From: an uncultured Phycisphaerales bacterium
GTDB taxonomy: Bacteria > Planctomycetota > Phycisphaerae > Tepidisphaerales > Tepidisphaeraceae
Length of the DNA: 64,000 bases
Direction: 5' to 3'
Assembly (NCBI GenBank): GCA_963758525.1
Contig: CAVWVQ010000003.1
Location: 3,072,001 to 3,136,000 of the forward strand
Part shown: piece after piece, positions 1-64,000 of the stretch
Layout of the letters: each line of letters opens with the position of its first letter
How positions within the stretch are numbered: the first letter of the stretch is position 1
Notes under the pieces: model-generated
Databases searched by the model: none
The model's input: the letters and a program-made list of their open reading frames with translations, nothing else
What the model was told of the DNA's origin: nothing
Made by a program: the position numbers and the translations under genes

Positions 1-1620
1 CACAGCCCTCCGACTCGTTGCGCATCCCGGACGTCGCGCATGATCTTCGTAAACAGTGTCTGCTCGTCCCAGCAATAGAGAGAAGATGGGAGCGTGGTCC
101 ACACCACCTCCTGCCAGCCAAGCCGTTCGTAATTCGGGCCATCCGTATGAATCGATCCGGTGTTGCTGAGGATGGTCTGCTTTGCAAGATCGTGAATCTG
201 AACGTAGCGAGCGTCCGAGGCCTCAAATGTACTGACATCGCGGGCCGCGGTGCAGACAAAGAACGCGGTGACGTCGGTGACCACAGGGAGTGTTCCGCCC
301 AGTTCTTTGGTCGTTGCATTTCGAAGCTCGACGTAGCGAAACCCTGTCGAATTGAACTGCAGTCCCCACGTTTCCGGGCCGCCGCCTTTCAAGGTGTATT
401 CTGATTTTTCCGCCCGGCCGCCGTTCACGCGGCCTTTGGCGTTGAGACATTCGCCCGGCTGAATCTCCACCGTCGCGCCGGCGTCTCCATCGACGGTGAT
501 CTGGAATTGCCCGCTCATGTTTTGCCCAAAATCGTATACACAAATGCCGGATGCGGGGTGAGTCACCTTCTGAGCGGCGAAAGTCTGCCGCGCCACGATT
601 GGCGGAGCATTCTGCGACACAAGCACCCCCGGCGCCGGCTCGGCGACTGCCGCGTTGACCCATTTGGCATCATCAAAACCCGGCGATGTCCACCCCAACT
701 GCTCGAGACGGGCGTCGTATTTCTCGGAACCGTGGATCTCCGAGTGAATCAACGGGCTTGCCGCGACCTTCCATGACGGGTCACTGACAATATCCTGGCT
801 CGTGCCATCGTCAAAAATCGCGTGCAACTGGGCACGCAGTCGCATCGGGCCGAAGTTGCGCGTACCTAGACGATCAAGTTTGTCCCCCAGCCATCCGTTG
901 GCGAGCATGACGCCGATGGCATTCGCGCCCTCGCGAACCTGACCCGTCACGTCGAAGGTCACATAATCAATCGTGCGATCGTAATCGGTCCACGCCGGGT
1001 CCATGACATGATTGCCGACCTTCGTGCCGTTAATGAATGATACAAACTGGCCCAGGCCGCTGATGTAAAGGAACGCCTGTTTGACGGGCTTTCTTACTTG
1101 AAACACTTTGCGAAAAATCGATGGAGGACTGGACGCGGTCAGGCTCGATTTCGCTGGGGGGGGTTTGATCCACATGATTCCCGCCGCCCAATCGTCCGCC
1201 GTGAAAAATGAGGTAACGAAACGCTTTGGTGAACTCGGTGGAGATGGCTGATCGTTGCCGTCCCAGATTCTCACTGTCCACCAATAGGAACTGGTTTTCG
1301 CCAGAGGGGTGCCCGCGTACTCGACGCCATACTCGCGTGACGAGGCGACCTTGCCGCTGTCCCACACAATTCCCTTGCCATCGGTCAAGCCGCTCTCGTT
1401 CGACGCCACAACAATCTCATAGGCTGATTGTTTCGCCCCGCGCCGGGTCGGTGCCAATCCACCCGAATCGCGGCTTTCGAGTGTCGATGCCAAGCTGTTC
1501 AAAGTTATCGATAACGCGCGTTTCGCCAGGCGGCGACGGCGCCGCGTTGCAGGGGAGTTTAATGAGACCGATTACCGCGCTAATGAAGAGACCAGCGGTT
1601 GCGATACGATTGCTCTGCAT
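1..1620 (-). CDS. Alpha-L-rhamnosidase (GH78 family), secreted; frameshifted, 3' end beyond window edge
   Basis: Signal peptide, then LGIDTRKPRFGW. Pieces read manually in different frames: GNHVMDPAWTDYDRTIDYVTFDVT, GANAIGVMLANGW, YDFGQNMSGQFQITV, RDVRDAQ. These match GH78 N-terminal architecture. Several frame breaks. Confidence 0.8.
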
Positions 1621-1631
1621 GGTTGGGGCAA

Positions 1632-2123
1632 TCAAGGAAACACCTGTTCCGGCGGCTTGGATGCCGAGGCGTCGGGACATTTCGCGTTCATGAGAGCCTT
1701 GGCGCCGGGGTCGCTCGGATGCACCCATTCAGTCGCGCCCGGTGCCTTCACGAGAAGGCCATCCATCGGACCTGGACCGCCGTCGGCGACAGGCGCCTTC
1801 CCCTCTACCTGCTGCTTGGCCAGATCGGTGTATTTTTCGACATACTGGACCCAACGATTTCGACCGCCGTCGCAGGAAAAGACATACGCGCGCACTGCCG
1901 GTTTTCCGTCGTGGTCGAAGGGCGGCACCAGAGTCATCGCATCTACGAACAGTGTTGCACCGTCATCGCAAGTATAGAACGACTGTGTCTGGACGTGCGG
2001 CAGTTCAGGACGCCCGCCTTGCATCAGAGTTCGTGATGATCCGTATATCGCAACCATAATGGCAATGACGACCACACCTCCGCAAAGATAGGGACGACTA
2101 TTCAATAGGCTGCGGACTTCCAT
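1632..2123 (-). CDS. Conserved hypothetical membrane-anchored protein (single N-terminal TM) downstream of prepilin gene
   Basis: ATG at 2123 after GGAGG; TM GGVVVIAIMVAIYG; globular FYTCDDGATLFVD...PPFDHDGKPAVRAYVFSCDGG. Confidence 0.75.
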   Translation of the reverse strand: MEVRSLLNSRPYLCGGVVVIAIMVAIYGSSRTLMQGGRPELPHVQTQSFYTCDDGATLFVDAMTLVPPFDHDGKPAVRAYVFSCDGGRNRWVQYVEKYTDLAKQQVEGKAPVADGGPGPMDGLLVKAPGATEWVHPSDPGAKALMNAKCPDASASKPPEQVFP

Positions 2124-2181
2124 TTGGCCTCCGGCAGAAACATACCGCGGGCAGGAACTCCTCGAACTCATCGGCAGGGAA

Positions 2182-3477
2182 TCAGGGAGCCCCCATGTTG
2201 TACATATCCATAAACCGGGGGCCGATTGAGCCAATGGTCTGATTGCCGGGGTCGAGGTCCGCGTTGAAGATGGACAACTCGTCAAACATTCCCACCCAGA
2301 CGGCATTCCCGGGAAATTGTCCTACGCAAAAATTCCTGGACGTGGCCGCGGCTTTTTTCGGATAACGGCTCTCAAAGTCGATCCACAGTTTGGTCATGCC
2401 GGTGTTCGCGGCTATCAAAACTCCATTCAAATACGCCTTCATCAGCCCGGCGCGGCTGTCCTTGGTAAACGCCCACATCATCCAGTTCGAATCGGTGCCA
2501 TAGGTGAAGGCGGGATAAATCCCATCGGGCGCAACCGTGGAGTTACCGGTTTCCCATCCGACGACGGCGTTCCCCTGATTAGGACAGGTAATGTCGATGG
2601 CCGGACGCGAGGTGCTTCCTCCAAAGGGACTCCACCAGAGGAACTTGGTCCCGGCAAAGGTCTGGTTCATCTGCGGTGTGATGCAAATCCAGGCAACAAT
2701 GGTGATTGCCTGGGTTTTTTTCAGCATCTTTCCCATCATCGCGGATTGTTTTGGATCGGCGATGAAGAGGGCTGTGTTGCCGCTGCCACTTGGGTTGTAA
2801 GTGCCATCAAAATACAAGGCGGGCTTGCCTCTGAACCGCCCGTCGAAGTGCCACATATTCGTCAGCGCAGCCGTGTTCGTTTCGGGCATGAACCACGTAG
2901 CGCTTTGGGTGTTCATCAGCACGCCATCCAACGCAGAGGCGTTGTAACTGGGAAAATACTGATTCTGCACCGCCATGTTCGTGATCGCGACGCCACCCCG
3001 ATCGTTCTGAAGATTCCAGTGGAGGACGATATCCGGGTCCATCGACAAATCGCGGCTGGAGGCCTGCCAGCGGACGTAGCGCGCCTGCTCGCGGGCCTTG
3101 GAAAGTGCGGGCATCAGCAGACTGATCAGGACCGCGATAATGCCAATGACAACAAGAAGCTCTACGATCGTAAAACCGCGTCGCTGTGATGGACGACGCG
3201 AAGAGGCACCAAGGCACGAAGGCACGAAGGCACAAAGGGGGGGACGGGGGGATCGGGAGTTGGGTCTCTCTGAATGCTCTAGTTTCAACTGTTCCACTGC
3301 TCTACTATCTCGCGCAGCGTGGGGCACGGACGCACGAAGGAAAGAGTGATCGCGTCGGCTCGCCGCAGGCGGCTCGACACGCGTTAAACCTCGGGCGCCG
3401 AAGCGCCGCAAGGCTGAAAGTCGGCGTTGCACATTGCACATTGTCAGATTCCTGACCGCGATGGGATCAGACGACAT
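2182..3477 (-). CDS. Prepilin-type N-terminal cleavage/methylation protein with C-terminal LamG/concanavalin-A-like domain
   Basis: [35 protein letters not shown]; LamG-like MKAYLNG...[25 protein letters not shown] before ATG 3477. Confidence 0.9.
3204..3238. repeat. (GAAGGCAC)n octamer array, in frame inside the prepilin leader
   Basis: aggcacc aaggcacg aaggcacg aaggcacaaagg; same unit at 13470, 22646, 52066, 55257. Confidence 0.85.
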
Positions 3478-3520
3478 TGGGTCTCCCTCCGCCTTTCCTG
3501 CTCAACATCCCTGCATCAGC

Positions 3521-5173
3521 TTACCGCGTTTCACCGATTAACTTTGCATCTGTCCAAAGAATCGCGTCAAAAGAGGTTCCATCGCCGCCGTCGGTCACCG
3601 CGAACGTGAGAAATCGCTCGGCGGGATCGAGGGGGACATCAACCGTGAACGGGGCACGCCTGTTGTCGAACTTGCGTTGCTCGAAAACCAGTTTGTCTCC
3701 GAGCAGAACGTAAACATCCGCCAGTGGCCTTATTTTGCCGGCGGCATCGCTATTGCCGACGACGCACTGCAGCCGCTTCAGGAGATAGGTGGGATGCAGT
3801 CGCCGGATTGCGGCCAGGTCGATGGTCAGGCCGCCATTGCTGCTCATGAACAGGATGCTGTGCGGGGGCGCTGCGTAATCGATGCCGCCGAGCACGGTCC
3901 GGACGGGCGGGTACTTCGAGACACCACGAATGGGGCCGCCTGTCCAAATCTGGTTGTAGACCGCGTTCTGTGTGCGTGGGAAGAGATGTCTTTGCCCAAT
4001 CGAATTCACCTCGACAGGGCCTTTGGCGCCATCAGGGATAAAACAGCCGTCAACAACCAGCGATCCGCTCACTCGATGATACTGATAGTCCCCTTTTACA
4101 AACTCGACCGGTTCGAATGTGCCCAGTGCATGCCTGGCGTAATCGATTGCCATCCCGCTCCGGTGGGTCGTGCCATCGCCGCCGGAGATGAGATCGACGA
4201 GGTCCAGCGCCGCGGGCTCGCCGCCCAGTTGCCGGACAAATTTCTGAGGTTGCGCTCCGGCAGGATCGAGTTTCAAATCGATCCCCGTCGCATTGGCGGC
4301 CTGACCTTCAGTCAGCATCAGAGTGGTTGACGAATTCCCGATGCGCGGCTCAACGCGCACACTTCCCTTGAAAACCTGGATCGCGTCCGATCCGTCCTCG
4401 CTCACCTCCACGCCAAATTCGGTACCCAGATCGACCACTCGAGACGACCCCGCTTCGATGGTAAAGCCGTGAGCGGGAGGCGGCACGACAGCAGTCGCCT
4501 TGCCGAAAGTGAGTTCAACGGCATTGGCGGATCGAATCTGAAAGCGCGCCGGCCCCTCCACGATCATCGTCGCGCCACTCTCGTATTTGATCCCCGCAAC
4601 GCCGGAGCGGAGATAGAGCAACTCTGAAGGAATGGCGCCTCCCGGCTTGGGTGCTCCGCCGGAGGTATCCCATTGCGCATCGTAGGATGCTGTCAGCGTC
4701 GCGAAGCGCTGTGGTGAATGGACGAGCCGGTAAATGCCGATCGCCAGCAGCAGCGGAACAATCGCGGCGGCGATCAATTGCCATCGCGGTCGCAGCAGCG
4801 ATCGCATCAGGGAATTCCATCGCGCTGCTTGGGGCGGCGGTAATTGCTCCTCTGCCGGCTCATGTGTTGGTTCGTCCGCTTCTGTTTCTTGGTCGGTGGC
4901 TGGCTCCTCGATTATCGCCGGGAGCACCATCGACTCGCTTTGCAGCAGCGATCTGCGATCCTCTTCGTCCCGCCGAAATGCTTCGGCGCCGTCGAGCATG
5001 TCTCGCAGGTGACTGTGCAGGATTGCGTCGCGCACGAATCTGCGAACGTTGGCCGGGTCCTCCTTGATCCAGGCGTTCACCTGCGCGGCAACCTCCGGTG
5101 ATGGCGAACCATCCAGAACCGCCGAGATGAGATCGTTCCACTGGTCGTTCACTACATAACCTCGCGCGATCAC
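3521..5173 (-). CDS. FecR-family anti-sigma/sensor with C-terminal NPCBM-like carbohydrate-binding domain
   Basis: N-terminal LISAVLDG anti-sigma helix; TM; FecR motif GFTIEAGSSRVVDLGTEFGV; C-terminal RFLTFAVTDGGDGTSFDAILWTDAKL. Confidence 0.88.
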   Translation of the reverse strand: MIARGYVVNDQWNDLISAVLDGSPSPEVAAQVNAWIKEDPANVRRFVRDAILHSHLRDMLDGAEAFRRDEEDRRSLLQSESMVLPAIIEEPATDQETEADEPTHEPAEEQLPPPQAARWNSLMRSLLRPRWQLIAAAIVPLLLAIGIYRLVHSPQRFATLTASYDAQWDTSGGAPKPGGAIPSELLYLRSGVAGIKYESGATMIVEGPARFQIRSANAVELTFGKATAVVPPPAHGFTIEAGSSRVVDLGTEFGVEVSEDGSDAIQVFKGSVRVEPRIGNSSTTLMLTEGQAANATGIDLKLDPAGAQPQKFVRQLGGEPAALDLVDLISGGDGTTHRSGMAIDYARHALGTFEPVEFVKGDYQYHRVSGSLVVDGCFIPDGAKGPVEVNSIGQRHLFPRTQNAVYNQIWTGGPIRGVSKYPPVRTVLGGIDYAAPPHSILFMSSNGGLTIDLAAIRRLHPTYLLKRLQCVVGNSDAAGKIRPLADVYVLLGDKLVFEQRKFDNRRAPFTVDVPLDPAERFLTFAVTDGGDGTSFDAILWTDAKLIGETR

Positions 5174-5249
5174 GCGCTTCCAAAAACCGTTTAGCGGCTG
5201 CCCTCGGGGCAGCGTGCTTCTGGCACGTGTGCGTCATCGCGCACGTTCA

Positions 5250-5774
5250 TCAGATGCTCCTGGAACTGTGAAGCTTCCGCTCGACACAATTCCGCAAGGC
5301 CGCACGGAGCCGGCACATCGCCATCTTTGCCGAGCTGACGCTGGTGCGCAGCGCCTGGGCCACTTTTTCGTAACGCAGGTCGTCGACATACCGCAACTGC
5401 AGAAGTTTCTGAGTCTTCGGCGAGGCCTGTTTCATGCAGGCCTGCAGCGCCTCCAGCAGCGGCCCTGGATCCTCTACCTCCGCGGCAAAAGCTTCGCCGA
5501 TCCGATCGCAACTGTCGTCGTCAAAGAATTGCTGATAGGTGGCCTGTCGCCGGCGGTAGGCGAGCAGCTCATTGCGTGCAATCCCAATCGCCCAACCAGA
5601 AAATGGCCGGGCGGGGTCGTACTCCGAGTACTTTCGCACCACCACCATCGCGATGTCCTGCAGAATGTCGTGCGCGTCGTGGAAGTCATTGGTCATGGAA
5701 CGGACGTAGGCTGCCACCGAAGGCAGGCATGCGGTCCATTGCCGGGCTACTTCTTCCTTGGAATCCAACGCCAA
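5250..5774 (-). CDS. ECF RNA polymerase sigma-70 factor
   Basis: DAHDILQDIAMVV, FSGWAIGIARN, region 4 LRYVDDLRYEKVAQALRTSVSSAKMAMCRLRAAL. Confidence 0.93.
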   Translation of the reverse strand: MALDSKEEVARQWTACLPSVAAYVRSMTNDFHDAHDILQDIAMVVVRKYSEYDPARPFSGWAIGIARNELLAYRRRQATYQQFFDDDSCDRIGEAFAAEVEDPGPLLEALQACMKQASPKTQKLLQLRYVDDLRYEKVAQALRTSVSSAKMAMCRLRAALRNCVERKLHSSRSI

Positions 5775-5993
5775 TCGACGCTCCAGCCGAGATGGGGCGA
5801 GGTTACTCGCCCGCCACTACGCCCCCCTATTTATCTGCGCAAGGTCCAAAAACGTCACGTAATTCCGGATTTCCCAATTCCGAGAGCGGAATTAGCCCGG
5901 ATCATTCAGGAGAACCACGGATTACCCGGCGCTGGCTGCGCCCGCAACCCAAAGCAAAGAAACTGACCGTGGATGAACGCAGGGAATAAGATT

Positions 5994-6185
5994 GAACCGC
6001 TGATAAACGCCGATAAACGCAGATTGATCCAGAGACTTCGGTGATTCATTCAATCTGCGTTCATTCGCGTTCATCTGCGGTTCCCTTTCTTCCGTCTGCG
6101 CGCCCGTCAAAGCCTCGGCATCTGCACCTAAACTACGCTCCCTCCGACACATCCGTGCCATCCGTGTAATCCGTGGTCAATCCGG
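5994..6185. repeat. Nonamer-repeat hairpin (arms 5994-6027 / 6050-6083) plus (ATCCGTGxx)n array
   Basis: gaaccgctgataaacgccgataaacgcagattga versus reverse complement gaaccgcagatgaacgcgaatgaacgcagattga; catccgtgccatccgtgtaatccgtgg at ~6150. Confidence 0.8.
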
Positions 6186-6408
6186 GTTTTGCAGGGATTC
6201 GAATGATTTTTATTGGGCAAGACAAAGGATTCTGAGAATTATGTGACGGTTTGGGCACGCCGCGCAGATATCCCATTGAAAGCCGGAGGTTGAGGAAATC
6301 GGCCCGTCTGGACGGCCGCAGAAGTCAGGTTCAACGGTTGGGGGGACACCCCGTACCAGCCGGGATAGACGCGGCCTGCTTTATGGCGGAGCAACGAGAG
6401 GACAGAAA

Positions 6409-9400
6409 ATGACGAGGAACAATCGCGCACTTTCGACACCTGCCAACCGCAAGTCGGATTCATTACGGACTCGGACTCAATCAGAACTCCGTCGTCGGCG
6501 GCTGACCTGCGCTTGTGCGGCCATTGCTGCTGGGTCGGCGGGCCTGAGCTCGCTTATCGCCCGCGCGGCCAGTAACGACGCCTGGGGCACGGCGCCCTCC
6601 AGCCAAAACTTTAGCGGCACGAATTGGACAACCGGAACGACAACTCCGGGCGCAAACACGGGGAGCGCCGCCAGCGGCGACGCCCTATATTTTGGCAATT
6701 CGACGATTACGACCCTCAACAACGATGACTCGAACTATTCGTTTTCGGGTCTCATTTTCAACGCGGGTGCGGCGGCGGGGTTCACCATCAACGGCAACAG
6801 CTTTACCCTGACTGGTAATGTCACCAATAGCAGCACCAATCTTGAGGCAATCAATGCCCCAATTGCGACGATCGCCGCCCGCACCTTTACGATGACTTCG
6901 GGCGGAGGCAACATCAGCCTCGGCGGCAATATCAGTGGCACGGGCGGCGGGCTGACACTGGCGGGCACCGGGGTGCTGGCCCTCTCCGGTTCCAACTCCT
7001 TTACGGGAGTCGTTAGCATCGGCTCCACTGCCACGCTCCAGTTACAGGCCAATTCCAGCAACACTGCCAGCGGAATTTCCAGCGTGCTGCCCACGCAGAA
7101 TATGCTAATCGCGGCGCTCCCCTCCGGTGCGACCATTCAGTTGCGCGCGGATAGCTCGATTGCCTCCAATGGCGTCGTCGCTTTCGACAGTGGCGCCACC
7201 ACCTTTGGCAATAGCGGGGCCGGTCTCAAACTCACCGGCAACCTGAACTTCGACGTCAATCAGTTGACGACCGGTTCGGTCCCGACAACGTTGCAGTTCG
7301 GCGCAACCAGCGCCGTCTGGCAGGTTGGGACAGGCACGACCACATTTAACGTGACGGGCGGTGCTGGTTATTCTTTGCAAATAGGCTCTCTCAATGTTGG
7401 TAATAATCAGGCTGTCGTTTTCAATCCGACCACCGCCAACATGATCGTCGGAGCAATCGGCAACACGTCAGGAACCATTACCAAAAACGGTGCCGGCACG
7501 CTCACGCTCAACGGCAACAATAGCTACACTGGCAATACCGTAGTCAGCGCAAGCGCAGGCATCCTCATCCTGAGCGGCGCCAACAATAATGGCGCTATCG
7601 CCACGACTACGGTGAACAATGGCGCGACGCTGCAATTGCAGGCCAACAACGGCAATACCTCCAACTTCACCACCGCGTCCACGGCGCTCGGAACGGCCTC
7701 AGGCAAGCTGGCCCTGAACGATGGATCGACGCTGCAACTGCGTTCCGACACCAGTGTGACCTTTAACGGAACCGACAACCTCCCCAGCCTCAACAGCAAG
7801 ACGATCACGATCGATGTGAATAATATCACGGCCGGTACCACCAACGGTGTCAGCAACTTAGGAACCCCCCAAGGCCGGACCCTGAGCCTGGCCACCGCCA
7901 CAACCGGCCTCGGCTCGACCGGCCAATTCAACATCACTGGCGGCGACGGCTACACCCTGGCCTTCGGCCCGCTTGCCGCTGCCAATGGAACCGGCCAAAC
8001 CTGGACCTTCAATCCGACCAGCGCGTCGGCCACCATCGCCAGCTACACCAGTAATGTGTCGGTGGCTTCCAATACACTCGCGCTTGCCGGCACCTCGACG
8101 GGCAACGCTGTCCTGGGCGCGATCACCAATGGCTCGGCAACAGCCATTGCCGTGACCAAATCCGGTACCAGTACATGGACCCTCGGCGGAACGAACACCT
8201 ATACCGGCGCTACGACCGTCAACGGCGGCACGCTGAACATCACCGGCTCGACCGGCTCGGGATCGGCGGTCGCGGTCAACGGCGGCGGTACTCTCAGCGG
8301 TACCGGCACGGTCGGCGGCGCGGTGACGGTCGCCGGCGGCACTTCATCGTCCACGTACGGCACGATCAGCGTGGGACAAGGCCCCTTGACCTTAAGCAGC
8401 CTCACCCTGGGTGGAAGCACCAACAGCTCGAACAGCAATTTCTCCCAATTGAACCTTGCGACAGCGACCGGCAATACCTCGGCAGCCGAAATCGCTGTCA
8501 CCGGCGCTCTCACCACAAACAACGCGGGCGCCACCATTACCATCAATCCTGCGGGCATCGCTGGCGGCCAAACCTACGAACTGGTAAGCTTCAGCGGCAG
8601 CGGGACTTACGACGGCTCGGCTTTCGCCACGGGAAGCGGCCAGTCGTCGATCGACGGGTTCACCCTCAGTACTTCCAACCCGAGCTTTGGCGTCAGCGAC
8701 TCGCTGACGGTAACCGCCGCCAGCAACGGCCTCCTCGAACTGGTCACGACCGGCCAAACCTATGCGAACCTCTGGTGGTATGGCAACCTGGGCACGGCAT
8801 GGAACGCCAACAACGGATCGATCGGCAACTTCACCCAGGATGCGGCGGGAACCACGCCCGCCCAGGCCCTTCCCAGCAGCGGCACCACGGTCAACTTCTC
8901 GGCCACCGGCGCGAATAACACGGGCCCCATCACCCTGGGCCAGGCCTTCACCATCGCGGGCCTCAATTTCCTCGCCGCGGACACCAATTCAGCCGCCTTC
9001 CCCGCGATCAACATCACCGATTCCAGCAACAGCCTGACGATCGGGACCAGCACCGGCATCACCGACGCCAATAATGCCGGAGTGACGTTGTCCGTGCAGA
9101 ACTTGATTCCCAGCGTGTCCCAAACCTGGACCAACAGCTCCGGGGCCCTCTTCACCATCGGCAACGTCGCGGGACCTGGAACAGCAGGAACCACGACATT
9201 AACTCTCACCAACAGCAGCAGCGGCGGGACGACCATTAGCGGCGTGATCGGCAACGGCACGCCTTCCGGCGCCTTGGCCCTCATCGTCAAGAATACCGGC
9301 GCGGGCGTGACCACCCTCTCCAATACGAATAATACCTACAGCGGCGGCACCACCCTGAACGGAGGCACTTTGACTTCCGCGGTGACCGGCGGCTTCGGGA

Positions 9401-12051
9401 CAGGCTTCGTGACAGTCACTCCGACGGGCATGACGAACAATGCGGCGGACAATGCGACCCTGAACACCACGGGCAGCATCGCTTCCTCAGCGGCAGTCAC
9501 GGTCAATTCGGAAGCGAACGATGGCGGCTTCGGCATCGGCACAATCAACTTCAACAGCACAACGCCGACGATTGCCAGCCTGTCGGGCAACGGCAGCGTG
9601 GTGCTTAACAATGCCGGCGGCACGACGCTGACAGTGAGCGGCGGCGGGACTTTCTCCGGCGCGATCAGCCAGGGCAACGGCGGAACCGGTAGCCTGACCA
9701 TATCTGGCGGCACGCTGACCTTGTCCGGCGCAAACGCTTACACGGGCACGACTTCGGTCACGGCCGGCACCCTCAGCCTCACCGGTTCACTGACCAGCAA
9801 TGTCTCGACCAGCAGCACCGGCGTAGTCACGGAAAGCAGCGGCGGAGTCATCGGCGGTGCCAGCGCAACCTTTACGCAAGGCAGCCCCGGCAAAACGTCG
9901 ACTCTCGCGGGCGCCAACAGCTACGGCGGCACGACGACGGTCAGCACGGGTACGTTAGTCCTTTCAGGCAGCAACAGTTCGTCGGGGGCGACGACGGTGT
10001 CCGGGGGAACACTGCAATTGGCCAACACGGCGAGCGATGGCGGCCTGGCCAGCGGCACCCTAAGCCTGAGCGGCGGCACACTCCAGGCCACCGTGGCGGT
10101 TCCCTCCATCACGAATGCGGTCTCCCTGACGGCCAACAGCACGATATCGGGATCTCAAGCCCTGACGCTGGCCGGTGTGCTTACCAACTCGGGCGCCAGT
10201 TCGACCCTCACGGTGAATAATTCGGCCGCCACCGCGATCACCGGCGGCAATGTCTATCTGTCGGAGGCAACCGGCACGGGCCGGACGCTCACGATCAACG
10301 GCTCGGGCGCCGTCACGATTGGCGACGCTATCGCGAATTACAGCGGCGGGGCGGGCACGGCCAGCGCGCTGACCTACAGCGGCAGCGGCACTCTAACGCT
10401 CTCGGGCAACAACAGTTATACGGGCAATACGTCGGTCACCACAGGCATCCTCGTCCTGAGCGGGGCCAACAGCAACGGCTCTTCCGCCACGACTTCGGTA
10501 AGCAATGGCGCGACGCTCCAATTGCAGGCTAACAACAGCAATATCACGTCAAACGCTTCTTCCGCGCTCGGCACCGGTTCAGGCAAGCTGGCCCTGAACG
10601 ATGGATCGACGCTGCAACTGCGTTCCGACACCAGCGTGACCTTTAACGGCACGGACGCCCTCGGCGGCCTCAATGGCAGGACGATCACGATCGATGTGAA
10701 TAATATCACGGCCGGTACCGCCAACGGTGTCAGCAACTTAGGAACCCCCCAAGGCCGGACCCTGAGCCTGGCCACCGCCACAACCGGCCTCGGCACGACC
10801 GGCCAATTCAACATCACTGGCGGCGACGGCTACACCCTGGCCTTCGGCCCGCTTGCCGCTGCCAATACAAGCGGCCAAACCTGGACCTTCAATCCGACCA
10901 GCGCGTCGGCCACCATCGCCAGCTACACCAGTAATGTGTCGGTGGCTTCCAATACACTCGCGCTTGCCGGCACCTCGACGGGCAATGCTGTCCTGGGCGC
11001 GATCACCAATGGCTCGGCAACAGCCATTGCCGTGACCAAATCCGGCGCCAGCACCTGGACGCTCTCTGGTGCAAATACGTATTCCGGCGGGACAACGATT
11101 GCCGGCGGCACGCTCGCTTTGTCCCCGGCTTCGGGCACCAACAACATCGGGTCTTCCAAGTTCATCAACGTCGGCAGCGGAGCCTTCTTCAACGTCACTG
11201 CCGTCAACGGAACCGCGAACAACAGTTTCGCGTTGAACGGCACGCAAACCCAAACCACCAGCCAGATCCTCGGCGGCGTCGGCACTGTGACCGGAGCGGT
11301 TGCGATCGCCAACGGAGCGACGCTTTCCGCCGGCACCAACAGCGGCACGGGAAAGGTGAATGTCGTCAGTTCCCCCGCGAGTTCCACGCTGGTTCCCGCC
11401 ACCGGCAGCACGGATACCATCGGCACGCTGAACACTGGCAACCTGACCTTGGGAGCCGCCACCGGCGCGAGCGGAAATCTGGCTGTTAAGATTTCCGACA
11501 TGCCTTCGTCCGGAACTCCGACCGCGGGCGCCGCTGGCACCAACTATGATACGGTGGCCGCGCAAACGATCACCGTGCCCTCTAATTCGCCAACACCGCC
11601 GGCAAACCCCTTCAACGTGCAACTGCTGGGGTACGGGAAGGTCTCCAGCGTCGTGACGGCAAATGCCGCCTCGGCGAATTTTAATCCGGCTTCCACCTAT
11701 GTCTGGCAGATCGCCTCGTACACCTCCACCAATATTCCCGGAGCCGCCGACGGCACGACCGTCATCCTGACCAGCGGCGGTGGCCAGAGTCCCGTGACGA
11801 CGGGGTCGAACTCGGTCGCGGGTCTGTTCAGCCTCGACACCAGCGGTTTTGCCAGCGCGAACTCAATCCCCGGAGCCCAGCAGGGCGCGTTCTATCTGGA
11901 AGACGTTGGAACCACTGGCACCGCCGGAACATTGGACGTGGTCTACAACGCCACGCCGGAGCCGGGCACGGCGATGCTGCTGCTGGCTGGGGGATTACCG
12001 ATGCTGGTCGCTCGTCGCCGCCGTCGAAAGGCGGTCGCGGACGCAAGTTGA
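6409..12051 (+). CDS. Large Gly/Thr/Ser/Asn-rich surface protein with autotransporter-associated beta-strand repeats and PEP-CTERM sorting signal
   Basis: Many TKxGxGTLTLSGxNTYTGxTTVxxGTL repeats; ends TPEPGTAMLLLAGGLPMLVARRRRRK; no autotransporter barrel. Confidence 0.92.
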   Translation: MTRNNRALSTPANRKSDSLRTRTQSELRRRRLTCACAAIAAGSAGLSSLIARAASNDAWGTAPSSQNFSGTNWTTGTTTPGANTGSAASGDALYFGNSTITTLNNDDSNYSFSGLIFNAGAAAGFTINGNSFTLTGNVTNSSTNLEAINAPIATIAARTFTMTSGGGNISLGGNISGTGGGLTLAGTGVLALSGSNSFTGVVSIGSTATLQLQANSSNTASGISSVLPTQNMLIAALPSGATIQLRADSSIASNGVVAFDSGATTFGNSGAGLKLTGNLNFDVNQLTTGSVPTTLQFGATSAVWQVGTGTTTFNVTGGAGYSLQIGSLNVGNNQAVVFNPTTANMIVGAIGNTSGTITKNGAGTLTLNGNNSYTGNTVVSASAGILILSGANNNGAIATTTVNNGATLQLQANNGNTSNFTTASTALGTASGKLALNDGSTLQLRSDTSVTFNGTDNLPSLNSKTITIDVNNITAGTTNGVSNLGTPQGRTLSLATATTGLGSTGQFNITGGDGYTLAFGPLAAANGTGQTWTFNPTSASATIASYTSNVSVASNTLALAGTSTGNAVLGAITNGSATAIAVTKSGTSTWTLGGTNTYTGATTVNGGTLNITGSTGSGSAVAVNGGGTLSGTGTVGGAVTVAGGTSSSTYGTISVGQGPLTLSSLTLGGSTNSSNSNFSQLNLATATGNTSAAEIAVTGALTTNNAGATITINPAGIAGGQTYELVSFSGSGTYDGSAFATGSGQSSIDGFTLSTSNPSFGVSDSLTVTAASNGLLELVTTGQTYANLWWYGNLGTAWNANNGSIGNFTQDAAGTTPAQALPSSGTTVNFSATGANNTGPITLGQAFTIAGLNFLAADTNSAAFPAINITDSSNSLTIGTSTGITDANNAGVTLSVQNLIPSVSQTWTNSSGALFTIGNVAGPGTAGTTTLTLTNSSSGGTTISGVIGNGTPSGALALIVKNTGAGVTTLSNTNNTYSGGTTLNGGTLTSAVTGGFGTGFVTVTPTGMTNNAADNATLNTTGSIASSAAVTVNSEANDGGFGIGTINFNSTTPTIASLSGNGSVVLNNAGGTTLTVSGGGTFSGAISQGNGGTGSLTISGGTLTLSGANAYTGTTSVTAGTLSLTGSLTSNVSTSSTGVVTESSGGVIGGASATFTQGSPGKTSTLAGANSYGGTTTVSTGTLVLSGSNSSSGATTVSGGTLQLANTASDGGLASGTLSLSGGTLQATVAVPSITNAVSLTANSTISGSQALTLAGVLTNSGASSTLTVNNSAATAITGGNVYLSEATGTGRTLTINGSGAVTIGDAIANYSGGAGTASALTYSGSGTLTLSGNNSYTGNTSVTTGILVLSGANSNGSSATTSVSNGATLQLQANNSNITSNASSALGTGSGKLALNDGSTLQLRSDTSVTFNGTDALGGLNGRTITIDVNNITAGTANGVSNLGTPQGRTLSLATATTGLGTTGQFNITGGDGYTLAFGPLAAANTSGQTWTFNPTSASATIASYTSNVSVASNTLALAGTSTGNAVLGAITNGSATAIAVTKSGASTWTLSGANTYSGGTTIAGGTLALSPASGTNNIGSSKFINVGSGAFFNVTAVNGTANNSFALNGTQTQTTSQILGGVGTVTGAVAIANGATLSAGTNSGTGKVNVVSSPASSTLVPATGSTDTIGTLNTGNLTLGAATGASGNLAVKISDMPSSGTPTAGAAGTNYDTVAAQTITVPSNSPTPPANPFNVQLLGYGKVSSVVTANAASANFNPASTYVWQIASYTSTNIPGAADGTTVILTSGGGQSPVTTGSNSVAGLFSLDTSGFASANSIPGAQQGAFYLEDVGTTGTAGTLDVVYNATPEPGTAMLLLAGGLPMLVARRRRRKAVADAS
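7699..11045 (+). repeat. Intragenic near-identical duplication: 7699-8165 repeated at 10579-11045 (offset 2880 nt)
   Basis: Long identical stretches, e.g. tcaggcaagctggccctgaacgatggatcgacgctgcaactgcgttccgacaccag, in both copies. Confidence 0.95.
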
Positions 12052-12052
12052 T

Positions 12053-12238
12053 GTGGCATGGGCATCCTGCCCATGGCCGCGATACTCCGCGGCGTTGGTC
12101 GGCACGCTGGCCAACCAGCAGGAGCGCAGCGATCTTCTCCGTTCCCCAAGCAGAAGAACGCTGCGCTCGGGTTTGTTCGACCGGAGTACCGATCGATGTC
12201 GCGGGGTACCGCGACCATGGGCAAGATGCCCATGCCAC
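12053..12238. repeat. REPIN-like 186-bp hairpin with GTGG-type REP ends
   Basis: gtggcatgggcatcctgcccatgg ... ccatgggcaagatgcccatgccac; arms continue imperfectly for about 60 bp. Confidence 0.85.
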
Positions 12239-12311
12239 GAACGCCGCCGCGCTCGCGCTGAATCCGTGATGCGCGCCGGCCCGGGTCACCGCTGTGTTTT
12301 GAGGTTTTGCC

Positions 12312-13367
12312 ATGTCTCGACAACGGGGATTATATATTCTTGATCCGAACTCCTTCGGGCTGATCTATGGCCCCGATGAGCAACGCGACATTGCGGCGCA
12401 CGTGGAGATCACGGCTGCGCCCCTCTCGGCACGCGAGGCGCTCGCCCGGCCGGAGCTACTGGCAGAAGCGGATGTGATCTTCTCCGGCTGGAAGGGGCCG
12501 ATGCTCGACGATGCGTTCTTCGCCGCCGCTCCAAAACTCAAGGCCATTTTCTACGGCGCGGGCTCGATGGGGTACATCCTCACTCCGGCCGTCTGGGAGC
12601 GGGGCATCGTCGTGACCAGCGCGCTGGAAGCCAACGCGGTTCCCGTCGCTGAGTACGCGCTGGCAACGATTCTCTTTTCTCTCAAGCACGGGTGGAAGCT
12701 GGCCAGGATGACAAAGGCCGGCCGCTGCCACCCCGGTCGGGATCACGTCCCCGGTTGTTACGGGAGCACGGTGGGATTGGCTTCGCTGGGGGCGATTGCC
12801 CGGAAGTTGCTGGAGTTGCTGCGGCCATTTGACTTGAATGTGCTCGTGTACGACCCGTTCCTTGCCGAGCATGACGCGGCGGCGCTGGATATCGAGCTGG
12901 TCTCACTGGACGCCATTTTCCAGCGAGCCGACGTGGTGTCGCTGCACACGCCGATTTTTCCCGAAACATTCGGGATGATCACCGGCGATCACCTCGACAG
13001 CATGAAGCCCGGAGCGACGTTCATCAACACCGCGCGCGGGGAACTGGTGCGCGAGGACGAGATGATCGAGGTTCTCTCCCTGCGGCCGGATCTGCAGGCG
13101 GTGCTGGACGTGACGTTTCCCGAACCTCCCGCAGCCGATTCACCGCTCTATACCCTTGAGAACGTCGTGCTCACGCCGCACATCGCTGGATCGGCCGGCA
13201 ACGAGTGTCGGCGGATGGGGCGATGCATGGTCGAGGAATTGGAGCGCTACCTGTCGGGCGAGCCCCTCAAGTATGCGCTGACGGAGAACTCGGTGCTGCG
13301 ATCATCGCATCGGCCGCTGGGGGCGCCCATTCCGCCCGCAGCGCGACAGCCGGCAATGGCGCTCTGA
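12312..13367 (+). CDS. D-isomer-specific 2-hydroxyacid dehydrogenase
   Basis: VGLASLGAIAR nucleotide-binding loop, FINTARG, AVLDV, PEP, TPHIAG. Confidence 0.93.
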   Translation: MSRQRGLYILDPNSFGLIYGPDEQRDIAAHVEITAAPLSAREALARPELLAEADVIFSGWKGPMLDDAFFAAAPKLKAIFYGAGSMGYILTPAVWERGIVVTSALEANAVPVAEYALATILFSLKHGWKLARMTKAGRCHPGRDHVPGCYGSTVGLASLGAIARKLLELLRPFDLNVLVYDPFLAEHDAAALDIELVSLDAIFQRADVVSLHTPIFPETFGMITGDHLDSMKPGATFINTARGELVREDEMIEVLSLRPDLQAVLDVTFPEPPAADSPLYTLENVVLTPHIAGSAGNECRRMGRCMVEELERYLSGEPLKYALTENSVLRSSHRPLGAPIPPAARQPAMAL

Positions 13368-13469
13368 GCGATCCGGGGAGGAAGTGATGTTGCAAGTACT
13401 ATTTGTGTCAGGCTCCCTTGAAATCATTGAACGCTGCGCAACGCGGAGCAGCTACGACCGTAATCCAAC

Positions 13470-13510
13470 GCACGGAGGCACCGAGGCACGGAGGCACGAA
13501 GGGAAGGAAG
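13470..13510. repeat. (GGAGGCAC)n octamer array directly before start codon
   Basis: gcacggaggcaccgaggcacggaggcacgaagggaaggaag. Confidence 0.8.
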
Positions 13511-13514
13511 CGAA

Positions 13515-14762
13515 ATGCATATCCTCGTGATGGCGCTTGCATGCCTGATGGCGGGCGATTTGGTCTCGGTTGCCTCCGCCGCTGGTCCTGACACGGCCGC
13601 TGGCGAGACGCCGCAAGCACTCCAAGAGGCATCACCGCAGGCCGTGCGAAAGGCGGGCCCTTTTGTTCATCCGGGCTTGCTGAGCACCGAACAAGACTTT
13701 CGGCGGATGAAGGCCATGGTGGATGCGGGGCGCGAGCCTTGGAAATCTGACTGGGAGAAGCTGATCGCCAACCCGCATGCCTCCCTCAAATGGGAGCCGC
13801 GTCCGGCCCAGGTCATTTACCGGGGAAAAGCAAGAGGTCAGACGGCGAGGGAAAACTATGTGCAGTTATACCGGGATACGGCCACGGCCTACTCATTGGC
13901 GTTGAGGTGGCGCATTTCCGGAGATCCCGCGTATGGGCGCCAGGCGGTGGTGGTTCTCAATGCGTGGGCTGCAACGCTGACGAAGATTTCCGGCGATTCG
14001 AATGCCTGCCTGGCCCTCGGCATTTATGGGTACCAATTCGCCTGCGCCGCCGAGATCATGCGCACCTTTGACGCTTGGGATCGACAGGATTTTGCCCGAT
14101 TCCAGGAAATGATGCTGCGGGTGTTCTACCCGGCCAACTCCGATTTTCTCATTCGCCACAACAACACCAAGATCGACCATTACTGGTGCAACTGGGACGC
14201 CTGCAATATGTGCTCCATGCTCGCCATCGGGGTGCTCTGCGACAAGCGGCCGATCTATGACGAGGCCGTGGATTATTTCAAGCATGGAAAGGGAAACGGG
14301 GCAATCGAGCAAGCAGTTTATTTCATTCATCCAGACGGTCTTGGCCAATGGCAGGAGAGCGGGCGCGATCAGGCCCACACCATGATGGGAGTTGGTCTGC
14401 TGGCAACTTTCTGCCAGATGGCCTGGAACCAGGGGGATGATCTATATGGGTACGACAACAATCGTTTGCTGTCGGGCGCCGAGTATGTCGCAAAGTACAA
14501 CCTGGGCGAAGACGTCCCCTATCAAACTTACAAGAACAGCCTCGCGACTCAGCCGGAGATCAGCTCGTTCGGCAGGGGCGGCCAGCGGCCGATATGGGAA
14601 ATCCTCTACAACCATTACGTGAAGCTCAAGGGACTGCCCGCGCCGTACGTAACCCGGGCCGCCGAATCCGTCCGGCCCGAAGGCGGCGCCGGGGATTATG
14701 GCCCGAACAGCGGCGGTTTTGACATGCTCGGGTATGGCACGCTGACCTTCACGTTGAACTAG
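13515..14762 (+). CDS. Alginate lyase family (alpha/alpha toroid) secreted protein
   Basis: Signal peptide; FVHPGLL; HYWCNWD; GQWQESGRDQAH; GYGTLTFT. Confidence 0.85.
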   Translation: MHILVMALACLMAGDLVSVASAAGPDTAAGETPQALQEASPQAVRKAGPFVHPGLLSTEQDFRRMKAMVDAGREPWKSDWEKLIANPHASLKWEPRPAQVIYRGKARGQTARENYVQLYRDTATAYSLALRWRISGDPAYGRQAVVVLNAWAATLTKISGDSNACLALGIYGYQFACAAEIMRTFDAWDRQDFARFQEMMLRVFYPANSDFLIRHNNTKIDHYWCNWDACNMCSMLAIGVLCDKRPIYDEAVDYFKHGKGNGAIEQAVYFIHPDGLGQWQESGRDQAHTMMGVGLLATFCQMAWNQGDDLYGYDNNRLLSGAEYVAKYNLGEDVPYQTYKNSLATQPEISSFGRGGQRPIWEILYNHYVKLKGLPAPYVTRAAESVRPEGGAGDYGPNSGGFDMLGYGTLTFTLN

Positions 14763-15592
14763 GCTCTGTCTGACGGATCGAGAACCCTCAGGTATTTCAG
14801 CATGATAGCGAGTTTGGCGAAGCTCAAGAAGTTAAGAGCCAGCTTCTCATAGCGTGTTCCCAGCCGACGACATTCCTTGAGCCATCCGATAGCACACTCG
14901 ATGCGGCTTCGTTTGCGGTAGCTGCTTTTATCGAATCGCTCGCCCTTTGGTCGTGGCTGATTGGATTTGCGCGGGATGACGGCTTCGATCCCGCAATCGG
15001 CCAGGAACTGGCGAACGGTTTCGTAGCTGTACCCTTTGTCGCCCGCGATCTTCCCCGGCCAGCCGATGTGCAGGGGCGCTGCACCGCGTGCATCACCTTG
15101 TGGAGCTGCGTGGATTCGTGCGTTTGCCCCGCGGTAACGGTGACGGCGAGCACAAGGCCCTTTCCGTCAGTAACCACGTGGAACTTTGATCCCCATCCGC
15201 CGCGCGAGCGGCCCAGCGCGTGGTCGGCCGGTTCGAAGTCGAGGCCGCGCCCCCTTTGCGCGCCCGGCGGCAGCGCGAGAAGCACGCACATTGGAGCCGT
15301 CGACGAGCCAGAGATCCCAATCGATCTTGCCCTCCTTGTTGAGTCGAATCCGCAGTGCTTTGAGGATGCGATCGAAGAAGCCTTCGCGCCGCCAGCGGTT
15401 GAAGCGATCATAGACGCTCTTCCATTTCCCGTAGCGTTCGGGCATGTCTCGCCATGGAGCTCCGGAGCGAAGAATCCAGAGCATCCCATTGAGCGTGATG
15501 CGGTGGTCGTTCCATCGTCCGCCACGTTTTTGTACGGGGAAAAGTGCCTTGATCAGGTTCCAGTGATCATCCGTGAGTTCATAGCGCGCCAT
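14759..15592 (-). CDS. IS5-family DDE transposase, split ORFs (orfA 15592-15167; likely -1 shift at AAAGGGGG ~15255; further breaks ~15075 and ~14825)
   Basis: MARYELTDDHW...WRDMPERYGKWKSVYDRFNRW; LGRSRGGWGSKFHVVTDGKG; DKGY; TRYEKLA; ends DPSDRA*. Confidence 0.9.
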
Positions 15593-15681
15593 GTGTCCTC
15601 CATGTGGAGAACATCATGACGATCATAGAAGAATGCGCAACACCTAACGAGCGCCGAACATTCGATCCGTCAGACAGAGCC
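14762..15681 (-). mobile_element. IS5-family insertion sequence (920 bp), 20-bp perfect terminal inverted repeats, TA target duplication
   Basis: GGCTCTGTCTGACGGATCGA at 14762-14781 and its reverse complement at 15662-15681; TA at 14760-14761 and 15682-15683. Confidence 0.95.
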
Positions 15682-15940
15682 TAATGCGCCAGCTCCGGAG
15701 CAAATCGCGGAAGGAATCGGCTATACAGGATGAACAGGATGGTGGTCCCCCCCGAGTACGAGGGGAGGAGGCAGGAAATCGCCTCCCGGATTTTCCGGCA
15801 CGCCGGTCCGACAACTCGGCTTCAGTTGCACGGCCGCGATCTCAGACTCGAAGCCCGCGCAACGAATTTCGCGGACGCAAGTTCTTGGCCGCGGCGTCAG
15901 GGAAAGACGGGAGCAATGTTCTTCGGTACACTCAAAACTC

Positions 15941-16783
15941 ATGGCAGACTCGCCGCCACTGGAAACTGAATTTGGGATGGTGCAGGCCCATTACGACCTG
16001 AGCGATCAGTTCTTCGCGCTATTTCTCGATCCCTCGCTGGCATACACCTGCGCGTACTTTCAATCGCCGCAATCGACGCTGGCCGAAGCGCAAATGGCGA
16101 AGATGGATCTGTCGCTGGGCAAGTGCGAGCTCAAGCCGGGGCAACGGCTCCTGGAGATCGGTTGCGGCTGGGGCGCGATGGCGGTGCGGGCCTGGGAGAA
16201 GCATGGCGTGAGCGTCACCGGGCTGACGCTCAGCCGCAATCAGCATGCACACTGCCAAGCGCTGGCGGCGGGGCGCGAGGGTCTGGACTTCCGGCTCGAA
16301 GGATGGGAGACGTTTCACGAAAAAGTGGATCGGATCGTCGCCATCGGTGCGTTCGAGCACTTCGGCGCCGCGAAACACGCCGCTTTCTTCGAGCGATGCC
16401 GCTCGCTCCTGCCGGCTGACGGGGTATTGGTGCTGCACATGATCACGGTGGGCAAGCCGTGCAACACGTTCGCCTTTAAGCGGTTTCTGCACTTTCTGGA
16501 TGCGAAGATCTTTCCCGGCTCATATCTGCCGCCGCCGCCTGAGCGGGTGATTGAGTTCGCCCGCAACGGCGGGTTTGAGCCGGTGCACATGGAGAGTCTT
16601 CGGCCGCATTATGCGCGGACGCTCGATTGCTGGGCAGAGAATCTGCAGCGGGAGCGAGCACGCGCCGTCGAGATCGCCGGGAAGCGGACGTACAACGACT
16701 ACGTCAAATACCTCACGGGTTGCGCGGCCTATTTCCGAAGCGGCGAATGCAACCTGCACCAGTTCAAGCTGCGGATGGCGTGA
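15941..16783 (+). CDS. Cyclopropane fatty-acyl/mycolic-acid synthase family SAM methyltransferase
   Basis: VQAHYDLSDQFFALFLDPSLAYTCAYF, LLEIGCGWG, IGAFEHFG, IFPG, HYARTL. Confidence 0.93.
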   Translation: MADSPPLETEFGMVQAHYDLSDQFFALFLDPSLAYTCAYFQSPQSTLAEAQMAKMDLSLGKCELKPGQRLLEIGCGWGAMAVRAWEKHGVSVTGLTLSRNQHAHCQALAAGREGLDFRLEGWETFHEKVDRIVAIGAFEHFGAAKHAAFFERCRSLLPADGVLVLHMITVGKPCNTFAFKRFLHFLDAKIFPGSYLPPPPERVIEFARNGGFEPVHMESLRPHYARTLDCWAENLQRERARAVEIAGKRTYNDYVKYLTGCAAYFRSGECNLHQFKLRMA

Positions 16784-16860
16784 TTGATTGACATCATCCC
16801 CGGCATCGGCACAATCCGCACTGCACCGGGGCGGTTGCGGAATTAGCGAGGGATGGATTC

Positions 16861-17175
16861 ATGCTACTGACGAAGCACGAAGGGGCGACCTTTCAAAATC
16901 AGACGATCTATATCAGCGGCCAGGCATTTATCCGCTGCAATTTCGTCGCCTGCACGCTGGTACTGCGGGAGACGACGTATCATCTCGAACAATGCACGTT
17001 CGACCGCTGCAACTGGCATGTGAACTGGATGCTCCTCTGGGGAAGCCGCGAGTCGGTGGCCGACATCAAGGCACTCGTGACGCTCATCGAACAGGCTCAG
17101 CAACAACTCGGCCCGGCTCAGGACGGCAGCGCTCCCAGGGCCGAGGGAACTGGGCCTACCCCATTCGCTGGATAA
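16861..17175 (+). CDS. Small hypothetical protein (beta-helix-like N-terminus)
   Basis: SD-like GAGGGA; TFQNQTIYISGQAFIRCNFVACTL...CTFDRCNW; 3' end uncertain. Confidence 0.65.
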   Translation: MLLTKHEGATFQNQTIYISGQAFIRCNFVACTLVLRETTYHLEQCTFDRCNWHVNWMLLWGSRESVADIKALVTLIEQAQQQLGPAQDGSAPRAEGTGPTPFAG

Positions 17176-18805
17176 TCCCGCTGCTCCTGATGTTCTGCCC
17201 GTCCGCGCAGGCGCTGGAGCCGGATCAAATTGCGCTGATCGTGAACGACAAGTCGCAGGGGAGCCGGATGCTGGCGGACTTCTACGCGCAGCAGCGGCAG
17301 ATTCCGGCAGGACGCGTTATCACGCTCTCGATTCCGCAGCCGGACGCGTCGAGTCCGTTGGAGGAGATTCCCTTTGATGATTACGAGTCGAGGCTCGCGC
17401 AGCCGGTCCGGGACTTTCTAAACCGCAATGGGCTCAAGGACCGCGTGAAGTGCCTTGTGACGTTCTGGGGAGTGCCGCTGCGTGCTGCCAGGCGGGAGCT
17501 GACGGCCGCGGAGCGTGACGAGCAGCTTGCGATCGGGAACGATTGCAAAGCGCTGCGGCCTCAGATCGAGCAGGAGGTTCGCGCGCTGGAGGCGCTGGCC
17601 CGAGCAGTGAATCCGAAATTTGCGCCGGCGATACCGCCGGCGACCGTCGATGAGGCGCAGGCATTGCTGCGTCGCGCGGACGACGCGCTGGTGGCTGCGG
17701 TGACGGCGCTGGCGGCGATGCCGCCCGGCGCCAACGGGCGGGGCTGTTCGAGCAGCTGACGGGTCTGGCCGCGGAAATCGGGGGCAAGCCCGCTTCAATC
17801 CTGCGGCTCGCGATCCCTCCATTTTCGCAGCTGGCGGCGCAGCCCGTTACCGGTGAACAGCTTGCTGATGCCCGGCATCAACTGGAATTGGCGCGGCAAC
17901 GACTGGCGCCGCTGGACCTTCGCACGCCAGGCGACCGGGCCGCGCAGCGCAACATCACGCGCGACACTCTGGGCCATCTGAATCTGCTGCGCGTGCTGGA
18001 CAACCAGTATCGGCTGCTGCAACCCGAACAAAGCGAGTCCGCCATCGACAGTGAGCTGGCGCTGATCTGGTGGGGGAGTTATCCGCGGTTTCGCTGGCAG
18101 CGCAATCCCCTCTATTGTCATTACGACGGCCCGCAGCCGCCGGGTCCGACGTTGATGGTCATGCGCATCGACGCGCCGACGATTCCGGCAGTACACAATC
18201 TGATCACATCAAGCGTCGCGGTGGAAGCAACGGGTCTGCAGGGAAAAGTGGCGATCGACGCGCGCGGCAAGCTTCCGACGGACGGATATGGAGTGTATGA
18301 CCAGTCGCTCCGCAACCTGGCGGCGCTGCTTCGCCAGCACACGAATCTGGATGTGGTGCTGGACAACCGCGAGGCGCTGTTTCCCCCGCATTCTTTGAAC
18401 GACGTCGCGCTGTATTGCGGCTGGTACAACCTCAGGCACTACGTGCCGTCTTGTCGATTCAGCCGGGGGGCGGTCGGCTTCCATGTTGCCAGCTTCGAAC
18501 TGGTTTCCCTCCACTCACCCGATGAAACCGGCTGGGTTGCAGGGCTGATGAATGATGGCATCACCGCCACGCTCGGGCCGGTCGCGGAGCCGTATCTGGA
18601 ATCGTTTCCCAGGGCCGACGAATTTTTCCCCTTGCTGCTGACGGGAAAGCTGCCGCTGGCGGAGGTCTATTGGCGGACCACCCCAATGGCAAGTTGGATG
18701 CAGGACTGCATCGGCGATCCGCTGTATCGGCCCTATGCGGTCAATCCGCCGCTTGCGACCGATGATTTGCCGGCGAATTTGCGCGGGGCTTTGCAGAAGA
18801 GATAG
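17150..18805 (+). CDS. TIGR03790-family protein (exosortase-associated), frameshifted ~17740; start approximate
   Basis: Signal WIIPLLLMFCPSAQA|LEPDQIALIVN; AIDSELAL; MVMRIDAP; ALYCGWY; GAVGFHVASFE; TLGPVAEPYLESFP; IGDPLYRP. Confidence 0.85.
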
Positions 18806-18857
18806 TTGATTCAACTTCCGGCTGCTCATGGCCGATAAAGAGTTGAAAGGTCAGCCC

Positions 18858-19022
18858 ATGCCGATTCAACTCATTTGTCCGAATCTTCGATGTCGCAAGT
18901 TTTTGTCGGTTCCGGATGAGGTGCGCGGGAAGCTGGTGAAGTGCCAGCATTGCCAGACGATGTTTCGGGTGCCGGATGGCCAAAAGAAGCCCGACCCGTT
19001 GCCGGTGGGGGCGAAGCGGTAG
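18858..19022 (+). CDS. Small zinc-ribbon protein
   Basis: MPIQLICPNLRCRKFLSVPDEVRGKLVKCQHCQTMFRVP; two Cys pairs. Confidence 0.8.
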   Translation: MPIQLICPNLRCRKFLSVPDEVRGKLVKCQHCQTMFRVPDGQKKPDPLPVGAKR

Positions 19023-19089
19023 GGGAGTCGATCGATTCATCGACGCGGTTGACCCAGAGGGACGGACTCTCTGGGTCGTTTGCTGCGCT

Positions 19090-19278
19090 TCAGGCGCGAT
19101 CTAGCGCCTTCCGCGGACGGCCGCGGCCACGTTTGGCGGCTTCCCACAACGCCCGGTCTTTGCGCGACAGCGGACGCGTCTCACGGTAGTCGGTACCCTT
19201 GGCGAGTCTCGCCGCTTCAGCGTCCCGCTCTCCCGCGTTCATCTCGAAAAATGACTTCGCCGATTTCCTGTTTCGCAT
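19090..19278 (-). pseudogene. Antitoxin-like ORF (BrnA-like ...RGRGRPRK), apparently lacking its C-terminal DNA-binding part
   Basis: SD GAGGTG; RPLSRKDRALWEAAKRGRGRPRK then early stop. Confidence 0.5.
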
Positions 19279-19282
19279 TTGA

Positions 19283-19398
19283 TCACCTCTGGTTTCTGCG
19301 ATATTGCTTCAATCTGCGTCCGTCGAGCGGCATTGCATGAATGATGCAGACGCCCTTGGCGTCGGCGTTATCAGCGAGTTCGCCGAGATCCGCAACAA
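19283..19398 (-). pseudogene. C-terminal relic of a BrnT-like toxin
   Basis: Start-less frame ...ADAKGVCIIHAMPLDGRRLKQYRRNQR*, ending 4 nt before the antitoxin-like ATG. Confidence 0.45.
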
Positions 19399-19418
19399 CG
19401 GGCGCATGGCAAACGATG

Positions 19419-20607
19419 CTACTTCGACGGACGCTCTTTCAGATCAGCCTGCGCTTCCTGAAGCGAGAGGACCGCGAACGTCGTCGCCAGGACGGGCTTG
19501 CTCTCCATCCACTTCTGGGTGCCGTTGAAGCTGCCGTCGTCTTTTTGGACGGCGGCGAGTTTGTCGATCAACTCGATTCGCCAATCGTGCTTATTGCCCT
19601 TCGAGTCGGTGATGATCGGCTCGCCGTAGGCGCGCAGGCGCGGGCGAGCGTGTGATAATAATAGAACAAACCGCTGTCACCAGCGCCGGGTCATTGGCGT
19701 TCATGCCGGGGTTCACGTCGAGCGTCCAGTTGTTGCTCACCCATTTCCAGGCAGCTTTGACGCGGGGATCATCTTTGGTCAGCCCGGCATACATCATGCT
19801 TTTGAGCCCGGCATAGGTCATTGAGCCGTAGCTGCGGAGCAGTTTTCGGCCGTCGGGACCGGTGTACTCGCCGGCCGGGGAGCTTCCGCCGTCGGCGGGG
19901 AAGTAGACGAAGCCGCCGTCGTCGCCGGCCCATTTCTGATCGTTGGTTTCGGAGTTGTTCTGGCAGCGGGTGACAAATTTGAGCGCGGCCTGAAAGGCCG
20001 GATCATCGCTCTTCATGCCCGCGTCCTTCAGAGCGTCGAGGGCGAAGTTCGTGTTGCTGTCGTCGGCGCGGCCCTGGCGGCCGTATCCGAATCCCCCGAA
20101 GTTTGGGTTGCTCGGATCGACTTTTTTGCTCTGCTCCGGCAGGCCTTCGATTTTGTCCGTCCATTGCAGATCGCGGAGATACTTCACCGCCTTGTCGAGG
20201 TGGTCCTTGTATTCTGCCTCTTTTGAAACGGCGATCGCACTGACCGCAATCGCGGTGTTGTAGGTCGCCAGCATATCGGCGGAGATGCTGCCGTCGGGCT
20301 TCTGATAGGAGAGGAGTTTGTCGAAGCCCTTGTCGAGAAACGGATTTTCCGGGTCGTAGTGAGAGTTCTGCATGAACGCCTTGAGGACCAGCGCCGTGAT
20401 CGCGGGCGGGTCAGACGGCTGCTGCCAGCCGAAGTCGGGGTTCTGATGGGCTTTGAGATAGAGAAGGCCCTTTTCGATGGACGCCTCGGCGCGATCGGCG
20501 GGGGGTGAAGGTTGTGTGGTCACATCGTTGTTCGCCAGCGTTGATAAGGCCGTAGCGAGTAAGAGGGCGATCGATGCGGATGTCGCTAGATAACGGGGAC
20601 ACGGCAT
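19419..20607 (-). CDS. Secreted prenyltransferase/squalene-cyclase-repeat (alpha/alpha barrel) protein, frameshifted ~19640-19690
   Basis: Signal peptide; repeats QNPDFGW, QKPDGSI, GGFGY, DDGGFVY, YGSMTYAGLKS; tail HDWRIELIDKLAAVQKDDGSF...KERPSK* read manually. Confidence 0.82.
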
Positions 20608-20700
20608 GGTTGATTTCTCCTCTGTCCAACTATCGTAGGCGCAGGATATGAATGCTAACAGAGTCGAGACGGTGGCGGGAAATTATTGCACTCGCGCGAA

Positions 20701-22639
20701 CTAAAACGGCAACGACTGATCCATCCAATCGTCACTGCGGAGCACCTGTTTTCGATTGAACCGCGCGAATCGCTCGGCCTTGGCCTGTGCCATGGCGATA
20801 AGTCGTCCCGCACCGATGGTGCGCCAGGCCTTTCGCGCGATCGGTGCGTGACGCAGAAACAGGTCGTCTTCGGCGCAGGCAAAGAGCTGGGCGCACCCAG
20901 GATCTCCCTGACGGGCGGCTCTGCCGAAGAGCTGGCGGTCGACGCGGCCCGAGCCGTGGGGTTCGGTGGCGATCACGTGGAGACCGCCCATCTCGGCGAC
21001 GCCTTTGGCGAGCTTGATGTCGGTGCCGCGGCCGGCCATGTTGGTGGCGACGGTGATCATGCCGCGGGTGCCGGCTTCAGAGACGATCGAGGCTTCGCGC
21101 GCGGTCTGGGTGGCGTTGAGCACGCGATGCACTTTGCTTAAATCGGTGAGCCGTTTGCTCACTTCCTCCGACGCCAGCACGCTGCGGGTTCCGACGAGAA
21201 CGGGGACACCCTTCTCGTTCAGTTCGCAGACGCGCTGGATGACGGCCGTCCATTTTTCTTCCATCGTATCGAACATGCGCAGCGGAAGCAGCGTGCGGAT
21301 GCACGGGCGGTTGGTCGGAATGCGCACAACGGGGCGCTGATAGATCTGCCAGAGCTCGCCGGCAGATTCCCATGCGGTGCCGGTCATGCCGCTCATGTCA
21401 GGATACTGGCGGAAGAAGCGCTGGAAGCTGAGACGGGCGAGGTTTTCCTTGTCAGCGGTGACATTGACTCCCTCCTTGACCTCGATCGCCTGGTGCAGCC
21501 CGTGCCGCCAGCTTCGATCGGCCATCACGCGGCCCGTGAACTCGTCGATGATCTGCACCTTCCCGTCTTCGGCGACGAGATAATGCTCGTCGCGGACGAA
21601 ACAATGGCGTCCGCACAGCGCCTGCGTCACCAGCTCTTCGCGCCGGCGCTTGCCTTTCCAGAAGCCGGAGGCGGCCGAGAGTTGTTCCAGGCGTTCCTGT
21701 CCATTGGCGGTCAGATCGACGCTGCGAACCGTGCGGTCGATGGTGAAGTCGCGACCGAATTGAAGCTGCTGGGCCAGCTCGTCGGCGGCGCGGTAGTGCG
21801 TGGCATTGGGCTCGTCATCGGGAGAATTGGAAATGATCAGCGGGGTCACCGCTTCGTCGATGAGAAGGCTGTCCGCTTCGTCGACCAGGGCGCGCGCCAG
21901 GCCGGGAACCATCAGCCGCCCCGCAAAGCTGGAGGCGCCGCCGGCGAGTTGACGCACGGAGGTCTGGGTGCTGGTGCGGAGCGTGCCGAGCTGAAGCTGA
22001 TCGCGGAGGAAATCGGCCACCAGCTCCTTGCTCGTGCAGTAGACCACGTCGCGGCGGTAGTGATCGATGCGCTCATTGGCGGGAAGATCATGGACGATGG
22101 CTCCGGCACGCAATCCGAGCATGCGGTAGACCGGCCCCATCTCGTGAGCGTCGCGTTCCACCAGATAATCGTTGACGGTAATCACGTGCACGGGCCGTCC
22201 GCGCCAGGCGAGCAGCGAAGCGGCGAGCGAAGCGGTGAGCGTCTTGCCTTCCCCGGTTGCCATTTCCGCGACGGCGCCGCCGATCATCGCCAGCGCCCCC
22301 ATGATCTGCACGTGGAAGGGCCGCATTCCCAGCGCCCGCCACGCCGCCTCGGCGCCAGGGCCATGGCGCGATCTTCGGCCTCTCCCTCAAGCCGGCCGCG
22401 CCGCGCCAGCGCCGCGCATCGGCCACCGCGTCGCGAAACCGTTCGGCGCCCAGCTCGCGGATCTGAGGCTCGAGCTGCTCGATCCGATCCGCCTGCGCGC
22501 GAAGGCGCGCCAACATCGGCCGGCGGTTCTTAAACCATCCATGCACCCCGTTGGCGGCGGCGTCGAGTCCCTTGAGTTCCGGCGCTTTTACCCGCCGGGC
22601 GTCAAAGATCGCGTAAAGTTCGTCAGTGGCGGAAGTCAT
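20701..22639 (-). CDS. secA: Accessory, C-terminally short SecA-family (SecA_DEAD) ATPase; frameshifted ~22340-22420
   Basis: EMATGEGKT, HVITVNDYLVERD, VDEADSLLIDEA, IIDEFTGRVM, GMTGTA, VATNMAGRGTDI, RVDRQLFGRAARQGDPG; ends shortly after NBD2. Confidence 0.9.
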
Positions 22640-22645
22640 TGGGGG

Positions 22646-22903
22646 GAAGGCACGAAGGCACGAAGGCACGAAGGCACGGAGGGAAGAGGGAACGAGAAGC
22701 ACGAAAGGGACGAGAGGCACGAAGGCACGTAGGCACGTAGGCACGGAGGGGAAGATAGGCGGTGAAGGGGGAGGAAATTCATCGAGTTACTCATGGCCTT
22801 CTCTGATTGCTCGTAAGTGCGCGAAAACTTTGACCGAGGAAGGCACGATGCGAAAATCCGGGCCTGACTCTGATTTTCCCTTCGTGCCTCCGTGCCTTCT
22901 TCC
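22646..22903. repeat. Octamer-array inverted bracket filling the M50-to-secA junction
   Basis: (gaaggcac)n at 22646-22750; complementary ttcgtgcctccgtgccttc at ~22881-22899. Confidence 0.85.
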
Positions 22904-22904
22904 T

Positions 22905-25096
22905 TTACATCCACGGACTGTTCTTCGTCTGAATCAACTGGAGGAACTTTCGCTTCCATTGCACGAACAACGGCGTGCTGTCGAGAGTGAAACGCACGTA
23001 CACGCGCTGGCCGGGATAGTACTTGCCGCTGGGATTCGAGACGGGGACGTCCACCTCAAACTGCTCGTTCTGCGATTTAGTGGGATCCTTGGGATCCACC
23101 GGCTCGTCTTCGCCGCCGGGCTGGGCGACGGCGGGGCTCGGGAGGTCGCGCGTGGCGGCGCCGATCGGACGCGGCGCGCCGGCGGGAACCGCCGTTCCAA
23201 GATCGCCGGCAAATTGCACCGCCGTCTTGTTCACGTGCCCGATGATCAACTGCGATTCAATCTGCTCCAGCAGCACCTTCACGGTCAGCTCGGTATTGCG
23301 GGCGATCGTGCAGATCTCCTGGCCCTTCTGGAGATAGCGACCTTCATACAGATTGATGTCGGGAGCGATCAGCTCGCCATCGATGGTCGCCCGCACGGTC
23401 AGTTCGTCCCGGCGGCGCTGCATTTCGTCGAGTTGCACCTGCAGCGTGTCAACCACTTCCTGGTCGATCGCCTCTTGAGCCGTGTCCTCGGCGCCGAGGC
23501 GAGCATCTTGATCCGAGCCGCCTGCAACTCGGCCTGCTTCTGCGCGATCTGGCTGTCGAGCTCGGGATCACGGCAGATCAGCAGCAGATCGCCGGGCGTT
23601 TTGTCATGCGGACCGTGAACCCATTGATGATCGTGCGCAATCACCTCCGTGACAAAGCCGCCGCGCCGCGCGTTGAGCTTGTCGTGCGCGGTTGCTTCGG
23701 CGATGCCGACCTGTCCGACGTGCATCGGGAAGCGGATCAGCCCGATGACGATGATCGCGATCGCCGCCACCGCCAGGCAGAACGCCGTCGCGCGGCCGCG
23801 CTTGCGATGCAGTTCCGGGTCGAGCGCAAGATACTTGAAGACTTTGACGACCGGGACCACAAGCCAGGTGATCAATCCGCCGATCGCCATCAGCATTCCC
23901 AGCACAGGGATCTGGTAGGCCACGAGCAGGATGATGAGCACGCCGATGAACGTGCGATAGATGGATGACGAAATCGCGTAGGCAAACAGCCAGAAGCGCT
24001 GCAACGGCGGAGGGAGCGGCTGCTGGAGCTTGATGCGGAACACATGCCGCTTGATCAGGCCCATCGCATATTCGGTGCTCTTCTGGCGGAGATTGGGGAT
24101 CTCCAGGAAATCGGAAAGGATGTAATAGCCGTCGTAACGGAGCAGAGGGTTGGCGTTGAAGATGACCGTCGTGACGCTCGCGACAAGCATCGCGTTGAAC
24201 GCAAGCTGGCGGACGAGATGCGTCTCGTTGGTGTTGCGCCAGACGAACGCGCAGAGGGCGGCGAAGAAGAGCTCGACGATCATGCCCGCCGCGCCGACGA
24301 AGATGCGCTGCCATTTGCTTGGGAAAGACCACGCACTGGACGCGTCAACATAGGGCGTGGGAACGAAGACCAGGAACATAATTCCCAGCTCGTGGCATTC
24401 GCCGCCAAAGCGCCGGCAGGAAAAGGCATGGCCCAGCTCATGGATGAGTTTGATGAAGACGAAGACGCTCCAAAGCCACAGCAGGTTGATCGTATTCCCC
24501 TTGATATCGACGGCGTGGCGCGCAGAGTCCTGCAGCCCGTGGGGGCCATTCCACTGGGGGGCGATCACCACCAGCGCCGAGATGATCACCGCCAGCCAGA
24601 CCACCACCCCGAGCTTGCTGAACATGACGCGGGCCAGCGGCATCCACCGGCGGAGAAACCGGTCCGGATCCCACAGCGGAATGCGCGGGAAGAGCACGTT
24701 CATCAGCCGGCCCTGCATCTTGCGCTTGGTGAGCTGCTTGTGCCGGCGGAGCAGAACCGTGGCGTCGGGCGTAACGTCGGCCTCGATCAGATTGGCCGAG
24801 TAAAGATGCGACAGAATCTGGATCACTTCCGGCTGCGTAGGCGCATCGTCGGCAAGCTGTCCGCCGCACAATTCCCACGCTTCTTCGACGGTTCGCGACC
24901 CGTCGAGCAGTCCGACGAATCGGTAAGCCGGGTCGCTGAGCCGGTGAAACTGATTGCCCGCCGGGTCGCGTACGACGTACCAGCGGTCGCCGCGATAGAA
25001 CTGACGCGAGATATGGGCGCTGACGCGCAGCCGCACGCGCAGCTCCGCAACGCGGTACCAGGACTCGGAAAAAGTGGGCCGTAGTTGGAGAGTCAT
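22905..25096 (-). CDS. PqqD-like N-domain + M50 (site-2) metallopeptidase + HlyD-like adaptor fusion; frameshifted ~23480
   Basis: LLDGSRTVEEAW...LSHLYSANLI; KLIHELGHAF (HExxH); FNANPLLRYDGYYIL; C-terminal LTVRATIDG, YYPGQRVYVRF. Confidence 0.88.
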
Positions 25097-25114
25097 CTGG
25101 GGTTCAGTGTGATT

Positions 25115-25630
25115 GAGGGTTCAGGGTGTCAGGGTTCAGGGTGTCAGGGTTCAGGTAGGGAGGACGGGTTAAGATCCAGGGTTGGGCGCAGGGAAGCGAC
25201 GGTCGCTGGGGGCGAGTTGTTGTTCCAAAGTTCTTTCCAGTCCGTTAAGCATTTTTACGCACTCGGTATAGCGCTCGCGGTAGTCGTTATACGTTTCTTC
25301 TGTCAGGTAGCCTTTCAGCATCGCTATGTACAAGTGATGAACCGCTTCCAGCGATTCGCCCCTTGCACGGTTTGCGCCTTCAATTTTATTCCGCACATGC
25401 CGATCGCTGTGCTTCTCGGCCAGTTGCGCCGGAGCGCTGTTCGAACAGCGCCTTATCTGGGACACCAGCTCAAACCGTTCTTCCCTTGGCCATTTCGCGG
25501 ACAGCTGACAAACCTCCAAGTGCAACACGCACAACTTCTGATAAATGCTCAGATCCTCAATCCGCTTAAATCCCACCACAACCATCCCCTCCGAAATCCT
25601 GAACCCGGACCCCTGACACCCTGAACCCTC
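25115..25630. mobile_element. Inverted-repeat-bracketed cassette carrying a four-helix-bundle gene
   Basis: gagggttcagggtgtcaggg (25115-25134) is the exact reverse complement of ccctgacaccctgaaccctc (25611-25630); arms are 7/8-mer tandem arrays (25115-25155, 25598-25630). Confidence 0.7.
25169..25585 (-). CDS. Four-helix-bundle protein (23S rRNA IVP / Avd-like family)
   Basis: FKRIEDLSIYQK...WPREERFELVSQIRRCSNSAPAQLAE...ARGESLEAVHHLYIAMLKGYL...KMLNGL; SD GGAGGGG. Confidence 0.9.
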   Translation of the reverse strand: MVVVGFKRIEDLSIYQKLCVLHLEVCQLSAKWPREERFELVSQIRRCSNSAPAQLAEKHSDRHVRNKIEGANRARGESLEAVHHLYIAMLKGYLTEETYNDYRERYTECVKMLNGLERTLEQQLAPSDRRFPAPNPGS

Positions 25631-25632
25631 TC

Positions 25633-27581
25633 TCACATCCACAACTTGAGCTTCAGGAAGTCGATCAGCCGGTGCGTCCAGATCCAGGCGACGCTGCGCT
25701 TGGCGACGTCGACGCGCGCTTCGCCTTTCATGCCGGGGCGCAGGTGGGGACGGCTTTGCCGGTGAGGGTGACGTAGACGCGGAAATTGTTGGTCCCTTCT
25801 TTCGGATCGGGAATGGGGATGATGCGCTCGACGACAAAATCGAACGAGTCGCCCGGCTGGGCGTTGGTGGCGAGGGTTCCGTGCTGGCCGATGTGAATGT
25901 TCTGGATGTCGCGGTCATCGACGGTCAGTTCGCCGCGCAGGTCGTGATCGCTGCCGATTTCGAAGAGCACGTCGCCGGTCTTGACCGGGGAATCGAGTTT
26001 ATCTTCCAGGTCACCCTTGAGGATCTCCGCGTCGACCGGGGCGACGATCGTGCCGCGGGCGATTTGGGCGCTGAGAAAATCCACTTCGTTTTTAGCTTCT
26101 TCACCTTCCGAGATGGAAACCTGTTCCTCGGCGGTCTTTTCCTCGGCGCGGTAGCGGGCGGCTTCCTTGGTCTTGGTGTTCACGCGGGCCTGCGCCTCGG
26201 CCAATTTCAGCTTCATGTCGGTGGTGTCGAGCATGGCCAGGGTCTGGCCCGCCTTGATCATGTCACCTTGACGGAGCGGCTTGCCATCCGGGCCCTTGCC
26301 CACTTCGCTGATAAAGCCTTCGAAGGGCGCGGGAATCTGGCAATGCGCCCGCGAGGCAAACTCGAACGAGGCGCTGACGTGGTACATCGGCCTGATGACG
26401 AAGATGCCGACGAGGATCAGCGCGACGCCGATGGCGATCAGCTTGCCGAGCATATGCTGCGGGCCAACGGCACGCTTGGCGAGTTCGCGGATGCTGATCC
26501 CGGCTTTGGTGATCAGCCAGCGATCGTTCTGAAATCGGTCGTACAGTTGTGGAGCCAGCAGATCGATGGCGATGCTCAGCGCCTGCCCGACGTTAGGCCC
26601 CAGTTTTTCCTGCGCGGGGAATTCGGCGGTGATGACGCCGATGATCTCATCGCGCCGCCGCAGCGGCAGCGAGAGGACAGCGGCGCCGCCCTGCTCGCGG
26701 GAAAACGCGGCGGCTTCGCGCGTGACGTTCTGGGTGTTTTGCCCGGCGGGATCGAACTGAACGATTTCGTCCTGATCCGCGCATTCCTCCATCACCTTCT
26801 CGAGCGAGACGATCAGTTCCTGTTTCTTGTCGAATTCCTCAGTGTGCGAGATCGCCTTGACGCGGACGTTTCGCCCCTTCACCCAGCCCATGGTCACGCG
26901 CGACGCGTGCGCCCGGCCGGCCAGCTCGTTGCACAGATTCATCGCCGCCGACTCAAACCCTTCGGCCGTCGCGACGGAGGTGGAGAGCTGCAGCACGTGC
27001 TGATGGCTCTCGGCAATCAACTTGCTCTGCTCGGCAAGGCGGCGCAGGGTGAACAACTCGAAATATCCGGCCACGAGCTTCATCGAGTTGAGGCGCTGGC
27101 GGGCGCGTTCCAGATCGAGGCAGCGGGCGATGACCGCGGAGACGGCCACCACCTCGTTGTCCGCGCGCAGGAGCGTGACGAGGCAGAACTGTGTTTCGTG
27201 AGTGTCGCCGGTCATTCCCAGTTCGATTGCGCCGTCCTTCATCTGCTGCACGCAGGGAACGACCAATTCCTGGAACGCCGACACGGCCGCGGTGCGAACC
27301 TGGGCGCTGCTGTTGTCATGGCGGAGATGCGCGAGAAGGCGGAGGGAGACCGATTCGTCCGCGCGTTCGATGAGAAAGCCGACGGCTTCGGTTCCCGCAA
27401 CGGTCGTCGCCTGCGTGCTGATCAGCTCAGTGACGAATGCGGGGAGATCCCGGGCGTCGATCAGGCGCTGCGCCAGCTCCGAGCGGTGCCCGCTGGGTTG
27501 CGCGGTTCCCTGCGCCTGTTCGGCTTCAGAACTTTGCGATGATTCGACTATCCCTTCAGCCACGAATTGCTCCTTGCTCAC
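25633..27581 (-). CDS. HlyD/MFP-family adaptor with N-terminal GAF-like region; frameshifted ~25745
   Basis: GAF-like AAVLSLPLRRRDEIIGVIT; TM; lipoyl-like IPAPFEGFISEV and IVAPVDAEI; tail RPGMKGEARVDVAKRSVAWIWTHRLIDFLKLKLWM*. Confidence 0.85.
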
Positions 27582-27656
27582 TTGCGCTTGCGTGCCGCAT
27601 GCAGATCAGATCAGTTGCGGAGCTGCCCTGCGGGGCAGCCGCTAAACTTTGCCGGT

Positions 27657-28523
27657 TCAGTGCTCCGCGGAGTTGACAGATGCGACGGCGTCCGACGTCT
27701 TCACCTGCACCTGCAATCCCGATTGCCGGCCGGCGGCGTTTGCGAGTTGCAGGCGGACTTTTTGGCGATCGCTCCGGGCATCAGCCTCGGGCGCCACGAA
27801 AATGACCTGCGCCTCGAGCCACTTGTCTTCGCTGGCGTAACGCACGTCCATCATCTGCTGCTTGTGAATGTTTTTCACGACGCCTGTCGGCAGCTCTACT
27901 TCGACATACAGCGGATCGTTCTGGATGATGGTCATGATCGGCTTGGAGACATCCGAAGAGGCAGCTTCGCCGACATGCGTGTTGATCTTCGATACCACGC
28001 CCGCCACCGGACTGCTCAACTGTTTCAGTTTGATCTTCGCCTGCTCCTGCTCGACCTCCGCCATGGCCTTCTGCTTTTCCTGCTCGGCAAGCTGGATGCG
28101 AATGGCCGCGATCACCTCATTGACCTTGGCTTCTTCCAGTTCGCTCTCGCCGACGACGTTATCCTTCCGCATTTCCTGTTTGCGCTTGAGTTCAACCACC
28201 TTGGCGTCGTGATCTGCCTTGGCGGCGATGATCTGCAGATCGGAGTTGGCCTCGACTTGGGCCACTTTCACGGCGGCCTCCTCCAAGACGCAATCCTGCA
28301 CCGCGATCAGTTGGCCGGCCGTTACCACGTCGCCTTCCTTGACCGGCTCTTCGCTCACCACGCCGGGGCCGTTAAACGACACGTCCCGCGACTCGGAAGG
28401 CTTGGTGAAACCGGGATACAGCGTTTCATCGCCTTGCGCGACAACTGTCCCGGCACAAAGCAGCACCAGCCCGGCCCCGCAGCGGCCCCAAGCACCAAAT
28501 CCAGCAAATGTCTTCAAAGCCAT
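27657..28523 (-). CDS. Efflux RND/T1SS periplasmic adaptor subunit
   Basis: Signal peptide; VSFNGPGVVSEEPVKEGDVV; coiled coil; LSSPVAGVV; FVAPEADARS. Confidence 0.88.
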   Translation of the reverse strand: MALKTFAGFGAWGRCGAGLVLLCAGTVVAQGDETLYPGFTKPSESRDVSFNGPGVVSEEPVKEGDVVTAGQLIAVQDCVLEEAAVKVAQVEANSDLQIIAAKADHDAKVVELKRKQEMRKDNVVGESELEEAKVNEVIAAIRIQLAEQEKQKAMAEVEQEQAKIKLKQLSSPVAGVVSKINTHVGEAASSDVSKPIMTIIQNDPLYVEVELPTGVVKNIHKQQMMDVRYASEDKWLEAQVIFVAPEADARSDRQKVRLQLANAAGRQSGLQVQVKTSDAVASVNSAEH

Positions 28524-28765
28524 GAAATCTCCGACGCCAGTTCGCGTATGATTCATCTGAACAGGACCGAGGCCGGGTAAAAGCCCCTAAGCCCCACCTG
28601 CTGTCGCCACACCGAAGCTCAGTTCACTACTTCTGGATCGACATCGCGAAGAAAGCGTCTTGAGGGCGACTGGTAATTCCGCGCATTAATCGCAGAGCCA
28701 GTTTATCAGGCAACTTACCCTCGCGCCAATCCCATGCAACCGTACGCCCGCCCGAGCGGTTCGGT

Positions 28766-29143
28766 TCAACCATATCCGAGCTGATCCAAATCGCCCTCAT
28801 CCAGCCCGAAGTGATGGCCGATTTCGTGCAGCACGGTTTTGCGGACGCGGTCCACCAGATCAGCCTCGTTTGCGCTCGCCAACTCTATGTCATTTTGGAA
28901 GATATAGATCACAGCGGGCATCGGCGGCGCCTCCACGGAGCGACGGGTCAGCGGTGAACCTTGGTACAGTCCCAGCAACAGCCTGCCGTCTTCCAGCCCC
29001 ACACTGCGCCGCTGGGTTGCCGTCGGGCGGTCCCGAATTTCGACCGGCACCTCTTCCAGAGCGGCGGCAAACTCCCCAGGCACCTCCGATAATACCTGCT
29101 CGACGAATGCCGAGAATTGCGCTTTGCCGACGTGGTATGCCAT
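28766..29143 (-). CDS. Zincin-like metallopeptidase (DUF1025)
   Basis: LLGLYQGSPL, TVLHEIGHHFGLDE. Confidence 0.9.
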   Translation of the reverse strand: MAYHVGKAQFSAFVEQVLSEVPGEFAAALEEVPVEIRDRPTATQRRSVGLEDGRLLLGLYQGSPLTRRSVEAPPMPAVIYIFQNDIELASANEADLVDRVRKTVLHEIGHHFGLDEGDLDQLGYG

Positions 29144-29242
29144 CGCTAGTATCTCTTCATTACGCCGATTGCGGGTGTTTCGCGTGCCGCCAACCGACGA
29201 CGCGCGGCTATCGGATGGTTCATTCCTCTGGCTGAGGTGTTC

Positions 29243-30253
29243 ATGCGCGCTTCGATGCTGTCGTTTTTGATCATATGCGCCGCCGGATGCAACGGCACCA
29301 GCTTTCTCATTACGCCCGTTCCCACCACCTATAAGCTCGACGAAGTGCAGGCTGAGCCGGGAATTGGATTCTTCGGCGGAAAAGTGGCGATTATTGAAGT
29401 TGAGGGCCTGCTTTCTGACAGCAGGAGCAGCGGACTGCTCTCACTGTCGCAGGGCGAGAATACGCTGAGCCTTTTCAAGGAAGAGCTGGAGCACGCCCAG
29501 CGCGATTCGTCGGTGAAAGCGGTGGTATTGCGGGTGAATTCCCCGGGTGGAACGGTCACCAGCGCGGATGCGATGTACGATCTGGTCAATCGGTTTCGCA
29601 GAAAGACGGGCAAGCCGGTAGTGGCGTCCATTCAGGAAGTGGGCGCCAGCGGCGCCTACTACGTATCCTGCGCCGCCGATAAGATTGTCGCGCAGCCGAC
29701 GAGCGTGGTGGGGAGCATCGGCGTGATTTTCGAATCGCTGGAGTTTGAAGGAACGCTCGCGAAACTGGGAATCCAGCCGGTGACCGTGAAAAGCGGCACG
29801 CTGAAGGATATGGGTTCCCCGTTCAAAGCGGTCGAGCCTGTTGAACGCGAGGTGATGCAGTCGATGATCGAGGAGTATTTCGCCCGGTTCATCGGCGTGG
29901 TCCGCGGCAATCGCAAAATCGACGAAGCGCCGAATCCTGATTTGTCGACCTATCGAAAGGCTCCATATGCCGGCATTTTCAGCGGCCGTGTTTTCAGCGG
30001 CGCGCGCGGGGCCGAGATGGGGCTTGTCGATCAGACCGGCTTGCTGGAAGATGCGATCGATCTTGCCCGCACGATGGCGCACGCGCCGAATGCGTCCGTC
30101 ATACAATATAAGAGGCCGTACGGCTATTCTGGTTCGATCTATGCGAGCAGCGAGGTGAGACCGCCGGAGACGGGCGTCACGCGGCTGCAACTGCCGGGCG
30201 CGGACAGCGTGCTTCCCGGCGGTTTCTATTATCTGTGGCGCGCCGGACTGTGA
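29243..30253 (+). CDS. sppA: Signal peptide peptidase SppA (S49), lipoprotein
   Basis: Lipobox CAAGC; LRVNSPGG; GASGAYYV; VGSIGV; KSGTLKD. Confidence 0.92.
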   Translation: MRASMLSFLIICAAGCNGTSFLITPVPTTYKLDEVQAEPGIGFFGGKVAIIEVEGLLSDSRSSGLLSLSQGENTLSLFKEELEHAQRDSSVKAVVLRVNSPGGTVTSADAMYDLVNRFRRKTGKPVVASIQEVGASGAYYVSCAADKIVAQPTSVVGSIGVIFESLEFEGTLAKLGIQPVTVKSGTLKDMGSPFKAVEPVEREVMQSMIEEYFARFIGVVRGNRKIDEAPNPDLSTYRKAPYAGIFSGRVFSGARGAEMGLVDQTGLLEDAIDLARTMAHAPNASVIQYKRPYGYSGSIYASSEVRPPETGVTRLQLPGADSVLPGGFYYLWRAGL

Positions 30254-30272
30254 CGCCCGCCCGAAGGACTGC

Positions 30273-31286
30273 ATGATTTCGCTCACGTGCACCAATTGCC
30301 GCACGGTTCTGGAGATTGACGACGCCTTTGCCGGCGGCGTCTGTCGGTGCCAGCACTGCGGAACAATTCAGACGGTGCCGTCGCATCTCAAATCGAAGGC
30401 GCGCACGACGGCTTCCAATCAATCGCTGCCCGGCTCTAAAGCACTCTATCAGCACCGGACGGGGACCGACGCGGGCACTGGCCTGGAAGACCTTGCGGGC
30501 GCCGTAGCCAGCAGCGGACTTCATTCGAGCCGCCTGCGGTCGGGCACGGCGACAACCGCCGCGCCCAGGCGCGCCGGCGCCGCAAGCAAGAAGAAGAGCC
30601 CCCTGCTGCTGATCCTCATTGGAGCGGTTGTTCTCGCGACCGTCGCGGGCGGGATCATCATCTACGTCTTCATGCAGGGCTCCTCCAGCCAGCCCGCTCC
30701 CCAGCCGCAGGCGGTGAATCCGACTCCCGCCAACCCGGCTCCCGACACGCCGGCAACTCCATCGGGGCCGTCGTTCTGCGGCGTTCCGCTCATCGACACC
30801 AATGTCGTGTACATCCTCGATCGGGGGACTTCCATTGAGCAGTTCTTCGATCCGCTCAAGGCCGCCCTCTATCGCTCATTGGATCTGCTGGGCCCGACAG
30901 GGCAGTTCGCGGTGATCCTCAGCGACAATGGATCGTCGCCGGTCGTGTATCCGAAGACGGGCCTGGCCAACGCAACACCAGGCGAGGTTGAAAAGGCTCG
31001 CAGTGTTCTGGATGACGCGATCGCCAGCGGGGCCAGCAAACTCGCCCCGGCGATCAAAGAAGCCGTCGCCAGAAAACCCGCCGTCATCATCGTCGTCACC
31101 GCCAAGTTTATCCTTGATGAAGGTGACGCCGAATCGCTGATTCAAAATTCCCAGCGCGGCATCCGCATCCATACCTTCATCCTCGGCAGCAGCACCGCCA
31201 CCGACGCTCTCGAGCAGGCCGCCTCCAGAAGCGGGGGGATTTTTCGGCGGGTCAGTGAGAGCGATTTGCGGAGGTTTGGGTCTTAA
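30273..31286 (+). CDS. Zinc-ribbon + TM + vWA-like domain protein
   Basis: CTNC...CRCQHC; TM LLLILIGAVVLATVAGGIIIYVF; VVYILDRGTS degenerate MIDAS. Confidence 0.75.
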   Translation: MISLTCTNCRTVLEIDDAFAGGVCRCQHCGTIQTVPSHLKSKARTTASNQSLPGSKALYQHRTGTDAGTGLEDLAGAVASSGLHSSRLRSGTATTAAPRRAGAASKKKSPLLLILIGAVVLATVAGGIIIYVFMQGSSSQPAPQPQAVNPTPANPAPDTPATPSGPSFCGVPLIDTNVVYILDRGTSIEQFFDPLKAALYRSLDLLGPTGQFAVILSDNGSSPVVYPKTGLANATPGEVEKARSVLDDAIASGASKLAPAIKEAVARKPAVIIVVTAKFILDEGDAESLIQNSQRGIRIHTFILGSSTATDALEQAASRSGGIFRRVSESDLRRFGS

Positions 31287-31429
31287 TGCTGCTCCGGTAA
31301 CGTGAATGCCAACATTTTTCCGCACGGTATTTCCTGTGTTGGCCGATGATGATTAGGGAAGACGGTGGGCCATTTTATCGGACGTTGGCCTGCGCGATCT
31401 GCCAAGTCTTTTTGCCGAGAGAGAGATCC

Positions 31430-32080
31430 GTGCCTGCACCTCGTCGCTCAGCAGCATCCGCTTCATCCCGCGGGAAGACCGCGGTTTCCCCGCGCAGAAA
31501 ATTCGTCGTGTTCGCCAGCCTCGTCGCCGCGCTGACGCTTACCAGCGCACTGTTGCTGGCGCTGGCTCCCGAATCGCTCCGTCCCGACGCGGCGCGAAGC
31601 CTTTTTGCCAGCGGCTCGCCGCAGTCGTTTGATGTGGTCTTTGACACCAGCGCACCGATCCGCGACGGCCGATGGCGCTACATCTTTATCCACCAGAGCC
31701 GCTCCGTCTCTGGCGACGCGCTGACCGTCGGCCAATCGCCCGACGGCGCCCCGGATCATTTTGTCATTGGCAACGGGGATGGCTGCCAGGATGGGGAGAT
31801 TCAGATTACGCAGCGGTGGACGCAGCAGGACACGCCCGGTGATATTCCAGGTCTTCCCCGCACGCAGCCCAACTTTATCAGCGTTTGCCTCGTGGGGGAT
31901 TTTGATCTGGCTCCCCCGACCCCGGCGCAGCAGCGCAGACTGGTGCAACTGCTCAACTCCCTGCAGCGGCGGCTCGACATTCCCCGCACAAACGTCACTT
32001 GGTTTCCCCACGGAGCGGGGATCGCCGGTGTCGGACGCAATTTCCCAGCCGCCGATTTGCACGCGCAACTGCTTCCGTGA
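31430..32080 (+). CDS. Amidase_2/PGRP-like protein, probably catalytically inactive
   Basis: WRYIFIHQS, HFVIGNG, ISVCLVGDFD...PTPAQ, GRNFP; start GTG inferred. Confidence 0.75.
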   Translation: MPAPRRSAASASSRGKTAVSPRRKFVVFASLVAALTLTSALLLALAPESLRPDAARSLFASGSPQSFDVVFDTSAPIRDGRWRYIFIHQSRSVSGDALTVGQSPDGAPDHFVIGNGDGCQDGEIQITQRWTQQDTPGDIPGLPRTQPNFISVCLVGDFDLAPPTPAQQRRLVQLLNSLQRRLDIPRTNVTWFPHGAGIAGVGRNFPAADLHAQLLP

Positions 32081-32176
32081 GTCCCCTGGTTGTCAGGTGC
32101 CAAAGCGAAACGACGCACACCACCCCCGGCCGAGTCGCGTGGGCAACAGCATCAGCAGCCAACGGTACCTGTTGAC

Positions 32177-33133
32177 ATGCCCTTTCCAAATTCGCAGCGA
32201 CTGATGTGCGTCTTGTCGATCGCGATGGCGTGCGTCGCCGTTTGTCCCGCGCACGCACTGGCGGATTCACAAATCAATTCGACATCGAAGCCCGTTCGCA
32301 TCCTGGTCTGGGACGAGCGGCAGCCCAAGCAACAACCGACCTACGAGCATTTTCTTGGAAATGCCATCGCAGATGCGCTCAAGACCAGCGCAGGCCTGGA
32401 ACTTCGCTCAGTCGCCCTGGACGATCCTGATCAGGGCATTACCGACGATCTGCTGGACCACACTGACGTGATCATCTGGTGGGGACACGTCCGCAACCGC
32501 GATGTGAAGCCAGATGTCGGGAAGCGGATCGTCGATCGCATCGTGGCTGGAAAGCTTTCTCTGATCGCGCTGCATTCGGCGCATTGGTCGCAGCCGTTTG
32601 TGCAGGCGATGTGGGAGCGGACCCGCGAAGACGTCATGGCCGCCATTCCCGAGAAGGACCGCGCCGCCGCGAAAATCGAGTATCGCTATCCCATTCTCTA
32701 CATCCCCCCGCGCCGCAATGCTCCGATCACGCCCTATGTCTCGCACGAGGCAATCCCGGGCGGTGGAGATTCCATTGTCGTACACATGCCCAACTGCTGC
32801 TTTCCCGCGTACCGGGCGGACGGCAAGCCGAGCCATGTAACGACGCTGCGTCCCGATCACCCAATCGCTGCGGGCATACCAAAGGAGTTTGAGATTCCGC
32901 AGACGGAGATGTACGACGAACCCTTCCACGTTCCCGCTCCGGACGAGGTCATCTTCGAGGAAAAATGGGACGCCGGCGAGCATTTCCGCAGCGGGTCGCT
33001 CTGGAAAGTCGGCAAAGGGATGGTCTTCTACTTCCGTCCCGGGCATGAAATCTACCCCGTCTATAAACAGGAGATACCGCTCAAGATCCTGGAAAACGCC
33101 GCGCGCTATCTCGCATCGCAACTGCCGGGTTAG
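32177..33133 (+). CDS. ThuA-like (class I glutamine amidotransferase fold) protein
   Basis: ILVWDE, DVIIWWGH, LHSAHWS, EMYDEPF, GEHFRSG, YFRPGHE. Confidence 0.88.
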   Translation: MPFPNSQRLMCVLSIAMACVAVCPAHALADSQINSTSKPVRILVWDERQPKQQPTYEHFLGNAIADALKTSAGLELRSVALDDPDQGITDDLLDHTDVIIWWGHVRNRDVKPDVGKRIVDRIVAGKLSLIALHSAHWSQPFVQAMWERTREDVMAAIPEKDRAAAKIEYRYPILYIPPRRNAPITPYVSHEAIPGGGDSIVVHMPNCCFPAYRADGKPSHVTTLRPDHPIAAGIPKEFEIPQTEMYDEPFHVPAPDEVIFEEKWDAGEHFRSGSLWKVGKGMVFYFRPGHEIYPVYKQEIPLKILENAARYLASQLPG

Positions 33134-33295
33134 GTGTCAAGGCGTAAAGCTTGATCTTCACGAACCGACCATCTACCCTGCTGTCGGCGGTTCTCCGGCG
33201 ATTTTGACGGGGAACCGCGGGGGTATGCAATCCGTGAACAGCGCGGCCTTCCGAGGCTCCCCGCGCGGTTCGCTGGAGTGCGGCTTCTACGATGA

Positions 33296-34651
33296 ATGAA
33301 GAGTAAAGCGGAACTGGGAGATGAAGATTCCCTCGGATCGGGTCACCACGGAATGGCCGAGAAACTGCTGAATTATGAAGTCATTCGCAAGTTAGGCGAA
33401 GGGGCGGCGAGCGTCATTTATGCCGTTCGCGATCCCGCCACAGGCAGGAAATTCGCCCTCAAGCATGTCGAGCGCAAGAAGCCCAAGGATATCCGTTTCG
33501 TCCAGCAGGTGCAGGCGGAGCACGAGATCAGCAGTCAGTTCACCCATCGGAACCTGCGCAGGTCGTACGACCTGAAGATCAGCAAGTCATTGCTGATGAA
33601 GGTCACCGATGCTTTTCTGGTGATGGAACTGGTGGAAGGCAAGCCGCTGGATGCCCGCCCCCCGGCGACGGTGCTCGACACGATCGTCACCTTCATGCAC
33701 GTCGCGATGGGACTGCGGGCAATGCATCAGCTCGGGTACGTTCATTGCGACATCAAGCCGAACAACATCCTCCGCGATGACGCTGGAAGCGTGCGGGTGA
33801 TCGATTTTGGTCAGAGCTGCCGGATCGGCACCACCAAGGAACGCATCCAGGGAACACCAGATTACATTGCTCCCGAGCAGGTCAATCGTGAGCCGGTGAC
33901 GCCCCAGACCGACGTCTACAACCTGGGCGCAACCCTCTACTGGGCGTTGACCGGCACCAACTCTCCGACGCTCTACACAGTCAACCGCAAGGGCGAAAAC
34001 AGCTTCCTGCTCGATGCGACAATCCAAACTCCCTCCGATTTCAACCCGATCGTGACTCCCGCGCTGTCGAAGCTGGTGATGGACTGCATCTCCACCAGGC
34101 GCGAAAAAAGGCCCGCGGATATGGACGCGGTACTCAACCGGCTCGAGCTCTCCCGCCATGGAATGCAGAAGCGCCAAGTGGATGTGCCGGATCCGATGGA
34201 TTCGAGCATCATGAATGCGCCCGCGCCGGCCGCCGACAAGTCGCCGAGTCGAACTCCAGAAAAGGCGCCCGCGGTCGTTGAAAAGCCACCGGCGCCGGTC
34301 GCGGAACCAGCCCCGGCATCCGTCACAGAGAAGGCCCCCGATTCCGTCGCGGAAAAAGTGCAGGCGCCCCTCGCGGAGAAACCGCCGGCGCCGATCGCGG
34401 AGAGGGCGCCAGCGCCTGTCGCGGAGAAAAGTCTGCCCATCCCGGAAAAATCGCCGGCGCCGGTTGTGGAGAGGGTGCCCGTGCCTGTGCCCGACAAGAG
34501 CCCGCCGCCCGTCGCGGAAAAACCGCCGGCGCCGGTCGCCGCGAAAGCCGCAACACCGCCCGGCGAGAAAGCGCCAATTCAAGTCGCGGAAAAGGCTCCG
34601 CCAGCGGCTGACGACCTTCCCCTCAAGCCCATCCCACCGGAAGCTAAATGA
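33296..34651 (+). CDS. Hanks-type Ser/Thr protein kinase with Pro/Ala/Glu/Lys repeat tail
   Basis: LGEGAAS, ALK, HCDIKPNN, DFG, GTPDYIAPE, DVYNLG; about 16 AEKxPAPV-like units (~34230-34610). Confidence 0.93.
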   Translation: MKSKAELGDEDSLGSGHHGMAEKLLNYEVIRKLGEGAASVIYAVRDPATGRKFALKHVERKKPKDIRFVQQVQAEHEISSQFTHRNLRRSYDLKISKSLLMKVTDAFLVMELVEGKPLDARPPATVLDTIVTFMHVAMGLRAMHQLGYVHCDIKPNNILRDDAGSVRVIDFGQSCRIGTTKERIQGTPDYIAPEQVNREPVTPQTDVYNLGATLYWALTGTNSPTLYTVNRKGENSFLLDATIQTPSDFNPIVTPALSKLVMDCISTRREKRPADMDAVLNRLELSRHGMQKRQVDVPDPMDSSIMNAPAPAADKSPSRTPEKAPAVVEKPPAPVAEPAPASVTEKAPDSVAEKVQAPLAEKPPAPIAERAPAPVAEKSLPIPEKSPAPVVERVPVPVPDKSPPPVAEKPPAPVAAKAATPPGEKAPIQVAEKAPPAADDLPLKPIPPEAK

Positions 34652-34868
34652 ACGTGCCATAGATCGACCGAGCATGTCGAGCTTTGAATACCGTCGAAGA
34701 TCTTGATGAAGCCAGTGCTCGGATCCCGCTGGTGTCCAGTTGGAAAAGATCTGCTCATCCCTGGTTTGCGAATTGCGAATACGCCGGTCACTCAATACTC
34801 ATCGTGACTTTGCAATATCGTAATGGACTCTCGGGAGAGACCTCAAACTCAGAGCGGTGGATGACCAA

Positions 34869-36248
34869 ATGAAAAGAGCACTCGTAGCAGCGGTGGTGGC
34901 AATCGGAACGACCATCGTGCTGTCCGGCGCGCCCGCGTTCGCAATCGAGCCCGACCGGATCGTTGTAATGATCAGCGTAGACGGCTTGGCCGGGTACTAC
35001 CTGGACGATCCCAAGGCGGAAATGCCCGCCATTCGGGCGCTGGTGGCGGCGGGGCGCGGGCCGAATCGATGAAAGCCTCGACGCCGACCGTCACTTGGCC
35101 GAATCACACGACGCTCGTCACCGGCGACACGCCGGCCCGGCACGGGGTGGTCGGGAATAATTATTTTGACCGTGCCACTACCAAGCCAGTCGCGCTGATC
35201 TCCGATCCCCTCTTCGACAAAGACCAGATCGTCAAGGTGCCGACCATTTATGATCTGGCGAAAGACGCCGGCTTGCGGACGGCGTCAATCCGCTGGCCGG
35301 CCACGCGCAACGCCCACAAGCTGGATTGGACCTTTCCCGACGTTGCCTCCAACGATCTGTTGCACCAGTACACCACCCCCGCGCTGCTGGCCGAATGCGA
35401 AAGGGCCGGAATCTGGTCCGATGGCGTGGCTCAGCAAGCCGCATCGAGCGAGGTGCGGATTGTCACGGATGACATGTGCACCGGCGTGTTCGATTTCGTC
35501 CTCCGCAACCACCGTCCGAACCTGGCGCTGCTGCATCTGATCAACGTCGATCACACCGAGCATGTAGCTGGGCCGCGTTCTCCAGAAGCATACGCCGCGA
35601 TCAAGGCCGCCGATCGGCAGGTGCGCGAGGTGTGGAACGAACTGCAGAGCGATTTCCCCGGCAAGGCAACGCTGCTGGTCGTTTCCGACCACGGCTTCTC
35701 GCCGATCGAGCACGTGCTGATGCCAAACGTCGTGCTGAAACAGGCCGGGCTGATCGAAGTGAAAGGCGCCCGCGTCGTCGGCGGCCCCGTCCGCGTCGTC
35801 ACTCAGGGCGGAGCGGCCCTCGTATATGTGCTGGACAAAGCCAACCGCGTCTCACTCGTCGAGCAGATCACCAAAGCGTTCACGGGATTGCCGGGCGTCG
35901 AGAAGGTGGTCGCCGCAGGCGATTTCAAGAGCTACGGGGTCGCGAACCCAGACGATGATCCGCATGCGCCGGATGTGATTCTGTTTGCCAACGAAGGATG
36001 GACTCTGGGGGACACTTCCGCCGGCGTCCTGCCGGTTTTTGAGAAGCCCGAGCGCAAGGGAACGCACGGGCACGATCCCGATCTTCCCGACCTGCACGCG
36101 ACATTTGTCGCCTGGGGAGTCGGCATCAAGCCCGATGCCCGGCTCGGCGAGATTCAGAACATCGATGTGGCGCCGACGCTCGCCAAACTGCTCGGCATTC
36201 CGATGCCCAACGTCGATGGCAAGCCGCTTGCCGGCGCTGGCGGATTGA
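34869..36248 (+). CDS. Nucleotide pyrophosphatase/phosphodiesterase (alkaline phosphatase superfamily); frameshifts ~35055 and ~36235
   Basis: ISVDGL, PTVTWPNHTTLVTG, VDHTEH, VSDHGF, GTHGHDP. Confidence 0.88.
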
Positions 36249-36333
36249 GCTTCGCAGCACCAGGCGACTTCGATAGGGACAGAGGCGACGCTACGAGAAC
36301 ATGCGCTGTCTCTCTCCCAGGTCCCGCGCGAAT

Positions 36334-36456
36334 CCGTGAAAAGGAAACACGAATCTGCACGAATTGCCTGCGAATCCACACGAATAAACGCGAAGACAAT
36401 TTACTTCGTGAAGATTCGTGGGCAACTCGTGTCGATCCGTGTTCCGGATTTCACGG
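36334..36456. repeat. Hairpin of CACGAAT-type tandem units between convergent genes
   Basis: ccgtgaaaaggaaacacgaatctgcacgaattgcctgcgaatccacacgaa versus reverse complement ccgtgaaatccggaacacggatcgacacgagttgcccacgaatcttcacgaa. Confidence 0.75.
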
Positions 36457-36491
36457 TCACTGCGGACCCGGCCGGGATCGCGCACATCCAT

Positions 36492-37289
36492 TCAGCGTTT
36501 GGATCTTGCGTGCGATTTCGCATGAGGCTTGGCGTGAGCAGCGCCGTCGCCGGCTTCGCGCTCGCCGGTGGATTCGTCCTTGAATTCCTTGAATGCGGGG
36601 GCATCGACCCGCTCCCAGTCGCCGCCGGAGTTCCATGGCGCTTCGGTATCCATTTCGCCGCCGTCTCCCTGGCCCGTAGAGTCATTGAAGAACTGATTGA
36701 CCAGGCCCGGCGTGGGAGGGATCGTCCCGATGGAGAAGGCCGGCTTGCCCATGGATTCCAGGGCGATGGTAAATGCCTTCATATGGGTAATCTCGCGGGT
36801 CATCAGAAACTGCAAGGCTTCCTTGGTGCCCGGATCGTCGCAGAAGTTCATCAGCCGTTCGTAGACAATTTTTGCCCTGGCTTCAGCGGCGATGTTGCTG
36901 CGCAGATCGACATCCAGCTCGCCAGTGATCTTCAGGTAGTCCGCCGTCCAACTGTTTCCCTCCGAGTTGCAGAGACTCACCCCGCCGCCGCCGCAGATGG
37001 AAATCAGCGGGTCATGCTCGGCGGCGTTTCGGTCCGTCTTGGACGGCTTTAAGTGCATCCGCGCGAGAGTTCCGATTACTTCCAGATGGCTCAGTTCCTC
37101 GGTCCCGATATCCATCAGAAGGTCCTTGCGTTCTGGATCATCGCAATTCAGTCCCTGGATTGAGTATTGCATTGCCGCCGCAAGCTCCCCGTTCGCCCCG
37201 CCGAACTGTTCAAGAAGCATATTTCCAAAGCGCGGGTCCGGCGTGCCCACGTTGACCGTATACATAAGCTTCTTAATGTGATGATACAT
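36492..37289 (-). CDS. Manganese catalase
   Basis: LLEQFGGANGELAAAMQY, DIGTEELSHLE, SNIAAEARAK, TREITH. Confidence 0.95.
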   Translation of the reverse strand: MYHHIKKLMYTVNVGTPDPRFGNMLLEQFGGANGELAAAMQYSIQGLNCDDPERKDLLMDIGTEELSHLEVIGTLARMHLKPSKTDRNAAEHDPLISICGGGGVSLCNSEGNSWTADYLKITGELDVDLRSNIAAEARAKIVYERLMNFCDDPGTKEALQFLMTREITHMKAFTIALESMGKPAFSIGTIPPTPGLVNQFFNDSTGQGDGGEMDTEAPWNSGGDWERVDAPAFKEFKDESTGEREAGDGAAHAKPHAKSHARSKR

Positions 37290-37656
37290 TTGACTCCTCC
37301 AAGTTCTGGTGCTGCCGAGTTGAAAAAGTACGCCATTCGCAGGATGGGCTCACGCCGCCTGCAACGATCGCCGGACCTTAATCGCTCCACGCCTCCGGGA
37401 GATACTCCAGAATTTCCTTAGACGAATTATTGCATACAGCTGAGATCGTCATCCGGGGGCTCATCGGCCCGCCACTTTCCCGGCGGCGCGGCGCTCGGCT
37501 GTGTTGCGGCCGGTGGTGTTGCGGCGGAAGGGATCGCGGCCGCCGGCGATGATGGCGCCATTTGTTGAAAATGATGCGGAAAATCCCAGACATGCCAAGG
37601 CGAGTACAAGCGACAGACGCTTGAGGGGGTTGGACGACCGTCCCGCGCCCTACCTA

Positions 37657-37696
37657 CCCCCTCTCCCGGTATTCCGGGAGAGGGTTGGGGTGAGGG
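37657..37696. repeat. CCCTCACCCCAACCCTCTCCC-type palindromic repeat
   Basis: ccccctctcccggtattccgggagagggttggggtgaggg; relatives at 57325-57364 and 51812-51850. Confidence 0.8.
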
Positions 37697-37705
37697 TGAT
37701 TTCGA

Positions 37706-37815
37706 ACGTAGAGCGTGGAGATGATGGCGTGATGATGGTCGTGCTGCAGATCGGTCAGCACCGCCTGAACCTGCGGACGATGATGGTCATACACGAGCGT
37801 GTCGGTCCCCGCGAT
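37706..37815 (-). pseudogene. nikR: Internal fragment of nickel-responsive regulator NikR
   Basis: IAGTDTLVYDHHRPQVQAVLTDLQHDHHHAIISTLYV matches the NikR metal-binding-domain pattern GxxTLVYDHH...LTxxQHxxHxxIISTLH. Confidence 0.75.
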
Positions 37816-37852
37816 TCTTGTAACACTGGCGCCTGATCGCAACAATGAAAAA

Positions 37853-38941
37853 ATGCGAGCATCGGGAGATACAGCAAACTATCGCAGACTTATTTTGGTC
37901 GCTCTCCTGCTGCTGGGAATCAACCTCGTCATCTGGGGCGCAGCGCTGCTGGTTTTTCACCACTATCCGCTGCTGCTCGGATTCGCCGCCGAGGCCTTTA
38001 CCCTCGGCCTGGCGCACGCGCTCGACGCCGACCACATCTCGGCGATCGACAACGTCACGCGAAAGCTCATGCAGGAGGGGAAGCGGCCGATGCTGGTCGG
38101 CTTCTTCTTTTCCGTCGGGCATTCGACCATCGTCATTCTTCTGTCCGTTGCCATCGCGCTGTCGGCCGCCCGGATTCAGTCACGCTTCCAGGGGCTGGAG
38201 CGGCTCGGCAACGTGTTGGGAACCGCCATCTCCGCGCTGTTCCTCTTTGGCATCGCATCGATCAACCTTCTGGTGCTGCGGGGCGTCGTGCACTCCTTCC
38301 GGCTCGTCAAGCGCGGCGAGCCGTACGTCGATCAGGATCTCGATGGAATGCTCTCCCGGATGGGCGCCATCGGACGCATGGTCCGCCCAATGATCCGACT
38401 GGTGGACAGCAGTTGGAAGATGTATTTCGTCGGGTTTTTATTCGGGCTGGGATTCGACACCGCCACGCAGGTGGGATTGCTCGGTATTGCCGCCGCCGCG
38501 GGCACGCAGGGAGTGCCGATCTGGTCGATTCTGCTCTTCCCGCTGCTTTTCACGGCGGGCATGTGTGTCGTCGATACCGCCGACGGCATCCTGATGCTGG
38601 GAGCTTACGGCTGGGCGTTCGTTCACCCGGTGCGAAAGCTTTATTACAACATGACGATCACCGCCGTGTCGGTGTTAATCGCTGTCGTGGTGGGAGGCAT
38701 CGAAGTGCTGTCCTTGGTGAGCGACCGATTGGGTCTTCACGGATCGTTCTGGGATCGCATCAATGGCCTGGATTTTTTCTGGGTAGGCGTGCTGATCATC
38801 GCCATTTTCGTTTTCAGTTGGATTGGATCCATCGTTGCCTATCGTTTATTGGGATACAGCGAGCTTGAAGGAGCGGTGGCAGAAGGCCTTGCGCCCGGGA
38901 ACGCGCGCACGTCCTCCGGTCCGGGCATGCCCGGAATTTAG
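37853..38941 (+). CDS. HoxN/HupN/NixA (NiCoT) nickel/cobalt permease
   Basis: HALDADHISAIDN, FFSVGHS, GFLFGLGFDTAT, KLYYNMTIT. Confidence 0.95.
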   Translation: MRASGDTANYRRLILVALLLLGINLVIWGAALLVFHHYPLLLGFAAEAFTLGLAHALDADHISAIDNVTRKLMQEGKRPMLVGFFFSVGHSTIVILLSVAIALSAARIQSRFQGLERLGNVLGTAISALFLFGIASINLLVLRGVVHSFRLVKRGEPYVDQDLDGMLSRMGAIGRMVRPMIRLVDSSWKMYFVGFLFGLGFDTATQVGLLGIAAAAGTQGVPIWSILLFPLLFTAGMCVVDTADGILMLGAYGWAFVHPVRKLYYNMTITAVSVLIAVVVGGIEVLSLVSDRLGLHGSFWDRINGLDFFWVGVLIIAIFVFSWIGSIVAYRLLGYSELEGAVAEGLAPGNARTSSGPGMPGI

Positions 38942-39115
38942 GGAAGCAGTATTTCCCTCCCCTCCCCGGCAGAATCCGGGGCGGCGCGAGTACGCTCTGC
39001 CCCGCGCGCGCGGGCATACACATCAACCCACCAATCACGCCGGGACAAAGCGTACTCGCGCCGTCCCGGATTCTGCTAGGGGAGGGGAAAGCGCTTCCTC
39101 CCTAAATTCCGGGCA
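38928..39115. repeat. 188-bp MITE/REPIN-like hairpin overlapping the NiCoT stop codon
   Basis: tgcccggaatttaggga...gcagaatccggggcggcgcgagtacgct versus agcgtactcgcgccgtcccggattctgc...tccctaaattccgggca. Confidence 0.85.
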
Positions 39116-39196
39116 CACCTCCGGTCGTCGGAACGCTTTGGATCATTGACGCCGGCAGTCACCGGAGATATCAAAGCAGTGGGGTGGGATAAGACC

Positions 39197-39591
39197 ATGT
39201 GGCGAGGGTCGCATAAATTCAGCCGGCTGCGCGGATCAAAGGTGATCTGCGCGTTCCTCCTGGGGTTCCAATTCTTCTTCCTCAATGTCGTTTTGCCGGG
39301 GCACACCCGCGGCGCAGTCACGCTCTCGGGAAAATCTTCGATCGAATCCCTCGGCGATCTCGGTTGTCCATTTTGCGCCCAACCCCATGACCCAAAGAAA
39401 TCGCCGACGCGCCAGGATCAGTCCGACTGCGCGATCTGTCATCTGGCCCTCCGCATCGCGAGCGAAGCCCCGTTCGATTTTCGTCTCACTGATCTGGGCC
39501 TGCTGCGCACGCTCGCGCCGACTGGGCCGGAGTGCGTTCAAGTCGCCGAACCCTTCAGCGGTCTCTTTTGCGCGGCCCGCCGGTGCTCTGA
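39197..39591 (+). CDS. DUF2946-like leader protein (CxxC...RGPP), needing one base restored at ~39570
   Basis: TM; CPFC; DCAICH; alternative frame CGC GGC CCG CCG GTG CTC TGA = RGPPVL*. Confidence 0.7.
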
Positions 39592-39684
39592 ACTCCCATC
39601 AAGACGTGAGCTTTGGCTTTGTTCGCGCTGCCGGCTGTGCGGATGCGGCGGCGCGGTCCTGCATTTTCCCTTGAAGGATTAGTC

Positions 39685-40695
39685 ATGAAACAACTTACAT
39701 ATCTCGCCGTGCTTCTCGCTGCGCTTCTGTTTGCTCGACTTCCTGCCGCGACAGCTCAAACCATCACTTCCGACCAGCCTTCGAGTGCCTATTCGCCTCC
39801 GTCGCTTTCGCTGGAACACAACTCGGGCGAAGACCCGATCTATGCCTGCGCGTGCGGCTGCGCGGTATTCGACGTCGGCACCGGCACCATGCTTCCGCAG
39901 GGAAAGGGAGGCACCGTCTGGTTTGAATGGGATTACTTGAATCAGACAGAAAACTGGCACGGAACGTCCGCCGCGCCCGCCAACGACAATGACGATAAGG
40001 CGATTCGCACCAACTTTTACAAAGTGGGCATGCAATACTTCTTCAACCGCAGTTGGGGGGTGCAGTTGGAGGTGCCGCTGACCGACCGGTATTTCAAGAC
40101 CGCCGACGGCGGCGAACTGTCATCCACCCGGTGGACCGCCCTGGGGGATATCCGCGTCAAAGGCCTTTACACCGGATTCTTCGAGGACATGTCGCTCGGA
40201 ATCGATTTTGGATTGAAGCTGCCCACCGGCGATTACACCCATCCCGGCGCCGATCGTGATACCGACGTGGGAAGCGGAAGCACCGACGCCCTGATCGGCG
40301 GCTATTACCGCCACGATCTGAGTGCCACGGGCAACTGGACGGGTTTTCTCCAGGTCGAGGCGCAAATTCCGTTTCTCACGCGTGATGAGTACCGGCCCGG
40401 CATCGAGCTGAACGGCGCGGCCGGCGTTTATTACGAGGGCTTCTCTCTCCGCGGGATCAAGATCGTGCCGCTCGCGCAACTGATTGTTTCCGCCCGCACC
40501 AGCGATGGCGGCGACAACTCCGCGCACCCGGTCGCCTCGGGATATCAGCGGCTGCTGCTCTCCCCGGGCCTCGAGTTTGATTTTCACCCCTTCATGGTCT
40601 ACGCCGATGCGGAAATTCCCGTCTGGCAATATTTCCGCGGCGATCAGCTCGTCTCGGCGGCGATGTTTAAGGTCATTCTCAGCTACAGCTTTTAG
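39685..40695 (+). CDS. Outer-membrane beta-barrel (transporter-like) protein with N-terminal CACGC motif
   Basis: Signal peptide; YACACGCAVF; GLKLPTG, GSGSTD; C-terminal aromatic LSYSF. Confidence 0.75.
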   Translation: MKQLTYLAVLLAALLFARLPAATAQTITSDQPSSAYSPPSLSLEHNSGEDPIYACACGCAVFDVGTGTMLPQGKGGTVWFEWDYLNQTENWHGTSAAPANDNDDKAIRTNFYKVGMQYFFNRSWGVQLEVPLTDRYFKTADGGELSSTRWTALGDIRVKGLYTGFFEDMSLGIDFGLKLPTGDYTHPGADRDTDVGSGSTDALIGGYYRHDLSATGNWTGFLQVEAQIPFLTRDEYRPGIELNGAAGVYYEGFSLRGIKIVPLAQLIVSARTSDGGDNSAHPVASGYQRLLLSPGLEFDFHPFMVYADAEIPVWQYFRGDQLVSAAMFKVILSYSF

Positions 40696-40712
40696 TCGCT
40701 GAAAACTGAAAA

Positions 40713-41390
40713 CTATTTTCGACCATGGTCGAAATACGTCACCGCAAACTGCGCCAGCGCCGTCGCGTTCGGCACGCCCACTTTCCGCTTAATACGGCTG
40801 CGGTACGTCTCAACCGTTTTAATGCTCCGGTGCAGCGCCCCGGCAATCTCCCGGTTGGACATGCCCTTCGCGATGAACGTGAGGACGCCCAATTCGCTTT
40901 CGCTGAGCCGCTCCACCGGCGATCGCTCCGCAGCGGGTTCGCCATGACTCAGCCGGGAGAGCAGGGCGGTTGAATGCTCCTCGCTGAGATAGATCCGGCC
41001 GCGAAGAATCTGCGAGATCGCTTGCACAAAGTTGCGGACAGGCTCGTTCATCCCGACATATCCGCGGGCGCCCGCGCGAAGGCATCGCTCTGGAAAATCG
41101 GGCATCTCAACGTCACAATAAATCAGCACCTGCAGTTTTGGGGAATGCTTTTTCAGGTCTCGAAGGACGTCAAAGCCGGTGTGGTCCGGGTACTTCATTC
41201 CCAGGACCACCAGGTCGGGCCGAGTGGAGTCGATCAGGCGAAGTCCCTCGTCGGGATCGTCGGTTTCAGCGACGACGCGAAAGATGTCCGCAGCCTCCCC
41301 CGTCGAATGGATGCCCAGCCGGATCATGGGGTAACGGTGAATTACCATAATACCGGTTCGTGGCGCTTTGCCAGTGCTTGTGTCAGTCAT
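40713..41390 (-). CDS. NarL/LuxR-family response regulator with degenerate receiver domain
   Basis: LSESELGVLTFIAKGMSNREIAGALHRSIKTVETYRSRIKRK HTH; receiver-like N-terminus. Confidence 0.88.
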   Translation of the reverse strand: MTDTSTGKAPRTGIMVIHRYPMIRLGIHSTGEAADIFRVVAETDDPDEGLRLIDSTRPDLVVLGMKYPDHTGFDVLRDLKKHSPKLQVLIYCDVEMPDFPERCLRAGARGYVGMNEPVRNFVQAISQILRGRIYLSEEHSTALLSRLSHGEPAAERSPVERLSESELGVLTFIAKGMSNREIAGALHRSIKTVETYRSRIKRKVGVPNATALAQFAVTYFDHGRK

Positions 41391-41553
41391 CGCAATGCTC
41401 CTGTCTTGCCCGTAGCCTGCGTGAATCAGCGATGATCTGCACTGGCAGAGCGTTTCACCCAAACGGGGAGATCATCTGCATAAGCGACTACCTAAAGCGG
41501 TGACTGGGCGACTTCCTGCTTGCAACTCGAAACAAAAGAAGTATCCGAAAGAA

Positions 41554-41602
41554 TGTGACGCAAGTCACAGAGTGGTGTCATCCGTGTGTGATTTAAATCA
41601 CG
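41554..41602. promoter_or_regulatory. Two CRP-family consensus sites
   Basis: TGTGA-cgcaag-TCACA (41554-41569) and TGTGA-tttaaa-TCACG (41587-41602). Confidence 0.7.
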
Positions 41603-41698
41603 AACGGAGAACTCTTCAGTGCGGCTCACGGCGTGCTGATAGAACTGACGGAGGATCGCGCGACTGCCGCAAAGATCCAACATTCCCGGGCATCGGAC

Positions 41699-42094
41699 AT
41701 GGGCAACTCAAACCCATCTTCACTCAATGATTCCAGCATCGAATCGCAACGCGGCGATGCCGGGGTGCAGTTCGGACTGGCTTTGATCACCATTGTCACG
41801 CCCGCGAAAGCCACGCCATCGGTGAGTCATGCGAAAAGCACCTCGCTCAGCGTGCTCGGGGATGATGTCGTGGGTGAGTCGCTGTTGCGCTACACCTGGG
41901 CGGTCGTCGCAGGGCCGTCCTCGGCAGAAGTCCATTTTCCCCAAAACGGCTGCAACGCTGCAAAGAACATCACCGTCACCTTCTCCCAGCCAGGCCGATA
42001 CACCTTCGCCTGTACAATCTCGAACGGGCTGATCGGCATCGTCAGCAGCGTTGAGGTTCTCGTGGAAGAGCAGATCGCACAGTTGGCCGCCTGA
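41699..42094 (+). CDS. Stand-alone PKD/Ig-like domain protein
   Basis: LSVLGDD..GESLLRYTW...NGCNAAKNITVTFSQPGRYTF; no signal peptide; start uncertain. Confidence 0.6.
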   Translation: MGNSNPSSLNDSSIESQRGDAGVQFGLALITIVTPAKATPSVSHAKSTSLSVLGDDVVGESLLRYTWAVVAGPSSAEVHFPQNGCNAAKNITVTFSQPGRYTFACTISNGLIGIVSSVEVLVEEQIAQLAA

Positions 42095-42154
42095 GGGGAC
42101 CGCGCGAATAACTTGCTCAAACTGCTGTCGAAGCAAGCAAAGGGCGATTCCCCT

Positions 42155-42209
42155 GTAGCACAGCCGTCTCGGCTGTGATTTGGGGCCACAGCCGAGACAA
42201 CTGTCCTAC
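42155..42209. repeat. GTAG-type REP doublet
   Basis: gtagcacagccgtctcggctgtg ... cacagccgagacaactgtcctac. Confidence 0.8.
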
Positions 42210-42275
42210 GTAATTGCGGCACTTAATCGGTTCGAAATTGATCAAGTTATTCGTGCGCGAGCATTGAGCGCCCTC

Positions 42276-42773
42276 TCACTTCGTTAACGCGGCAATTTGC
42301 ACGTCCGGCAACAGAGCGCGCACCCACCCCAGCTCCTGCCCGATCACCTGGCGTCGATACCCAAAGATTGCCAAAAGCTGCCGGCGAACGCTCAGCGCGT
42401 GTGCGACCCGATCCAACGGCCAAAAGGGCAGGGCATACATCACGCGATCGGAGCACTCGGTTCCCTCTTCGACTTCGGCAAATGTGTGATGATGATGCCA
42501 CAGCCGGTATGGCCCGCGAATCTGCAGATCGATGAATTGCGTCGGCGGCTGCCAGTGGATGATGCGGGTGCGCCAACGGATCGGCAGGAAATTCCAGCGG
42601 ATCGTGTAATCGATCAGCGAGTCGTTTTGCAAATGGATCGGCTGGGGCGTTTGCACCGAGAATTTCAGCCAGGGAGGCGTGATGCGCGGCAGGTTTTCCG
42701 CCGACGAAAAAAACGACCACGTGTGCGCCAGATCGGCCGAGACAATGAATCGATCCGTCAGTTCGTAATACAT
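42276..42773 (-). CDS. SRPBCC-family protein
   Basis: WSFFSSAENLPRITPPW, FIDLQIRGPYRLWHHHH, IFGYRR. Confidence 0.88.
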   Translation of the reverse strand: MYYELTDRFIVSADLAHTWSFFSSAENLPRITPPWLKFSVQTPQPIHLQNDSLIDYTIRWNFLPIRWRTRIIHWQPPTQFIDLQIRGPYRLWHHHHTFAEVEEGTECSDRVMYALPFWPLDRVAHALSVRRQLLAIFGYRRQVIGQELGWVRALLPDVQIAALTK

Positions 42774-42841
42774 GCTCTTTACTTTTAGGAGGGCTGGCTT
42801 AATGTCCTGCTGCTTTCAGTGGATTTGAACGGAGTTTCACC

Positions 42842-44062
42842 ATGCAGCAGCAGCAACAGCCGCCGAAAAAAATCGTCCTCGCCTACAGCGGCGGGCTCGA
42901 CACCAGCGTCATTCTCCCCTGGCTCAAGGACCGGTATCCGGGCGTGAAGCTCGTCGCGTTTGCCGCGGAACTCGGGCAGGGGGACGAGCTGAAGGGCATC
43001 GAAGACAAAGCTCGCAAGAGCGGCGCGGATGAAGTGGTCATCAAAGATCTGCGCGGCGAGTTCGCCGATGATTTCTGCCTGCCAATGCTTCGCGCTCACG
43101 CGATTTACGAAAATGACTATCTGCTGGGGACGAGCATCGCGCGCCCGATCATCGCCAAGCATCAGGTGGAAGTCGCCCGCGCTACCAACGCCGATGCGGT
43201 TGGACACGGCGCAACGTCGAAGGGGAACGATCAGGTGCGCTTCGAGCTGACGTACATGTCATTGGCCCCGGAACTGAAGATCATTGCGCCCTGGAAAGAT
43301 CCCAGTTTCGAGCTGCGCGACCGCGAAAGCGCGATCGACTACGCCAACAAAAAGGGTGTTCCCGTCGAGCAGTCAAAAAAGAAGATTTACTCGCGCGACC
43401 GCAATCTCTGGCACATCAGCCACGAGGGCGCGGATCTGGAGTCGCCGGCGAATGAGCCGAAGGACGACCTCTGGCTGATCTCCGTTCCCGTCTCACAGGC
43501 GCCCGATGCGCCCGAATACGTCTCAATCGATTTCCGCGGCGGAAATCCCATCGCGCTCAACGGCAGGGAAATGCCCGCCGCCGAGCTGATTGCGGCGTTA
43601 AACACGATCGGCGGGAAACACGCCGTGGGGCAAACCCAGCTCGCCGAAAATCGCCTGGTCGGCATGAAGTCGCGCGGCGCCTACGAGACGCCCGGCGGAA
43701 CGATCCTCTACGAAGCCCACAAGGCGTTGGAGCAGATCACGATCGAGCGTGACACGTTTCATTACAAGCAGCAGGTGGCCCTTCGCTACGCTGAGATGGT
43801 CTACAACGGCCAGTGGTTTCACCCCTTGCGAGAAGCGCTGCAGGCATTTGTCGACCACACCCAGGCCGCCGTGACCGGGCAGGTGAAAGTGAAGCTCTTC
43901 AAAGGCCGCGCGACCGCCGCCGGTGTCACCAGTCCGCATTCGCTCTACGATCCGCAGTTGGCGAGTTTCAGCATGGAAGGGTACGACGTGACCGCCGCCC
44001 GCGGCTTCATCGATTTGTACGGCCTGCCGATGAAAGTCGCCTCGCAAGTTCGCAAGTGGTGA
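42842..44062 (+). CDS. argG: Argininosuccinate synthase
   Basis: VLAYSGGLDTS, LGTSIARP, HGATSKGNDQVRFE, YSRDRNLWHISHEG, ENRLVGMKSRGAYETPGG. Confidence 0.98.
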   Translation: MQQQQQPPKKIVLAYSGGLDTSVILPWLKDRYPGVKLVAFAAELGQGDELKGIEDKARKSGADEVVIKDLRGEFADDFCLPMLRAHAIYENDYLLGTSIARPIIAKHQVEVARATNADAVGHGATSKGNDQVRFELTYMSLAPELKIIAPWKDPSFELRDRESAIDYANKKGVPVEQSKKKIYSRDRNLWHISHEGADLESPANEPKDDLWLISVPVSQAPDAPEYVSIDFRGGNPIALNGREMPAAELIAALNTIGGKHAVGQTQLAENRLVGMKSRGAYETPGGTILYEAHKALEQITIERDTFHYKQQVALRYAEMVYNGQWFHPLREALQAFVDHTQAAVTGQVKVKLFKGRATAAGVTSPHSLYDPQLASFSMEGYDVTAARGFIDLYGLPMKVASQVRKW

Positions 44063-44101
44063 ACGATTGAATTGTGGTGCACGCTTCCAAGCTGCACCAA
44101 C

Positions 44102-44176
44102 GTAGGGTCCGCTCGGCGGGCACCGAGTGATCATTCATCTGGAAACAAGCGCGGTCGCCCGCCGTGCGGACCATCC
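44102..44176. repeat. Degenerate GTAG-type REP doublet
   Basis: gtagggtccgctcggcgggcacc ... ggtcgcccgccgtgcggacc. Confidence 0.6.
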
Positions 44177-44218
44177 TCGGAGTTCGCGGGAATTCCCCGT
44201 CTCACGTATGAATCACTG

Positions 44219-45070
44219 ATGCAAATTGCCATTCGCGACGCCTGCGTTCCGCTTGCTCCCGGCCGACATCTTCTCGACGTGCTCGCCGAGCTTGGCATCG
44301 CGTCGGTCGAGTTGCTGCTCGATTCCGAGCTGAGCGTTCCTTCGCTCCAGCTTTCCCTCAGGGACGCCGTCGCCGTACACTCCCTTCGGGAACAGCTTGC
44401 CATCCGCGGTATAAACGTTTGTGCATTGCTGCTGGGAACCGATTTTTCCGGGCCCGCTTCCGAAGCGCACGTTCAGTGGGCGATCGGGGCTGCGCATCTT
44501 GCCCGGGAACTCGGCGCCCCCGTCATCCGCATCGACGCACACACTCCCGACAGGTCGCTGCCATCGCAGACCGTTCGCGACAACATGATCCGCTGCGCCA
44601 GCAGGATTCTGGCTGAAACCGCCGGTACCGGCATCGATCTCGGGTTGGAAAATCACGCATTCTTCTCCAACGATCCGGAGTTTCTCGACGCGGTCTTCGA
44701 TTCCGTCGACGATCCACGCCTCGGCCTCACTCTCGACACGGGCAACTTCTACTGGTTCGGCTGCCCGCTCGATGAGCTCTACGCGCTGTTCGAGAAATAC
44801 GCGGCCCGCGTGAAACACACCCACATCAAAAGCATTCATTTCCCTCCGGAGATGGCCCGCCAGCGCCGCCCGATTGGCTGGGAGTATGGTCAATTTCGCT
44901 GCCCGCTGGACGAGGGAGACATCGATCTGTCGCGCGTCGTGGGCATTCTCCGGAACGCGGGCTATTCCCGCACGCTCTGCATCGAAAACGAAGCGCTCAG
45001 CAAATTCAACGAAGCCGAGCGGTTGGACGTGATTCGCCGCGACGTGCAAGCGCTTCGCCGAGCGATGTGA
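44219..45070 (+). CDS. Sugar phosphate isomerase/epimerase (xylose-isomerase-like TIM barrel)
   Basis: LGLENH, LTLDTGNF, HTHIK, LDEGDID, LCIENE. Confidence 0.88.
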   Translation: MQIAIRDACVPLAPGRHLLDVLAELGIASVELLLDSELSVPSLQLSLRDAVAVHSLREQLAIRGINVCALLLGTDFSGPASEAHVQWAIGAAHLARELGAPVIRIDAHTPDRSLPSQTVRDNMIRCASRILAETAGTGIDLGLENHAFFSNDPEFLDAVFDSVDDPRLGLTLDTGNFYWFGCPLDELYALFEKYAARVKHTHIKSIHFPPEMARQRRPIGWEYGQFRCPLDEGDIDLSRVVGILRNAGYSRTLCIENEALSKFNEAERLDVIRRDVQALRRAM

Positions 45071-45185
45071 AGCGTCCCCGCAGCGGCCTGCCGGCCCGGC
45101 TGGTTTACCCGTGCGAAATCACGTTAAGCCCAGGTATTTCTGCGCAATCCTTGGCGTTGTGTGTGAGAAGCGTGGCGCCGTGACG

Positions 45186-46393
45186 TCACTTGGGCGCGGC
45201 GGGCAACGTGAGATCCGCCGTCACGGTGATCGATGCGTCATCCCGAAAAATCTTGATCGGCGTCTTGCCGTCGCAGGCGGCCATCGCCGCGGCCAGCGAA
45301 CTGACATCCGAGACAGGTTCCCCATGGAACGACTCAAATAGATCGCCGGACTTGATGCCGGCCTTCTCGGCAGGGGAATCTGGAAGCACTCTTTCGACGC
45401 ATACCGCGCGGTGTTGATTGCGTCCGGCGTCGGCGAGGATCACTTCGCGGATCACCACGCCCAGCGTCGGGCGGCGGACCGCGCCGTGTTGTGCGATTTC
45501 ATTGGCAATCAGACGGCAGGCGGAGCCGCTGAGCATTTCGCCGGCGCGCGCGACGCCGGCCAAATGACCGTCGGTCGCCAAGACGTATCCCCAGTCGTGC
45601 TCGCCGCCTGTCCAGACACCCAGCCGCGCGGCTCCATCGATCGGTGAAACAAACAGACAGACCGAGCCCACGTCAATGCGATCTCCCAGCGGCATCGGCT
45701 TGCCGGGGGCGCCGTCGACCTGCACTATTGTGACGTTCGTCTGCCGGTCCGATCCGACATATTTCGCTTCGAGAATCTTGCCGTTCCCGTCGGCAAGCCT
45801 GATCGGCTGCGCCGCGCAGGTCTCGCGTTCGACATATATCGGCACCAGCACGTGCCCTTTGTCGTCGAGCACCAGCCCGACATGAGTCGCCGCAAAATCC
45901 GAGGGGGGCGCGGCATTCATATGCAACGGTCCGCCCGGCGCGCCCGGCGGCGGCGCCTCCTGCTGCTGCGGCGGTTGAACGACGATGATTGTGCCGGGCT
46001 GCGTCGTCGAGGGTTGCGTGTCGGGGTTGGCGCCGGCGGGTGGCTGCGCTTGGATCACGTAGCTGCCGTTCGGATAGAAACGGATCGTGGCCTGACTATT
46101 TGAGGAGAAGGAGTTTTGCCGCTGCTGCTCGGCAATGCGCTGCTTCACCGCCGGATCGAGCTGCTGATATTTATTGATGGGGGCAAGGGTGTAATCATTG
46201 ACCCATTGCGGCGCAGGCAACTGAACGTGCAGCATGCTGCTCTGCGCCTGCTGATAGAGCGAGTGAACCTCGCGGTCCAGTTCCTCCAGCGCGGGCGCGT
46301 CGCGGGCGCGTCGTCAGCGCGAACTTGCAGCGCTGCCATGCAAAAAGACGCCGCCGCGGCCAGGCAGATTCGGGTTGTTCGGGCGAAGTGCAT
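45186..46393 (-). CDS. HtrA/DegP-like PDZ protein with degenerate protease domain; frameshifted ~46290
   Basis: Signal peptide; GLVLDDKGHVLVP; AKYVGSDRQTNVTIVQV; PDZ RPTLGV...VLPDSPAEKAGIKSGD. Confidence 0.78.
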
Positions 46394-46404
46394 CAATCTG
46401 TTCT

Positions 46405-47013
46405 TTAGAAATGGTCGGACACCAGCGTCACGTGCCCGTTCTCCACATCCTGTTGCCGTTCCACGACCTTCCCGAGGTCCTGCGCGAAGTGCTGGGCCTC
46501 TTCCAGCTTGTTGAACTTCTGCACCGCGAGCACTTTTCCGCTGTCGTCAGTCAGTTCCACCTGATAGGCGCCGGCAGGCAGATCGCTTGCCGGCTGGCTG
46601 ACAAACTGAATCTGCCGTTGCGGAGCGGGGGCCAGCGTGCTGACCGCGACGGGCGTTTGGCCAGGTTGTGCGCCGGGAGCGCGCCCCCACATGTACCAAC
46701 CGCCGCCAAGCCCGACGAGGATGCACGCCGCCGCTGCGCCGCCGACGCGGGTGAACCACGACACGCTCGACATCAGCCGCTGCCGGCGGCAGTTGCGGAC
46801 GACTTTCGCGGCGAACGCGCTGGCTTCGGTTTCGCCCGGCTCCAGCGACTCCCAAACCGCCATGCGGGCGCGGCGTTGCTTCCGCAGGGAGTCCAGGGCC
46901 GCGGTCAACGCCGGGTCGTCGGTCAACCGCCTGCTGATGCGCTCCACCTCGTCGGACGAAAGGGCGTCGTCGAGATACGCTTCCAGAAGTTCTTCGTCTT
47001 GCTCACTGAACAT
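46405..47013 (-). CDS. Anti-sigma factor (single TM)
   Basis: ELLEAYLDDALSSDE; TM GAAAACILVGLGGGW; directly follows ECF sigma. Confidence 0.8.
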   Translation of the reverse strand: MFSEQDEELLEAYLDDALSSDEVERISRRLTDDPALTAALDSLRKQRRARMAVWESLEPGETEASAFAAKVVRNCRRQRLMSSVSWFTRVGGAAAACILVGLGGGWYMWGRAPGAQPGQTPVAVSTLAPAPQRQIQFVSQPASDLPAGAYQVELTDDSGKVLAVQKFNKLEEAQHFAQDLGKVVERQQDVENGHVTLVSDHF

Positions 47014-47123
47014 GATGACTCAGCCGATCTGTACAAGTGCACCGGCGCGAGCGCTGGTGCGGGTAAAACGCCGCCCTTTGGGCGGCCGCTAAACAGTGGT
47101 GGACCTTGCATCGCGCAAGATGT

Positions 47124-47659
47124 CTATTCCTTTCCTATCTTGTGCTTCACATTGTTGTCCTTTTCGCCGCCGAGCATCTGCGCCAGTTGCCGCCGGGCGC
47201 GGTGAATCCAGGTTTTCACCTGCGGAATGCTCGCCCCCAATTCTTCGGCGATCTGCGTATACGGCATATTCTCGTACTCACACAAAACCAGCGCCGCACG
47301 GAAGTTTTCCGGGAGCCGATCGATTGCGGCCCGCACCTCTGAGACCGTTTCGCGATCGATCATCGCTCCCAGAGGTGAATCGGAGCGGCCCGGCTGCTCG
47401 TCGCCGACGGTCCCCATGCGGGGACGACGCAGGATGCGCAACGCTTCGTTGACCACCGACCGTCGCAGAAGTCCCCCCGGGTCGCGCCAATCGTAGCGCG
47501 ACCGGTGCTCGTACAGGTTCGTCAGCGCCTGCTGCACCACGTCTTCAGGCGACGTTCGCGTGCCGACAATCCCGCGCCAACGGCCAAAAGCCGGCGGGAG
47601 TGCGTTTGCACCGCCCGCTCGAACAGTTTGTCGACCTCCGCGCTCTCAGCCAGTGACAC
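47124..47659 (-). CDS. ECF RNA polymerase sigma factor; frameshifted ~47578
   Basis: PEDVVQQAL...VVNEALR; region 4 LPENFRAALVLCEYENMPYTQIAEELGASIPQVKTWIHRARRQL. Confidence 0.88.
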
Positions 47660-47934
47660 GCGCCAGCTCCGTTGAAGTTTCAGCCCGACGCAGGGTGTAC
47701 CGCGTCCGATAGAAACATGGGTGTAAGCCCGTCAGTGCATCTTATTCCGGTTTCACGGCGTATGTAACGGGCTGATCTGCTGAGAACGGTATCGCGGATT
47801 TGGAAAGAAAGCGCGGTTATGAAACCGTTCTTGCGCGTTTTGATGGCGGCGGTCGAATTGGGTGTGCTTCCCGACCCCCACCGCCGTGGCTTGCCCTTCG
47901 CGGACTGCTATTAGTGTCGGCTACACTTGCAGGC

Positions 47935-49058
47935 ATGAGCAAAATCCTTGTCTGCTCCGCTGCGGTCGGCGCAGGGCACATGCGGGCGGCCCAGGCGGTC
48001 GAACTGGCGCTGCGGGAGCTGGCGCCGCGGGCCGACGTTCAAAACGTCGACGTTCTGTCGCTGACGAACGCCGCCTTTCGGCGAGTGTACGGGAAGACCT
48101 ATCTCGATCTGGTGAACCGGGCGCCGCACGTGCTAGGCTACTTCTACGATATGATGGACCGACCGCGCCCGGCCGACTCCAAACGCGACAAGGTTCGACT
48201 CCTCCTCGAGAAGGCCAACGTCAAACGGCTCACCGAAATGCTGCTCGACGGCGCGTGGGACGTGATCGTCAATACCCACTTTCTCCCCGCGGAGTTGATC
48301 GCGAGTCTGCGGCGCGGCAAAAAAACCCGCGTCCCGCAGGTGATCGTGACCACGGATTTTGAAACCCATCGGCTCTGGGTAAACGAGCCTTGCGAAATGT
48401 ACACGACGGCCACCGACGAGGGCTCGGCCTATCTGCACCACTGGGGCGTGAGCGAAGACCGCCTCGCCGTCACCGGAATTCCGATCCATCCCGTGTTCAG
48501 CCAGAAGAAGGACCGCGGCAAATGTCTTGCCGCCCACGGACTGACCGGCGATCGGCCGATCGTACTGCAAGTGGCGGGGGGATTCGGCGTTGGGCCGATC
48601 GAAAAGCTTTACCGCGGAATACTGGAGGTCGAGCAGCCATTGGAAGTGGTGGTCGTCGCGGGGCGCAATGAAAAAGCGCAACGCAGCTCGACCAGGTCAA
48701 GCCTCCGGCGCGTCATCGCGTGAAGGTGCTGGGCTTTACGACGCAGATCGACGAACTCATGGCGGTCGCGGATGTGGTGATGAGCAAGCCAGGCGGGCTG
48801 ACCACTTCAGAAGTGCTCGCTCGCGGCGCGGCCATGGTGATCGTCAATCCGATCCCCGGGCAGGAGAGCCGCAACAGCGATTTTCTGCTGGAGAATGGCG
48901 CCGCGATCAAGATCAACAATCTGGGAACGATGAAGATGAAGTTGGAGGCGCTGCTCTCAGATGCCTCGCGGCTGCGAACGATGAAAGCGAATGCGCTGAA
49001 GCTGGCGAAGCCGCAAGCGGCGTTCGAAGTGGCGCGGATTGCGCTGCGATACGTGTAA
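47935..49058 (+). CDS. MGDG synthase/UgtP-like diacylglycerol glycosyltransferase (GT28); frameshifted ~48685
   Basis: SAAVGAGHMRAA, NTHFLP, TTDFETHRLW, TGIPI, GGFGVG, KPGGLTTSE, PIPGQESRN. Confidence 0.88.
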
Positions 49059-49069
49059 GCCGCAACCCA

Positions 49070-49480
49070 CTACGCTTCAGGCAGCGGATGATCTTTCAGG
49101 AATTGAAACAGGCGCATGATGCGAATACCCCGCCACGGATCCAGTACAAGCAGATCCTGGTCTTCGGTTAAGACGATGTCCACCGAACCTGCCAGCGCTA
49201 GCGCCAGCACATAGTTATCGTCAGGATCGCGGCAATCTCCGGCGGCATCCAAGTTCGACGTCACCGCATGGCCATATCGCTGCATGCGATCCACAAGCTC
49301 TTCCACTGCCTCCGGCGCAATCTCCAGTCTGGGTCGCGCAGCTACGTCGCGAAGTTCGAGAAACTGCTCTTGGTGATACATGAGCAGATGCGTGAGCGGC
49401 GCAAGCTTGAAGAATTGCCGTGCAGGCCCCGGCGAGCGCAGGGCGCGAATCATCAGATTCGTGTCAACCACCAACCGCAC
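49070..49480 (-). CDS. PIN-domain (VapC-like) toxin
   Basis: MRLVVDTN, CRDPDDNYVLALA, LTEDQDLL. Confidence 0.9.
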   Translation of the reverse strand: MRLVVDTNLMIRALRSPGPARQFFKLAPLTHLLMYHQEQFLELRDVAARPRLEIAPEAVEELVDRMQRYGHAVTSNLDAAGDCRDPDDNYVLALALAGSVDIVLTEDQDLLVLDPWRGIRIMRLFQFLKDHPLPEA

Positions 49481-49706
49481 GCTGACGGTCCTCCCGCCGC
49501 TGCCGGCGAACTGCGTCCACTTCCGCCTGGATTTGCTCGTCCGTCAGCTCCCCCGGCGATCCACGTCTCCGGTCAGAATCGGAGAGCGCTGCCTCGAACC
49601 TTTCGGCAAGGAGACCATCCAACAACGATCGGCGCTCCTCCGGCGAAAGCTGTCGAGCCAAGTCCCGGAGTTGATCGACCGTAATGGAAATTGTCAAACT
49701 GGCCAT
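49464..49706 (-). CDS. Putative antitoxin for PIN toxin
   Basis: Small ORF overlapping PIN start; LSPEERRSLL, LTDEQIQAEVDAVR. Confidence 0.75.
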   Translation of the reverse strand: MASLTISITVDQLRDLARQLSPEERRSLLDGLLAERFEAALSDSDRRRGSPGELTDEQIQAEVDAVRRQRREDRQRAVGG

Positions 49707-49740
49707 AACATCCGAAGCGTAGCGTCGGGGGTGAAAGCGA

Positions 49741-49908
49741 TCAAACGTGCCGCTGCGATGAGAGTCGCCGGGGATCAGACCCCAACTGCTCAACTGCCTC
49801 CCGGCCACTCGTGTCAAAACGACTGCTTTTACGAGACCGCCACAGGAGCAAGACGGCGTCGTAGTCGGCTTCGGCCTTTTGCACCCACTGTTGGGTCTGA
49901 GCGGTCAT
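49741..49908 (-). pseudogene. Truncated HEPN-domain protein
   Basis: MTAQTQQWVQKAEADYDAV (typical HEPN start) but only about 55 aa; FHAQQ..EK core absent. Confidence 0.65.
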
Positions 49909-50245
49909 GCAGGATGATTCCTTTCTCCAAGACCTCCACGACAAACCACTCGCGTTCGCTTATTGACCTGCGAAGCTCGGCGGCCGAGCGAACCAGCAGA
50001 TCCATGGGGAAAGTGACCGTGACCGCGAGTCGAATCCGCGTGGCCGTCCGATGACCCGGCCCGCGGTGCGGCATCACGATCAGAATATCCACGTCGGAGT
50101 CGGAAGTGGGTTCGCCATATGCATACGAGCCGAAAAGAATAATCTTCTCGGGCTTGAACAGGCGAACCACATCGTCCGCGAATCGCACAATGACACTCGC
50201 GTCGATCGAACGGTCGCGATGTAAGGTGCTTGCGGCGTTGTGCAT
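49829..50245 (-). CDS. Minimal nucleotidyltransferase (MNT) antitoxin
   Basis: KIILFGSYAYGEPTSDSDVDILIV, PMDLLV, EVLEKGIIL. Confidence 0.88.
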   Translation of the reverse strand: MHNAASTLHRDRSIDASVIVRFADDVVRLFKPEKIILFGSYAYGEPTSDSDVDILIVMPHRGPGHRTATRIRLAVTVTFPMDLLVRSAAELRRSISEREWFVVEVLEKGIILHDRSDPTVGAKGRSRLRRRLAPVAVS

Positions 50246-50266
50246 TTTGATTCGGAGTCTGTCGCG

Positions 50267-51622
50267 TCACTCCGCGGTCCCCGACCATGCGGGGTATTTC
50301 TGCATCACCATCTCCAACGCAACTTGCATCATGTCGGGATTGAGCCGGATGGCGGCTTTCTTTTCCAGCTCCTCGCGCACCTGCTCGCGCAAGGTATTGA
50401 ACTGCTGGCGGCGAAGTGTTTCATAAATCTTTTCCTGCACGTCCTGATCCGCGAATGCCTGCACCTTGCCGCCTTTGCGCTGCTCCAGCTTGGCCAGGTA
50501 CAGGAAGTTGCCGTCCTTGATGATCCCGGTCATCTCGCCCGGCTGCAGCTTCCAGATTGCCTCGTCCACAGACGATGCAACGAATGCGCCGCGGCTCATC
50601 CATTCGCCTGATTGCGGATCGCCCTTGCTGGACAGGAGCAATGCATCATCGTTGACCTCGCCAGCGACCTGCGCGAAGTCCGCGCCGTTGTTGATGCGAT
50701 CGCGCGCTTGCGTGATCTTCGCGACGGCTTCGTCGGGAGTGGTGTATTTATCGATGTCGATCCGGATGACGCGGAAGCGCACCAGGGCCGGTTGCGTAAA
50801 TTCCTTGTCCCGATTGGCCTCGTAGTAGTCGCGGATGTCCGAGGCGGAAATCTGAATTTGCGGAACGACGCGTCGCTGATAGTAGAGCTGCGTCATGATC
50901 AGCCGGTAGTGCTGGCGGGCGAGTTCATCGAGCGTGGTCCCGTCCTCGATTGCCCGTCGCTTGGCCAGCTCGACGGAGCCGCCGGCGTGCGCGATCTGCT
51001 CCGCGCGCGAATGAATGGTTTCCTGCGTGGCGAGCTGTTCGTCTTTGGATTCGAGGTTGCGTTTGGCGGCGGTGAACTCCACGTCCGCGTGAATGAACTC
51101 CATGACCTGCCGTTGAATCAAATCAGCCGCCACGTCGCGAAACCGGGTCGCGTCATACTTCTTGGCCTCGGCGGCCAGCGGACGATCCAGCACCGCCAAC
51201 ACCTTGTCGGCATAAATCGGCTCGCTGTCGACGTCGCCCAGCACGCTCCCGATGACTTGATCGACGCCGGTGGTATTGCCGCCGAACGCGCGCGTTGTTG
51301 GAGCGGTGGCAGGCGGCGCGGGATTTTCATTAGCCGCGATCTCCGGAGAAACCACGGCTTCGCGGACGGTCTTTGAGATAGAGCGGTTAGCCGGGTCTGT
51401 TCGCGCGTCGGGCACAGGGGTGACCCGCGCGGTGTTGTAGAGGGGCGGCCAGGTCTTATCGACCGGCCCTTCGGACGGCGCATCCGGCGGGCGCACCAGA
51501 AACGACTCGGGATTCAGCGGATGGGCCGGCGAAATCACATCCGCGCATCCGCCGAGCAGCGTCGCAAGCAACGCGCCCGCGATCGAGCCAGCAGTTAGAA
51601 GCGTGCGGCGAAAATCCATCAC
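50267..51622 (-). CDS. SurA/PrsA-like parvulin peptidyl-prolyl isomerase, lipoprotein
   Basis: Lipobox LLGGC; IRDYYEAN; GADFAQVA; EAIWKLQPGEMTGII. Confidence 0.85.
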   Translation of the reverse strand: MMDFRRTLLTAGSIAGALLATLLGGCADVISPAHPLNPESFLVRPPDAPSEGPVDKTWPPLYNTARVTPVPDARTDPANRSISKTVREAVVSPEIAANENPAPPATAPTTRAFGGNTTGVDQVIGSVLGDVDSEPIYADKVLAVLDRPLAAEAKKYDATRFRDVAADLIQRQVMEFIHADVEFTAAKRNLESKDEQLATQETIHSRAEQIAHAGGSVELAKRRAIEDGTTLDELARQHYRLIMTQLYYQRRVVPQIQISASDIRDYYEANRDKEFTQPALVRFRVIRIDIDKYTTPDEAVAKITQARDRINNGADFAQVAGEVNDDALLLSSKGDPQSGEWMSRGAFVASSVDEAIWKLQPGEMTGIIKDGNFLYLAKLEQRKGGKVQAFADQDVQEKIYETLRRQQFNTLREQVREELEKKAAIRLNPDMMQVALEMVMQKYPAWSGTAE

Positions 51623-51737
51623 GATCTCTCCTCAAGCTGACAATGTTAGCGTCGGTGTCGTGATTATTCATCTGGCAAGATATCACGGGGCGTGGAACGG
51701 ACGTGCGCGAATTTGCGAGGCGGGTGTCTTCCTGCCT

Positions 51738-51850
51738 CCTCCCCTCGTGCCCAGGGGGAGGATTGAGGTGGGGGGAAATCGTGAAACTAACGTGGCCCGC
51801 CGGATGGACGGACCCCCACCCCAACCCTCCCCCGGAGTACCAGGGGAGGG
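51738..51850. repeat. Inverted pair of CCCCCACCCCAACCCTCCCC-type repeats
   Basis: cctcccctcgtgcccagggggaggattgaggtgggg ... cccccaccccaaccctcccccggagtaccaggggagggg. Confidence 0.7.
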
Positions 51851-52031
51851 GGCCGGGGCGGATACGGCCTTGAATGAACTTGCCCTGGAAAGTCGCGCGC
51901 CCATACCCATACGAGCCGCCAGACCCACCCGCTTGCTCGAAAGACGACCGGTGGGCGAGTACACCCACCCTGCATTTTCAGTCTCCCGCGAGCGAGCGGA
52001 GAGTCATGGAAAAACTCCGTGAGTTTTAAAC

Positions 52032-54333
52032 CTATTGATCCGCAAGCTGCGATGGAACGACCGGCATGCCTCCGTGTCTCCGTGCCTCCGTGGTGAACTC
52101 TTCCTGGAGCGCAAGTTTCGGTTGTTCCCGCTCGGCCGATCGCAGCAGCAGCGCATTTCCAATCACCGTGACGTCGGACAACGCCATTGCCGCGGCGGCA
52201 ATCAGGGGCGTCAGCAGGCCCAGCGCGGCCAGCGGGATGGCCAGCACATTGTAGAGAAACGCGAAGAACAGATTCTGGCGGATCTTGGACATGGTCGCCC
52301 GGCTGAGCCGAATCGCGGCAGCGACGCCGTGCAGGCTGCCGGAAATGAGCACGATGTCGCCGGTCTCTTTGGCGATGTCCGAGCCGCTGCCGATGGCGAT
52401 CCCCAGATCGGCCAACGCCAGTGCCGGAGCGTCGTTGATTCCGTCGCCGACCATGGCGACGACATGACCCGCCGCCTGCAGGGAGGCAATCACTTCCGCC
52501 TTTTGCGCGGGCTTCACCTTGCGCGGACGTCTTGGATTCCTACAGCGCGCACGACTTCGTTGGCAACCGCCGCCGTGTCTCCGGTGAGCAGCACGGTTGT
52601 CAGGCCCATCGCCTGCAATTCCGCGATCGCGGCGGCGGAGTCGGGCTTGATCGCATCGGAAATCGCGATCGAGCCGATCAGCTCTACGCCGTGTTTGGTC
52701 CGCAGCGCGACGTGAACCAGCGTTTGCGCCAGAGGCGCTCCGTCGAGATTGGGGACCGGTCCGTGCTGTTCGAGCAGTTCGAGATTGCCGACGAGAATGG
52801 TGCGGCCGTCAATCTCAGCGACGATTCCCATCCCCGGCTCGGTGTTGAACGATGTCGGCTGGGCATAGCTGAGCTTTCGCTCCCGCGCCGCCGCGATGAT
52901 GGCGCCGGCGAGGGGGTGCTGGCTGAACTGTTCCGCGGCGGCCGCGAGCCGGAGTATCTCACTTTCGTCATTTCCATCAACGGGGATCACCCGCGTAACA
53001 GTCGGCTTGCCCGCGGTGATCGTCCCGGTTTTGTCGAGGACGACGGTATCGATTCTGCGGGCACTCTGCAGAGCGTCGATGTTGCGAATGAGAATTCCGC
53101 GTTTGGCGCCGCGGCCGGTTCCGACCATCAATGCGGCGGGAACTGCCAGGCCCAGGGCGCAGGGGCACGCAATAATCAGCACGCTGCAAACGGCGTTCGC
53201 GGTGCGGGCGCAGGTCGCCGTCAAAGGCAACCCGTGGGCGGCGCCCCAGGCGTACCATCCGGCCGCGGTGATGGCGGCGATGAACAACACTGCGGGGACG
53301 AAGACGGCCGCCACCTGATCCGCGATGCGCTGCACCGGCGGCTTGCTTGACTGCGCCGTCTCGACCATGTGCACGATCTGCGCCAGCGCCGTCTGGCTTC
53401 CGGTTGCGGAAATCTTCGCCTGCAGCGCGCCGGTCTGATTGATCGTTCCGCCGATGATCTGATCGCCCGGTCCCCGAGGCACGGGCAGCGACTCTCCGGT
53501 GAGCATCGATTCATCGATCGACGATCTCCCGGCAAAGACCACCGCATCCGCCGGCACACGCTCGCCCGGGCGAATCAGCACGCGATCGCCAACAACGAGC
53601 TCTGAAACCGGCACATCCTGCGTCTGCAGATTGACCAATTGATGGGCGATCGCCGGCGTGAGGTTCAACAGCTCGTGAATGGCCGACCCGGCGGATTGCC
53701 GGGCGCGAGCTTCAAGATAATGGCCCAGGCTGATCAGCGCGAGCAACCCGCTGGCCTCCATGAAGTACAGTTGCGGCTCGCGCGCCCACCAATGCAGCAG
53801 ATATCCCGCGAACGCGATGAGGCTGTAGAAGTAAGCGACCGAAGCGCCCATCGAAATGAGCGTGTCCATGTTGCTGGTGCGCTGCGCAACGCCGCAAAGG
53901 CGCTCGCGTAAAACGCCCGGCCGACGTAGACGATCGCGATCGTGCTCGCGATCAGCGACGGCCAGTCGAGATTCAGCATGTGCCCTGCCAGGTGCGAAAT
54001 CCAGTGCAGCAATTCGATCGGCAGCCAGAGAATCACGCCGGCAACGGCGCGATTCAGCCAGGAGCGGGCATGGAGCGCCTGGGCGGCGAGGCGTTGCGCT
54101 TCGCCGGTTTCAGCATTGGATTCCGGATGAGACGGATAGCCGACATTGGTGATCGCCGTTGCGATCTGATCTGACGAGACCTTCTTTGGATCAAATTGAA
54201 CCACCGCGCGACCGCGAGCGAGGTTGACCCGCGCATCTTCCACGCCCGGCAGGGCGCGTGCCGCCTTCTCCACGTGTGCGACGCAACTCGCGCAGTCCAT
54301 TCCCCCGACGTCAAATGCCGCTTCCGTGGTCAT
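52032..54333 (-). CDS. copA: Cu(I)-type P1B heavy-metal ATPase; frameshifts ~53880 and ~52517
   Basis: GMDCASC, TGES, CPCALG, DKTGT, HP, GDGIND, YNVLAIP, AMALSD. Confidence 0.9.
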
Positions 54334-54361
54334 CTGTCCGAATCATAGGCGATTTCCCCAT

Positions 54362-55252
54362 TCAAGCAGTACGGGACGCCCATTTCGCGGGGAGGGATTT
54401 TGCGGCGAAGACGATGCCGAAGAGCAGGCACAGCATCCCGACGACGCAGGCGCCGCTGGAGATGTCTCCCAGTTGCAGGCTCAGCAGAATTCCCGCAAGC
54501 GTTCCGCAAAGTCCCGTCAGCCAGGACAGGAGCAGGGCGGGGCCAAGGCGTTTGCTGACGAGCAGGGCGGTTGCGCCGGGAATGACGAGCATCGCCGAGA
54601 CGAGTACGAAGCCGGCCAGGCGGATGGTCAGGACAATGGTGACAGCCAGCGCGAGCAGCAGCAGGTAATGTACCAGCGTGGTGCGAACGCCGTAGACCCG
54701 GCTCACTTCTTCGTCGAAGCAGAAGAAGACGATTTCCTTGAAGAACAGCGCCAGCACCGCCAGCAGCACTGCGGTCACGACGACGGCCAGGATCATGTCG
54801 GACCGTCCGATGGAGACCAGTGATCCAAAGAGGAGGTCTTCAAGGTTAGGCGGGGCTTGAGGGCGTCCGAGCCAGTGAACATACCAGGCGGCGCCCTGCA
54901 CGTTTCGACGGAGATCGCTCATGAAGATGCCCCACGCCATCGCGGCCACGAGGACGATGCCGATCGCGCTGTCCGGCTCCAGTTGCCGCCGGCGGGTGAG
55001 CACCCCGATCCCGGCGGCCATCGCGAGGCAGAACGCCAGCACCAGCAGATACTGGTTGAATCCGACCATGCCAAGGAAGACCGCCGTTCCAATGCCCCCA
55101 AAGCCGGCATGACTCAGCCCTTCGCCGATAAATGCCATGCGCTTCAGCACGACGACGACCGAGAGGAGCGAGCAGAGCGTGGCGATCGCCGCGCCGGCGA
55201 TCATTGCGTGGCGGGCGAACTCGTGTTCGATGATCCAGTGGAAGGCTTGCAT
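54362..55252 (-). CDS. Zn/Mn ABC transporter permease (ZnuB-like)
   Basis: KRMAFIGEGLSHAGFGG, LLFGS, LVSAMLVIPGATA. Confidence 0.9.
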   Translation of the reverse strand: MQAFHWIIEHEFARHAMIAGAAIATLCSLLSVVVVLKRMAFIGEGLSHAGFGGIGTAVFLGMVGFNQYLLVLAFCLAMAAGIGVLTRRRQLEPDSAIGIVLVAAMAWGIFMSDLRRNVQGAAWYVHWLGRPQAPPNLEDLLFGSLVSIGRSDMILAVVVTAVLLAVLALFFKEIVFFCFDEEVSRVYGVRTTLVHYLLLLALAVTIVLTIRLAGFVLVSAMLVIPGATALLVSKRLGPALLLSWLTGLCGTLAGILLSLQLGDISSGACVVGMLCLLFGIVFAAKSLPAKWASRTA

Positions 55253-55256
55253 GTTA

Positions 55257-55365
55257 GGGGAAGGCACGAAGGCACGAAGGCACGGAGGCACGAAGGGAAG
55301 GAAGGGGAAGCTCGGGGAAGGCACGAAGGCACGAAGGCACGGAGGCACGAAGGGAAGGAAGGGGA
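55257..55365. repeat. Perfect 52-bp direct duplication (period 57) of an octamer array, directly upstream of the permease ATG
   Basis: ggggaaggcacgaaggcacgaaggcacggaggcacgaagggaaggaagggga at 55257 and 55314. Confidence 0.9.
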
Positions 55366-55510
55366 GGTGGCGTTGGAAACGAGGGTCTTCCGTCGGTTCG
55401 CAATTGGTGATTTGCGGGATTATTTGCAGTCTGCAATTCGCTGTCGCGAATTGGCGTGCCGCCGGGTGTCGAGGGGGACCGATCTAGCAGTATTGCGGCG
55501 TTGGCAATAT

Positions 55511-56377
55511 TCATTTCCGGTCCCCGCTGGCGGGCTCGGAGCCCAGCACGGCGTCGTATCCATGTTGGAAGACGGCTCTCAATACTTGCGGCGTGAGACC
55601 CTGCGGCGCGTCGTGATAGTGTATGGTTTTGCGGAGACACGCGATGCGCGTGCAGCCGGCGGCGAGGGCTTCGATGTCGTGACTGACGACGATGACTGTG
55701 AGCTTGAGCGATTGATGCAATTCTCGGATCAGCGAACCGATTTCGCGCTGGCCGGGGGCGTCGATCCCGGACATGGGCTCATCGAGGATGACGATTTGCG
55801 GCCGGGCGACCAGCGCGCGAGCGATGAAGATCCGCTGCTGCTGACCGCCGGAGAGCTCGCCGATGGGCGCATCGGCGAGATGCGCGACTCCAACGCGTTG
55901 CATCATCATTTCCGCGTACTGGAGGTCCGCCGGGGCGTGGCGTCGAAAAAGGCCGGTTTTTCCGACGAGGCCGAGGCGGACGACTTGTCTTGCCGTCAGG
56001 GGGAATCGCCATTCGGCACTGTTGCGTTGGGGAACATAGCCGACGATATCGCCGCGCCGGCACGCTTGCGCCGGGGAGAGGCCCGCGACAGTGACGGTTC
56101 CGCTGTAGCCGTTGAGGAGGCCGAGCATGATCCGAAGCAGCGTTGTCTTTCCCGCCCCGTTGGGACCGATGATGCCCAGATTCATGCCCGACTCGACATT
56201 GAGGCTCACATCTTCCAAAACATTGATCGATTTCCCCGCGCCAGCGCCGCGGCCGCGATAACTGAAGCCAACGTGCTCGACGCGGATCGCGTCGTTGGCG
56301 GAGCGCAGCGGTTCGGCCGCGCCGCAATGGTCGTGATCCGCGTGGCCGCAGGAGGTTGTTGCGACAGCGTCATTCAT
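55511..56377 (-). CDS. Zn/Mn ABC transporter ATP-binding protein (ZnuC-like)
   Basis: His/Cys N-terminus CGHADHDHC; GPNGAGKT; GYVPQ; LSGGQQQR; LDEP; SHD. Confidence 0.92.
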   Translation of the reverse strand: MNDAVATTSCGHADHDHCGAAEPLRSANDAIRVEHVGFSYRGRGAGAGKSINVLEDVSLNVESGMNLGIIGPNGAGKTTLLRIMLGLLNGYSGTVTVAGLSPAQACRRGDIVGYVPQRNSAEWRFPLTARQVVRLGLVGKTGLFRRHAPADLQYAEMMMQRVGVAHLADAPIGELSGGQQQRIFIARALVARPQIVILDEPMSGIDAPGQREIGSLIRELHQSLKLTVIVVSHDIEALAAGCTRIACLRKTIHYHDAPQGLTPQVLRAVFQHGYDAVLGSEPASGDRK

Positions 56378-57548
56378 GGCTTGGGCGATTGCCCTTCCGC
56401 CAGCACATTTACATCCGATTTGAGCATCGCCTGATAGCTGTCGTAGCCGGGAATCGACGGGCCGCCAAGGTCGTCCAGCGACAGCACGCGCACCCCCGAC
56501 TCCTCGCGCAGCATATCGGTGGCGCGCGGCGGATATTGCGGCTCGGCATAGATCACGCGCAGGTGGTACCGCCGGATCGCGTCCAGCGCCTCGACAAGGT
56601 CTTTGGGCGAGACTTCGCCGCCCGGCGCAAGCTCGATTTCCGTCAGATGCGCCACCGCGCCAGGCCGTATCGCGTTGCCAGCGGGTCATACGCGTTGTGA
56701 TACGAGACAAACTCCTTCACGGGAACGGCCGTGAGCTGCCGGCGGAACGCTTCGTCCATTTTATCAAGATCATGCTGGAGCGTTTGCGCCCGTGCCGCAA
56801 TGTCGGCCGAATGGGCCGGGTACTGCTGCGCCAGCGCCTCGGCCAGCACTCCGACAAAATCCTTCGTGTATGCCGGGTCCATCCACAGATGCGGATTGCG
56901 GCCCATGGCTCGCGTCACTTCCGCCGGCGTCGAGCCGGCCATGCGGATGACCCGCAGGTCTTTGCGCGCCACCTGCTGCGCCGCGCGATCCGCCCAGCCG
57001 TCGAGATTCAGGCCGACTTCGACCAGCAGATCGGCCCTGCTCAGGGGCTCCATCTGCGCCGGCTGCGGTTCAAAATCGTGAGGACTGCTGCCGGGCGGCA
57101 TCAGTAATTCGACGTTGGCCCAGTCGCCCGTCAGTTGGCCGACGATGCTCTGCAGCGGAAAGATCGTCGCCACGATGACGGGGCGTGTGTCGGATTTGGC
57201 TACCGTGTCGCGCCCGCAGCCCGCCAAAAGACCTGGGGCGAAGATAAAGAAAAAGAACACCATCGACGCGAATTTGCGCAGTCTCGCGATCCGGAACCGC
57301 GCGCCGAGAAGCCGCAACCAAATCACCCTCACCCCAACCCTCTCCCGGCGTACCGGGAGAGGGGGCCGGACGCTGGCGAATGATAGGGGTGCGTCAGGAT
57401 TCTTCCCGTCGTTGTCTCGCAATCGCGGGAACCGCGGCGGGATGAATTCCGCCCTACGTGAGATCAACCTGCGGCTCAGCGTACGGCCCACTCGTGCGAT
57501 CCCATTCCTGAACCCTGAACCCTGTACCTTGAACCCTCCTTCCGGCAT
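56374..57548 (-). CDS. Zn/Mn ABC substrate-binding lipoprotein (ZnuA-like); frameshift ~56660; start 57548 or 57263
   Basis: Lipobox LLAGC; SPHDFEP; NPHLWMDP; YHNAY; IYAEPQ. Confidence 0.88.
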
Positions 57549-57985
57549 CACGCGCACCTCGGACACAATCCGTGCAGCAGCACTTCGGGAAATTTCACGT
57601 GATAATCCCGGCGGACGTGCAGCGACTTCACGAACGAGTCGGGAATCGGCGCGTCCTCCAGGCACTCGACCGTGCCGCATTCGTCGCAGACAAAATGCGG
57701 ATGACGATGTGCCGCGCGCGGCTGCGGCGCGCCCAGGGCATAGCTCCAGGAGCGGTCCTTGGCGCGGATGCGGTGGATCAACTGCAACTCAGTGAAGGTG
57801 TTCAGCGTGCGATAGACGGTGACGGTGTCTGTCGCATCGGGGAGAAGCTGGAGCATTTGCGGCGCAGTCAGCGGCTGGGTGCTTTGCTCCAGCAGCTTCA
57901 GCAGCGCCAGCCGCACCGGCGTCCGCCGCAGCTTTGCACTTTGCAGCAACTGATCGATCGAGGGTTTGGAGTGAGCTGAATCCAT
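57548..57985 (-). CDS. Fur/Zur-family transcriptional regulator
   Basis: RRTPVR, TVTVYRTL, HRHPHFVCDECG, GLCPRC. Confidence 0.92.
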   Translation of the reverse strand: MDSAHSKPSIDQLLQSAKLRRTPVRLALLKLLEQSTQPLTAPQMLQLLPDATDTVTVYRTLNTFTELQLIHRIRAKDRSWSYALGAPQPRAAHRHPHFVCDECGTVECLEDAPIPDSFVKSLHVRRDYHVKFPEVLLHGLCPRCA

Positions 57986-58001
57986 GGGTTGTTCCAAAGC
58001 A

Positions 58002-59369
58002 TCAGCCGGTGACCAGATTCGTCGCGACCGGTGTGCGGTAGGCTTTGAGGGCCGGCACGAGCCCGGCGATCAGCGCGACGACAATTACGGCGATCAGATA
58101 CACCCATTCGTACTTGTCGACGTGGATCCAGTTGATCCCTTCCCCGATGTACTCATTGAGATAAAACGAGCCGACCCCCGCCAGCAGATGTCCCGCAAGC
58201 AAGCCGAGCAATCCGCCCGCGATGCCGATGATGCTCGACTCCAGGCAGATCAGCAGCAGCACCTTGCCGCGCGTCGCGCCCAGGGCGCGGAGAATCGCGA
58301 TTTCGCGCAGCCGCGCGGAGACCGAGTTGTAGATGCTCACAAGAATTCCCACCGCCGCGACCACCGTCACCAGCAGTGCGATGATCAGAAGGACCAGCGT
58401 CGGTCCCTGCAGGAACGTGCTGAAGAATTCGCGCATCACGCTGGCGGGGTTGACCGCCATCGCTTCATTCCCGTTGTTGATGGTGTACATCAACTGTTCG
58501 GCGGTGAATCCGCTGCGCGCTTTGATGAGAATCGCGGACACCTCCCACATTTCCTGCGGGACCAGCAGCTTGAACGTTTTGTCGGGATTCATGACATAGA
58601 CCGGAATCTCATCCGCGTCGATGTTCTGCGGCGGGGGCGGCAAATGGTTCTGGATATACCATTGCGATTTGAGCCCCACCGCGTGCTCCGCGATCGTGTA
58701 GAGGCTCTTGAACGGAATGAAGACGACGCGATCGTTGGCGGTATGGGTCGGCTTGAGGATGCCGACAACCGTCCACACCTCGGGGTGAATATCAGGCGTC
58801 TCGCCCGGACGGGGCATCCCGTGCGTCGCCTGAAACGTCGATCCGATGTGCAGGCTGGTGAGCTTTGCGAGCTCGGACCCGATGACGGCTTCGAATTTCT
58901 CCGGACCAAAAACGTGGCCGTCCTGCAGTTCATAACGCCTGCCCGGGCGGTATTCCATCACTTTGTCCGCTTCCAGCGGGTTGCCATCGTCGTCGACTCC
59001 GAACAACTTTGTCGACGTTCCCACGATGCGAAACTTCCCCTGATAGGTGTCTCCGACCACATATGGAATCGCGATTCGCACATCGGCGTGATACTTGCGA
59101 AGCATGTCTCCGTACAACGAATACGGAATGTTCCCCGGGCTCTTGTCCATGTGATAGACGGTATTGAGGACGAGTTGTGTCCCCGAACCCTGCTTTCCGA
59201 CGATCACTTCGTAGCCGTAATCAGTCTGCCCGAAGAGCGCGCCGGCCTGGCCGCGGAGGATGATGATAGATGTTGCCAGGGCCACGCCGAGCGTGACGGA
59301 CAGGAGCGTGAGCCAGGTGGAGAGGGCTCGCTGCCGCATGTTTTTCAGGACGAGTTGGAAGGGGTTCAT
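58002..59369 (-). CDS. MacB/FtsX-type ABC permease (ZrgC-like)
   Basis: GSGTQLVLNTVYH, FEAVIGS, HG, REIAILRALGA, GLVPALKAY. Confidence 0.88.
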   Translation of the reverse strand: MNPFQLVLKNMRQRALSTWLTLLSVTLGVALATSIIILRGQAGALFGQTDYGYEVIVGKQGSGTQLVLNTVYHMDKSPGNIPYSLYGDMLRKYHADVRIAIPYVVGDTYQGKFRIVGTSTKLFGVDDDGNPLEADKVMEYRPGRRYELQDGHVFGPEKFEAVIGSELAKLTSLHIGSTFQATHGMPRPGETPDIHPEVWTVVGILKPTHTANDRVVFIPFKSLYTIAEHAVGLKSQWYIQNHLPPPPQNIDADEIPVYVMNPDKTFKLLVPQEMWEVSAILIKARSGFTAEQLMYTINNGNEAMAVNPASVMREFFSTFLQGPTLVLLIIALLVTVVAAVGILVSIYNSVSARLREIAILRALGATRGKVLLLICLESSIIGIAGGLLGLLAGHLLAGVGSFYLNEYIGEGINWIHVDKYEWVYLIAVIVVALIAGLVPALKAYRTPVATNLVTG

Positions 59370-59452
59370 ACGGGAATCTCAAATCTCAAATTTCAAATCT
59401 CAAATTTCAAATACGGGAATCTCAAATCTCAAATTTCAAATGTCAAATGTCA
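59368..59452. repeat. AT-rich heptamer array (TCTCAAA/TTTCAAA) with 43-bp-period duplication, abutting start codon
   Basis: atacgggaatctcaaatctcaaatttcaaat at 59368 and 59411. Confidence 0.9.
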
Positions 59453-59470
59453 TATATCGCAGATTCCGCC

Positions 59471-60232
59471 TCATGGAGTCGACTGCACCGTGGCCTCGAC
59501 CGGGCCGGCGGCACGGTTGATTTCCGAAAGCGTCAGCGTGCGCTGAAGCTGTCTGGCGATGTTCAGATCGTGCGTCACCAGCAGAAGCGTCGCCTTGATT
59601 TCCGTGCAGAGCCTGCGAATCAGATCGAGAACCTGCTGGGCGTTGCGGGAATCCAGTGCGCCGGTCGGCTCATCCGCCAGCACCAGCCCGGGTCGATTGG
59701 CCAGGGCCCGCGCGACTGCCACCCGCTGCTGCTGGCCGACGGAAAGCTTTTGCGGCCGATAATGCAGCCGATCTGCAAGACCCACTTCGCCCAGCAGATG
59801 CCGGGCCCATTGCGGGTCGTGCGCCCTGCCCGTGAAGCTCATTCCCAGCAGCACATTTTCCAGTGCCGTGAATCCCGGCAGAAGGTGATGCGTCTGAAAG
59901 ATGTAGCCGATGTAGCTGCCGCGAAACACATCGCGCTTTGCCTCGGGGAGGTCCGAGAGGTTCACGCGCGAATCCCCGCCGGAGGAGTAGCTCAAGTGGC
60001 GGTTGCTCGCGGCGCCGGGGGCTGTTTCAGAGCCGAATAAAATCTGCCCGCTGTCGGCGGCAAGAATTCCCGCGATCAAGTGCAACAGAGTCGTCTTGCC
60101 CGAGCCGCTGGTGCCGATCAGGGCCACTTGTTCCCCGTCGCCGAGGGAGAGATGGGGGATATCGATCACGGGAACGACCGTGCCGTCGGGCCCGACGTAG
60201 TTTTTGATCAGTTTGAGAATCTCAATCGCCAT
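59471..60232 (-). CDS. ABC transporter ATP-binding protein (LolD/ZrgB-like)
   Basis: [41 protein letters not shown]. Confidence 0.92.
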
Positions 60233-60482
60233 TTCAGGATGCTCCCGCCCCCGCCGATGCCGGATGATAGGTTTGAAAGAATGGGAATGCAAGCGAGTTG
60301 CATGTGGCAGCAAAATTGGAGCGTGCAGACTTCCGGCCGCGTGTTGTCGCGCGGGCTTCGTGAAAGCGCGGTTTGCTGATTCTTGGCCAAAAAATTCGCG
60401 CGTACCCCTAAAATTTCCCGCCCGTCGCTGGAATTGCCGATCAGTTCACGAGGAGAGCGAACAGAGAGAGAGCAAAGGAAGC

Positions 60483-60584
60483 ATGGGACGCATACTCATC
60501 GGATTGGCGCTGATCGCGGCAGTCGCTTTGTTGGTCTATCGGATCATGCACCATGGCTCCGGCGCCTTGGGAAGCAATTGGTAG
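60483..60584 (+). CDS. Putative 33-aa single-TM small protein
   Basis: AAAGGAAGC before ATG; MGRILIGLALIAAVALLVYRIMHHGSGALGSNW. Confidence 0.5.
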   Translation: MGRILIGLALIAAVALLVYRIMHHGSGALGSNW

Positions 60585-60789
60585 ACGCACGCGCGCAAAG
60601 GATTTGGAGCGCTGCGTGCATATCAAGGGCGCCGCCCCCGAAACCCCCAGTCCCATTGCCATTTTTCAAACGGAATTCGGAAAAGGTCAGTTGCCGAAGC
60701 AATAAAATGTTGATCTCGCAGTAAGAGAGGGATAGAGAGGCAAGCGTGTGGCTTGGGGGCTGTGGAATTGCCGCTTAGCAGGAGACGAC

Positions 60790-61137
60790 ATGCAGTTTTG
60801 GTCAAAATTCCTCGTGGCAACGGTATTTCTGGGGTTGGTTGGGGGAACCCAGGTGCAGGCGTCCCGCGCCAAGCATCTGCACGCAACCGGTCTGAAGGGA
60901 AAGATCGTGTCCGTCGCCGCTGACGGCTCCAGCATCGTCATCGCTCGTTCCAAAAAAAAGGGCGGTCAGGAAACCATACAGATCGCCGCGAATCCGAGCG
61001 TCACGATTGACGGAATCGGAGGAAAGCACGTCAGCGACTTGCAGGCAGGCGAGATGGTCGTCCTGAATCCCACCAGCGGATCGGCAACAACGATCATTGC
61101 CAAACATCCGCACCAGAAAAAGACAAAGGCAACTTGA
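60790..61137 (+). CDS. Small basic secreted beta-rich protein
   Basis: SD AGGAG; signal peptide; GKIVSVAADGSSIVI...VSDLQAGEMV. Confidence 0.75.
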   Translation: MQFWSKFLVATVFLGLVGGTQVQASRAKHLHATGLKGKIVSVAADGSSIVIARSKKKGGQETIQIAANPSVTIDGIGGKHVSDLQAGEMVVLNPTSGSATTIIAKHPHQKKTKAT

Positions 61138-61199
61138 CGACGCTTGCACCCGCTCGGGCACGTTCCGTCGTTTGATTCCGTCAAATTCGCTTCCCCCGC

Positions 61200-61266
61200 G
61201 TAGCCGCCGAGCTGGCTCGCGAGCACTTGCCTTTCCTTGAAAACCGCGAGCAAGCTTGGTGGCTAC
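61200..61266. repeat. GTAG-type REP doublet between convergent genes
   Basis: gtagccgccgagctggctcgcg ... cgcgagcaagcttggtggctac. Confidence 0.8.
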
Positions 61267-61300
61267 ACACCGAGAGCGCCAGCCGCCTCAGCAAAGCGAC

Positions 61301-63799
61301 TCAAGCCAGCGCCGCGGCGATCAGATCGACACTGCCGCCGGTTCCATTGATGTTGGCGCTCTTGGTGTAGGTGATGGTCAGCTTCTGCCCCGCAGAAGCG
61401 GCCTTGTAGGTGATGGTATAGAGGTTTGTATAGATGGCATTGCCGGACGCGGTGAGTACAACGTCGGCGGCCGAGCCGTCGGAGAGGTGGGCGGTGAGGG
61501 TGCCGCCGCTGGAATTGCCGCCGGCGTAGATGTAGAGGGTGCGGCTGGTCGTGTCGGCGGGCGCGGTGAACGAATATCCGGCGCCGATCGCGTTGTTGGC
61601 CCAGATGTAGGCGTGATCTGCCGAGTCACTCGCAGTTGGCGTGCCGTCGGTCCAGGAGACGGAACGACTCGGGTCGTAATAGGATCCCACGCTGCCTGAG
61701 CCGAGCACGGTCACATTGCTGATCTGCGAAGATCCGGCGGCCTTGTAGTCGAAGTTTCCGTACACATTTCCACGGCCCCAATGGGTCCAGTCGCGGGTTC
61801 CGAGCGTGGTGAGGTTATAGGCGGAAGCCGCAACCGCTTGAGATCCGGTTAGCGATCCGGCCCCGGGAGCCTGGATCATTATCTGGAAGTTTCCCAGTGT
61901 TGCGGAAGATGCAAAGTTGTTGCTGGTATCGCTGACGGAGTTGGCTGCCAGCGCCACCGAATAAGTTCCGTTGGCGGCCATTGTCCATCCGCCCGCAGGC
62001 GGCATTACCGAGTATGTGGCAGTGATCGTGGCGCTGTTGCCCGAGGGTGACGCACTGACAAAGGCGGCGGTCTGACTTGAAGGACCGCTTAATACGAGGT
62101 TCCCGGTCACCAGGCTTGCAGCTCTCACCGCGACGTTGTCAGTATAAGTCACGGTTAGCGTCGCCGCCGCGGCGGACGATGTGACCGTGGGAACCGTCTG
62201 CAACGTGGCATGGGGGGGAACGGTATCCGCCACGGGCGCGCCCGCCAGATACGCCGCGATCAGATCCACGCTGCCGCCGGCTCCATTGATATTGGTGTTT
62301 TTGACGTAGCTGATCGTCAGCTTTTGCCCGGCGGAGGCCGCCTTGTAGGTGATGGTGTAGAGCTGGGAGTAAATTCCCGTGCCCGATGCCGAGGCCGCGT
62401 AATCGGCGGCCGATCCGTCGGAGAGATGGGCGGTGAGCGTGGCGCCGCTGGAATAGCCGCCGGCATAAACATACAGCGTGCGCGTGGTGGTATCGGCGGG
62501 CGCGGTGAATGAGTAGCCGGCGCCCAGCGCGTTGTTGGCCCAGATATATCCATCGTCGCCGGAGTCGGTCGCGGTGGGCGAGCCGCCGGTCCAATTGACT
62601 GACCGAGAGGCATCGGTGTAACCCCCGAAGCCGGCGCCGCCGGGGTTAATGTTTGTGACGTTGCTGATCTGCGAACCGCCGGTGGCGTCGTGGTCGAAGT
62701 TGCCATACGTGCCGCCGCGTCCCCAGTGCGCCCAATCGGCGGTGCCGAGGCTCGTGAGGTTGTAATGTGACGCGGCAGCGGCCTGCGATGCGACGAGCGA
62801 ACCGCCGCCCGGCGCGGTTGTTTTCCCGTTGGCGGCGGCATCGGCTACTGCGGCCAGCGTGGTCCAGTCGGAACTGCTCAACCCAAGGTTGGAAAGGATG
62901 CCACTGACATTCGCAACGGGAATGCCGGATACGTTTGCGTGGTAGATCGTGTCGAAATTCACCATCGCGTTGAGCAGGATGCCCAGGGTGCTCGGATGAT
63001 ATTGAATGCCGTCGCCGGAGATCGTGGAGTACAGGCTGGTTTCCCAGTTGAGCGCGCGCCAGGCTTCCCCGACCGGCGACACTCCCGTTGAGCCCGCGCC
63101 GTCGGCGGCGTTAATGTTGCCCGCGGCGAGGTTGTAGTTGGTTTGCAGTTGGTTCTGCATGTCGGTGGGACCGGTGAAATAAGTGGGGTAATAGCTGTTC
63201 GTCGCTCCACGCGCCCAGGTTTCATACAGCATGCCATGCACGGAAGGGCTGTTGGCCCGCACGTCATTGAACAGTTGCAGCGCGTCTGATTCGAACAGCG
63301 GCACATTCCCCTCGAGCGCGGTCGCGTTGGTGGGGCGGGTGCTGTATTCCTGGAGGACGACATCGTTCCAATGCTGCCCCGCCGGCAGCGAACTGACGAT
63401 GATGTTGCCGCTCCCGTCGCTGGCGATTTTGTTCAGATGATCCGCCAGCGTCTCTCCCAGCAGAATCTGCTCGTAAACATTCGGCGACGCAAGGCCGTCG
63501 GCCACCGCGATTGACTTGATCGTCGCCGGCATGTCGTAGGCGGCGCCGTCTGTCGAGTTATTCGTAAAGCTGTTGCCGAAGAAGAGCAGGTTCAGAGCCG
63601 GCGCGGCGGAGAGAAGCTGTCGAGCTTCCAAGAGTTCAATCAAAGCCTCTCCGCCCATACCGATACGCCCTTTGGCCCCCTGCAGGGCCGCGGTAAACAA
63701 TCCGTGGGTCTCCGCTGCCCCCTGCGCTGTTGCACAGAAGCAACGATTGCTGTTCGGATGAAAGAGCGGGTTCATTCGATGCTGCTTTGTATTTGCCAT
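61301..63799 (-). CDS. Secreted planctomycete LEPRxLL-type protein with SGNH-hydrolase-like domain and two copies of a ~185-aa beta-sandwich domain
   Basis: IELLEARQLLS; LFFGNSFT, VVLQEYS, YETWAR, PVGEAW, YHPS; duplicated YNLTxLGTxDWxHWG...VDLIAA; start uncertain. Confidence 0.82.
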   Translation of the reverse strand: MANTKQHRMNPLFHPNSNRCFCATAQGAAETHGLFTAALQGAKGRIGMGGEALIELLEARQLLSAAPALNLLFFGNSFTNNSTDGAAYDMPATIKSIAVADGLASPNVYEQILLGETLADHLNKIASDGSGNIIVSSLPAGQHWNDVVLQEYSTRPTNATALEGNVPLFESDALQLFNDVRANSPSVHGMLYETWARGATNSYYPTYFTGPTDMQNQLQTNYNLAAGNINAADGAGSTGVSPVGEAWRALNWETSLYSTISGDGIQYHPSTLGILLNAMVNFDTIYHANVSGIPVANVSGILSNLGLSSSDWTTLAAVADAAANGKTTAPGGGSLVASQAAAASHYNLTSLGTADWAHWGRGGTYGNFDHDATGGSQISNVTNINPGGAGFGGYTDASRSVNWTGGSPTATDSGDDGYIWANNALGAGYSFTAPADTTTRTLYVYAGGYSSGATLTAHLSDGSAADYAASASGTGIYSQLYTITYKAASAGQKLTISYVKNTNINGAGGSVDLIAAYLAGAPVADTVPPHATLQTVPTVTSSAAAATLTVTYTDNVAVRAASLVTGNLVLSGPSSQTAAFVSASPSGNSATITATYSVMPPAGGWTMAANGTYSVALAANSVSDTSNNFASSATLGNFQIMIQAPGAGSLTGSQAVAASAYNLTTLGTRDWTHWGRGNVYGNFDYKAAGSSQISNVTVLGSGSVGSYYDPSRSVSWTDGTPTASDSADHAYIWANNAIGAGYSFTAPADTTSRTLYIYAGGNSSGGTLTAHLSDGSAADVVLTASGNAIYTNLYTITYKAASAGQKLTITYTKSANINGTGGSVDLIAAALA

Positions 63800-64000
63800 T
63801 TTCATCACCTTCCTGTCAACAGGAACCTGCTTACCGAATATTGCTTCCGAGCAACGCCATGCTGGGAGCCAGCGGAGCTTCAGCCTTAGGCTCCGTCGCG
63901 GGGGGCGTGCCTGCGTCGGGCTGCGCGACGATGCAATCGAGACCGAAGTAGAAATGGTCTTTGCCCGGCGTTTTGGAACCAACAACCTCCGCGCGCAAAA

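Follow-up and report, generated by a model that had tools for sequence, protein, structure and literature searches.

What has placed short tandem arrays of unrelated sequence at so many gene junctions of this locus? To our knowledge bacterial heptamer repeats have been described without a spreading mechanism, and we know of no function for the IVP/S23p and GxxExxY protein families; the genome studied here joins these two separate problems. We analysed a window of 64,000 nt (GCA_963758525.1, CAVWVQ010000003.1, positions 3,072,001 to 3,136,000) from an uncultured Phycisphaerales bacterium of the Tepidisphaeraceae, together with its whole genome (G000, contig C3), two congeners (G001 and G002) and further relatives (other G numbers). 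We consider it fairly probable that the arrays are the inverted tandem-repeat arms of GxxExxY and IVP cassettes, with gene-less hairpins and lone arms likely being their non-autonomous, deleted or decayed offspring. The repeats are likely footprints of small mobile cassettes because their units are common to the brackets of cargo genes and because one hairpin equals a gene minus its middle.

Results and Discussion

All arrays named by a first-pass annotation of this DNA were recovered in place and far above chance in a shuffle comparison. In the first 2 Mb of C3, arrays of period 7, 8 and 10 number 105, 110 and 29 versus 1, 0 and 0 after a local triplet shuffle. The whole genome holds 650 non-coding arrays, 391 of them with an inverted partner (inverted match of at least 14/16 within 600 nt; control 21), and the pairs point inward in 260 cases versus outward in 22. 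The assertion that arrays usually have a partner thus holds genome-wide; the window itself has five paired systems (5914/6150, 5990/6067, 22646/22883, 25116/25611 and 36348/36405) and six lone arms (3204, 13470, 52067, 55257, 57507 and 59375; best match at most 12/16). About 15 units coexist in the genome, mostly without G-runs, in two classes: a GxxExxY class of 8-10-mers and a four-helix-bundle (IVP) class of 7/8-mers. The units have a 5'-arm pattern nnnGYnA in common (G in 49/52 units; score above 20 of 20 shuffles). In the TTTTCA family the pyrimidine-rich arm is the 5' arm, and purine/pyrimidine content is not a general arm rule.

The GxxExxY class and its deletion copies

The cargo-less hairpin at 5927..6098 (- strand, CGCAGATGAA/GATAAACGC arms) has a loop made of a few codons from the start of a GxxExxY gene joined to its last codons. 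An intact cassette of this kind (L010) lies at G000:C3:2087930-2088274, and its BLAST search returned 14 loci in the genome. Besides the intact one, both gene ends were above threshold at seven loci and at three more, including the window, the short 3' end was recognised by eye, so that ten loci in all, hairpin 5927-6098 included, are deletion copies with both ends. On a 437-nt reference the breakpoints of the copies are 135/350 (twice), 123/344, 89/395 (three times), 166/406, 91/403, 126/416 and 91/329, and that of the window hairpin, the shortest of them, is about 78/413. The copies are 82-97% identical and dispersed between unrelated genes. Judged by this alignment, hairpin 5927-6098 is a copy of the intact cassette that has lost its middle. 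No deletion copies of the GxxExxY genes L009 and L012 were found in the genome. The L010 cassette was not recovered from the two congeners, and among 140 family genomes four had matches, of 67-70%. The parent belongs to GxxExxY/PDDEXK_3, a PD-(D/E)XK family of Pfam; all four GxxExxY genes match the TIGR04256 profile (101-137 bits, cut-off 35), and the protein has no PDB relative at E<=1.

The same hairpin is nested. A short CACGGAT 5' arm of GxxExxY type at 5914..5926 (+) is the outer partner of the CACGGAT arm at 6150..6175 (-; ATCCGTGxx on the + strand), the pair being interrupted by the element 5927..6098, and 5905-6185 folds with z -4.3 against shuffles. Genome-wide, arms of different families nest inward in 66/74 mixed clusters (null 43). 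Two further features of the window are, the second of them tentatively, of this type: a CACGAAT-family hairpin at 36334..36456 (no strand assigned; z -5.8) with 32 BLAST matches in the genome, those listed resembling it at about 80% along most of the hairpin, and a lone CACGGAGG arm at 52067..52097 (-), whose CACCAC outer cap, compared by eye, suggests the GxxExxY type. The latter forms an in-frame C-terminal extension of a P-type ATPase, absent in G001, G002 and G010.

Arms of GxxExxY type also build a near-identical MITE (27/32) of about 260-280 bp. At 13/13 independent sites it follows the motif YYRYGY, and most of these sites can be recognised as arms, which belong to several GxxExxY-type unit families. 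Together with the inward nesting this gives partial support to the proposal that arms are recognised across different units. No target duplication was visible by eye for the MITE and the deletion copies, and the intact parent encodes no recognised transposase (no DDE or HUH). Insertion after a fixed short motif without duplication is the pattern of IS200/IS605-type HUH enzymes, and it speaks for the strongest alternative, which we nevertheless regard as unlikely: that all the hairpins are moved by another enzyme, either an HUH (RAYT/IS200-type) transposase or a group II intron reverse transcriptase, and that the GxxExxY and IVP genes are passengers caught in the loops. The genome has 23 Y1 transposase matches and six reverse transcriptase matches, the two scanned being of group II type; many array-rich genomes are without a matching IVP, and IVPs are distant homologues of Avd (E 2e-4 to 1e-6, below cut-off). 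However, by eye most Y1 genes carry terminal inverted repeats of their own, or palindromes of another kind, and not tandem arms, and in different genera and classes alike the unit goes with the clade of the cargo, for which a passenger would have no need. Of the suggested association with four-helix-bundle, GxxExxY and RAYT genes, the first two stand (TIGR02436, TIGR04256), whereas the HUH Y1 genes are mostly without arms. The reverse transcriptase matches sit at other places than the IVP genes, which have no neighbouring DGR reverse transcriptase and reach 21-29 bits with the DGR Avd profile NF033474 (cut-off 80).

The IVP class

The complete IVP cassette of the window consists of a four-helix-bundle gene at 25169..25585 (-; 23S rRNA IVP, PF05635/TIGR02436) with GGAGG upstream of its ATG, a GGGTTCA 5' arm at 25598..25629 (-) directly after the hlyD-like stop, and a GGGTTCA 3' arm at 25101..25155 (+) ending just before the ATG of an M50 peptidase (25096). 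The protein scores 82.7 bits with PF05635 (cut-off 33.8) and 76 bits with TIGR02436 and resembles the XCC0516 structure 2gsc (E 6e-4); the cassette folds as a single long stem including the stop region (z -5.3). At this hlyD-M50 junction G000 and G052 have the GGGTTCA IVP cassette, both congeners have arms of the same GGGTTCA unit but no gene, and in G014 and G010 the junction is short and arm-less. A single orthologous junction thus has same-unit arms with the gene in some genomes and without it in others. Together with the GxxExxY deletion series, this supports the proposal that the arrays are footprints of cargo-bearing cassettes.

A second site tells a similar story. Of 63 genomes examined, 15 carry an IVP gene lying in frame within dnaE2. 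In relatives such nested genes are flanked by the GAAGGCAC unit, and G077 has the same GAAGGCAC arms in dnaE2 without an IVP gene. The DnaE2 frame over the nested gene has no stop in any of the 15, while free-standing IVPs are stop-free in 7/86. With the frame open, excision without religation cannot be the rule in dnaE2; going by the reading frames, it is likely that the cassette stays in the mRNA and is translated along with it. Of AGGCAC and AGCGAC, the unit of the dnaE2 cassette itself is the commoner genome-wide in 12/12 genomes. In our own genome the arms of the dnaE2 cassette are GAAGGGAC, which differs from the dominant GAAGGCAC by a single base, and for the IVPs nested in dnaE2 the tree that relates arm type to protein has poor resolution.

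Beyond these sites, inverted flanks matching at 17/20 or better occur at 75/94 IVP loci versus 10/464 mismatched pairs, and each IVP protein clade has its own 7/8-mer unit. The GGGTTCA-armed IVPs are one clade (support 100/100), and GGGTTCA arms are also found on six more relatives from other Planctomycetota at other loci. Among 141 family genomes, kin not being independent, 8/8 with this clade hold at least 16 GGGTTCA matches and 19/133 without it hold at least 10; 19/27 GGGTTCA-rich genomes are without the matching clade, in assemblies that are partly incomplete. The GAAGGCAC family has 335 matches in our genome and none in both congeners. The flanks of the genome's eight IVPs match 198 arrays versus a mean of 95 for random foreign sets, 181/2000 of which are as high, which misses the 5% level. 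For none of the eight IVP genes was a deletion copy found in the genome, and 144 loops had contact with any of 113 cargo sequences in four cases (blastn) or two (tblastx), all weak; with both so scarce, the argument for a deletion origin of the two biggest families of the window is the orthologous-site comparison only.

The remaining IVP-class arms of the window have no gene. At 22646..22749 (+; 3'-type on the - strand mRNA) a GAAGGCAC arm ends 6 nt before a secA-like ATG (22639) and its partner at 22879..22903 (-) directly follows the hlyD-like stop (22905); as previously described, the arms are present without cargo. Their loop is unique in the genome and has no detectable cargo derivation, and the junction folds no better than shuffles (z -1.4). 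Lone GAAGGCAC-family arms are found at 3204..3238 (+; 3'-type on the - strand mRNA), in frame at the N-terminus of a prepilin-type ORF (N_methyl and Laminin_G_3), at 13470..13502 (+), a 5' arm between a dehydrogenase stop (13367) and an alginate-lyase ATG (13515), and at 55257..55365 (+; 3'-type on the - strand mRNA), with an exact 57-bp duplication, 4 nt before the ATG of an ABC-3 permease (55252). The arrays at 3204 and 52066 thus lie inside reading frames. A lone GGGTTCA 5' arm at 57507..57537 (-) follows the Fur stop (57548), and a lone TTTGAGA 5'-type arm with a 43-bp duplication lies at 59368..59456 (-) between an ABC ATPase stop and an FtsX-like ATG. The latter is absent from the corresponding junctions of G001, G052 and G111, and its unit brackets IVP genes in G009 and G026. 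Arrays had been placed within about 20 nt of the next ATG at four sites, and all four agree, since besides 22646 and 55257 the distances are 19 nt for 25116 (to 25096) and 5 nt for 59375 (to 59369). At 59368 and 13470 the arm is of the 5' type, leading from a stop towards the next ATG, and neither is a "pyrimidine arm before the ATG".

Could such arms have arisen where they stand? Immobile IVP-type arms made by in-place slippage and template switching, with gene conversion spreading the locally common unit, cassette arms included, would fit the loop middles, which are singletons in 36/53 GAAGGCAC and 17/17 GGGTTCA cases, and the exact block duplications (57 bp at 55257, 43 bp at 59368). They would also fit the different unit in the congener at 4/4 doubly occupied orthologous junctions scored, the same-unit junction of the window being outside this count, and the congener co-occupancy of 4/13 versus 8/120 (p=0.018). 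We regard this as quite improbable; it leaves unexplained the GxxExxY deletion series, the near-identical MITE, a 243-arm family without a pattern match in both congeners, and the way in which each protein clade keeps to one unit at unrelated loci, even in different classes.

Position and regulation

IVP-type 5' arms lie within 25 nt of a stop codon in 182/288 cases, about twice the expected 96, as opposed to 9/57 arms of the GxxExxY class. This difference, and units that track the cargo protein clade, lend no support to a single sequence-blind mechanism. The proximity to stops, the cassette stem that takes in the stop region and the stems of rRNA intervening sequences, which according to the available part of the source are RNase III substrates (PMC4990558), could point to a regulatory role in the host, as RNase III sites, mRNA stabilisers or translation couplers by which operon stoichiometry is tuned, with the cargo using safe sites. 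Yet junction occupancy is nearly equal at 11.3% (++), 12.9% (--), 12.8% (convergent) and 11.0% (divergent), the sense strand has no folding or G.U advantage over the antisense strand (46 vs 45, n=91), orthologous junctions are empty or differently filled in relatives, and a stem lies inside the dnaE2 coding sequence with the frame open. A main role in operon stoichiometry, as first proposed, is hence not supported, and we consider the regulatory reading very improbable. That the arrays are long-read assembly or polishing artefacts, as a six-contig assembly with several frameshifted genes and the two block duplications might suggest, is largely refuted by units, polarity and sites that recur in independent assemblies (the two main patterns in 45 and 88 of 141 genomes) and by in-frame arrays that preserve the dnaE2 frame in 14/15 cassettes.

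A model for the spread of the cassettes

Under the cassette reading, cassettes and offspring would spread as DNA, much like REPINs and MITEs. The predicted nuclease GxxExxY would cut its own arms and so move its own cassette and derivatives, and IVP, for which we know of no catalytic site, would be a helper that binds nucleic acid and labels its own unit for a nuclease provided in trans. Newly arriving elements may prefer to land in older hairpins, which would account for nesting, mixed arm caps and unique loops, and the unit number would have changed afterwards, likely by slippage. More tentatively, and with the odds rather against it, GxxExxY might be an unrecognised transposase class and IVP/S23p the unit-specific arm binders of a transposase-free cassette, together the source of unexplained heptamer and octamer families in which every clade seeds a unit of its own; the rRNA intervening sequence and the dnaE2-nested gene would then be two landing sites of a single element.

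As one genome holds an intact GxxExxY cassette, deletion copies derived from it and a MITE with a target motif, a protein of 115 residues and a substrate of 170 bp suffice for a mobilisation assay. If mobilisation works, this would be a very small new transposition system, and for the IVPs matched protein-unit pairs are at hand (GGGTTCA, AGGCAC, AGCGAC). The arrays also alter proteins through in-frame inserts and C-terminal extensions and upset annotation.

Comparison with known systems

MITEs can derive from insertion sequences by internal deletion. The graded internal deletions, with some breakpoints repeated, resemble them for L010, though for none of the eight IVPs, and differ in a parent without DDE or HUH transposase and in the absence of a target duplication by eye. 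RAYT/REPIN and REPtron/TIRtron systems, as far as the available parts of the sources describe them, combine a low-copy gene with its own repeats, gene-less doublets and clusters, and REPs insert in frame, DnaE2 genes included (Bertels and Rainey 2011, PMC3116915; Di Nocera et al. 2013, PMC3733652). High-copy gene-less inverted doublets and matching repeats beside a low-copy gene are found here as well, but the arms are tandem 7-10-mers instead of single palindromes of about 20-40 bp, the resident gene is of the PD-(D/E)XK family or a four-helix bundle instead of an HUH tyrosine transposase, and IVP-class loops are not common to the copies. A copied unit comprising the whole doublet with its loop fits the CGCGAAG (27/32) and CGCAGATGAA elements, and does not fit the GAAGGCAC or GGGTTCA loops.

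The 23S rRNA intervening sequences with an S23p ORF (Warrier et al. 2016, PMC4990558, available part) likewise have a PF05635 cargo inside a long terminal stem. IVP cassettes occupy tight stop-to-start junctions, a 23S rRNA site or the in-frame dnaE2 loop, and one heptamer-armed IVP of G009 (L164) is inside 23S rRNA. In contrast, the five intact IVP loci scanned in our genome are all outside rRNA, the orthologous 23S site is empty, and an Rfam scan of the window and of loci L001-L003, L005 and L006 gave no match. The open DnaE2 frame argues against obligatory RNase III excision from the dnaE2 transcript.

Arrays of 7 nt with fixed polarity to stops and starts are present here as in Xanthomonas/Beggiatoaceae-type repeats. 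The TAACTGA repeats of Beggiatoaceae, Cyanobacteria and Bacteroidetes are patchy, with one inverted repeat in 170 sets, and were interpreted as translational regulation although "no mechanism is evident"; the available text contains neither "four helix" nor "intervening" (MacGregor 2015, PMC4679880). They share with our arrays the place of a Shine-Dalgarno sequence a few nt before starts, while inverted pairs are common here. No link of heptamer repeats to cargo genes was found in the literature searched. Paired heptamers of such polarity are already in print: the GGGAATC and GGGGA(C/T)T heptamers of Xanthomonas and Nostoc form convergent inverted pairs (70 in Xcc), with the G-rich strand at most 50 bp after stops (sense) or before starts (antisense), and were, in the available part of the paper, described with one unit per genome, read as G-quadruplex and in general found to have no association with mobile elements (Rehm et al. 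2015, PMC4692102). Our arrays are like them in tandem build, convergent pairing and polarity to stops and starts, and unlike them in that here about 15 units, mostly without G-runs, are tied to cargo genes.

Results and Discussion

The tandem repeat arrays are real and belong to two classes, which are associated with the genes for the four-helix-bundle protein (IVP) and for the nuclease-family protein GxxExxY. We analyzed the Phycisphaerales genome G000 (6.47 Mb, 61% GC, 6 contigs, 91% complete, flat GC skew) using gene calls from a custom hexamer model, of which the stops are reliable and the starts less so; several of the called genes are frameshifted. All arrays named in the first-pass annotation were found in the window sequence, and arrays of period 7, 8 and 10, which are mostly non-coding, number 105, 110 and 29 in comparison to 1, 0 and 0 after shuffling. 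The complementary partner arrays noted there also occur genome-wide, since 391 of 650 non-coding arrays have one on either side (control 21), with the inverted partner located 3' of the purine strand for 353 arrays and on the 5' side for 68. In the window itself this pairing holds for five systems, with six arms being lone. As assembled, two of the lone arms contain exact duplications, of 57 bp (at 55257) and 43 bp (at 59368). An Rfam search of the window gave no match. Using 15 hand-made patterns to define the arm families, we found that among 969 arms in G000 neighbours of the same family face inward in 260 cases and outward in 22, and neighbours of different families likewise (36 vs 3). At least two families are present in one intergenic region in 77 regions (null mean 51, maximum 69), and 66 of 74 mixed-family clusters show a nested arrangement (null 43).

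Profile searches identified eight IVP and four GxxExxY matches in G000, most of which carry their own arm unit as judged by eye, with the IVP loci L004 and L008 being ambiguous. For the IVP class we used 94 of 97 loci fetched from G000 and its relatives, and 75 of them possess inverted flanks (control 10/464). In the IVP protein tree (n = 91) the units cluster by clade, with a support of 100/100 for the GGGTTCA clade and 100/95 for the AGGCAC/AGGGAC group. Among 141 family genomes, 8 contain the clade of the window's IVP, and every one of these is rich in GGGTTCA, as are 19 of the other 133; G004 was counted solely as one genome wherever genomes were tallied. Six further clade members from other Planctomycetota show GGGTTCA arms at other loci, and in G096 the upstream GGGTTCA arm has the 3' orientation. 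An own-cassette enrichment test for G000 was not significant. Between arms of the same unit, longer cargo (≤2 kb) was by eye only IVP, GxxExxY or ordinary genes lying between separate hairpins.

The hlyD-M50 junction, where GGGTTCA brackets the window's IVP, was readable in 18 of 20 fetched relatives and shows filled, half-filled and empty orthologous alleles, which are unpolarised for gain versus loss. G052 carries the full cassette, both congeners (G001 and G002) have arms of the same GGGTTCA unit and no gene, about seven genera carry other units, and in G014 and G010 the junction is short and arm-less (all but the first by eye). From 82 foreign IVP junctions 43 have an orthologue in G000, and among those listed it is mostly empty or occupied by another unit. 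A cargo-less GGGTTCA hairpin at acp-fabZ is absent in G000, the site being empty. An IVP cassette with AACCTAG heptamer arms lies inside the 23S rRNA of a relative (L164, G009:C7:69300-70600); in G000 the orthologous site (C3 about 3672250) holds no cassette, and the 16S gene is found a long way off (C3 about 5013500), so that the rRNA genes look unlinked.

The dominant octamer family GAAGGCAC shows 335 matches in G000 and none in either congener, and the exact unit brackets IVP genes nested within dnaE2 of relatives. Nested IVPs are present in 15 of 63 dnaE2 sites examined (60 fetched of about 97 found), a count that is no frequency because the last 20 sites were partly chosen for long frames. 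They are 48–79% identical, and the DnaE2 frame is stop-free across all 15, as against 7 of 86 free IVPs; T precedes AA, AG or GA codons in 0 of 347 cases in nested IVPs vs 237 of 1285 elsewhere. The host gene tolerates the insert in frame, the DnaE2 frame being open through the IVP in G000 and 13 of 14 relatives; dnaE2 of G102 is frameshifted ahead of it. Other alleles are empty or carry in-frame hairpins, and in G077 the GAAGGCAC arms are present and the gene is absent. In G000, dnaE2 (L002, G000:C3:4375037-4378474) holds a complete IVP gene in another frame and several further in-frame arm insertions; the arms of this cassette are GAAGGGAC, a one-base variant of GAAGGCAC. Of the two octamers compared, the one forming the cassette's arms was the more abundant in all 12 genomes, with counts that include the cassette's own arms and an AGGCAC pattern that overlaps a GxxExxY-type octamer, and arm type clusters on the poorly resolved dnaE2-IVP protein tree (4 changes vs 7.2 in shuffles). 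The GAAGGCAC unit is stop-free in all frames of both strands, and 34 of the 50 arms within called genes belong to this family. Its arms draw on a small set of shared inner caps, which occur in mixed left-right combinations; its loops are unique and show no likeness to cargo, and no cargo remnants were found in GAAGGCAC or GGGTTCA loops.

For the GxxExxY class the deletion series is directly visible. In the gene-less window hairpin at 5927-6098, each side corresponds to one flank of the intact cassette L010 (G000:C3:2087930-2088274, with a start encoded by its arm), and the loop fuses the first few codons after the arm to the last few of the gene; a global alignment of the two displays the 5' match only. 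BLAST with L010 gave 14 loci, namely the parent, seven with both gene ends, three with a visible short 3' end and three that retain just a single end or an arm. The derivatives have eight different breakpoint pairs, two of them recurring, and therefore several deletions occurred and some derivatives were likely recopied. The parent cassette was not found in the congeners, which suggests a recent arrival. Gene L009 has CGCGAAG arms, and a second element is built from these; 27 of its 32 loops are nearly identical. This MITE occupies 13 independent sites, mostly within 3' arms of 8-, 9- or 10-nt units, with YYRYGY before each and no visible target duplication. The window element has a right tip related to that of the MITE and likewise lies within an arm, of unit CACGGAT, at the equivalent phase. 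The earlier proposal of a mechanism that recognises structure or periodicity across different units finds its best support in this site use, with the qualification that a short shared motif is involved besides structure. The MITE also forms tandem arrays with a period of ~350-380 bp (G000:C3:573871-575650, 3900183-3901445 and 4092526-4093894), resembling BIME clusters.

One family of arrays has been shown to consist of cassette footprints, and the remaining ones likely have this origin too. We suggest that the GxxExxY protein might move its own class as DNA, and that IVP cassettes might be moved by another nuclease helped by IVP. A HUH transposase or a reverse transcriptase acting in trans is a possible mover as well. 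IS-like tips with 8-bp scars were not seen by eye in the G000 elements. A function at the RNA level, such as the tuning of operon stoichiometry considered in the first pass, is not supported by strand test or junction use: neither folding energy nor G.U pairing favours the sense strand (46 vs 45 among 91 pairs), operon junctions are not preferred (93/154 pairs co-directional vs 2240/3442 junctions), and occupancy by arms is equal across all junction types. The stop-anchoring of IVP-type 5' arms is real, as 182 of 288 lie ≤25 nt from a stop (96 expected); the proximity of GxxExxY-type arms is at chance (9/57 vs 8.7 expected). Arms as rearrangement hot spots were rejected, with G001 adjacency retained at 14/71 armed vs 62/289 unarmed junctions (p = 0.87; 800 kb of G001's 5.4 Mb covered).

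Several other elements were observed alongside the arms. Window 57322-57366 holds a non-tandem REP-like palindrome, a separate repeat family with 172 BLAST matches in G000 and many in G001, G002 and G111. A paired 9-mer family, AATGGCGGG, is clustered at G000:C3:1428926-1454075 and a lone, partnerless 10-mer family, AAATGGCACG, is located elsewhere, neither with a convincing cargo match. The coding 24-nt repeat (~11 copies, window 34281-34539, inside ORF 33296-34651) is unrelated to the arm families. Multi-copy Y1 transposase elements (L013-L028, by eye two families) are bounded by terminal inverted repeats and not by REPs (TIRtron-like). A transposase-like insert (window 14762-15592) starts exactly at the alginate lyase stop, and its end sequence recurs behind another gene, a truncated Y1 at C3:3469301. 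Six reverse transcriptase matches (L288-L292) include four of equal score, and the two scanned are of group II intron type. Apparent frameshifts in the secA-like (window 22326-22639), hlyD-like (25633-25731), P-type ATPase (52514-52517) and ZnuA-like (56374-56655) genes are probably assembly indels; the first two genes are intact in the relatives compared.

Conclusion

Parts of this picture have precedents. Convergent heptamer pairs of identical polarity have been described (Rehm 2015, PMC4692102), as have heptamers before start codons (MacGregor 2015, PMC4679880), the rRNA case of IVP (Warrier 2016, PMC4990558), and both a REPIN/REPtron model and DnaE2 genes with inserted REPs (Bertels 2011, PMC3116915; Di Nocera 2013, PMC3733652). 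In the passages of these five papers that we consulted the repeats are not tied to IVP or GxxExxY genes, the word 'tandem' is absent from the text of PMC5581495, and a search of the open literature listed 3 papers containing 'GxxExxY' and gave no paper joining the repeats to either gene family. The arm cassettes work like RAYT/REPIN and like IS/MITE systems, but differ from both in that the linked genes do not encode the kind of transposase found in either.

Follow-up and report, generated by a model that had tools for sequence, protein, structure and literature searches.

Structure of the locus

The analysed window is a 64,000-nucleotide stretch from the genome of an uncultured Phycisphaerales bacterium, a Tepidisphaerales-like genome in which the module described here is present in one copy. 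Matches to this genome are listed for two public soil DNA runs, where it makes up a small share, and for no RNA run. The features, all on the minus strand, are as follows:

27657..28556, minus strand: periplasmic adaptor (membrane fusion protein); HlyD_D23 E 8e-11, HlyD_3 E 1e-10
25633..27581, minus strand: tandem-GAF / one transmembrane helix / adaptor protein; homologue domains, AlphaFold model, Foldseek
25169..25585, minus strand: four-helix-bundle / 23S rRNA intervening-sequence-type (23S-IVP) gene; PF05635 E 6e-24, TIGR02436
22905..25096, minus strand: RRE / M50 intramembrane zinc protease / adaptor fusion; Peptidase_M50 E 2e-8, PqqD E 0.003 (weak)
24770..25057, minus strand: RRE (PqqD-like) domain, fusion residues 14–109; predicted model, VIA-align
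24128..24442, minus strand: M50 motifs HExxH (H219, E220, H223) and NxxPxxxxDG (N314, P317, D322); alignment
20701..22639, minus strand: accessory SecA-like ATPase (NBD1, PPXD, NBD2); Pfam SecA_DEAD, PP_bind, P-loop_SecA
61301..63799, minus strand: candidate cargo, leader-bearing; leader motif at 63637–63608

The co-oriented adaptor, GAF-adaptor, PqqD-like/M50/adaptor fusion, and SecA had been recognized in a first-pass annotation of this DNA, which missed the fifth gene, at 25585–25169, and the four frameshifts described below. This four-helix-bundle gene is inserted between the GAF-adaptor and the M50 fusion, has inverted tandem repeats on its flanks, is absent from the related loci (0/80), and is outside the conserved module. 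Gene and domain annotation agrees with the earlier observation that the operon contains no ABC, RND, or TolC genes.

The standalone adaptor, starting at 28556 or 28523, has a hydrophobic, signal-like N-terminal stretch and no second membrane segment according to hydropathy, and scores 86 bits, under the cut-off, against RND_mfp. Homologues of the GAF-adaptor contain GAF (46/50) and HlyD_3 (49/50) domains; its AlphaFold model has two GAF-like domains, with tandem-GAF phosphodiesterases as top Foldseek matches (E 5e-10), and hydropathy places the transmembrane helix at residues 378–396. Together with the fusion, the module thus has three adaptor domains.

Of the four module genes, three carry frameshifts, namely, near 25750 (GAF-adaptor), 23493 (M50 fusion), and 22410 and 22352 (SecA, located against the relatives L058, L060, and L062). 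Since these break the frames, read-through is needed to obtain either the ~645-aa SecA or the full fusion; what had been described for this SecA holds for the ATPase motifs and the early end, but the protein itself is obtained only by reading across two frameshifts. Comparison with relatives and the short frames of other genes in the genome suggest that all four are probably assembly errors; contigs from the two soil runs do not span the two frameshift sites in the stretch that was compared. In most close relatives the fusion is intact (712–772 aa).

The RRE/M50/adaptor fusion

The predicted model of the RRE domain (pLDDT 91.9) has a winged fold with three strands and three helices and resembles leader-binding RREs, which bears out the proposed PqqD-like domain, the PqqD profile match itself being weak. 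VIA-align yields Z 9.5 for TbiB1 (5v1u; rmsd 2.9 over 81 aa), Z 9.4 for 6jx3, and Z 8.3 for PqqD (5sxy), with non-RRE winged-helix domains scoring nearby (8hkr, Z 9.3).

The catalytic motifs of the M50 part are invariant in all 87 aligned sequences and also across a 20-sequence alignment of a second subtype (see below). Its fold was assigned by VIA-align, the structural matches being RseP (Z 9.6), SpoIVFB (Z 7.8), and S2P (Z 7.5); Foldseek gave zero matches for the M50 model at E≤0.001, and a sequence search of solved structures yielded no relative of this part, 36 out of 36 matches falling on the adaptor part. Only about five strong helices are seen in the membrane part by hydropathy. According to the model, the HExxH and NxxPxxxxDG zinc ligands are present in an S2P-fold membrane domain.

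Leader proteins

The source genome encodes 65–73 ORFs with an N-terminal ExLExRxLLS leader. The strict pattern has 46 matches, compared with 0–1 for 15 permuted patterns, and the leader profile has 73 matches at E≤0.01, while NF012209 at the same threshold recovers only five of these leaders and none of them passes the PF07595 cut-off. The leader lies within 150 aa of the frame start in 63 out of 65 ORFs (22 expected), and its N-region is basic in 60/65. Hydropathy exceeds 2.0 in only 3/65, compared with 2.3–2.9 in five out of seven putative exported controls.

Extracellular-type domains were found in 16 of the 20 scanned cargo ORFs, and RTX nonapeptides in two. The product of 61301–63799, earlier named as a candidate substrate lacking a classical signal peptide, indeed has the leader and no hydrophobic signal stretch; its mature part has no Pfam match.

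Co-occurrence and genomic linkage

The expected co-occurrence of the module with LEPRxLL-type leaders was seen in two phyla. Among 250 Planctomycetota genomes (without G000), 35 have both an NF012209 match and the fusion, three the leader only, 35 the fusion only, and 177 neither, so that 35/38 leader-positive genomes have the fusion; by family, the respective numbers are 20, 2, 10, and 47 of 79, and nine families contain both double-positive and double-negative genomes. Among 301 Pseudomonadota genomes, the fusion is present in 39 out of 40 leader-positive ones; the counts in both phyla include related genomes, which are not independent. In Pseudomonadota, 33 of the 62 leader ORFs are found no more than 10 kb from the fusion (33/37 among those sharing a contig), and in annotated plasmid loci a LEPR-XLL giant is directly upstream of the module.

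About half of the fusion-positive genomes have no NF012209 match (35/70 and 33/72), some of them due to model misses (L161, L173, L174, L178). Conversely, in the leader-positive, M50-negative genomes the A1 profile gave only adaptor-part matches (5/5). In the five leader matches inspected in such genomes (G197, G184, G155, G021, G544), the motif lies 237–1200 aa into the frame, which suggests chance matches. Removed from the M50-positive set was G057, with an RRE–M50 protein that has another C-terminal part and no adaptor, and the long frames of G121 and G165, taken for M50–SecA fusions, proved to be upstream read-through.

The loci fall into two subtypes. In the first, subtype A, to which the operon studied here belongs, the leader motif is followed by Ser, Thr, or Ala in 14/15 loci; in subtype B, found in 44 genomes, Pseudomonas species among them, there is no accessory SecA, and the motif is followed by Asp in 16/16 loci. 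The counts were made by eye and leave out L163, the second L164 match, and L167, which fall in the interior of other genes or in short frames of opposite orientation. Conservation across loci is high for the GAF-adaptor (65/67) and SecA (64/69); on the best reading of these comparisons, the constant core of the system would be the M50 fusion.

The accessory SecA

Walker A, the DEAD-like motif, and motif VI are all retained in the accessory SecA. It aligns to the full-length SecA of the same genome only up to residue 813 (in a 1333-aa frame), ends where the scaffold helix begins, and has no wing, no C-tail, and no Pfam match to SecA_SW, as anticipated in the first-pass annotation. The separate full-length secA that should then exist is located at C3:175573, plus strand, apart from the operon.

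The proposal that the accessory SecA is the motor finds no support as a general rule, nor is the M50 fusion obligatorily tied to it. In all 44 Pseudomonadota genomes with only subtype B, the sole SecA match is the canonical one; the accessory SecA is missing from two subtype A genomes (G273, G489) and is degenerate at three loci. Two short SecA frames (G034, G066) are cut canonical SecAs. Given its absence from many relatives, the accessory SecA is therefore probably an optional feeder rather than a universal motor.

Alternative export routes

SecA normally partners with SecYEG, which it engages by its scaffold and two-helix finger. Hence one may consider a two-step route, where the leader acts as a Sec signal of an unusual type, cargo is brought to SecYEG by either the accessory or the housekeeping SecA, the M50 fusion is only a leader peptidase, and the adaptors and TolC serve the periplasm-to-surface step. 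The basic N-region of the leaders, the Sec-type signal of the standalone adaptor itself, and the presence of only canonical SecA in subtype B are consistent with this route; we consider it unlikely, as the leaders have no hydrophobic h-region (see the hydropathy values above), the accessory SecA ends before the SecY-engaging elements, and the RRE, predicted to be cytoplasmic, is fused to a periplasm-bridging adaptor.

A pump is the usual partner of adaptors, and an unlinked ABC or RND transporter could provide the pore and energy, with the module only supplementing such a conventional tripartite pump by leader processing and adaptors. An RND operon adjoins the module in at least two loci of one genus (L175, L177), ABC genes are found nearby in four (L083, L084, L165, L178), the source genome has 29 ABC-type matches, and RTX nonapeptides occur in the cargo, as noted above. 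However, in line with the first-pass reading, no cognate pump is consistently linked in relatives: the ABC pattern is sporadic (2/80 subtype A and 0/20 subtype B loci), in contrast to the linkage of the GAF-adaptor and SecA, and no HlyB/LssB or HlyD-type T1SS model scores above the cut-off in the genome (91% complete), the best TIGR03375 match having 313 bits against a cut-off of 693. This makes such an arrangement rather improbable.

In the source organism, whatever the family does elsewhere, decay of the operon into a pseudogene cluster is very improbable. The four frameshifts and the repeat-flanked insertion would fit decay, but the genome's only matches to fusA and lepA, together with its ClpB/C match, are likewise in short frames (284, 353, and 365 aa), the pieces on either side of the M50 break are stop-free and 84% identical to an intact relative, and the 65–73 leader proteins are kept in a genome with no other module.

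Least credible is a role in signalling or quality control, in which large surface proteins exported by another route would be trimmed or shed through regulated intramembrane proteolysis under GAF input: S2P proteases (cf. RseP and SpoIVFB above) are typically regulatory and the GAF domains are in tandem, with a regulatory role of the GAF protein suggested in the accessible text of Kamneva, Poudel and Ward 2015 (PMC4452313), but three adaptor domains, TolC in 11/20 subtype B loci, and cargo with no other recognizable export signal argue against it.

Proposed mechanism

On balance, we favor a leader-guided, protease-coupled, ABC-less exporter with the M50 fusion at its core. That the module serves the leader proteins is very likely. 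Its RRE domain, judged by the model, likely binds the N-terminal ExLExRxLL leader, which the intramembrane M50 zinc protease of the fusion would, with similar likelihood, remove. Through its three adaptor domains, the module would span the periplasm to reach an unlinked TolC channel, without an ABC pump; passage of the cargo through TolC in one step seems fairly probable. The genome has about nine TolC genes (OEP; 17 matches), all unlinked to the module, and TolC is near the module in only 3/80 subtype A loci (BLAST) as well as in the subtype B loci mentioned above. The shortened SecA is probably a subtype-specific cytoplasmic ATPase that keeps the cargo unfolded and feeds the M50 complex, not SecYEG; whether it is the motor of subtype A is evenly balanced. 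Subtype B has no evident ATPase, candidate energy sources being housekeeping SecA, the proton motive force, or a folding ratchet. S2P proteases are not known to act as protein channels; this weighs against the scheme, as do the few strong helices of the M50 membrane part, the rarity of TolC near subtype A modules, the fusion-positive genomes with no NF012209 match, the RND and ABC genes near some modules, the missing ATPase of subtype B, and the frameshifts in three genes here.

Comparison with known systems

The gene association, mentioned in the first-pass annotation as noted computationally in PVC bacteria, was found as the “secondary SecA_DEAD” locus in a 2015 computational study by Kamneva, Poudel and Ward (PMC4452313). 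As far as its accessible text goes, that locus has the same content (SecA_DEAD without SecA_SW, with a canonical SecA elsewhere, Peptidase_M50/HlyD, GAF/HlyD, HlyD, no ABC), is anchored on SecA, which was proposed to be the ATPase with M50 as the pore, and comes with no named cargo, leader, or RRE domain. Here, in contrast, the constant core is the M50 fusion, and a SecA-less subtype exists. The leaders, in turn, are of the same motif class as Planc_extracel (PF07595)/LEPR-XLL (NF012209), proposed as a novel export signal (Studholme 2004, cited in PMC8567305); in Tuwongella, 52 genes have the motif and 20 of the products were detected by proteomics, and the available part of that paper assigns no export machine (PMC8567305). 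The 2004 export signal without a machine and the 2015 secretion-like locus without cargo appear to complement each other as parts of a single system; no paper joining them was found in the open-access literature, and the module has apparently never been tested experimentally.

If true, this would explain how dozens of surface proteins are placed in planctomycetes and how many proteobacteria export adhesin-like proteins of 3,000–19,000 residues, and would widen leader recognition by RREs beyond small peptides to protein secretion. The SecA-less subtype raises a new question, the power source for export with no linked ATPase; its occurrence in tractable Pseudomonas species makes the proposed export role directly testable.

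Among individual components, the daptide protease MpaP (RRE–site-2-protease), described as an RRE-dependent leader peptidase (10.1101/2023.03.08.531785), likewise has an RRE fused N-terminally to S2P, and the fusion matches its model NF041824 (daptide_HExxH) over residues 40–417 (155.7 bits, E 2e-45). Membership was rejected: the cut-off of 300 bits is not reached, and there are no daptide-type neighbors at the locus. The MpaP precursor motif ELExMEAP resembles the leader here by eye; as described in the accessible text, MpaP lacks an adaptor domain, and its substrates are short peptides of RiPP clusters. Accessory SecA2 systems (SecA2-only, SecA2/SecY2) similarly have a second SecA paralogue beside the canonical one; here, however, SecY2 is missing from the locus, the protein has lost its scaffold and wing, linkage is to adaptors, and the SecA2 models (TIGR04221, TIGR03714, TIGR04397) give 422–470 bits for the scored 541-aa piece against cut-offs of 725–1085. 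The Pectobacterium MRP secretion system, considered as a possible instance of this module, was dropped, as the mention of LapG in the accessible part of PMC6963963 suggests a different system.

In PCAT/AMS transporters (e.g., PCAT1, CvaB), a protease joined to the inner-membrane component reads the leader and cleaves it, according to the accessible text of PMC8277102. The proposed leader-reading protease in the inner-membrane part and the adaptor architecture, with a putative TolC partner, are shared with PCAT and type I secretion (HlyB–HlyD–TolC); here, however, the locus has no ABC transporter or ABC domain of this kind, the C39 cysteine protease has its counterpart in an RRE-bearing intramembrane M50 zinc protease, the adaptors are of three types, and the cargo ranges from hundreds to more than 10,000 residues. 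We give about even weight to the broader view that this is a separate Gram-negative secretion class and the main route to the planctomycete surface proteome, in which an RRE/site-2-protease/adaptor fusion would replace the ABC transporter and export cargo up to titin size via TolC with RiPP-style leader reading, in a SecA-fed LExRxLL-Ser/Thr/Ala subtype and a SecA-less subtype whose Asp-type leader is borne by DUF4347 giants.

Module genes and the leader

The operon described in the first-pass annotation stands as to its four genes; a four-helix-bundle (IVP) gene inside it had been missed. The module occurs in the genome in a single copy; in order, the operon reads:

28556-27657, minus strand: adaptor, first gene of the module
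27581-25633, minus strand: GAF-adaptor
25585-25169, minus strand: four-helix-bundle (IVP) gene, inside the operon
25096-22905, minus strand: PqqD-like (RRE)/M50/adaptor fusion
22639-20701, minus strand: SecA

The same annotation linked the operon to proteins with N-terminal LEPRxLL-type leaders, and the two indeed co-occur: 35 of 38 leader-positive Planctomycetota genomes (LEPR-XLL model NF012209) and 39 of 40 Pseudomonadota ones have the fusion, these being counts over related, hence not independent, genomes. The Planctomycetota set comprised 250 genomes besides the studied one, with one genome dropped (G057, whose RRE-M50 protein has another C-terminal part).

Co-occurrence of leader and fusion (M50) in Planctomycetota
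Set: both / leader only / M50 only / neither
250 genomes, independent model NF012209: 35 / 3 / 35 / 177
250 genomes, leader profile built here: 42 / 5 / 28 / 175
79 families: 20 / 2 / 10 / 47

Double-positive and double-negative genomes stand side by side in nine families. Across both phyla, NF012209 gives no match in roughly half of the genomes that have the fusion, some of these being misses of the model. Among the matches listed, all 44 Planctomycetota genomes with an accessory SecA have the fusion. In the Pseudomonadota set (301 genomes centered on G255), the fusion was found in 72 genomes, the leader in 40, and both in 39; the leader ORFs (n = 62) have a median length of 4,399 aa, and 33 of them lie at most 10 kb from a fusion gene. 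It is very probable that the module serves leader proteins.

In the studied genome, the strict leader pattern yields 46 matches vs. 0-1 for permuted patterns, and the profile search yields 73 at E<=0.01, 41 of which had served to train the profile. In 63 of 65 examined leaders, the motif lies no more than 150 aa from where the frame starts (22 expected), and in 60 a basic stretch precedes it. Sixteen out of 20 chosen cargo ORFs contain Ig-like, RTX, CBM, SdrD-B, fn3 or similar domains. One leader ORF (C3:4590181-4601061, 3627 aa) combines RHS repeats with Ig-like and carbohydrate-binding domains. The 1880-aa surface protein encoded at 6409-12051 (plus strand) has a different sorting signal, a weak PEP-CTERM tail, and contains passenger-associated beta-strand repeats.

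A proposal that the motif is an export signal dates from 2004; Tuwongella has 52 genes with it (PMC8567305). LEPRxLL giants of Chlorobium chlorochromatii have been reported as transferred to its partner; the accessible text invokes TolC, SapC, HlyD and autotransport, and does not mention M50 (10.64898/2026.03.19.712371). A second SecA of this species appears in the tree of Kamneva 2015.

Two subtypes of the module

Fusions scoring above 500 bits (subtype A, 28 genomes) accompany the GAF-adaptor and SecA, while those at about 300-420 bits (subtype B, 44 genomes with B only) are homologous over their full length and keep the catalytic motifs intact. Subtype B is carried, for example, by a P. putida strain, and subtype A occurs in planctomycetes and Methylobacterium. 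In 20 chosen subtype B loci we found two adaptors, DUF4347 or other giants, and, in 11, TolC; neither ABC nor SecA genes were seen in any of the 20. The leader ends in Asp beside B modules (16 out of 16) and in Ser, Thr or Ala beside A modules (14 out of 15), both counted by eye; none of 78 pattern matches in the studied genome, which has subtype A only, is of the Asp type. In one genome with both subtypes (G229; L171, L172), the protein adjoining each has the respective dialect.

The earlier proposal that the accessory SecA is the motor finds no support as a general rule: no such SecA shows in any of the 44 B-only genomes, and, present in 24 of the 28 subtype A genomes, it is cut by a contig end in one of the other four, degenerate in one and absent from two. 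Since B modules and some A modules do without it, SecA is accessory to a constant core of fusion, adaptors and leader. Degenerate accessory SecAs (weak similarity or lost motifs) lie in otherwise intact subtype A modules at L170:3949-5943, L168:10786-12366 and L119:12126-14057.

Protein anatomy and proposed mechanism

Fusion residues H219, E220, H223, N314, P317 and D322 are invariant in 87 aligned sequences. Modelled with AlphaFold (pLDDT 91.9), residues 1-430 resemble leader-bound RREs (TbiB1, Z 9.5, rmsd 2.9 over 81 aa; 6jx3, Z 9.4; PqqD, Z 8.3) as well as the site-2 proteases RseP (Z 9.6), SpoIVFB (7.8) and S2P (7.5), although winged-helix domains without relation to these reach almost the same scores. 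In Foldseek, the same families again came top, none at E<=0.001. The daptide RRE-S2P model covers residues 40-417 (E 2e-45, score under the cut-off). M50 proteins akin to the N-terminal part of the fusion, with no adaptor, are encoded at L162:6882-10265 and L163:9395-12787; their long C-terminal extension resembles, by eye, tandem cyclic-nucleotide-binding domains.

The module SecA keeps the ATPase motifs (of 63 related frames that are uncut, 59, 58 and 57 match the three patterns) and ends where the scaffold of the canonical protein starts (residue 813 of 1333); therefore, it lacks the two-helix finger, the element by which SecA drives substrate into SecY. The separate full-length secA that was to be looked for is present at C3:175573, in a frame of 1333 aa that has a zinc motif at its C-terminus. 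Hydropathy exceeds 2.0 in three of the 65 leaders vs. 2.3-2.9 in five of seven putative exported controls; export of cargo in two steps by a Sec-dependent route seems unlikely.

In the most likely chain, toward which we lean slightly and whose binding, cleavage, pore and energy source we infer, the RRE domain would bind the leader, M50 would then cut it, and an adaptor-TolC conduit would let the cargo through, SecA feeding it in unfolded in subtype A.

Neighborhoods of related loci

Of 563 related loci, the best 80 were compared. Where the flank suffices, 65 of 67 have the GAF-adaptor and 64 of 69 have SecA; other neighbors are DUF3467 (18), SapC (8), and TolC (3), and an ABC pattern occurs in two. 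HlyB/LssB and HlyD T1SS models gave nothing above cut-off in the studied genome. In 20 further loci, two genomes belonging to one genus have an RND operon adjoining the module (RND pumps checked in 26 selected proteins), and ABC genes are nearby in two more, which counts against the exporter reading; a pump encoded away from the module is, on the whole, improbable. The two RND loci (L175 and L177, from a planctomycete genus) encode an AcrB-family pump, together with an adaptor belonging to it, immediately downstream of the fusion and the module adaptor.

LEPR-XLL giants lie immediately upstream of the module on annotated plasmids of Pseudosulfitobacter and Thalassospira, and a LamG giant does so in Methylosinus. 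The E. coli plasmid NZ_CP081687.1 encodes the fusion, TolC, two adaptors and a giant that has Ig repeats and whose N-terminus is leader-like, with no SecA. Plasmids of E. coli, Citrobacter and Hafnia carry near-identical fusions; therefore, the SecA-less module is mobile in enterobacteria. Since DUF3467 occurs in 18 of the 80 loci, it may be a further component; the studied genome has two DUF3467 genes unlinked to the module (C2:149618 and 429500), one with a tandem domain.

Integrity of the module

Compared with intact relatives, the module genes have frameshifts near 25750, 23493, 22410 and 22352, and most close homologues of the fusion (the named ones from Tepidisphaeraceae, Humisphaera and Phycisphaerales) are unbroken, with 712-772 aa. 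We read the frameshifts as assembly errors, because fusA and lepA, each with one match in this assembly, and the ClpB/C match likewise fall in short frames; a local pseudogene is very improbable. A purely regulatory module is very improbable too. In the GAF-adaptor, two GAF-like domains precede one membrane helix.

Inverted tandem repeats (25100-25637; 35-nt arms, 89% complementary) lie on both sides of the IVP gene, which none of the 80 best related loci has; it resembles a small mobile insertion. The interval between fusion and SecA (22632-22919) contains inverted arrays of 8-nt tandem repeats and is apparently a comparable element, either empty or decayed. Directly downstream of SecA, a secreted prenyltransferase/squalene-cyclase-repeat protein (19591-20607, minus strand) apparently has another frameshift near its end.

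Comparison with known systems

Our literature searches found no paper joining leader and module. The module fails membership in Gram-positive SecA2 systems and in the daptide peptidases (MpaP). MpaP is described as a peptidase that cuts the leader within the membrane and depends on its RRE; the precursor motif is ELExMEAP (10.1101/2023.03.08.531785). It also fails membership in T1SS/PCAT, although PCAT is the nearest likeness in its predicted way of working. Whether it forms a separate secretion class is evenly balanced. The module is of a computationally known kind (Kamneva 2015), matching the locus in all features tested against the available part of that study, which assigns the ATPase role to SecA and the pore to M50 as a proposal and names, in that part, no cargo.

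Follow-up and report, generated by a model that had tools for sequence, protein, structure and literature searches.

What kind of element places a small helix-bundle gene, bracketed by mirror-image runs of a heptamer, between two genes of an operon, and does it act on DNA or on mRNA? We address this first with the locus itself, then with its relatives, its gene-less copies and its protein family.

A helix-bundle gene between inverted heptamer arms

The gene lies on the minus strand, at 25585-25169 of the window (the whole 64-kb stretch of DNA analysed), in an intergenic gap of the operon and in sense orientation behind the host stop. An initial sequence-only reading described it as a 138-aa four-helix-bundle gene of the 23S rRNA IVP family with structural kinship to Avd, and this description was borne out. 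The product scored 84.7 bits with PF05635 (cut-off 33.8) and 76 bits with TIGR02436 (cut-off 24), and its AlphaFold model (pLDDT 90) has four helices, with TM scores of 0.77-0.79 to the chains of 2GSC, that is, the XCC0516-like four-helix fold, and of 0.62 to Avd (4DWL). By likeness to 2GSC, the cargo protein very probably forms a five-subunit ring. Its family has solved structures without a function. The GC3 of the cargo gene is 61%, compared to 82% for the downstream M50 gene; differences from its homologs fall mainly at third codon positions, and by this codon analysis the gene appears to be under purifying selection.

On either side stand arms of GGGTTCA-type units. The 5' arm (25598-25630, minus strand) contains as its second unit a genome-private 8-nt variant, GGGTGTCA, and the 3' arm (25115-25155, minus strand) consists of reverse-complement units, followed by an additional single unit at 25100-25107, 3 nt from the M50 start. 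The outer parts, 25611-25630 and 25115-25134, are an inverted repeat that is perfect over 20 bp, as had been noticed, and breaks at 21 bp. The element starts 2 nt after the upstream TGA and ends 18 nt ahead of the downstream ATG at 25096; both distances were correctly read at the outset.

The upstream gene (25633-27581, minus strand) encodes a HlyD-family adaptor. Its assembled frame ends at 25728, and the C-terminus at TGA 25635-25633 is reached only by reading through a 1-nt frameshift near 25740, so that the stop named in the sequence-only reading holds on that condition; the GAF domain also proposed there was not found by Pfam (E<=0.001) in the 617-aa HlyD-family part. The downstream M50 peptidase/HlyD gene (22905-25096, minus strand) is split in the assembly by a frameshift near 23450 into 565 + 183 aa, compared to 720-780 aa in most relatives. 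Both frameshifts are probably assembly errors. The operon's next junction holds a hairpin without a gene, built of a different class of unit, AGGCACGA (22634-22919).

The terminal inverted repeats enclose the S23p ORF as a long stem, with a predicted folding energy of -223.7 kcal/mol for the cassette region (z -4.9; none of 100 shuffles folded equally well). As anticipated, this stem would bring the upstream stop and the downstream start within about 20 nt of each other. It covers the upstream TGA, the cargo ATG and the SD-like GGAGGGG of the cargo gene (25586-25592, minus strand), which is paired within it. No promoter consensus was found in 25000-25900 and no Rfam match in 24900-25900. The cargo would on balance be expressed by read-through from the host operon and limit itself once the stem hides its SD.

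Movement among junctions and gene-less arms

Comparison of the orthologous operon revealed the gene at this junction in none of the 29 relatives examined. In the two genomes of the same genus it sits at a different junction, which is armless here, and this reciprocal move within one genus is an asset of the present genome. Close homologs occupy at least 16 distinct junctions and retain the GGGTTCA unit. At one locus (L044) a 71% identical cargo stands beside a 63% M50 gene, though the host is distant on the tree, and in another genome (G033) a 26-29% cargo with a different unit occupies this very junction. These comparisons indicate that the cassette is mobile among junctions, in line with the initial view of a mobile, enzyme-less cassette at stop/start sites. 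No carriers were found among the viral contigs or phage records searched, and the plasmid carriers were 6 distant cyanobacterial records only.

The cassette indeed adjoins neither a reverse transcriptase nor a Y1 transposase; the genome nevertheless holds 6 reverse transcriptase matches, the nearest about 63 kb away, and 23 Y1_Tnp matches, with 0 in the window. The one reverse transcriptase match that was scanned, a near-identical copy, scored best as a group II intron enzyme.

A strict GGGTTCA arm pattern detected 42 gene-less hairpins genome-wide (43 with the cassette) and 48 single arms among 91 arm groups, a family absent from the sequence-only reading, as was the link between protein clade and unit described below. 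The hairpins are inverted doublets of the cargo's own repeat class with fixed polarity. Most arms carry a genome-private unit variant and were therefore recently written: GGGTGTCAGGG was counted 125 times in the present genome, compared to 0, 0, 2, 0 and 0 times in five relatives. The variant thus provides a dated marker, to which unit swaps at identical in-frame sites are added.

Could an HUH (Y1) transposase, supplied in trans, have cut and pasted the hairpins and cassette or copied them whole, the four-helix protein serving as adaptor or passenger and the loops decaying afterwards? The logic matches that of RAYT and REPINs (PMC3116915): a single gene lies between repeats of its own class, inverted doublets without a gene are numerous, and a genome holds several classes. 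The entire cassette moves, Y1 matches exist in the genome, and target duplications are absent (direct 3-, 4- and 5-mers in the flanks of 28, 6 and 0 of the 43 hairpins, compared to 27.7, 8.3 and 1.9 in controls). The loops (17-118 nt) are weakly alike, slightly above shuffles (14.4 compared to 13.1 +/- 0.5; 27.4 compared to 22.9 +/- 0.9), a likeness that old unit copying could also explain. Yet nearly all 42 loops are unique while the young variant is common to the arms, and about half of the arm groups (48/91) are single. Furthermore, the cargo belongs to PF05635 and has no neighbouring Y1 gene, its arms, unlike the palindromic REPs, are built of tandem units and vary in length, and sister genomes carry different units at one identical in-frame spot of radA and likewise of mfd. 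We therefore consider whole-unit transposition unlikely, though it is the foremost of the rival explanations. The loops were also compared with the cargo gene, and an origin as its remnants was rejected (17.6 compared to 17.2 +/- 0.4). Membership of a MITE or IS family was rejected as well, given the missing target-site duplication and copies that are not alike over their whole length.

Comparison of orthologous sites showed a preference of new elements for sites already holding older ones. Tandem-arm elements were present here at 10 of 19 such sites, 9 of them of another unit, compared to 474 of 4773 junctions; 8 of the 19 were empty here, and the unit was identical at just 2. Another unit's array lies on the inner side of 14/48 single arms and on the outer side of 3/48, and several unit classes substitute for one another at single sites.

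RNA-level explanations

The strong predicted stem and the proximity of stop and start are what would be expected of an mRNA intervening sequence, in which the stem either is cut by RNase III or provides coupling between the upstream stop and the downstream start. A precedent is the Coxiella IVS, where RNase III cuts at the first heptamer (PMC4990558); 26 of 45 stop-facing arm ends are no more than 20 nt from a stop, and in relatives the TAATG overlap at accB-accC is split by elements. Since this precedent exists and an RNase III gene is present in the genome, this particular stem may be cut by analogy. As general rules, however, both variants proposed initially are not supported. Excision is unsupported because the radA, mfd, mnmG, MTAP and IOR genes contain gene-less hairpins of this unit and keep their reading frame, and because the mRNA strand has no advantage in a G.U/strand test of RNA-level selection (better in 13/26; 37/63, p 0.21; 24/56 cassettes). 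Coupling is unsupported because 12 of the 43 hairpins have convergent or divergent genes as neighbours (the 31 co-directional ones show no clear enrichment over a 64% background), because stop and start of the HlyD/M50 junction overlap in 0/29 relatives, and because the M50 gene is SD-less anyway. The latter observation is correct as first made, but its use as a sign of coupling was rejected: an SD-like motif is missing in 26 of the 27 relatives scored, with arms present or absent, and in this genome precedes just 676 of 2310 genes with an ATG start (gene calls made in this analysis). An intervening sequence would in addition provide no means of spread, and we regard this explanation as improbable. 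The mRNA hairpin likely makes insertions tolerable and is probably translated through and not spliced out.

Alternatively, the protein may be a host regulator, the ring binding its unit in many transcripts to control their translation or decay; slippage and gene conversion would then account for the spread of arms. Purifying selection on the cargo and the crowding of arms at gene ends fit such a role, and a regulatory function is proposed for TAACTGA heptamers in PMC4679880. The turnover of orthologous sites within the genus, the replacement of unit classes at one site and the lack of strand bias of single arms (22 and 26) speak against it and make it very unlikely.

Protein clade, repeat unit and a proposed mechanism of spread

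GGGTTCA arms flank 9/9 close homologs from genomes and 29/30 from metagenomes. These homologs form a monophyletic clade (support 99/94); a sister group at 45-52% identity uses other units, as do other protein clades, and the paralog survey showed that paralogs bear arms of their own. With relatives also lacking the gene at the HlyD/M50 junction, none of the sequence-level findings that would have contradicted the initial view was encountered. Clade and unit are correlated (Mantel rho 0.37, 0 of 2000 permutations equally high, with unit labels partly assigned by hand). Because gene and arms are physically linked, co-inheritance alone would explain much of this match.

The five genomes with a full-length clade gene contain 21-212 dimers each. 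Without it, 47 of 55 genomes have none, and a further 250 genomes lacking the clade gene have at most 15; one genome with a gene fragment only (G022) has 2. Counting against this co-occurrence, 260 dimers were counted in G021 (81% complete), where a clade gene was not found; 5-16 dimers occur without the gene in G035, G053, G007 and G014 (86-88% complete) and 6-15 in six genomes at least 93% complete. Genomes with arms but no gene found, an armless clade within the family (L088, L091, L092, L102) and GxxExxY genes likewise located within arms would suit a passenger gene that merely survives inside hairpins made by an unrelated host process. One unit is retained over about 40 clade members from two classes of Planctomycetota, and the cognate gene accompanies high arm counts, which leaves the passenger explanation with hardly any weight.

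We favour, with a probability of roughly 0.55, a small mobile element in which a gene-bearing copy with mirror-image GGGTTCA arms is accompanied by about 90 gene-less arm copies elsewhere; the five-subunit ring of the cargo protein would recognise its own repeat unit and recruit a host enzyme, which would write new arms into DNA. Recognition of its own repeat by the cargo protein is likely; the protein's pI of 8.4, only mildly basic, counts against the model. The bases that Avd protomers bind in an RNA stem-loop are flipped out (10.1101/2023.10.23.563531). The cargo protein would more probably than not read its unit on single strands. There is an even chance that new arms arise in situ, at breaks or in hairpin loops, and are not moved as whole units. 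For the writing enzyme we lean somewhat towards a reverse transcriptase or repair polymerase and away from an HUH transposase. Also counting against the model, a search of G017 (92% complete) found no reverse transcriptase. If the ring directs arm writing, the element would spread without a transposase of its own, and if it reads its own 7-base word, the clades would offer a natural set of protein-sequence pairs of differing specificities.

A more speculative, telomerase-like version of this arm-writing element seems doubtful. The four-helix ring would be the specificity subunit and keep its own arm bound as a template for a reverse transcriptase or repair polymerase borrowed from the host, which would extend both 3' ends of a DNA break by the heptamer. 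Once joined, the ends would have the purine-rich arm first and a variable number of units, with unique sequence filling the loop; single arms, the lack of target duplications and nesting in old, fragile hairpins would likewise follow, and occasionally the whole gene would be captured. If true, every protein clade would have a word of its own to write, and the heptamer repeats found across many bacteria would be explained.

The cassette resembles published systems in part. The 23S rRNA IVS of Coxiella and Leptospira (S23p; PMC4990558) place the same protein family within terminal inverted repeats, in Coxiella with tandem heptamers ahead of the ORF, and are patchy and horizontally acquired. In contrast, the present cassette lies between protein genes and not in 16S or 23S rRNA, this genome's 23S contains no PF05635 gene, and about 90 gene-less arm groups accompany it; excision by RNase III with the ends left unjoined, the rule for rRNA IVS, is unlikely for in-frame copies. 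The cargo shares the fold of Avd from diversity-generating retroelements, but DGR membership was rejected: its NF033474 score is 21.5 against a cut-off of 80, and no DGR reverse transcriptase or template/variable repeat adjoins it.

The GGGAATC arrays of Xanthomonas and Nostoc (PMC4692102) are, like the arms, G-rich heptamer runs of about four units, often in convergent pairs, near stops or starts and sometimes intragenic. They were interpreted there as G-quadruplexes and linked neither to a gene nor to mobility; as a general function this is unlikely, since many units seen here have no G-tracts. The rRNA intervening sequences, Xanthomonas heptamers and REPINs are already published as separate pieces, and our literature searches found no publication joining them. 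Own-repeat recognition would connect two puzzles of long standing, the protein family and the bacterial repeats, so that a function-less family with solved structures and heptamer arrays without known origin become one testable system. The main text of PMC4692102 mentions neither XCC0516 nor S23 nor a helix bundle. Its supplement lists no partner arm for the array that abuts XCC0516, which counts against the model, and places the start of XCC0516 at this GGGAATC array, 6 nt past bccP, as the model predicts.

The cassette and the M50 junction

Profile searches placed the 138-aa product of the ORF at 25585-25169 (minus strand) in PF05635/TIGR02436, and its predicted structure comprised four helices, with XCC0516 (2GSC) as the nearest known structure (TM 0.77-0.79), followed by BT_0352 and Avd. 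In the GGGTTCA arms enclosing this cargo gene, positions 25611-25630 and 25115-25134 match perfectly as a 20-bp inverted repeat, whose outer ends lie 2 nt past the upstream stop and 18 nt ahead of the M50 start. On re-reading the sequence, the coordinates that the sequence-only reading had given for the ORF, the arms and both gaps were correct. It had set the gene between HlyD-GAF and M50 genes; the four-helix-bundle, HlyD and M50 assignments held, but Pfam found no GAF domain in the upstream HlyD-family gene. For the upstream gene to end at its true stop, a 1-nt frameshift (window 25740) must be crossed, and the M50 gene is likewise split (window 23450); both frameshifts are probably assembly or sequencing errors. 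Several other genes in the same assembly also look split, probably by sequencing errors.

Folding bore out the strong stem proposed earlier, the cassette region folding far more stably than shuffles (z -4.9), and the SD and start of the cargo gene are also buried in the predicted stem. A consensus scan of the cassette region revealed no promoter consensus. At chromosomal junctions the cargo homologs of the clade lie in sense, behind a host stop. The gene looks foreign, with a GC3 of 61% versus 82%, and comparison with homologs indicated purifying selection. The host operon (20701-28556) encodes two HlyD-type adaptors, an M50 peptidase-HlyD fusion and a SecA-like DEAD protein, and was kept in 36/36 family relatives searched with M50. 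Two further unit classes form gene-less hairpins at 22634-22919 and 5994-6083, and two overlapping ORFs at 14824-15592, 10 kb from the cassette, resemble an IS5-type transposase in their motifs.

A comparison of the orthologous operon had been proposed for presence or absence of the gene. M50 searches of 60 relatives gave 52 matches, and in the best 29, read at the junction, the cargo gene was absent throughout. By our own sorting, these junctions held a gene-less GGGTTCA hairpin (2, both same-genus genomes), hairpins of other units (9), REP-like or other palindromes (5), a VapD-like gene with a REP-like palindrome (1; genome G006, L042:2746-3111, NF041506 at 58.7 bits, under the cut-off), other longer spacers (4) or plain spacers no longer than 62 nt (8, one of them from the unpublished G004). 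Other searches added three cases. In L123, the sister of the source genome (M50 87%, cargo 74%), the cassette is present at this junction. It is also present there in locus L044, where the cargo is 71% identical while M50 reaches only 63% and is distant on the tree; that cassette was therefore probably gained independently, as judged from these identities. Genome G033 carries at the same junction a 26-29% cargo with another unit.

Other junctions were occupied as well. In the two same-genus genomes (G001, G002), acyl-carrier and dehydratase genes flank a cargo copy; at that junction the source genome has a short, armless spacer. In G017 and G022 the copy lies between accB and accC, where the source genome has a TAATG overlap; cassettes of other clades occupy this junction in G009 and G032 (all four gene names are our reading of translations). 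Close homologs occupy at least 16 junctions, one locus fetched twice being counted once, which agrees with the earlier proposal of a mobile element at stop/start junctions. On sequence grounds, the cassette is real and mobile. About 12 metagenome copies of the clade (L134-L138, L140, L142-L145, L147, L149, L151) lie not at chromosomal junctions but within an IS-like unit, where most keep just the 3' arm. This unit has a divergent ORF of >368 aa, matching nothing in Pfam or NCBIfam, and a common right end past which the flanks differ; it is a possible vehicle between hosts.

Repeat units, protein clade and gene-less arms

GGGTTCA-type arms flank all nine close homologs that lie on genome contigs, and 30 metagenome loci showed both arms (16), one arm (13) or none (1). 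The clade was monophyletic (support 99/94; tree of 71 rows, redundant clade members dropped), and its sister group at 45-52% identity uses other units. Protein identity correlated with unit similarity over 47 rows with partly hand-set unit labels (rho 0.37; 0/2000 permutations), a match much of which physical linkage alone could yield. As the earlier survey proposal had anticipated, paralogs in the source genome bear arms of their own; one clade of the family has no arms. GxxExxY genes have arms too. One of them (L010, C3:275448-275795 of the source genome) has GCGAAGAC arms, a unit common to about 30 gene-less hairpins; its layout follows the same logic as the cassette, around an unrelated protein. 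On an Anabaena plasmid (L214, NC_019429.1), a four-helix-bundle gene with long GGTGACA arms lies between cas6 and cas4.

Tandem arrays form 204 inverted pairs in the source genome, compared with 23 in mirror controls; for GGGTTCA the counts are 43 hairpins, one of them the cassette, and 48 single arm groups. In 61 genomes, GGGTTCA dimers numbered 212, 108, 36, 28 and 21 in the five genomes whose clade gene is full-length, 2 in the one with a fragment, and zero in 47 of the 55 without it, the remaining eight having 260, 16, 8, 7, 5, 2, 1 and 1; kin are not independent, so these counts carry no p-value. The five highest-dimer genomes without the gene are 81-88% complete, and none of their 23 PF05635 matches has GGGTTCA arms; G021 is the chief exception to the co-occurrence. 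Among 250 genomes of the phylum that are at least 93% complete (a few common to the 61-genome set), no clade member was found, any dimer occurred in 20, and six had 6-15 dimers. In the source genome, the gene that follows directly after the RNase III match has a long GGGTTCA hairpin (C5:211311-211473) starting at its stop codon.

Origin of the arms

Counted from outside, the unit in second place is GGGTGTCA in 51/86 hairpin ends, and likewise in the cassette. GGGTGTCAGGG occurs 125 times in the source genome and 0, 0, 2, 0 and 0 times in five relatives, where GGGTTCG is the form in use, and one old arm common to the source genome, G001 and G002 retains the older variant. Most arms were therefore written or rewritten since the lineages within the genus diverged. 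Of the 42 loops, 17-118 nt long, nearly every one is unique; they resemble one another only slightly more than shuffles do and show no relation to the cargo. No target duplication was found at GGGTTCA hairpins. In G001 and G002, 31 sites were mapped (21 of 26 loci; a further 10 among the first 30 of 57 matches), and 20 loci, representing 19 sites, were syntenic in the source genome. There, 10 held tandem-arm elements (9 of another unit), 1 a REP-like element and 8 were empty, against a background occupancy of 474/4773 junctions. Single arms had another unit's array on the inner side in 14/48 cases and on the outer in 3 (control 7.8%). By occupancy and inner-side nesting, new elements therefore prefer the sites of old ones.

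RNA-level readings and a proposed mechanism

The sequence-only reading had proposed that translational coupling through the stem, or excision of the RNase III type, keeps the element neutral. Arms are close to stops (26/45 within 20 nt), a point in favour of that reading. As general rules, excision and coupling were not supported: an open frame crosses the hairpin at 7/31 G001/G002 sites, and the kept frame implies, by sequence, translation through it. Six were compared with the source ortholog, including radA, mfd, mnmG, MTAP and IOR; there, radA, mfd and one further gene have another unit in the identical position. The mRNA strand had no folding advantage, single arms showed no strand bias, and 12/43 hairpins lie between convergent or divergent genes by crude gene calls made for this analysis. 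The missing SD of M50 was confirmed but is no sign of coupling, since it is absent in 26/27 relatives. A further point in favour of the sequence-only reading is that RNase III cleaves the Coxiella IVS at the first heptamer (PMC4990558); the cassette's predicted stem may be cut as well.

We propose a selfish cassette that would be expressed by read-through, its pentameric product likely reading its own repeat unit and recruiting a host enzyme to place arms, while the hairpin would make insertions tolerable. In the DGR complex, five of five Avd protomers touch the RNA stem-loop, with flipped-out bases held in crevices (10.1101/2023.10.23.563531); similar base uptake might offer a way to read tandem units. 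Arm writing at both break ends would account for the polarity and variable length of arms, for loops that are unique, for arms that stand single and for nesting, but no reverse transcriptase was found in G017. A new writing mechanism behind the arms seems rather unlikely to us. The cassette, a PF05635 member, would work like an IVS or a REPIN system (PMC3116915) but belongs to neither. In openly accessible article texts (among them PMC4990558, PMC4692102, PMC3116915, PMC4679880, PMC10053308 and PMC4853749), no study was found that links the gene family to tandem-arm hairpins across genomes. The table in PMC4692102 shows a GGGAATC array that lies 6 nt after bccP and covers the start of XCC0516; it gives no partner arm, and the text makes no comment on the array. 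The single 23S rRNA gene of the source genome contains a group I intron (RF00028, 65.3 bits; C3:3672926-3673258, L215:3388-3720) with ATTTGAG-type tandem arrays, a unit that also occurs just before and after the gene.
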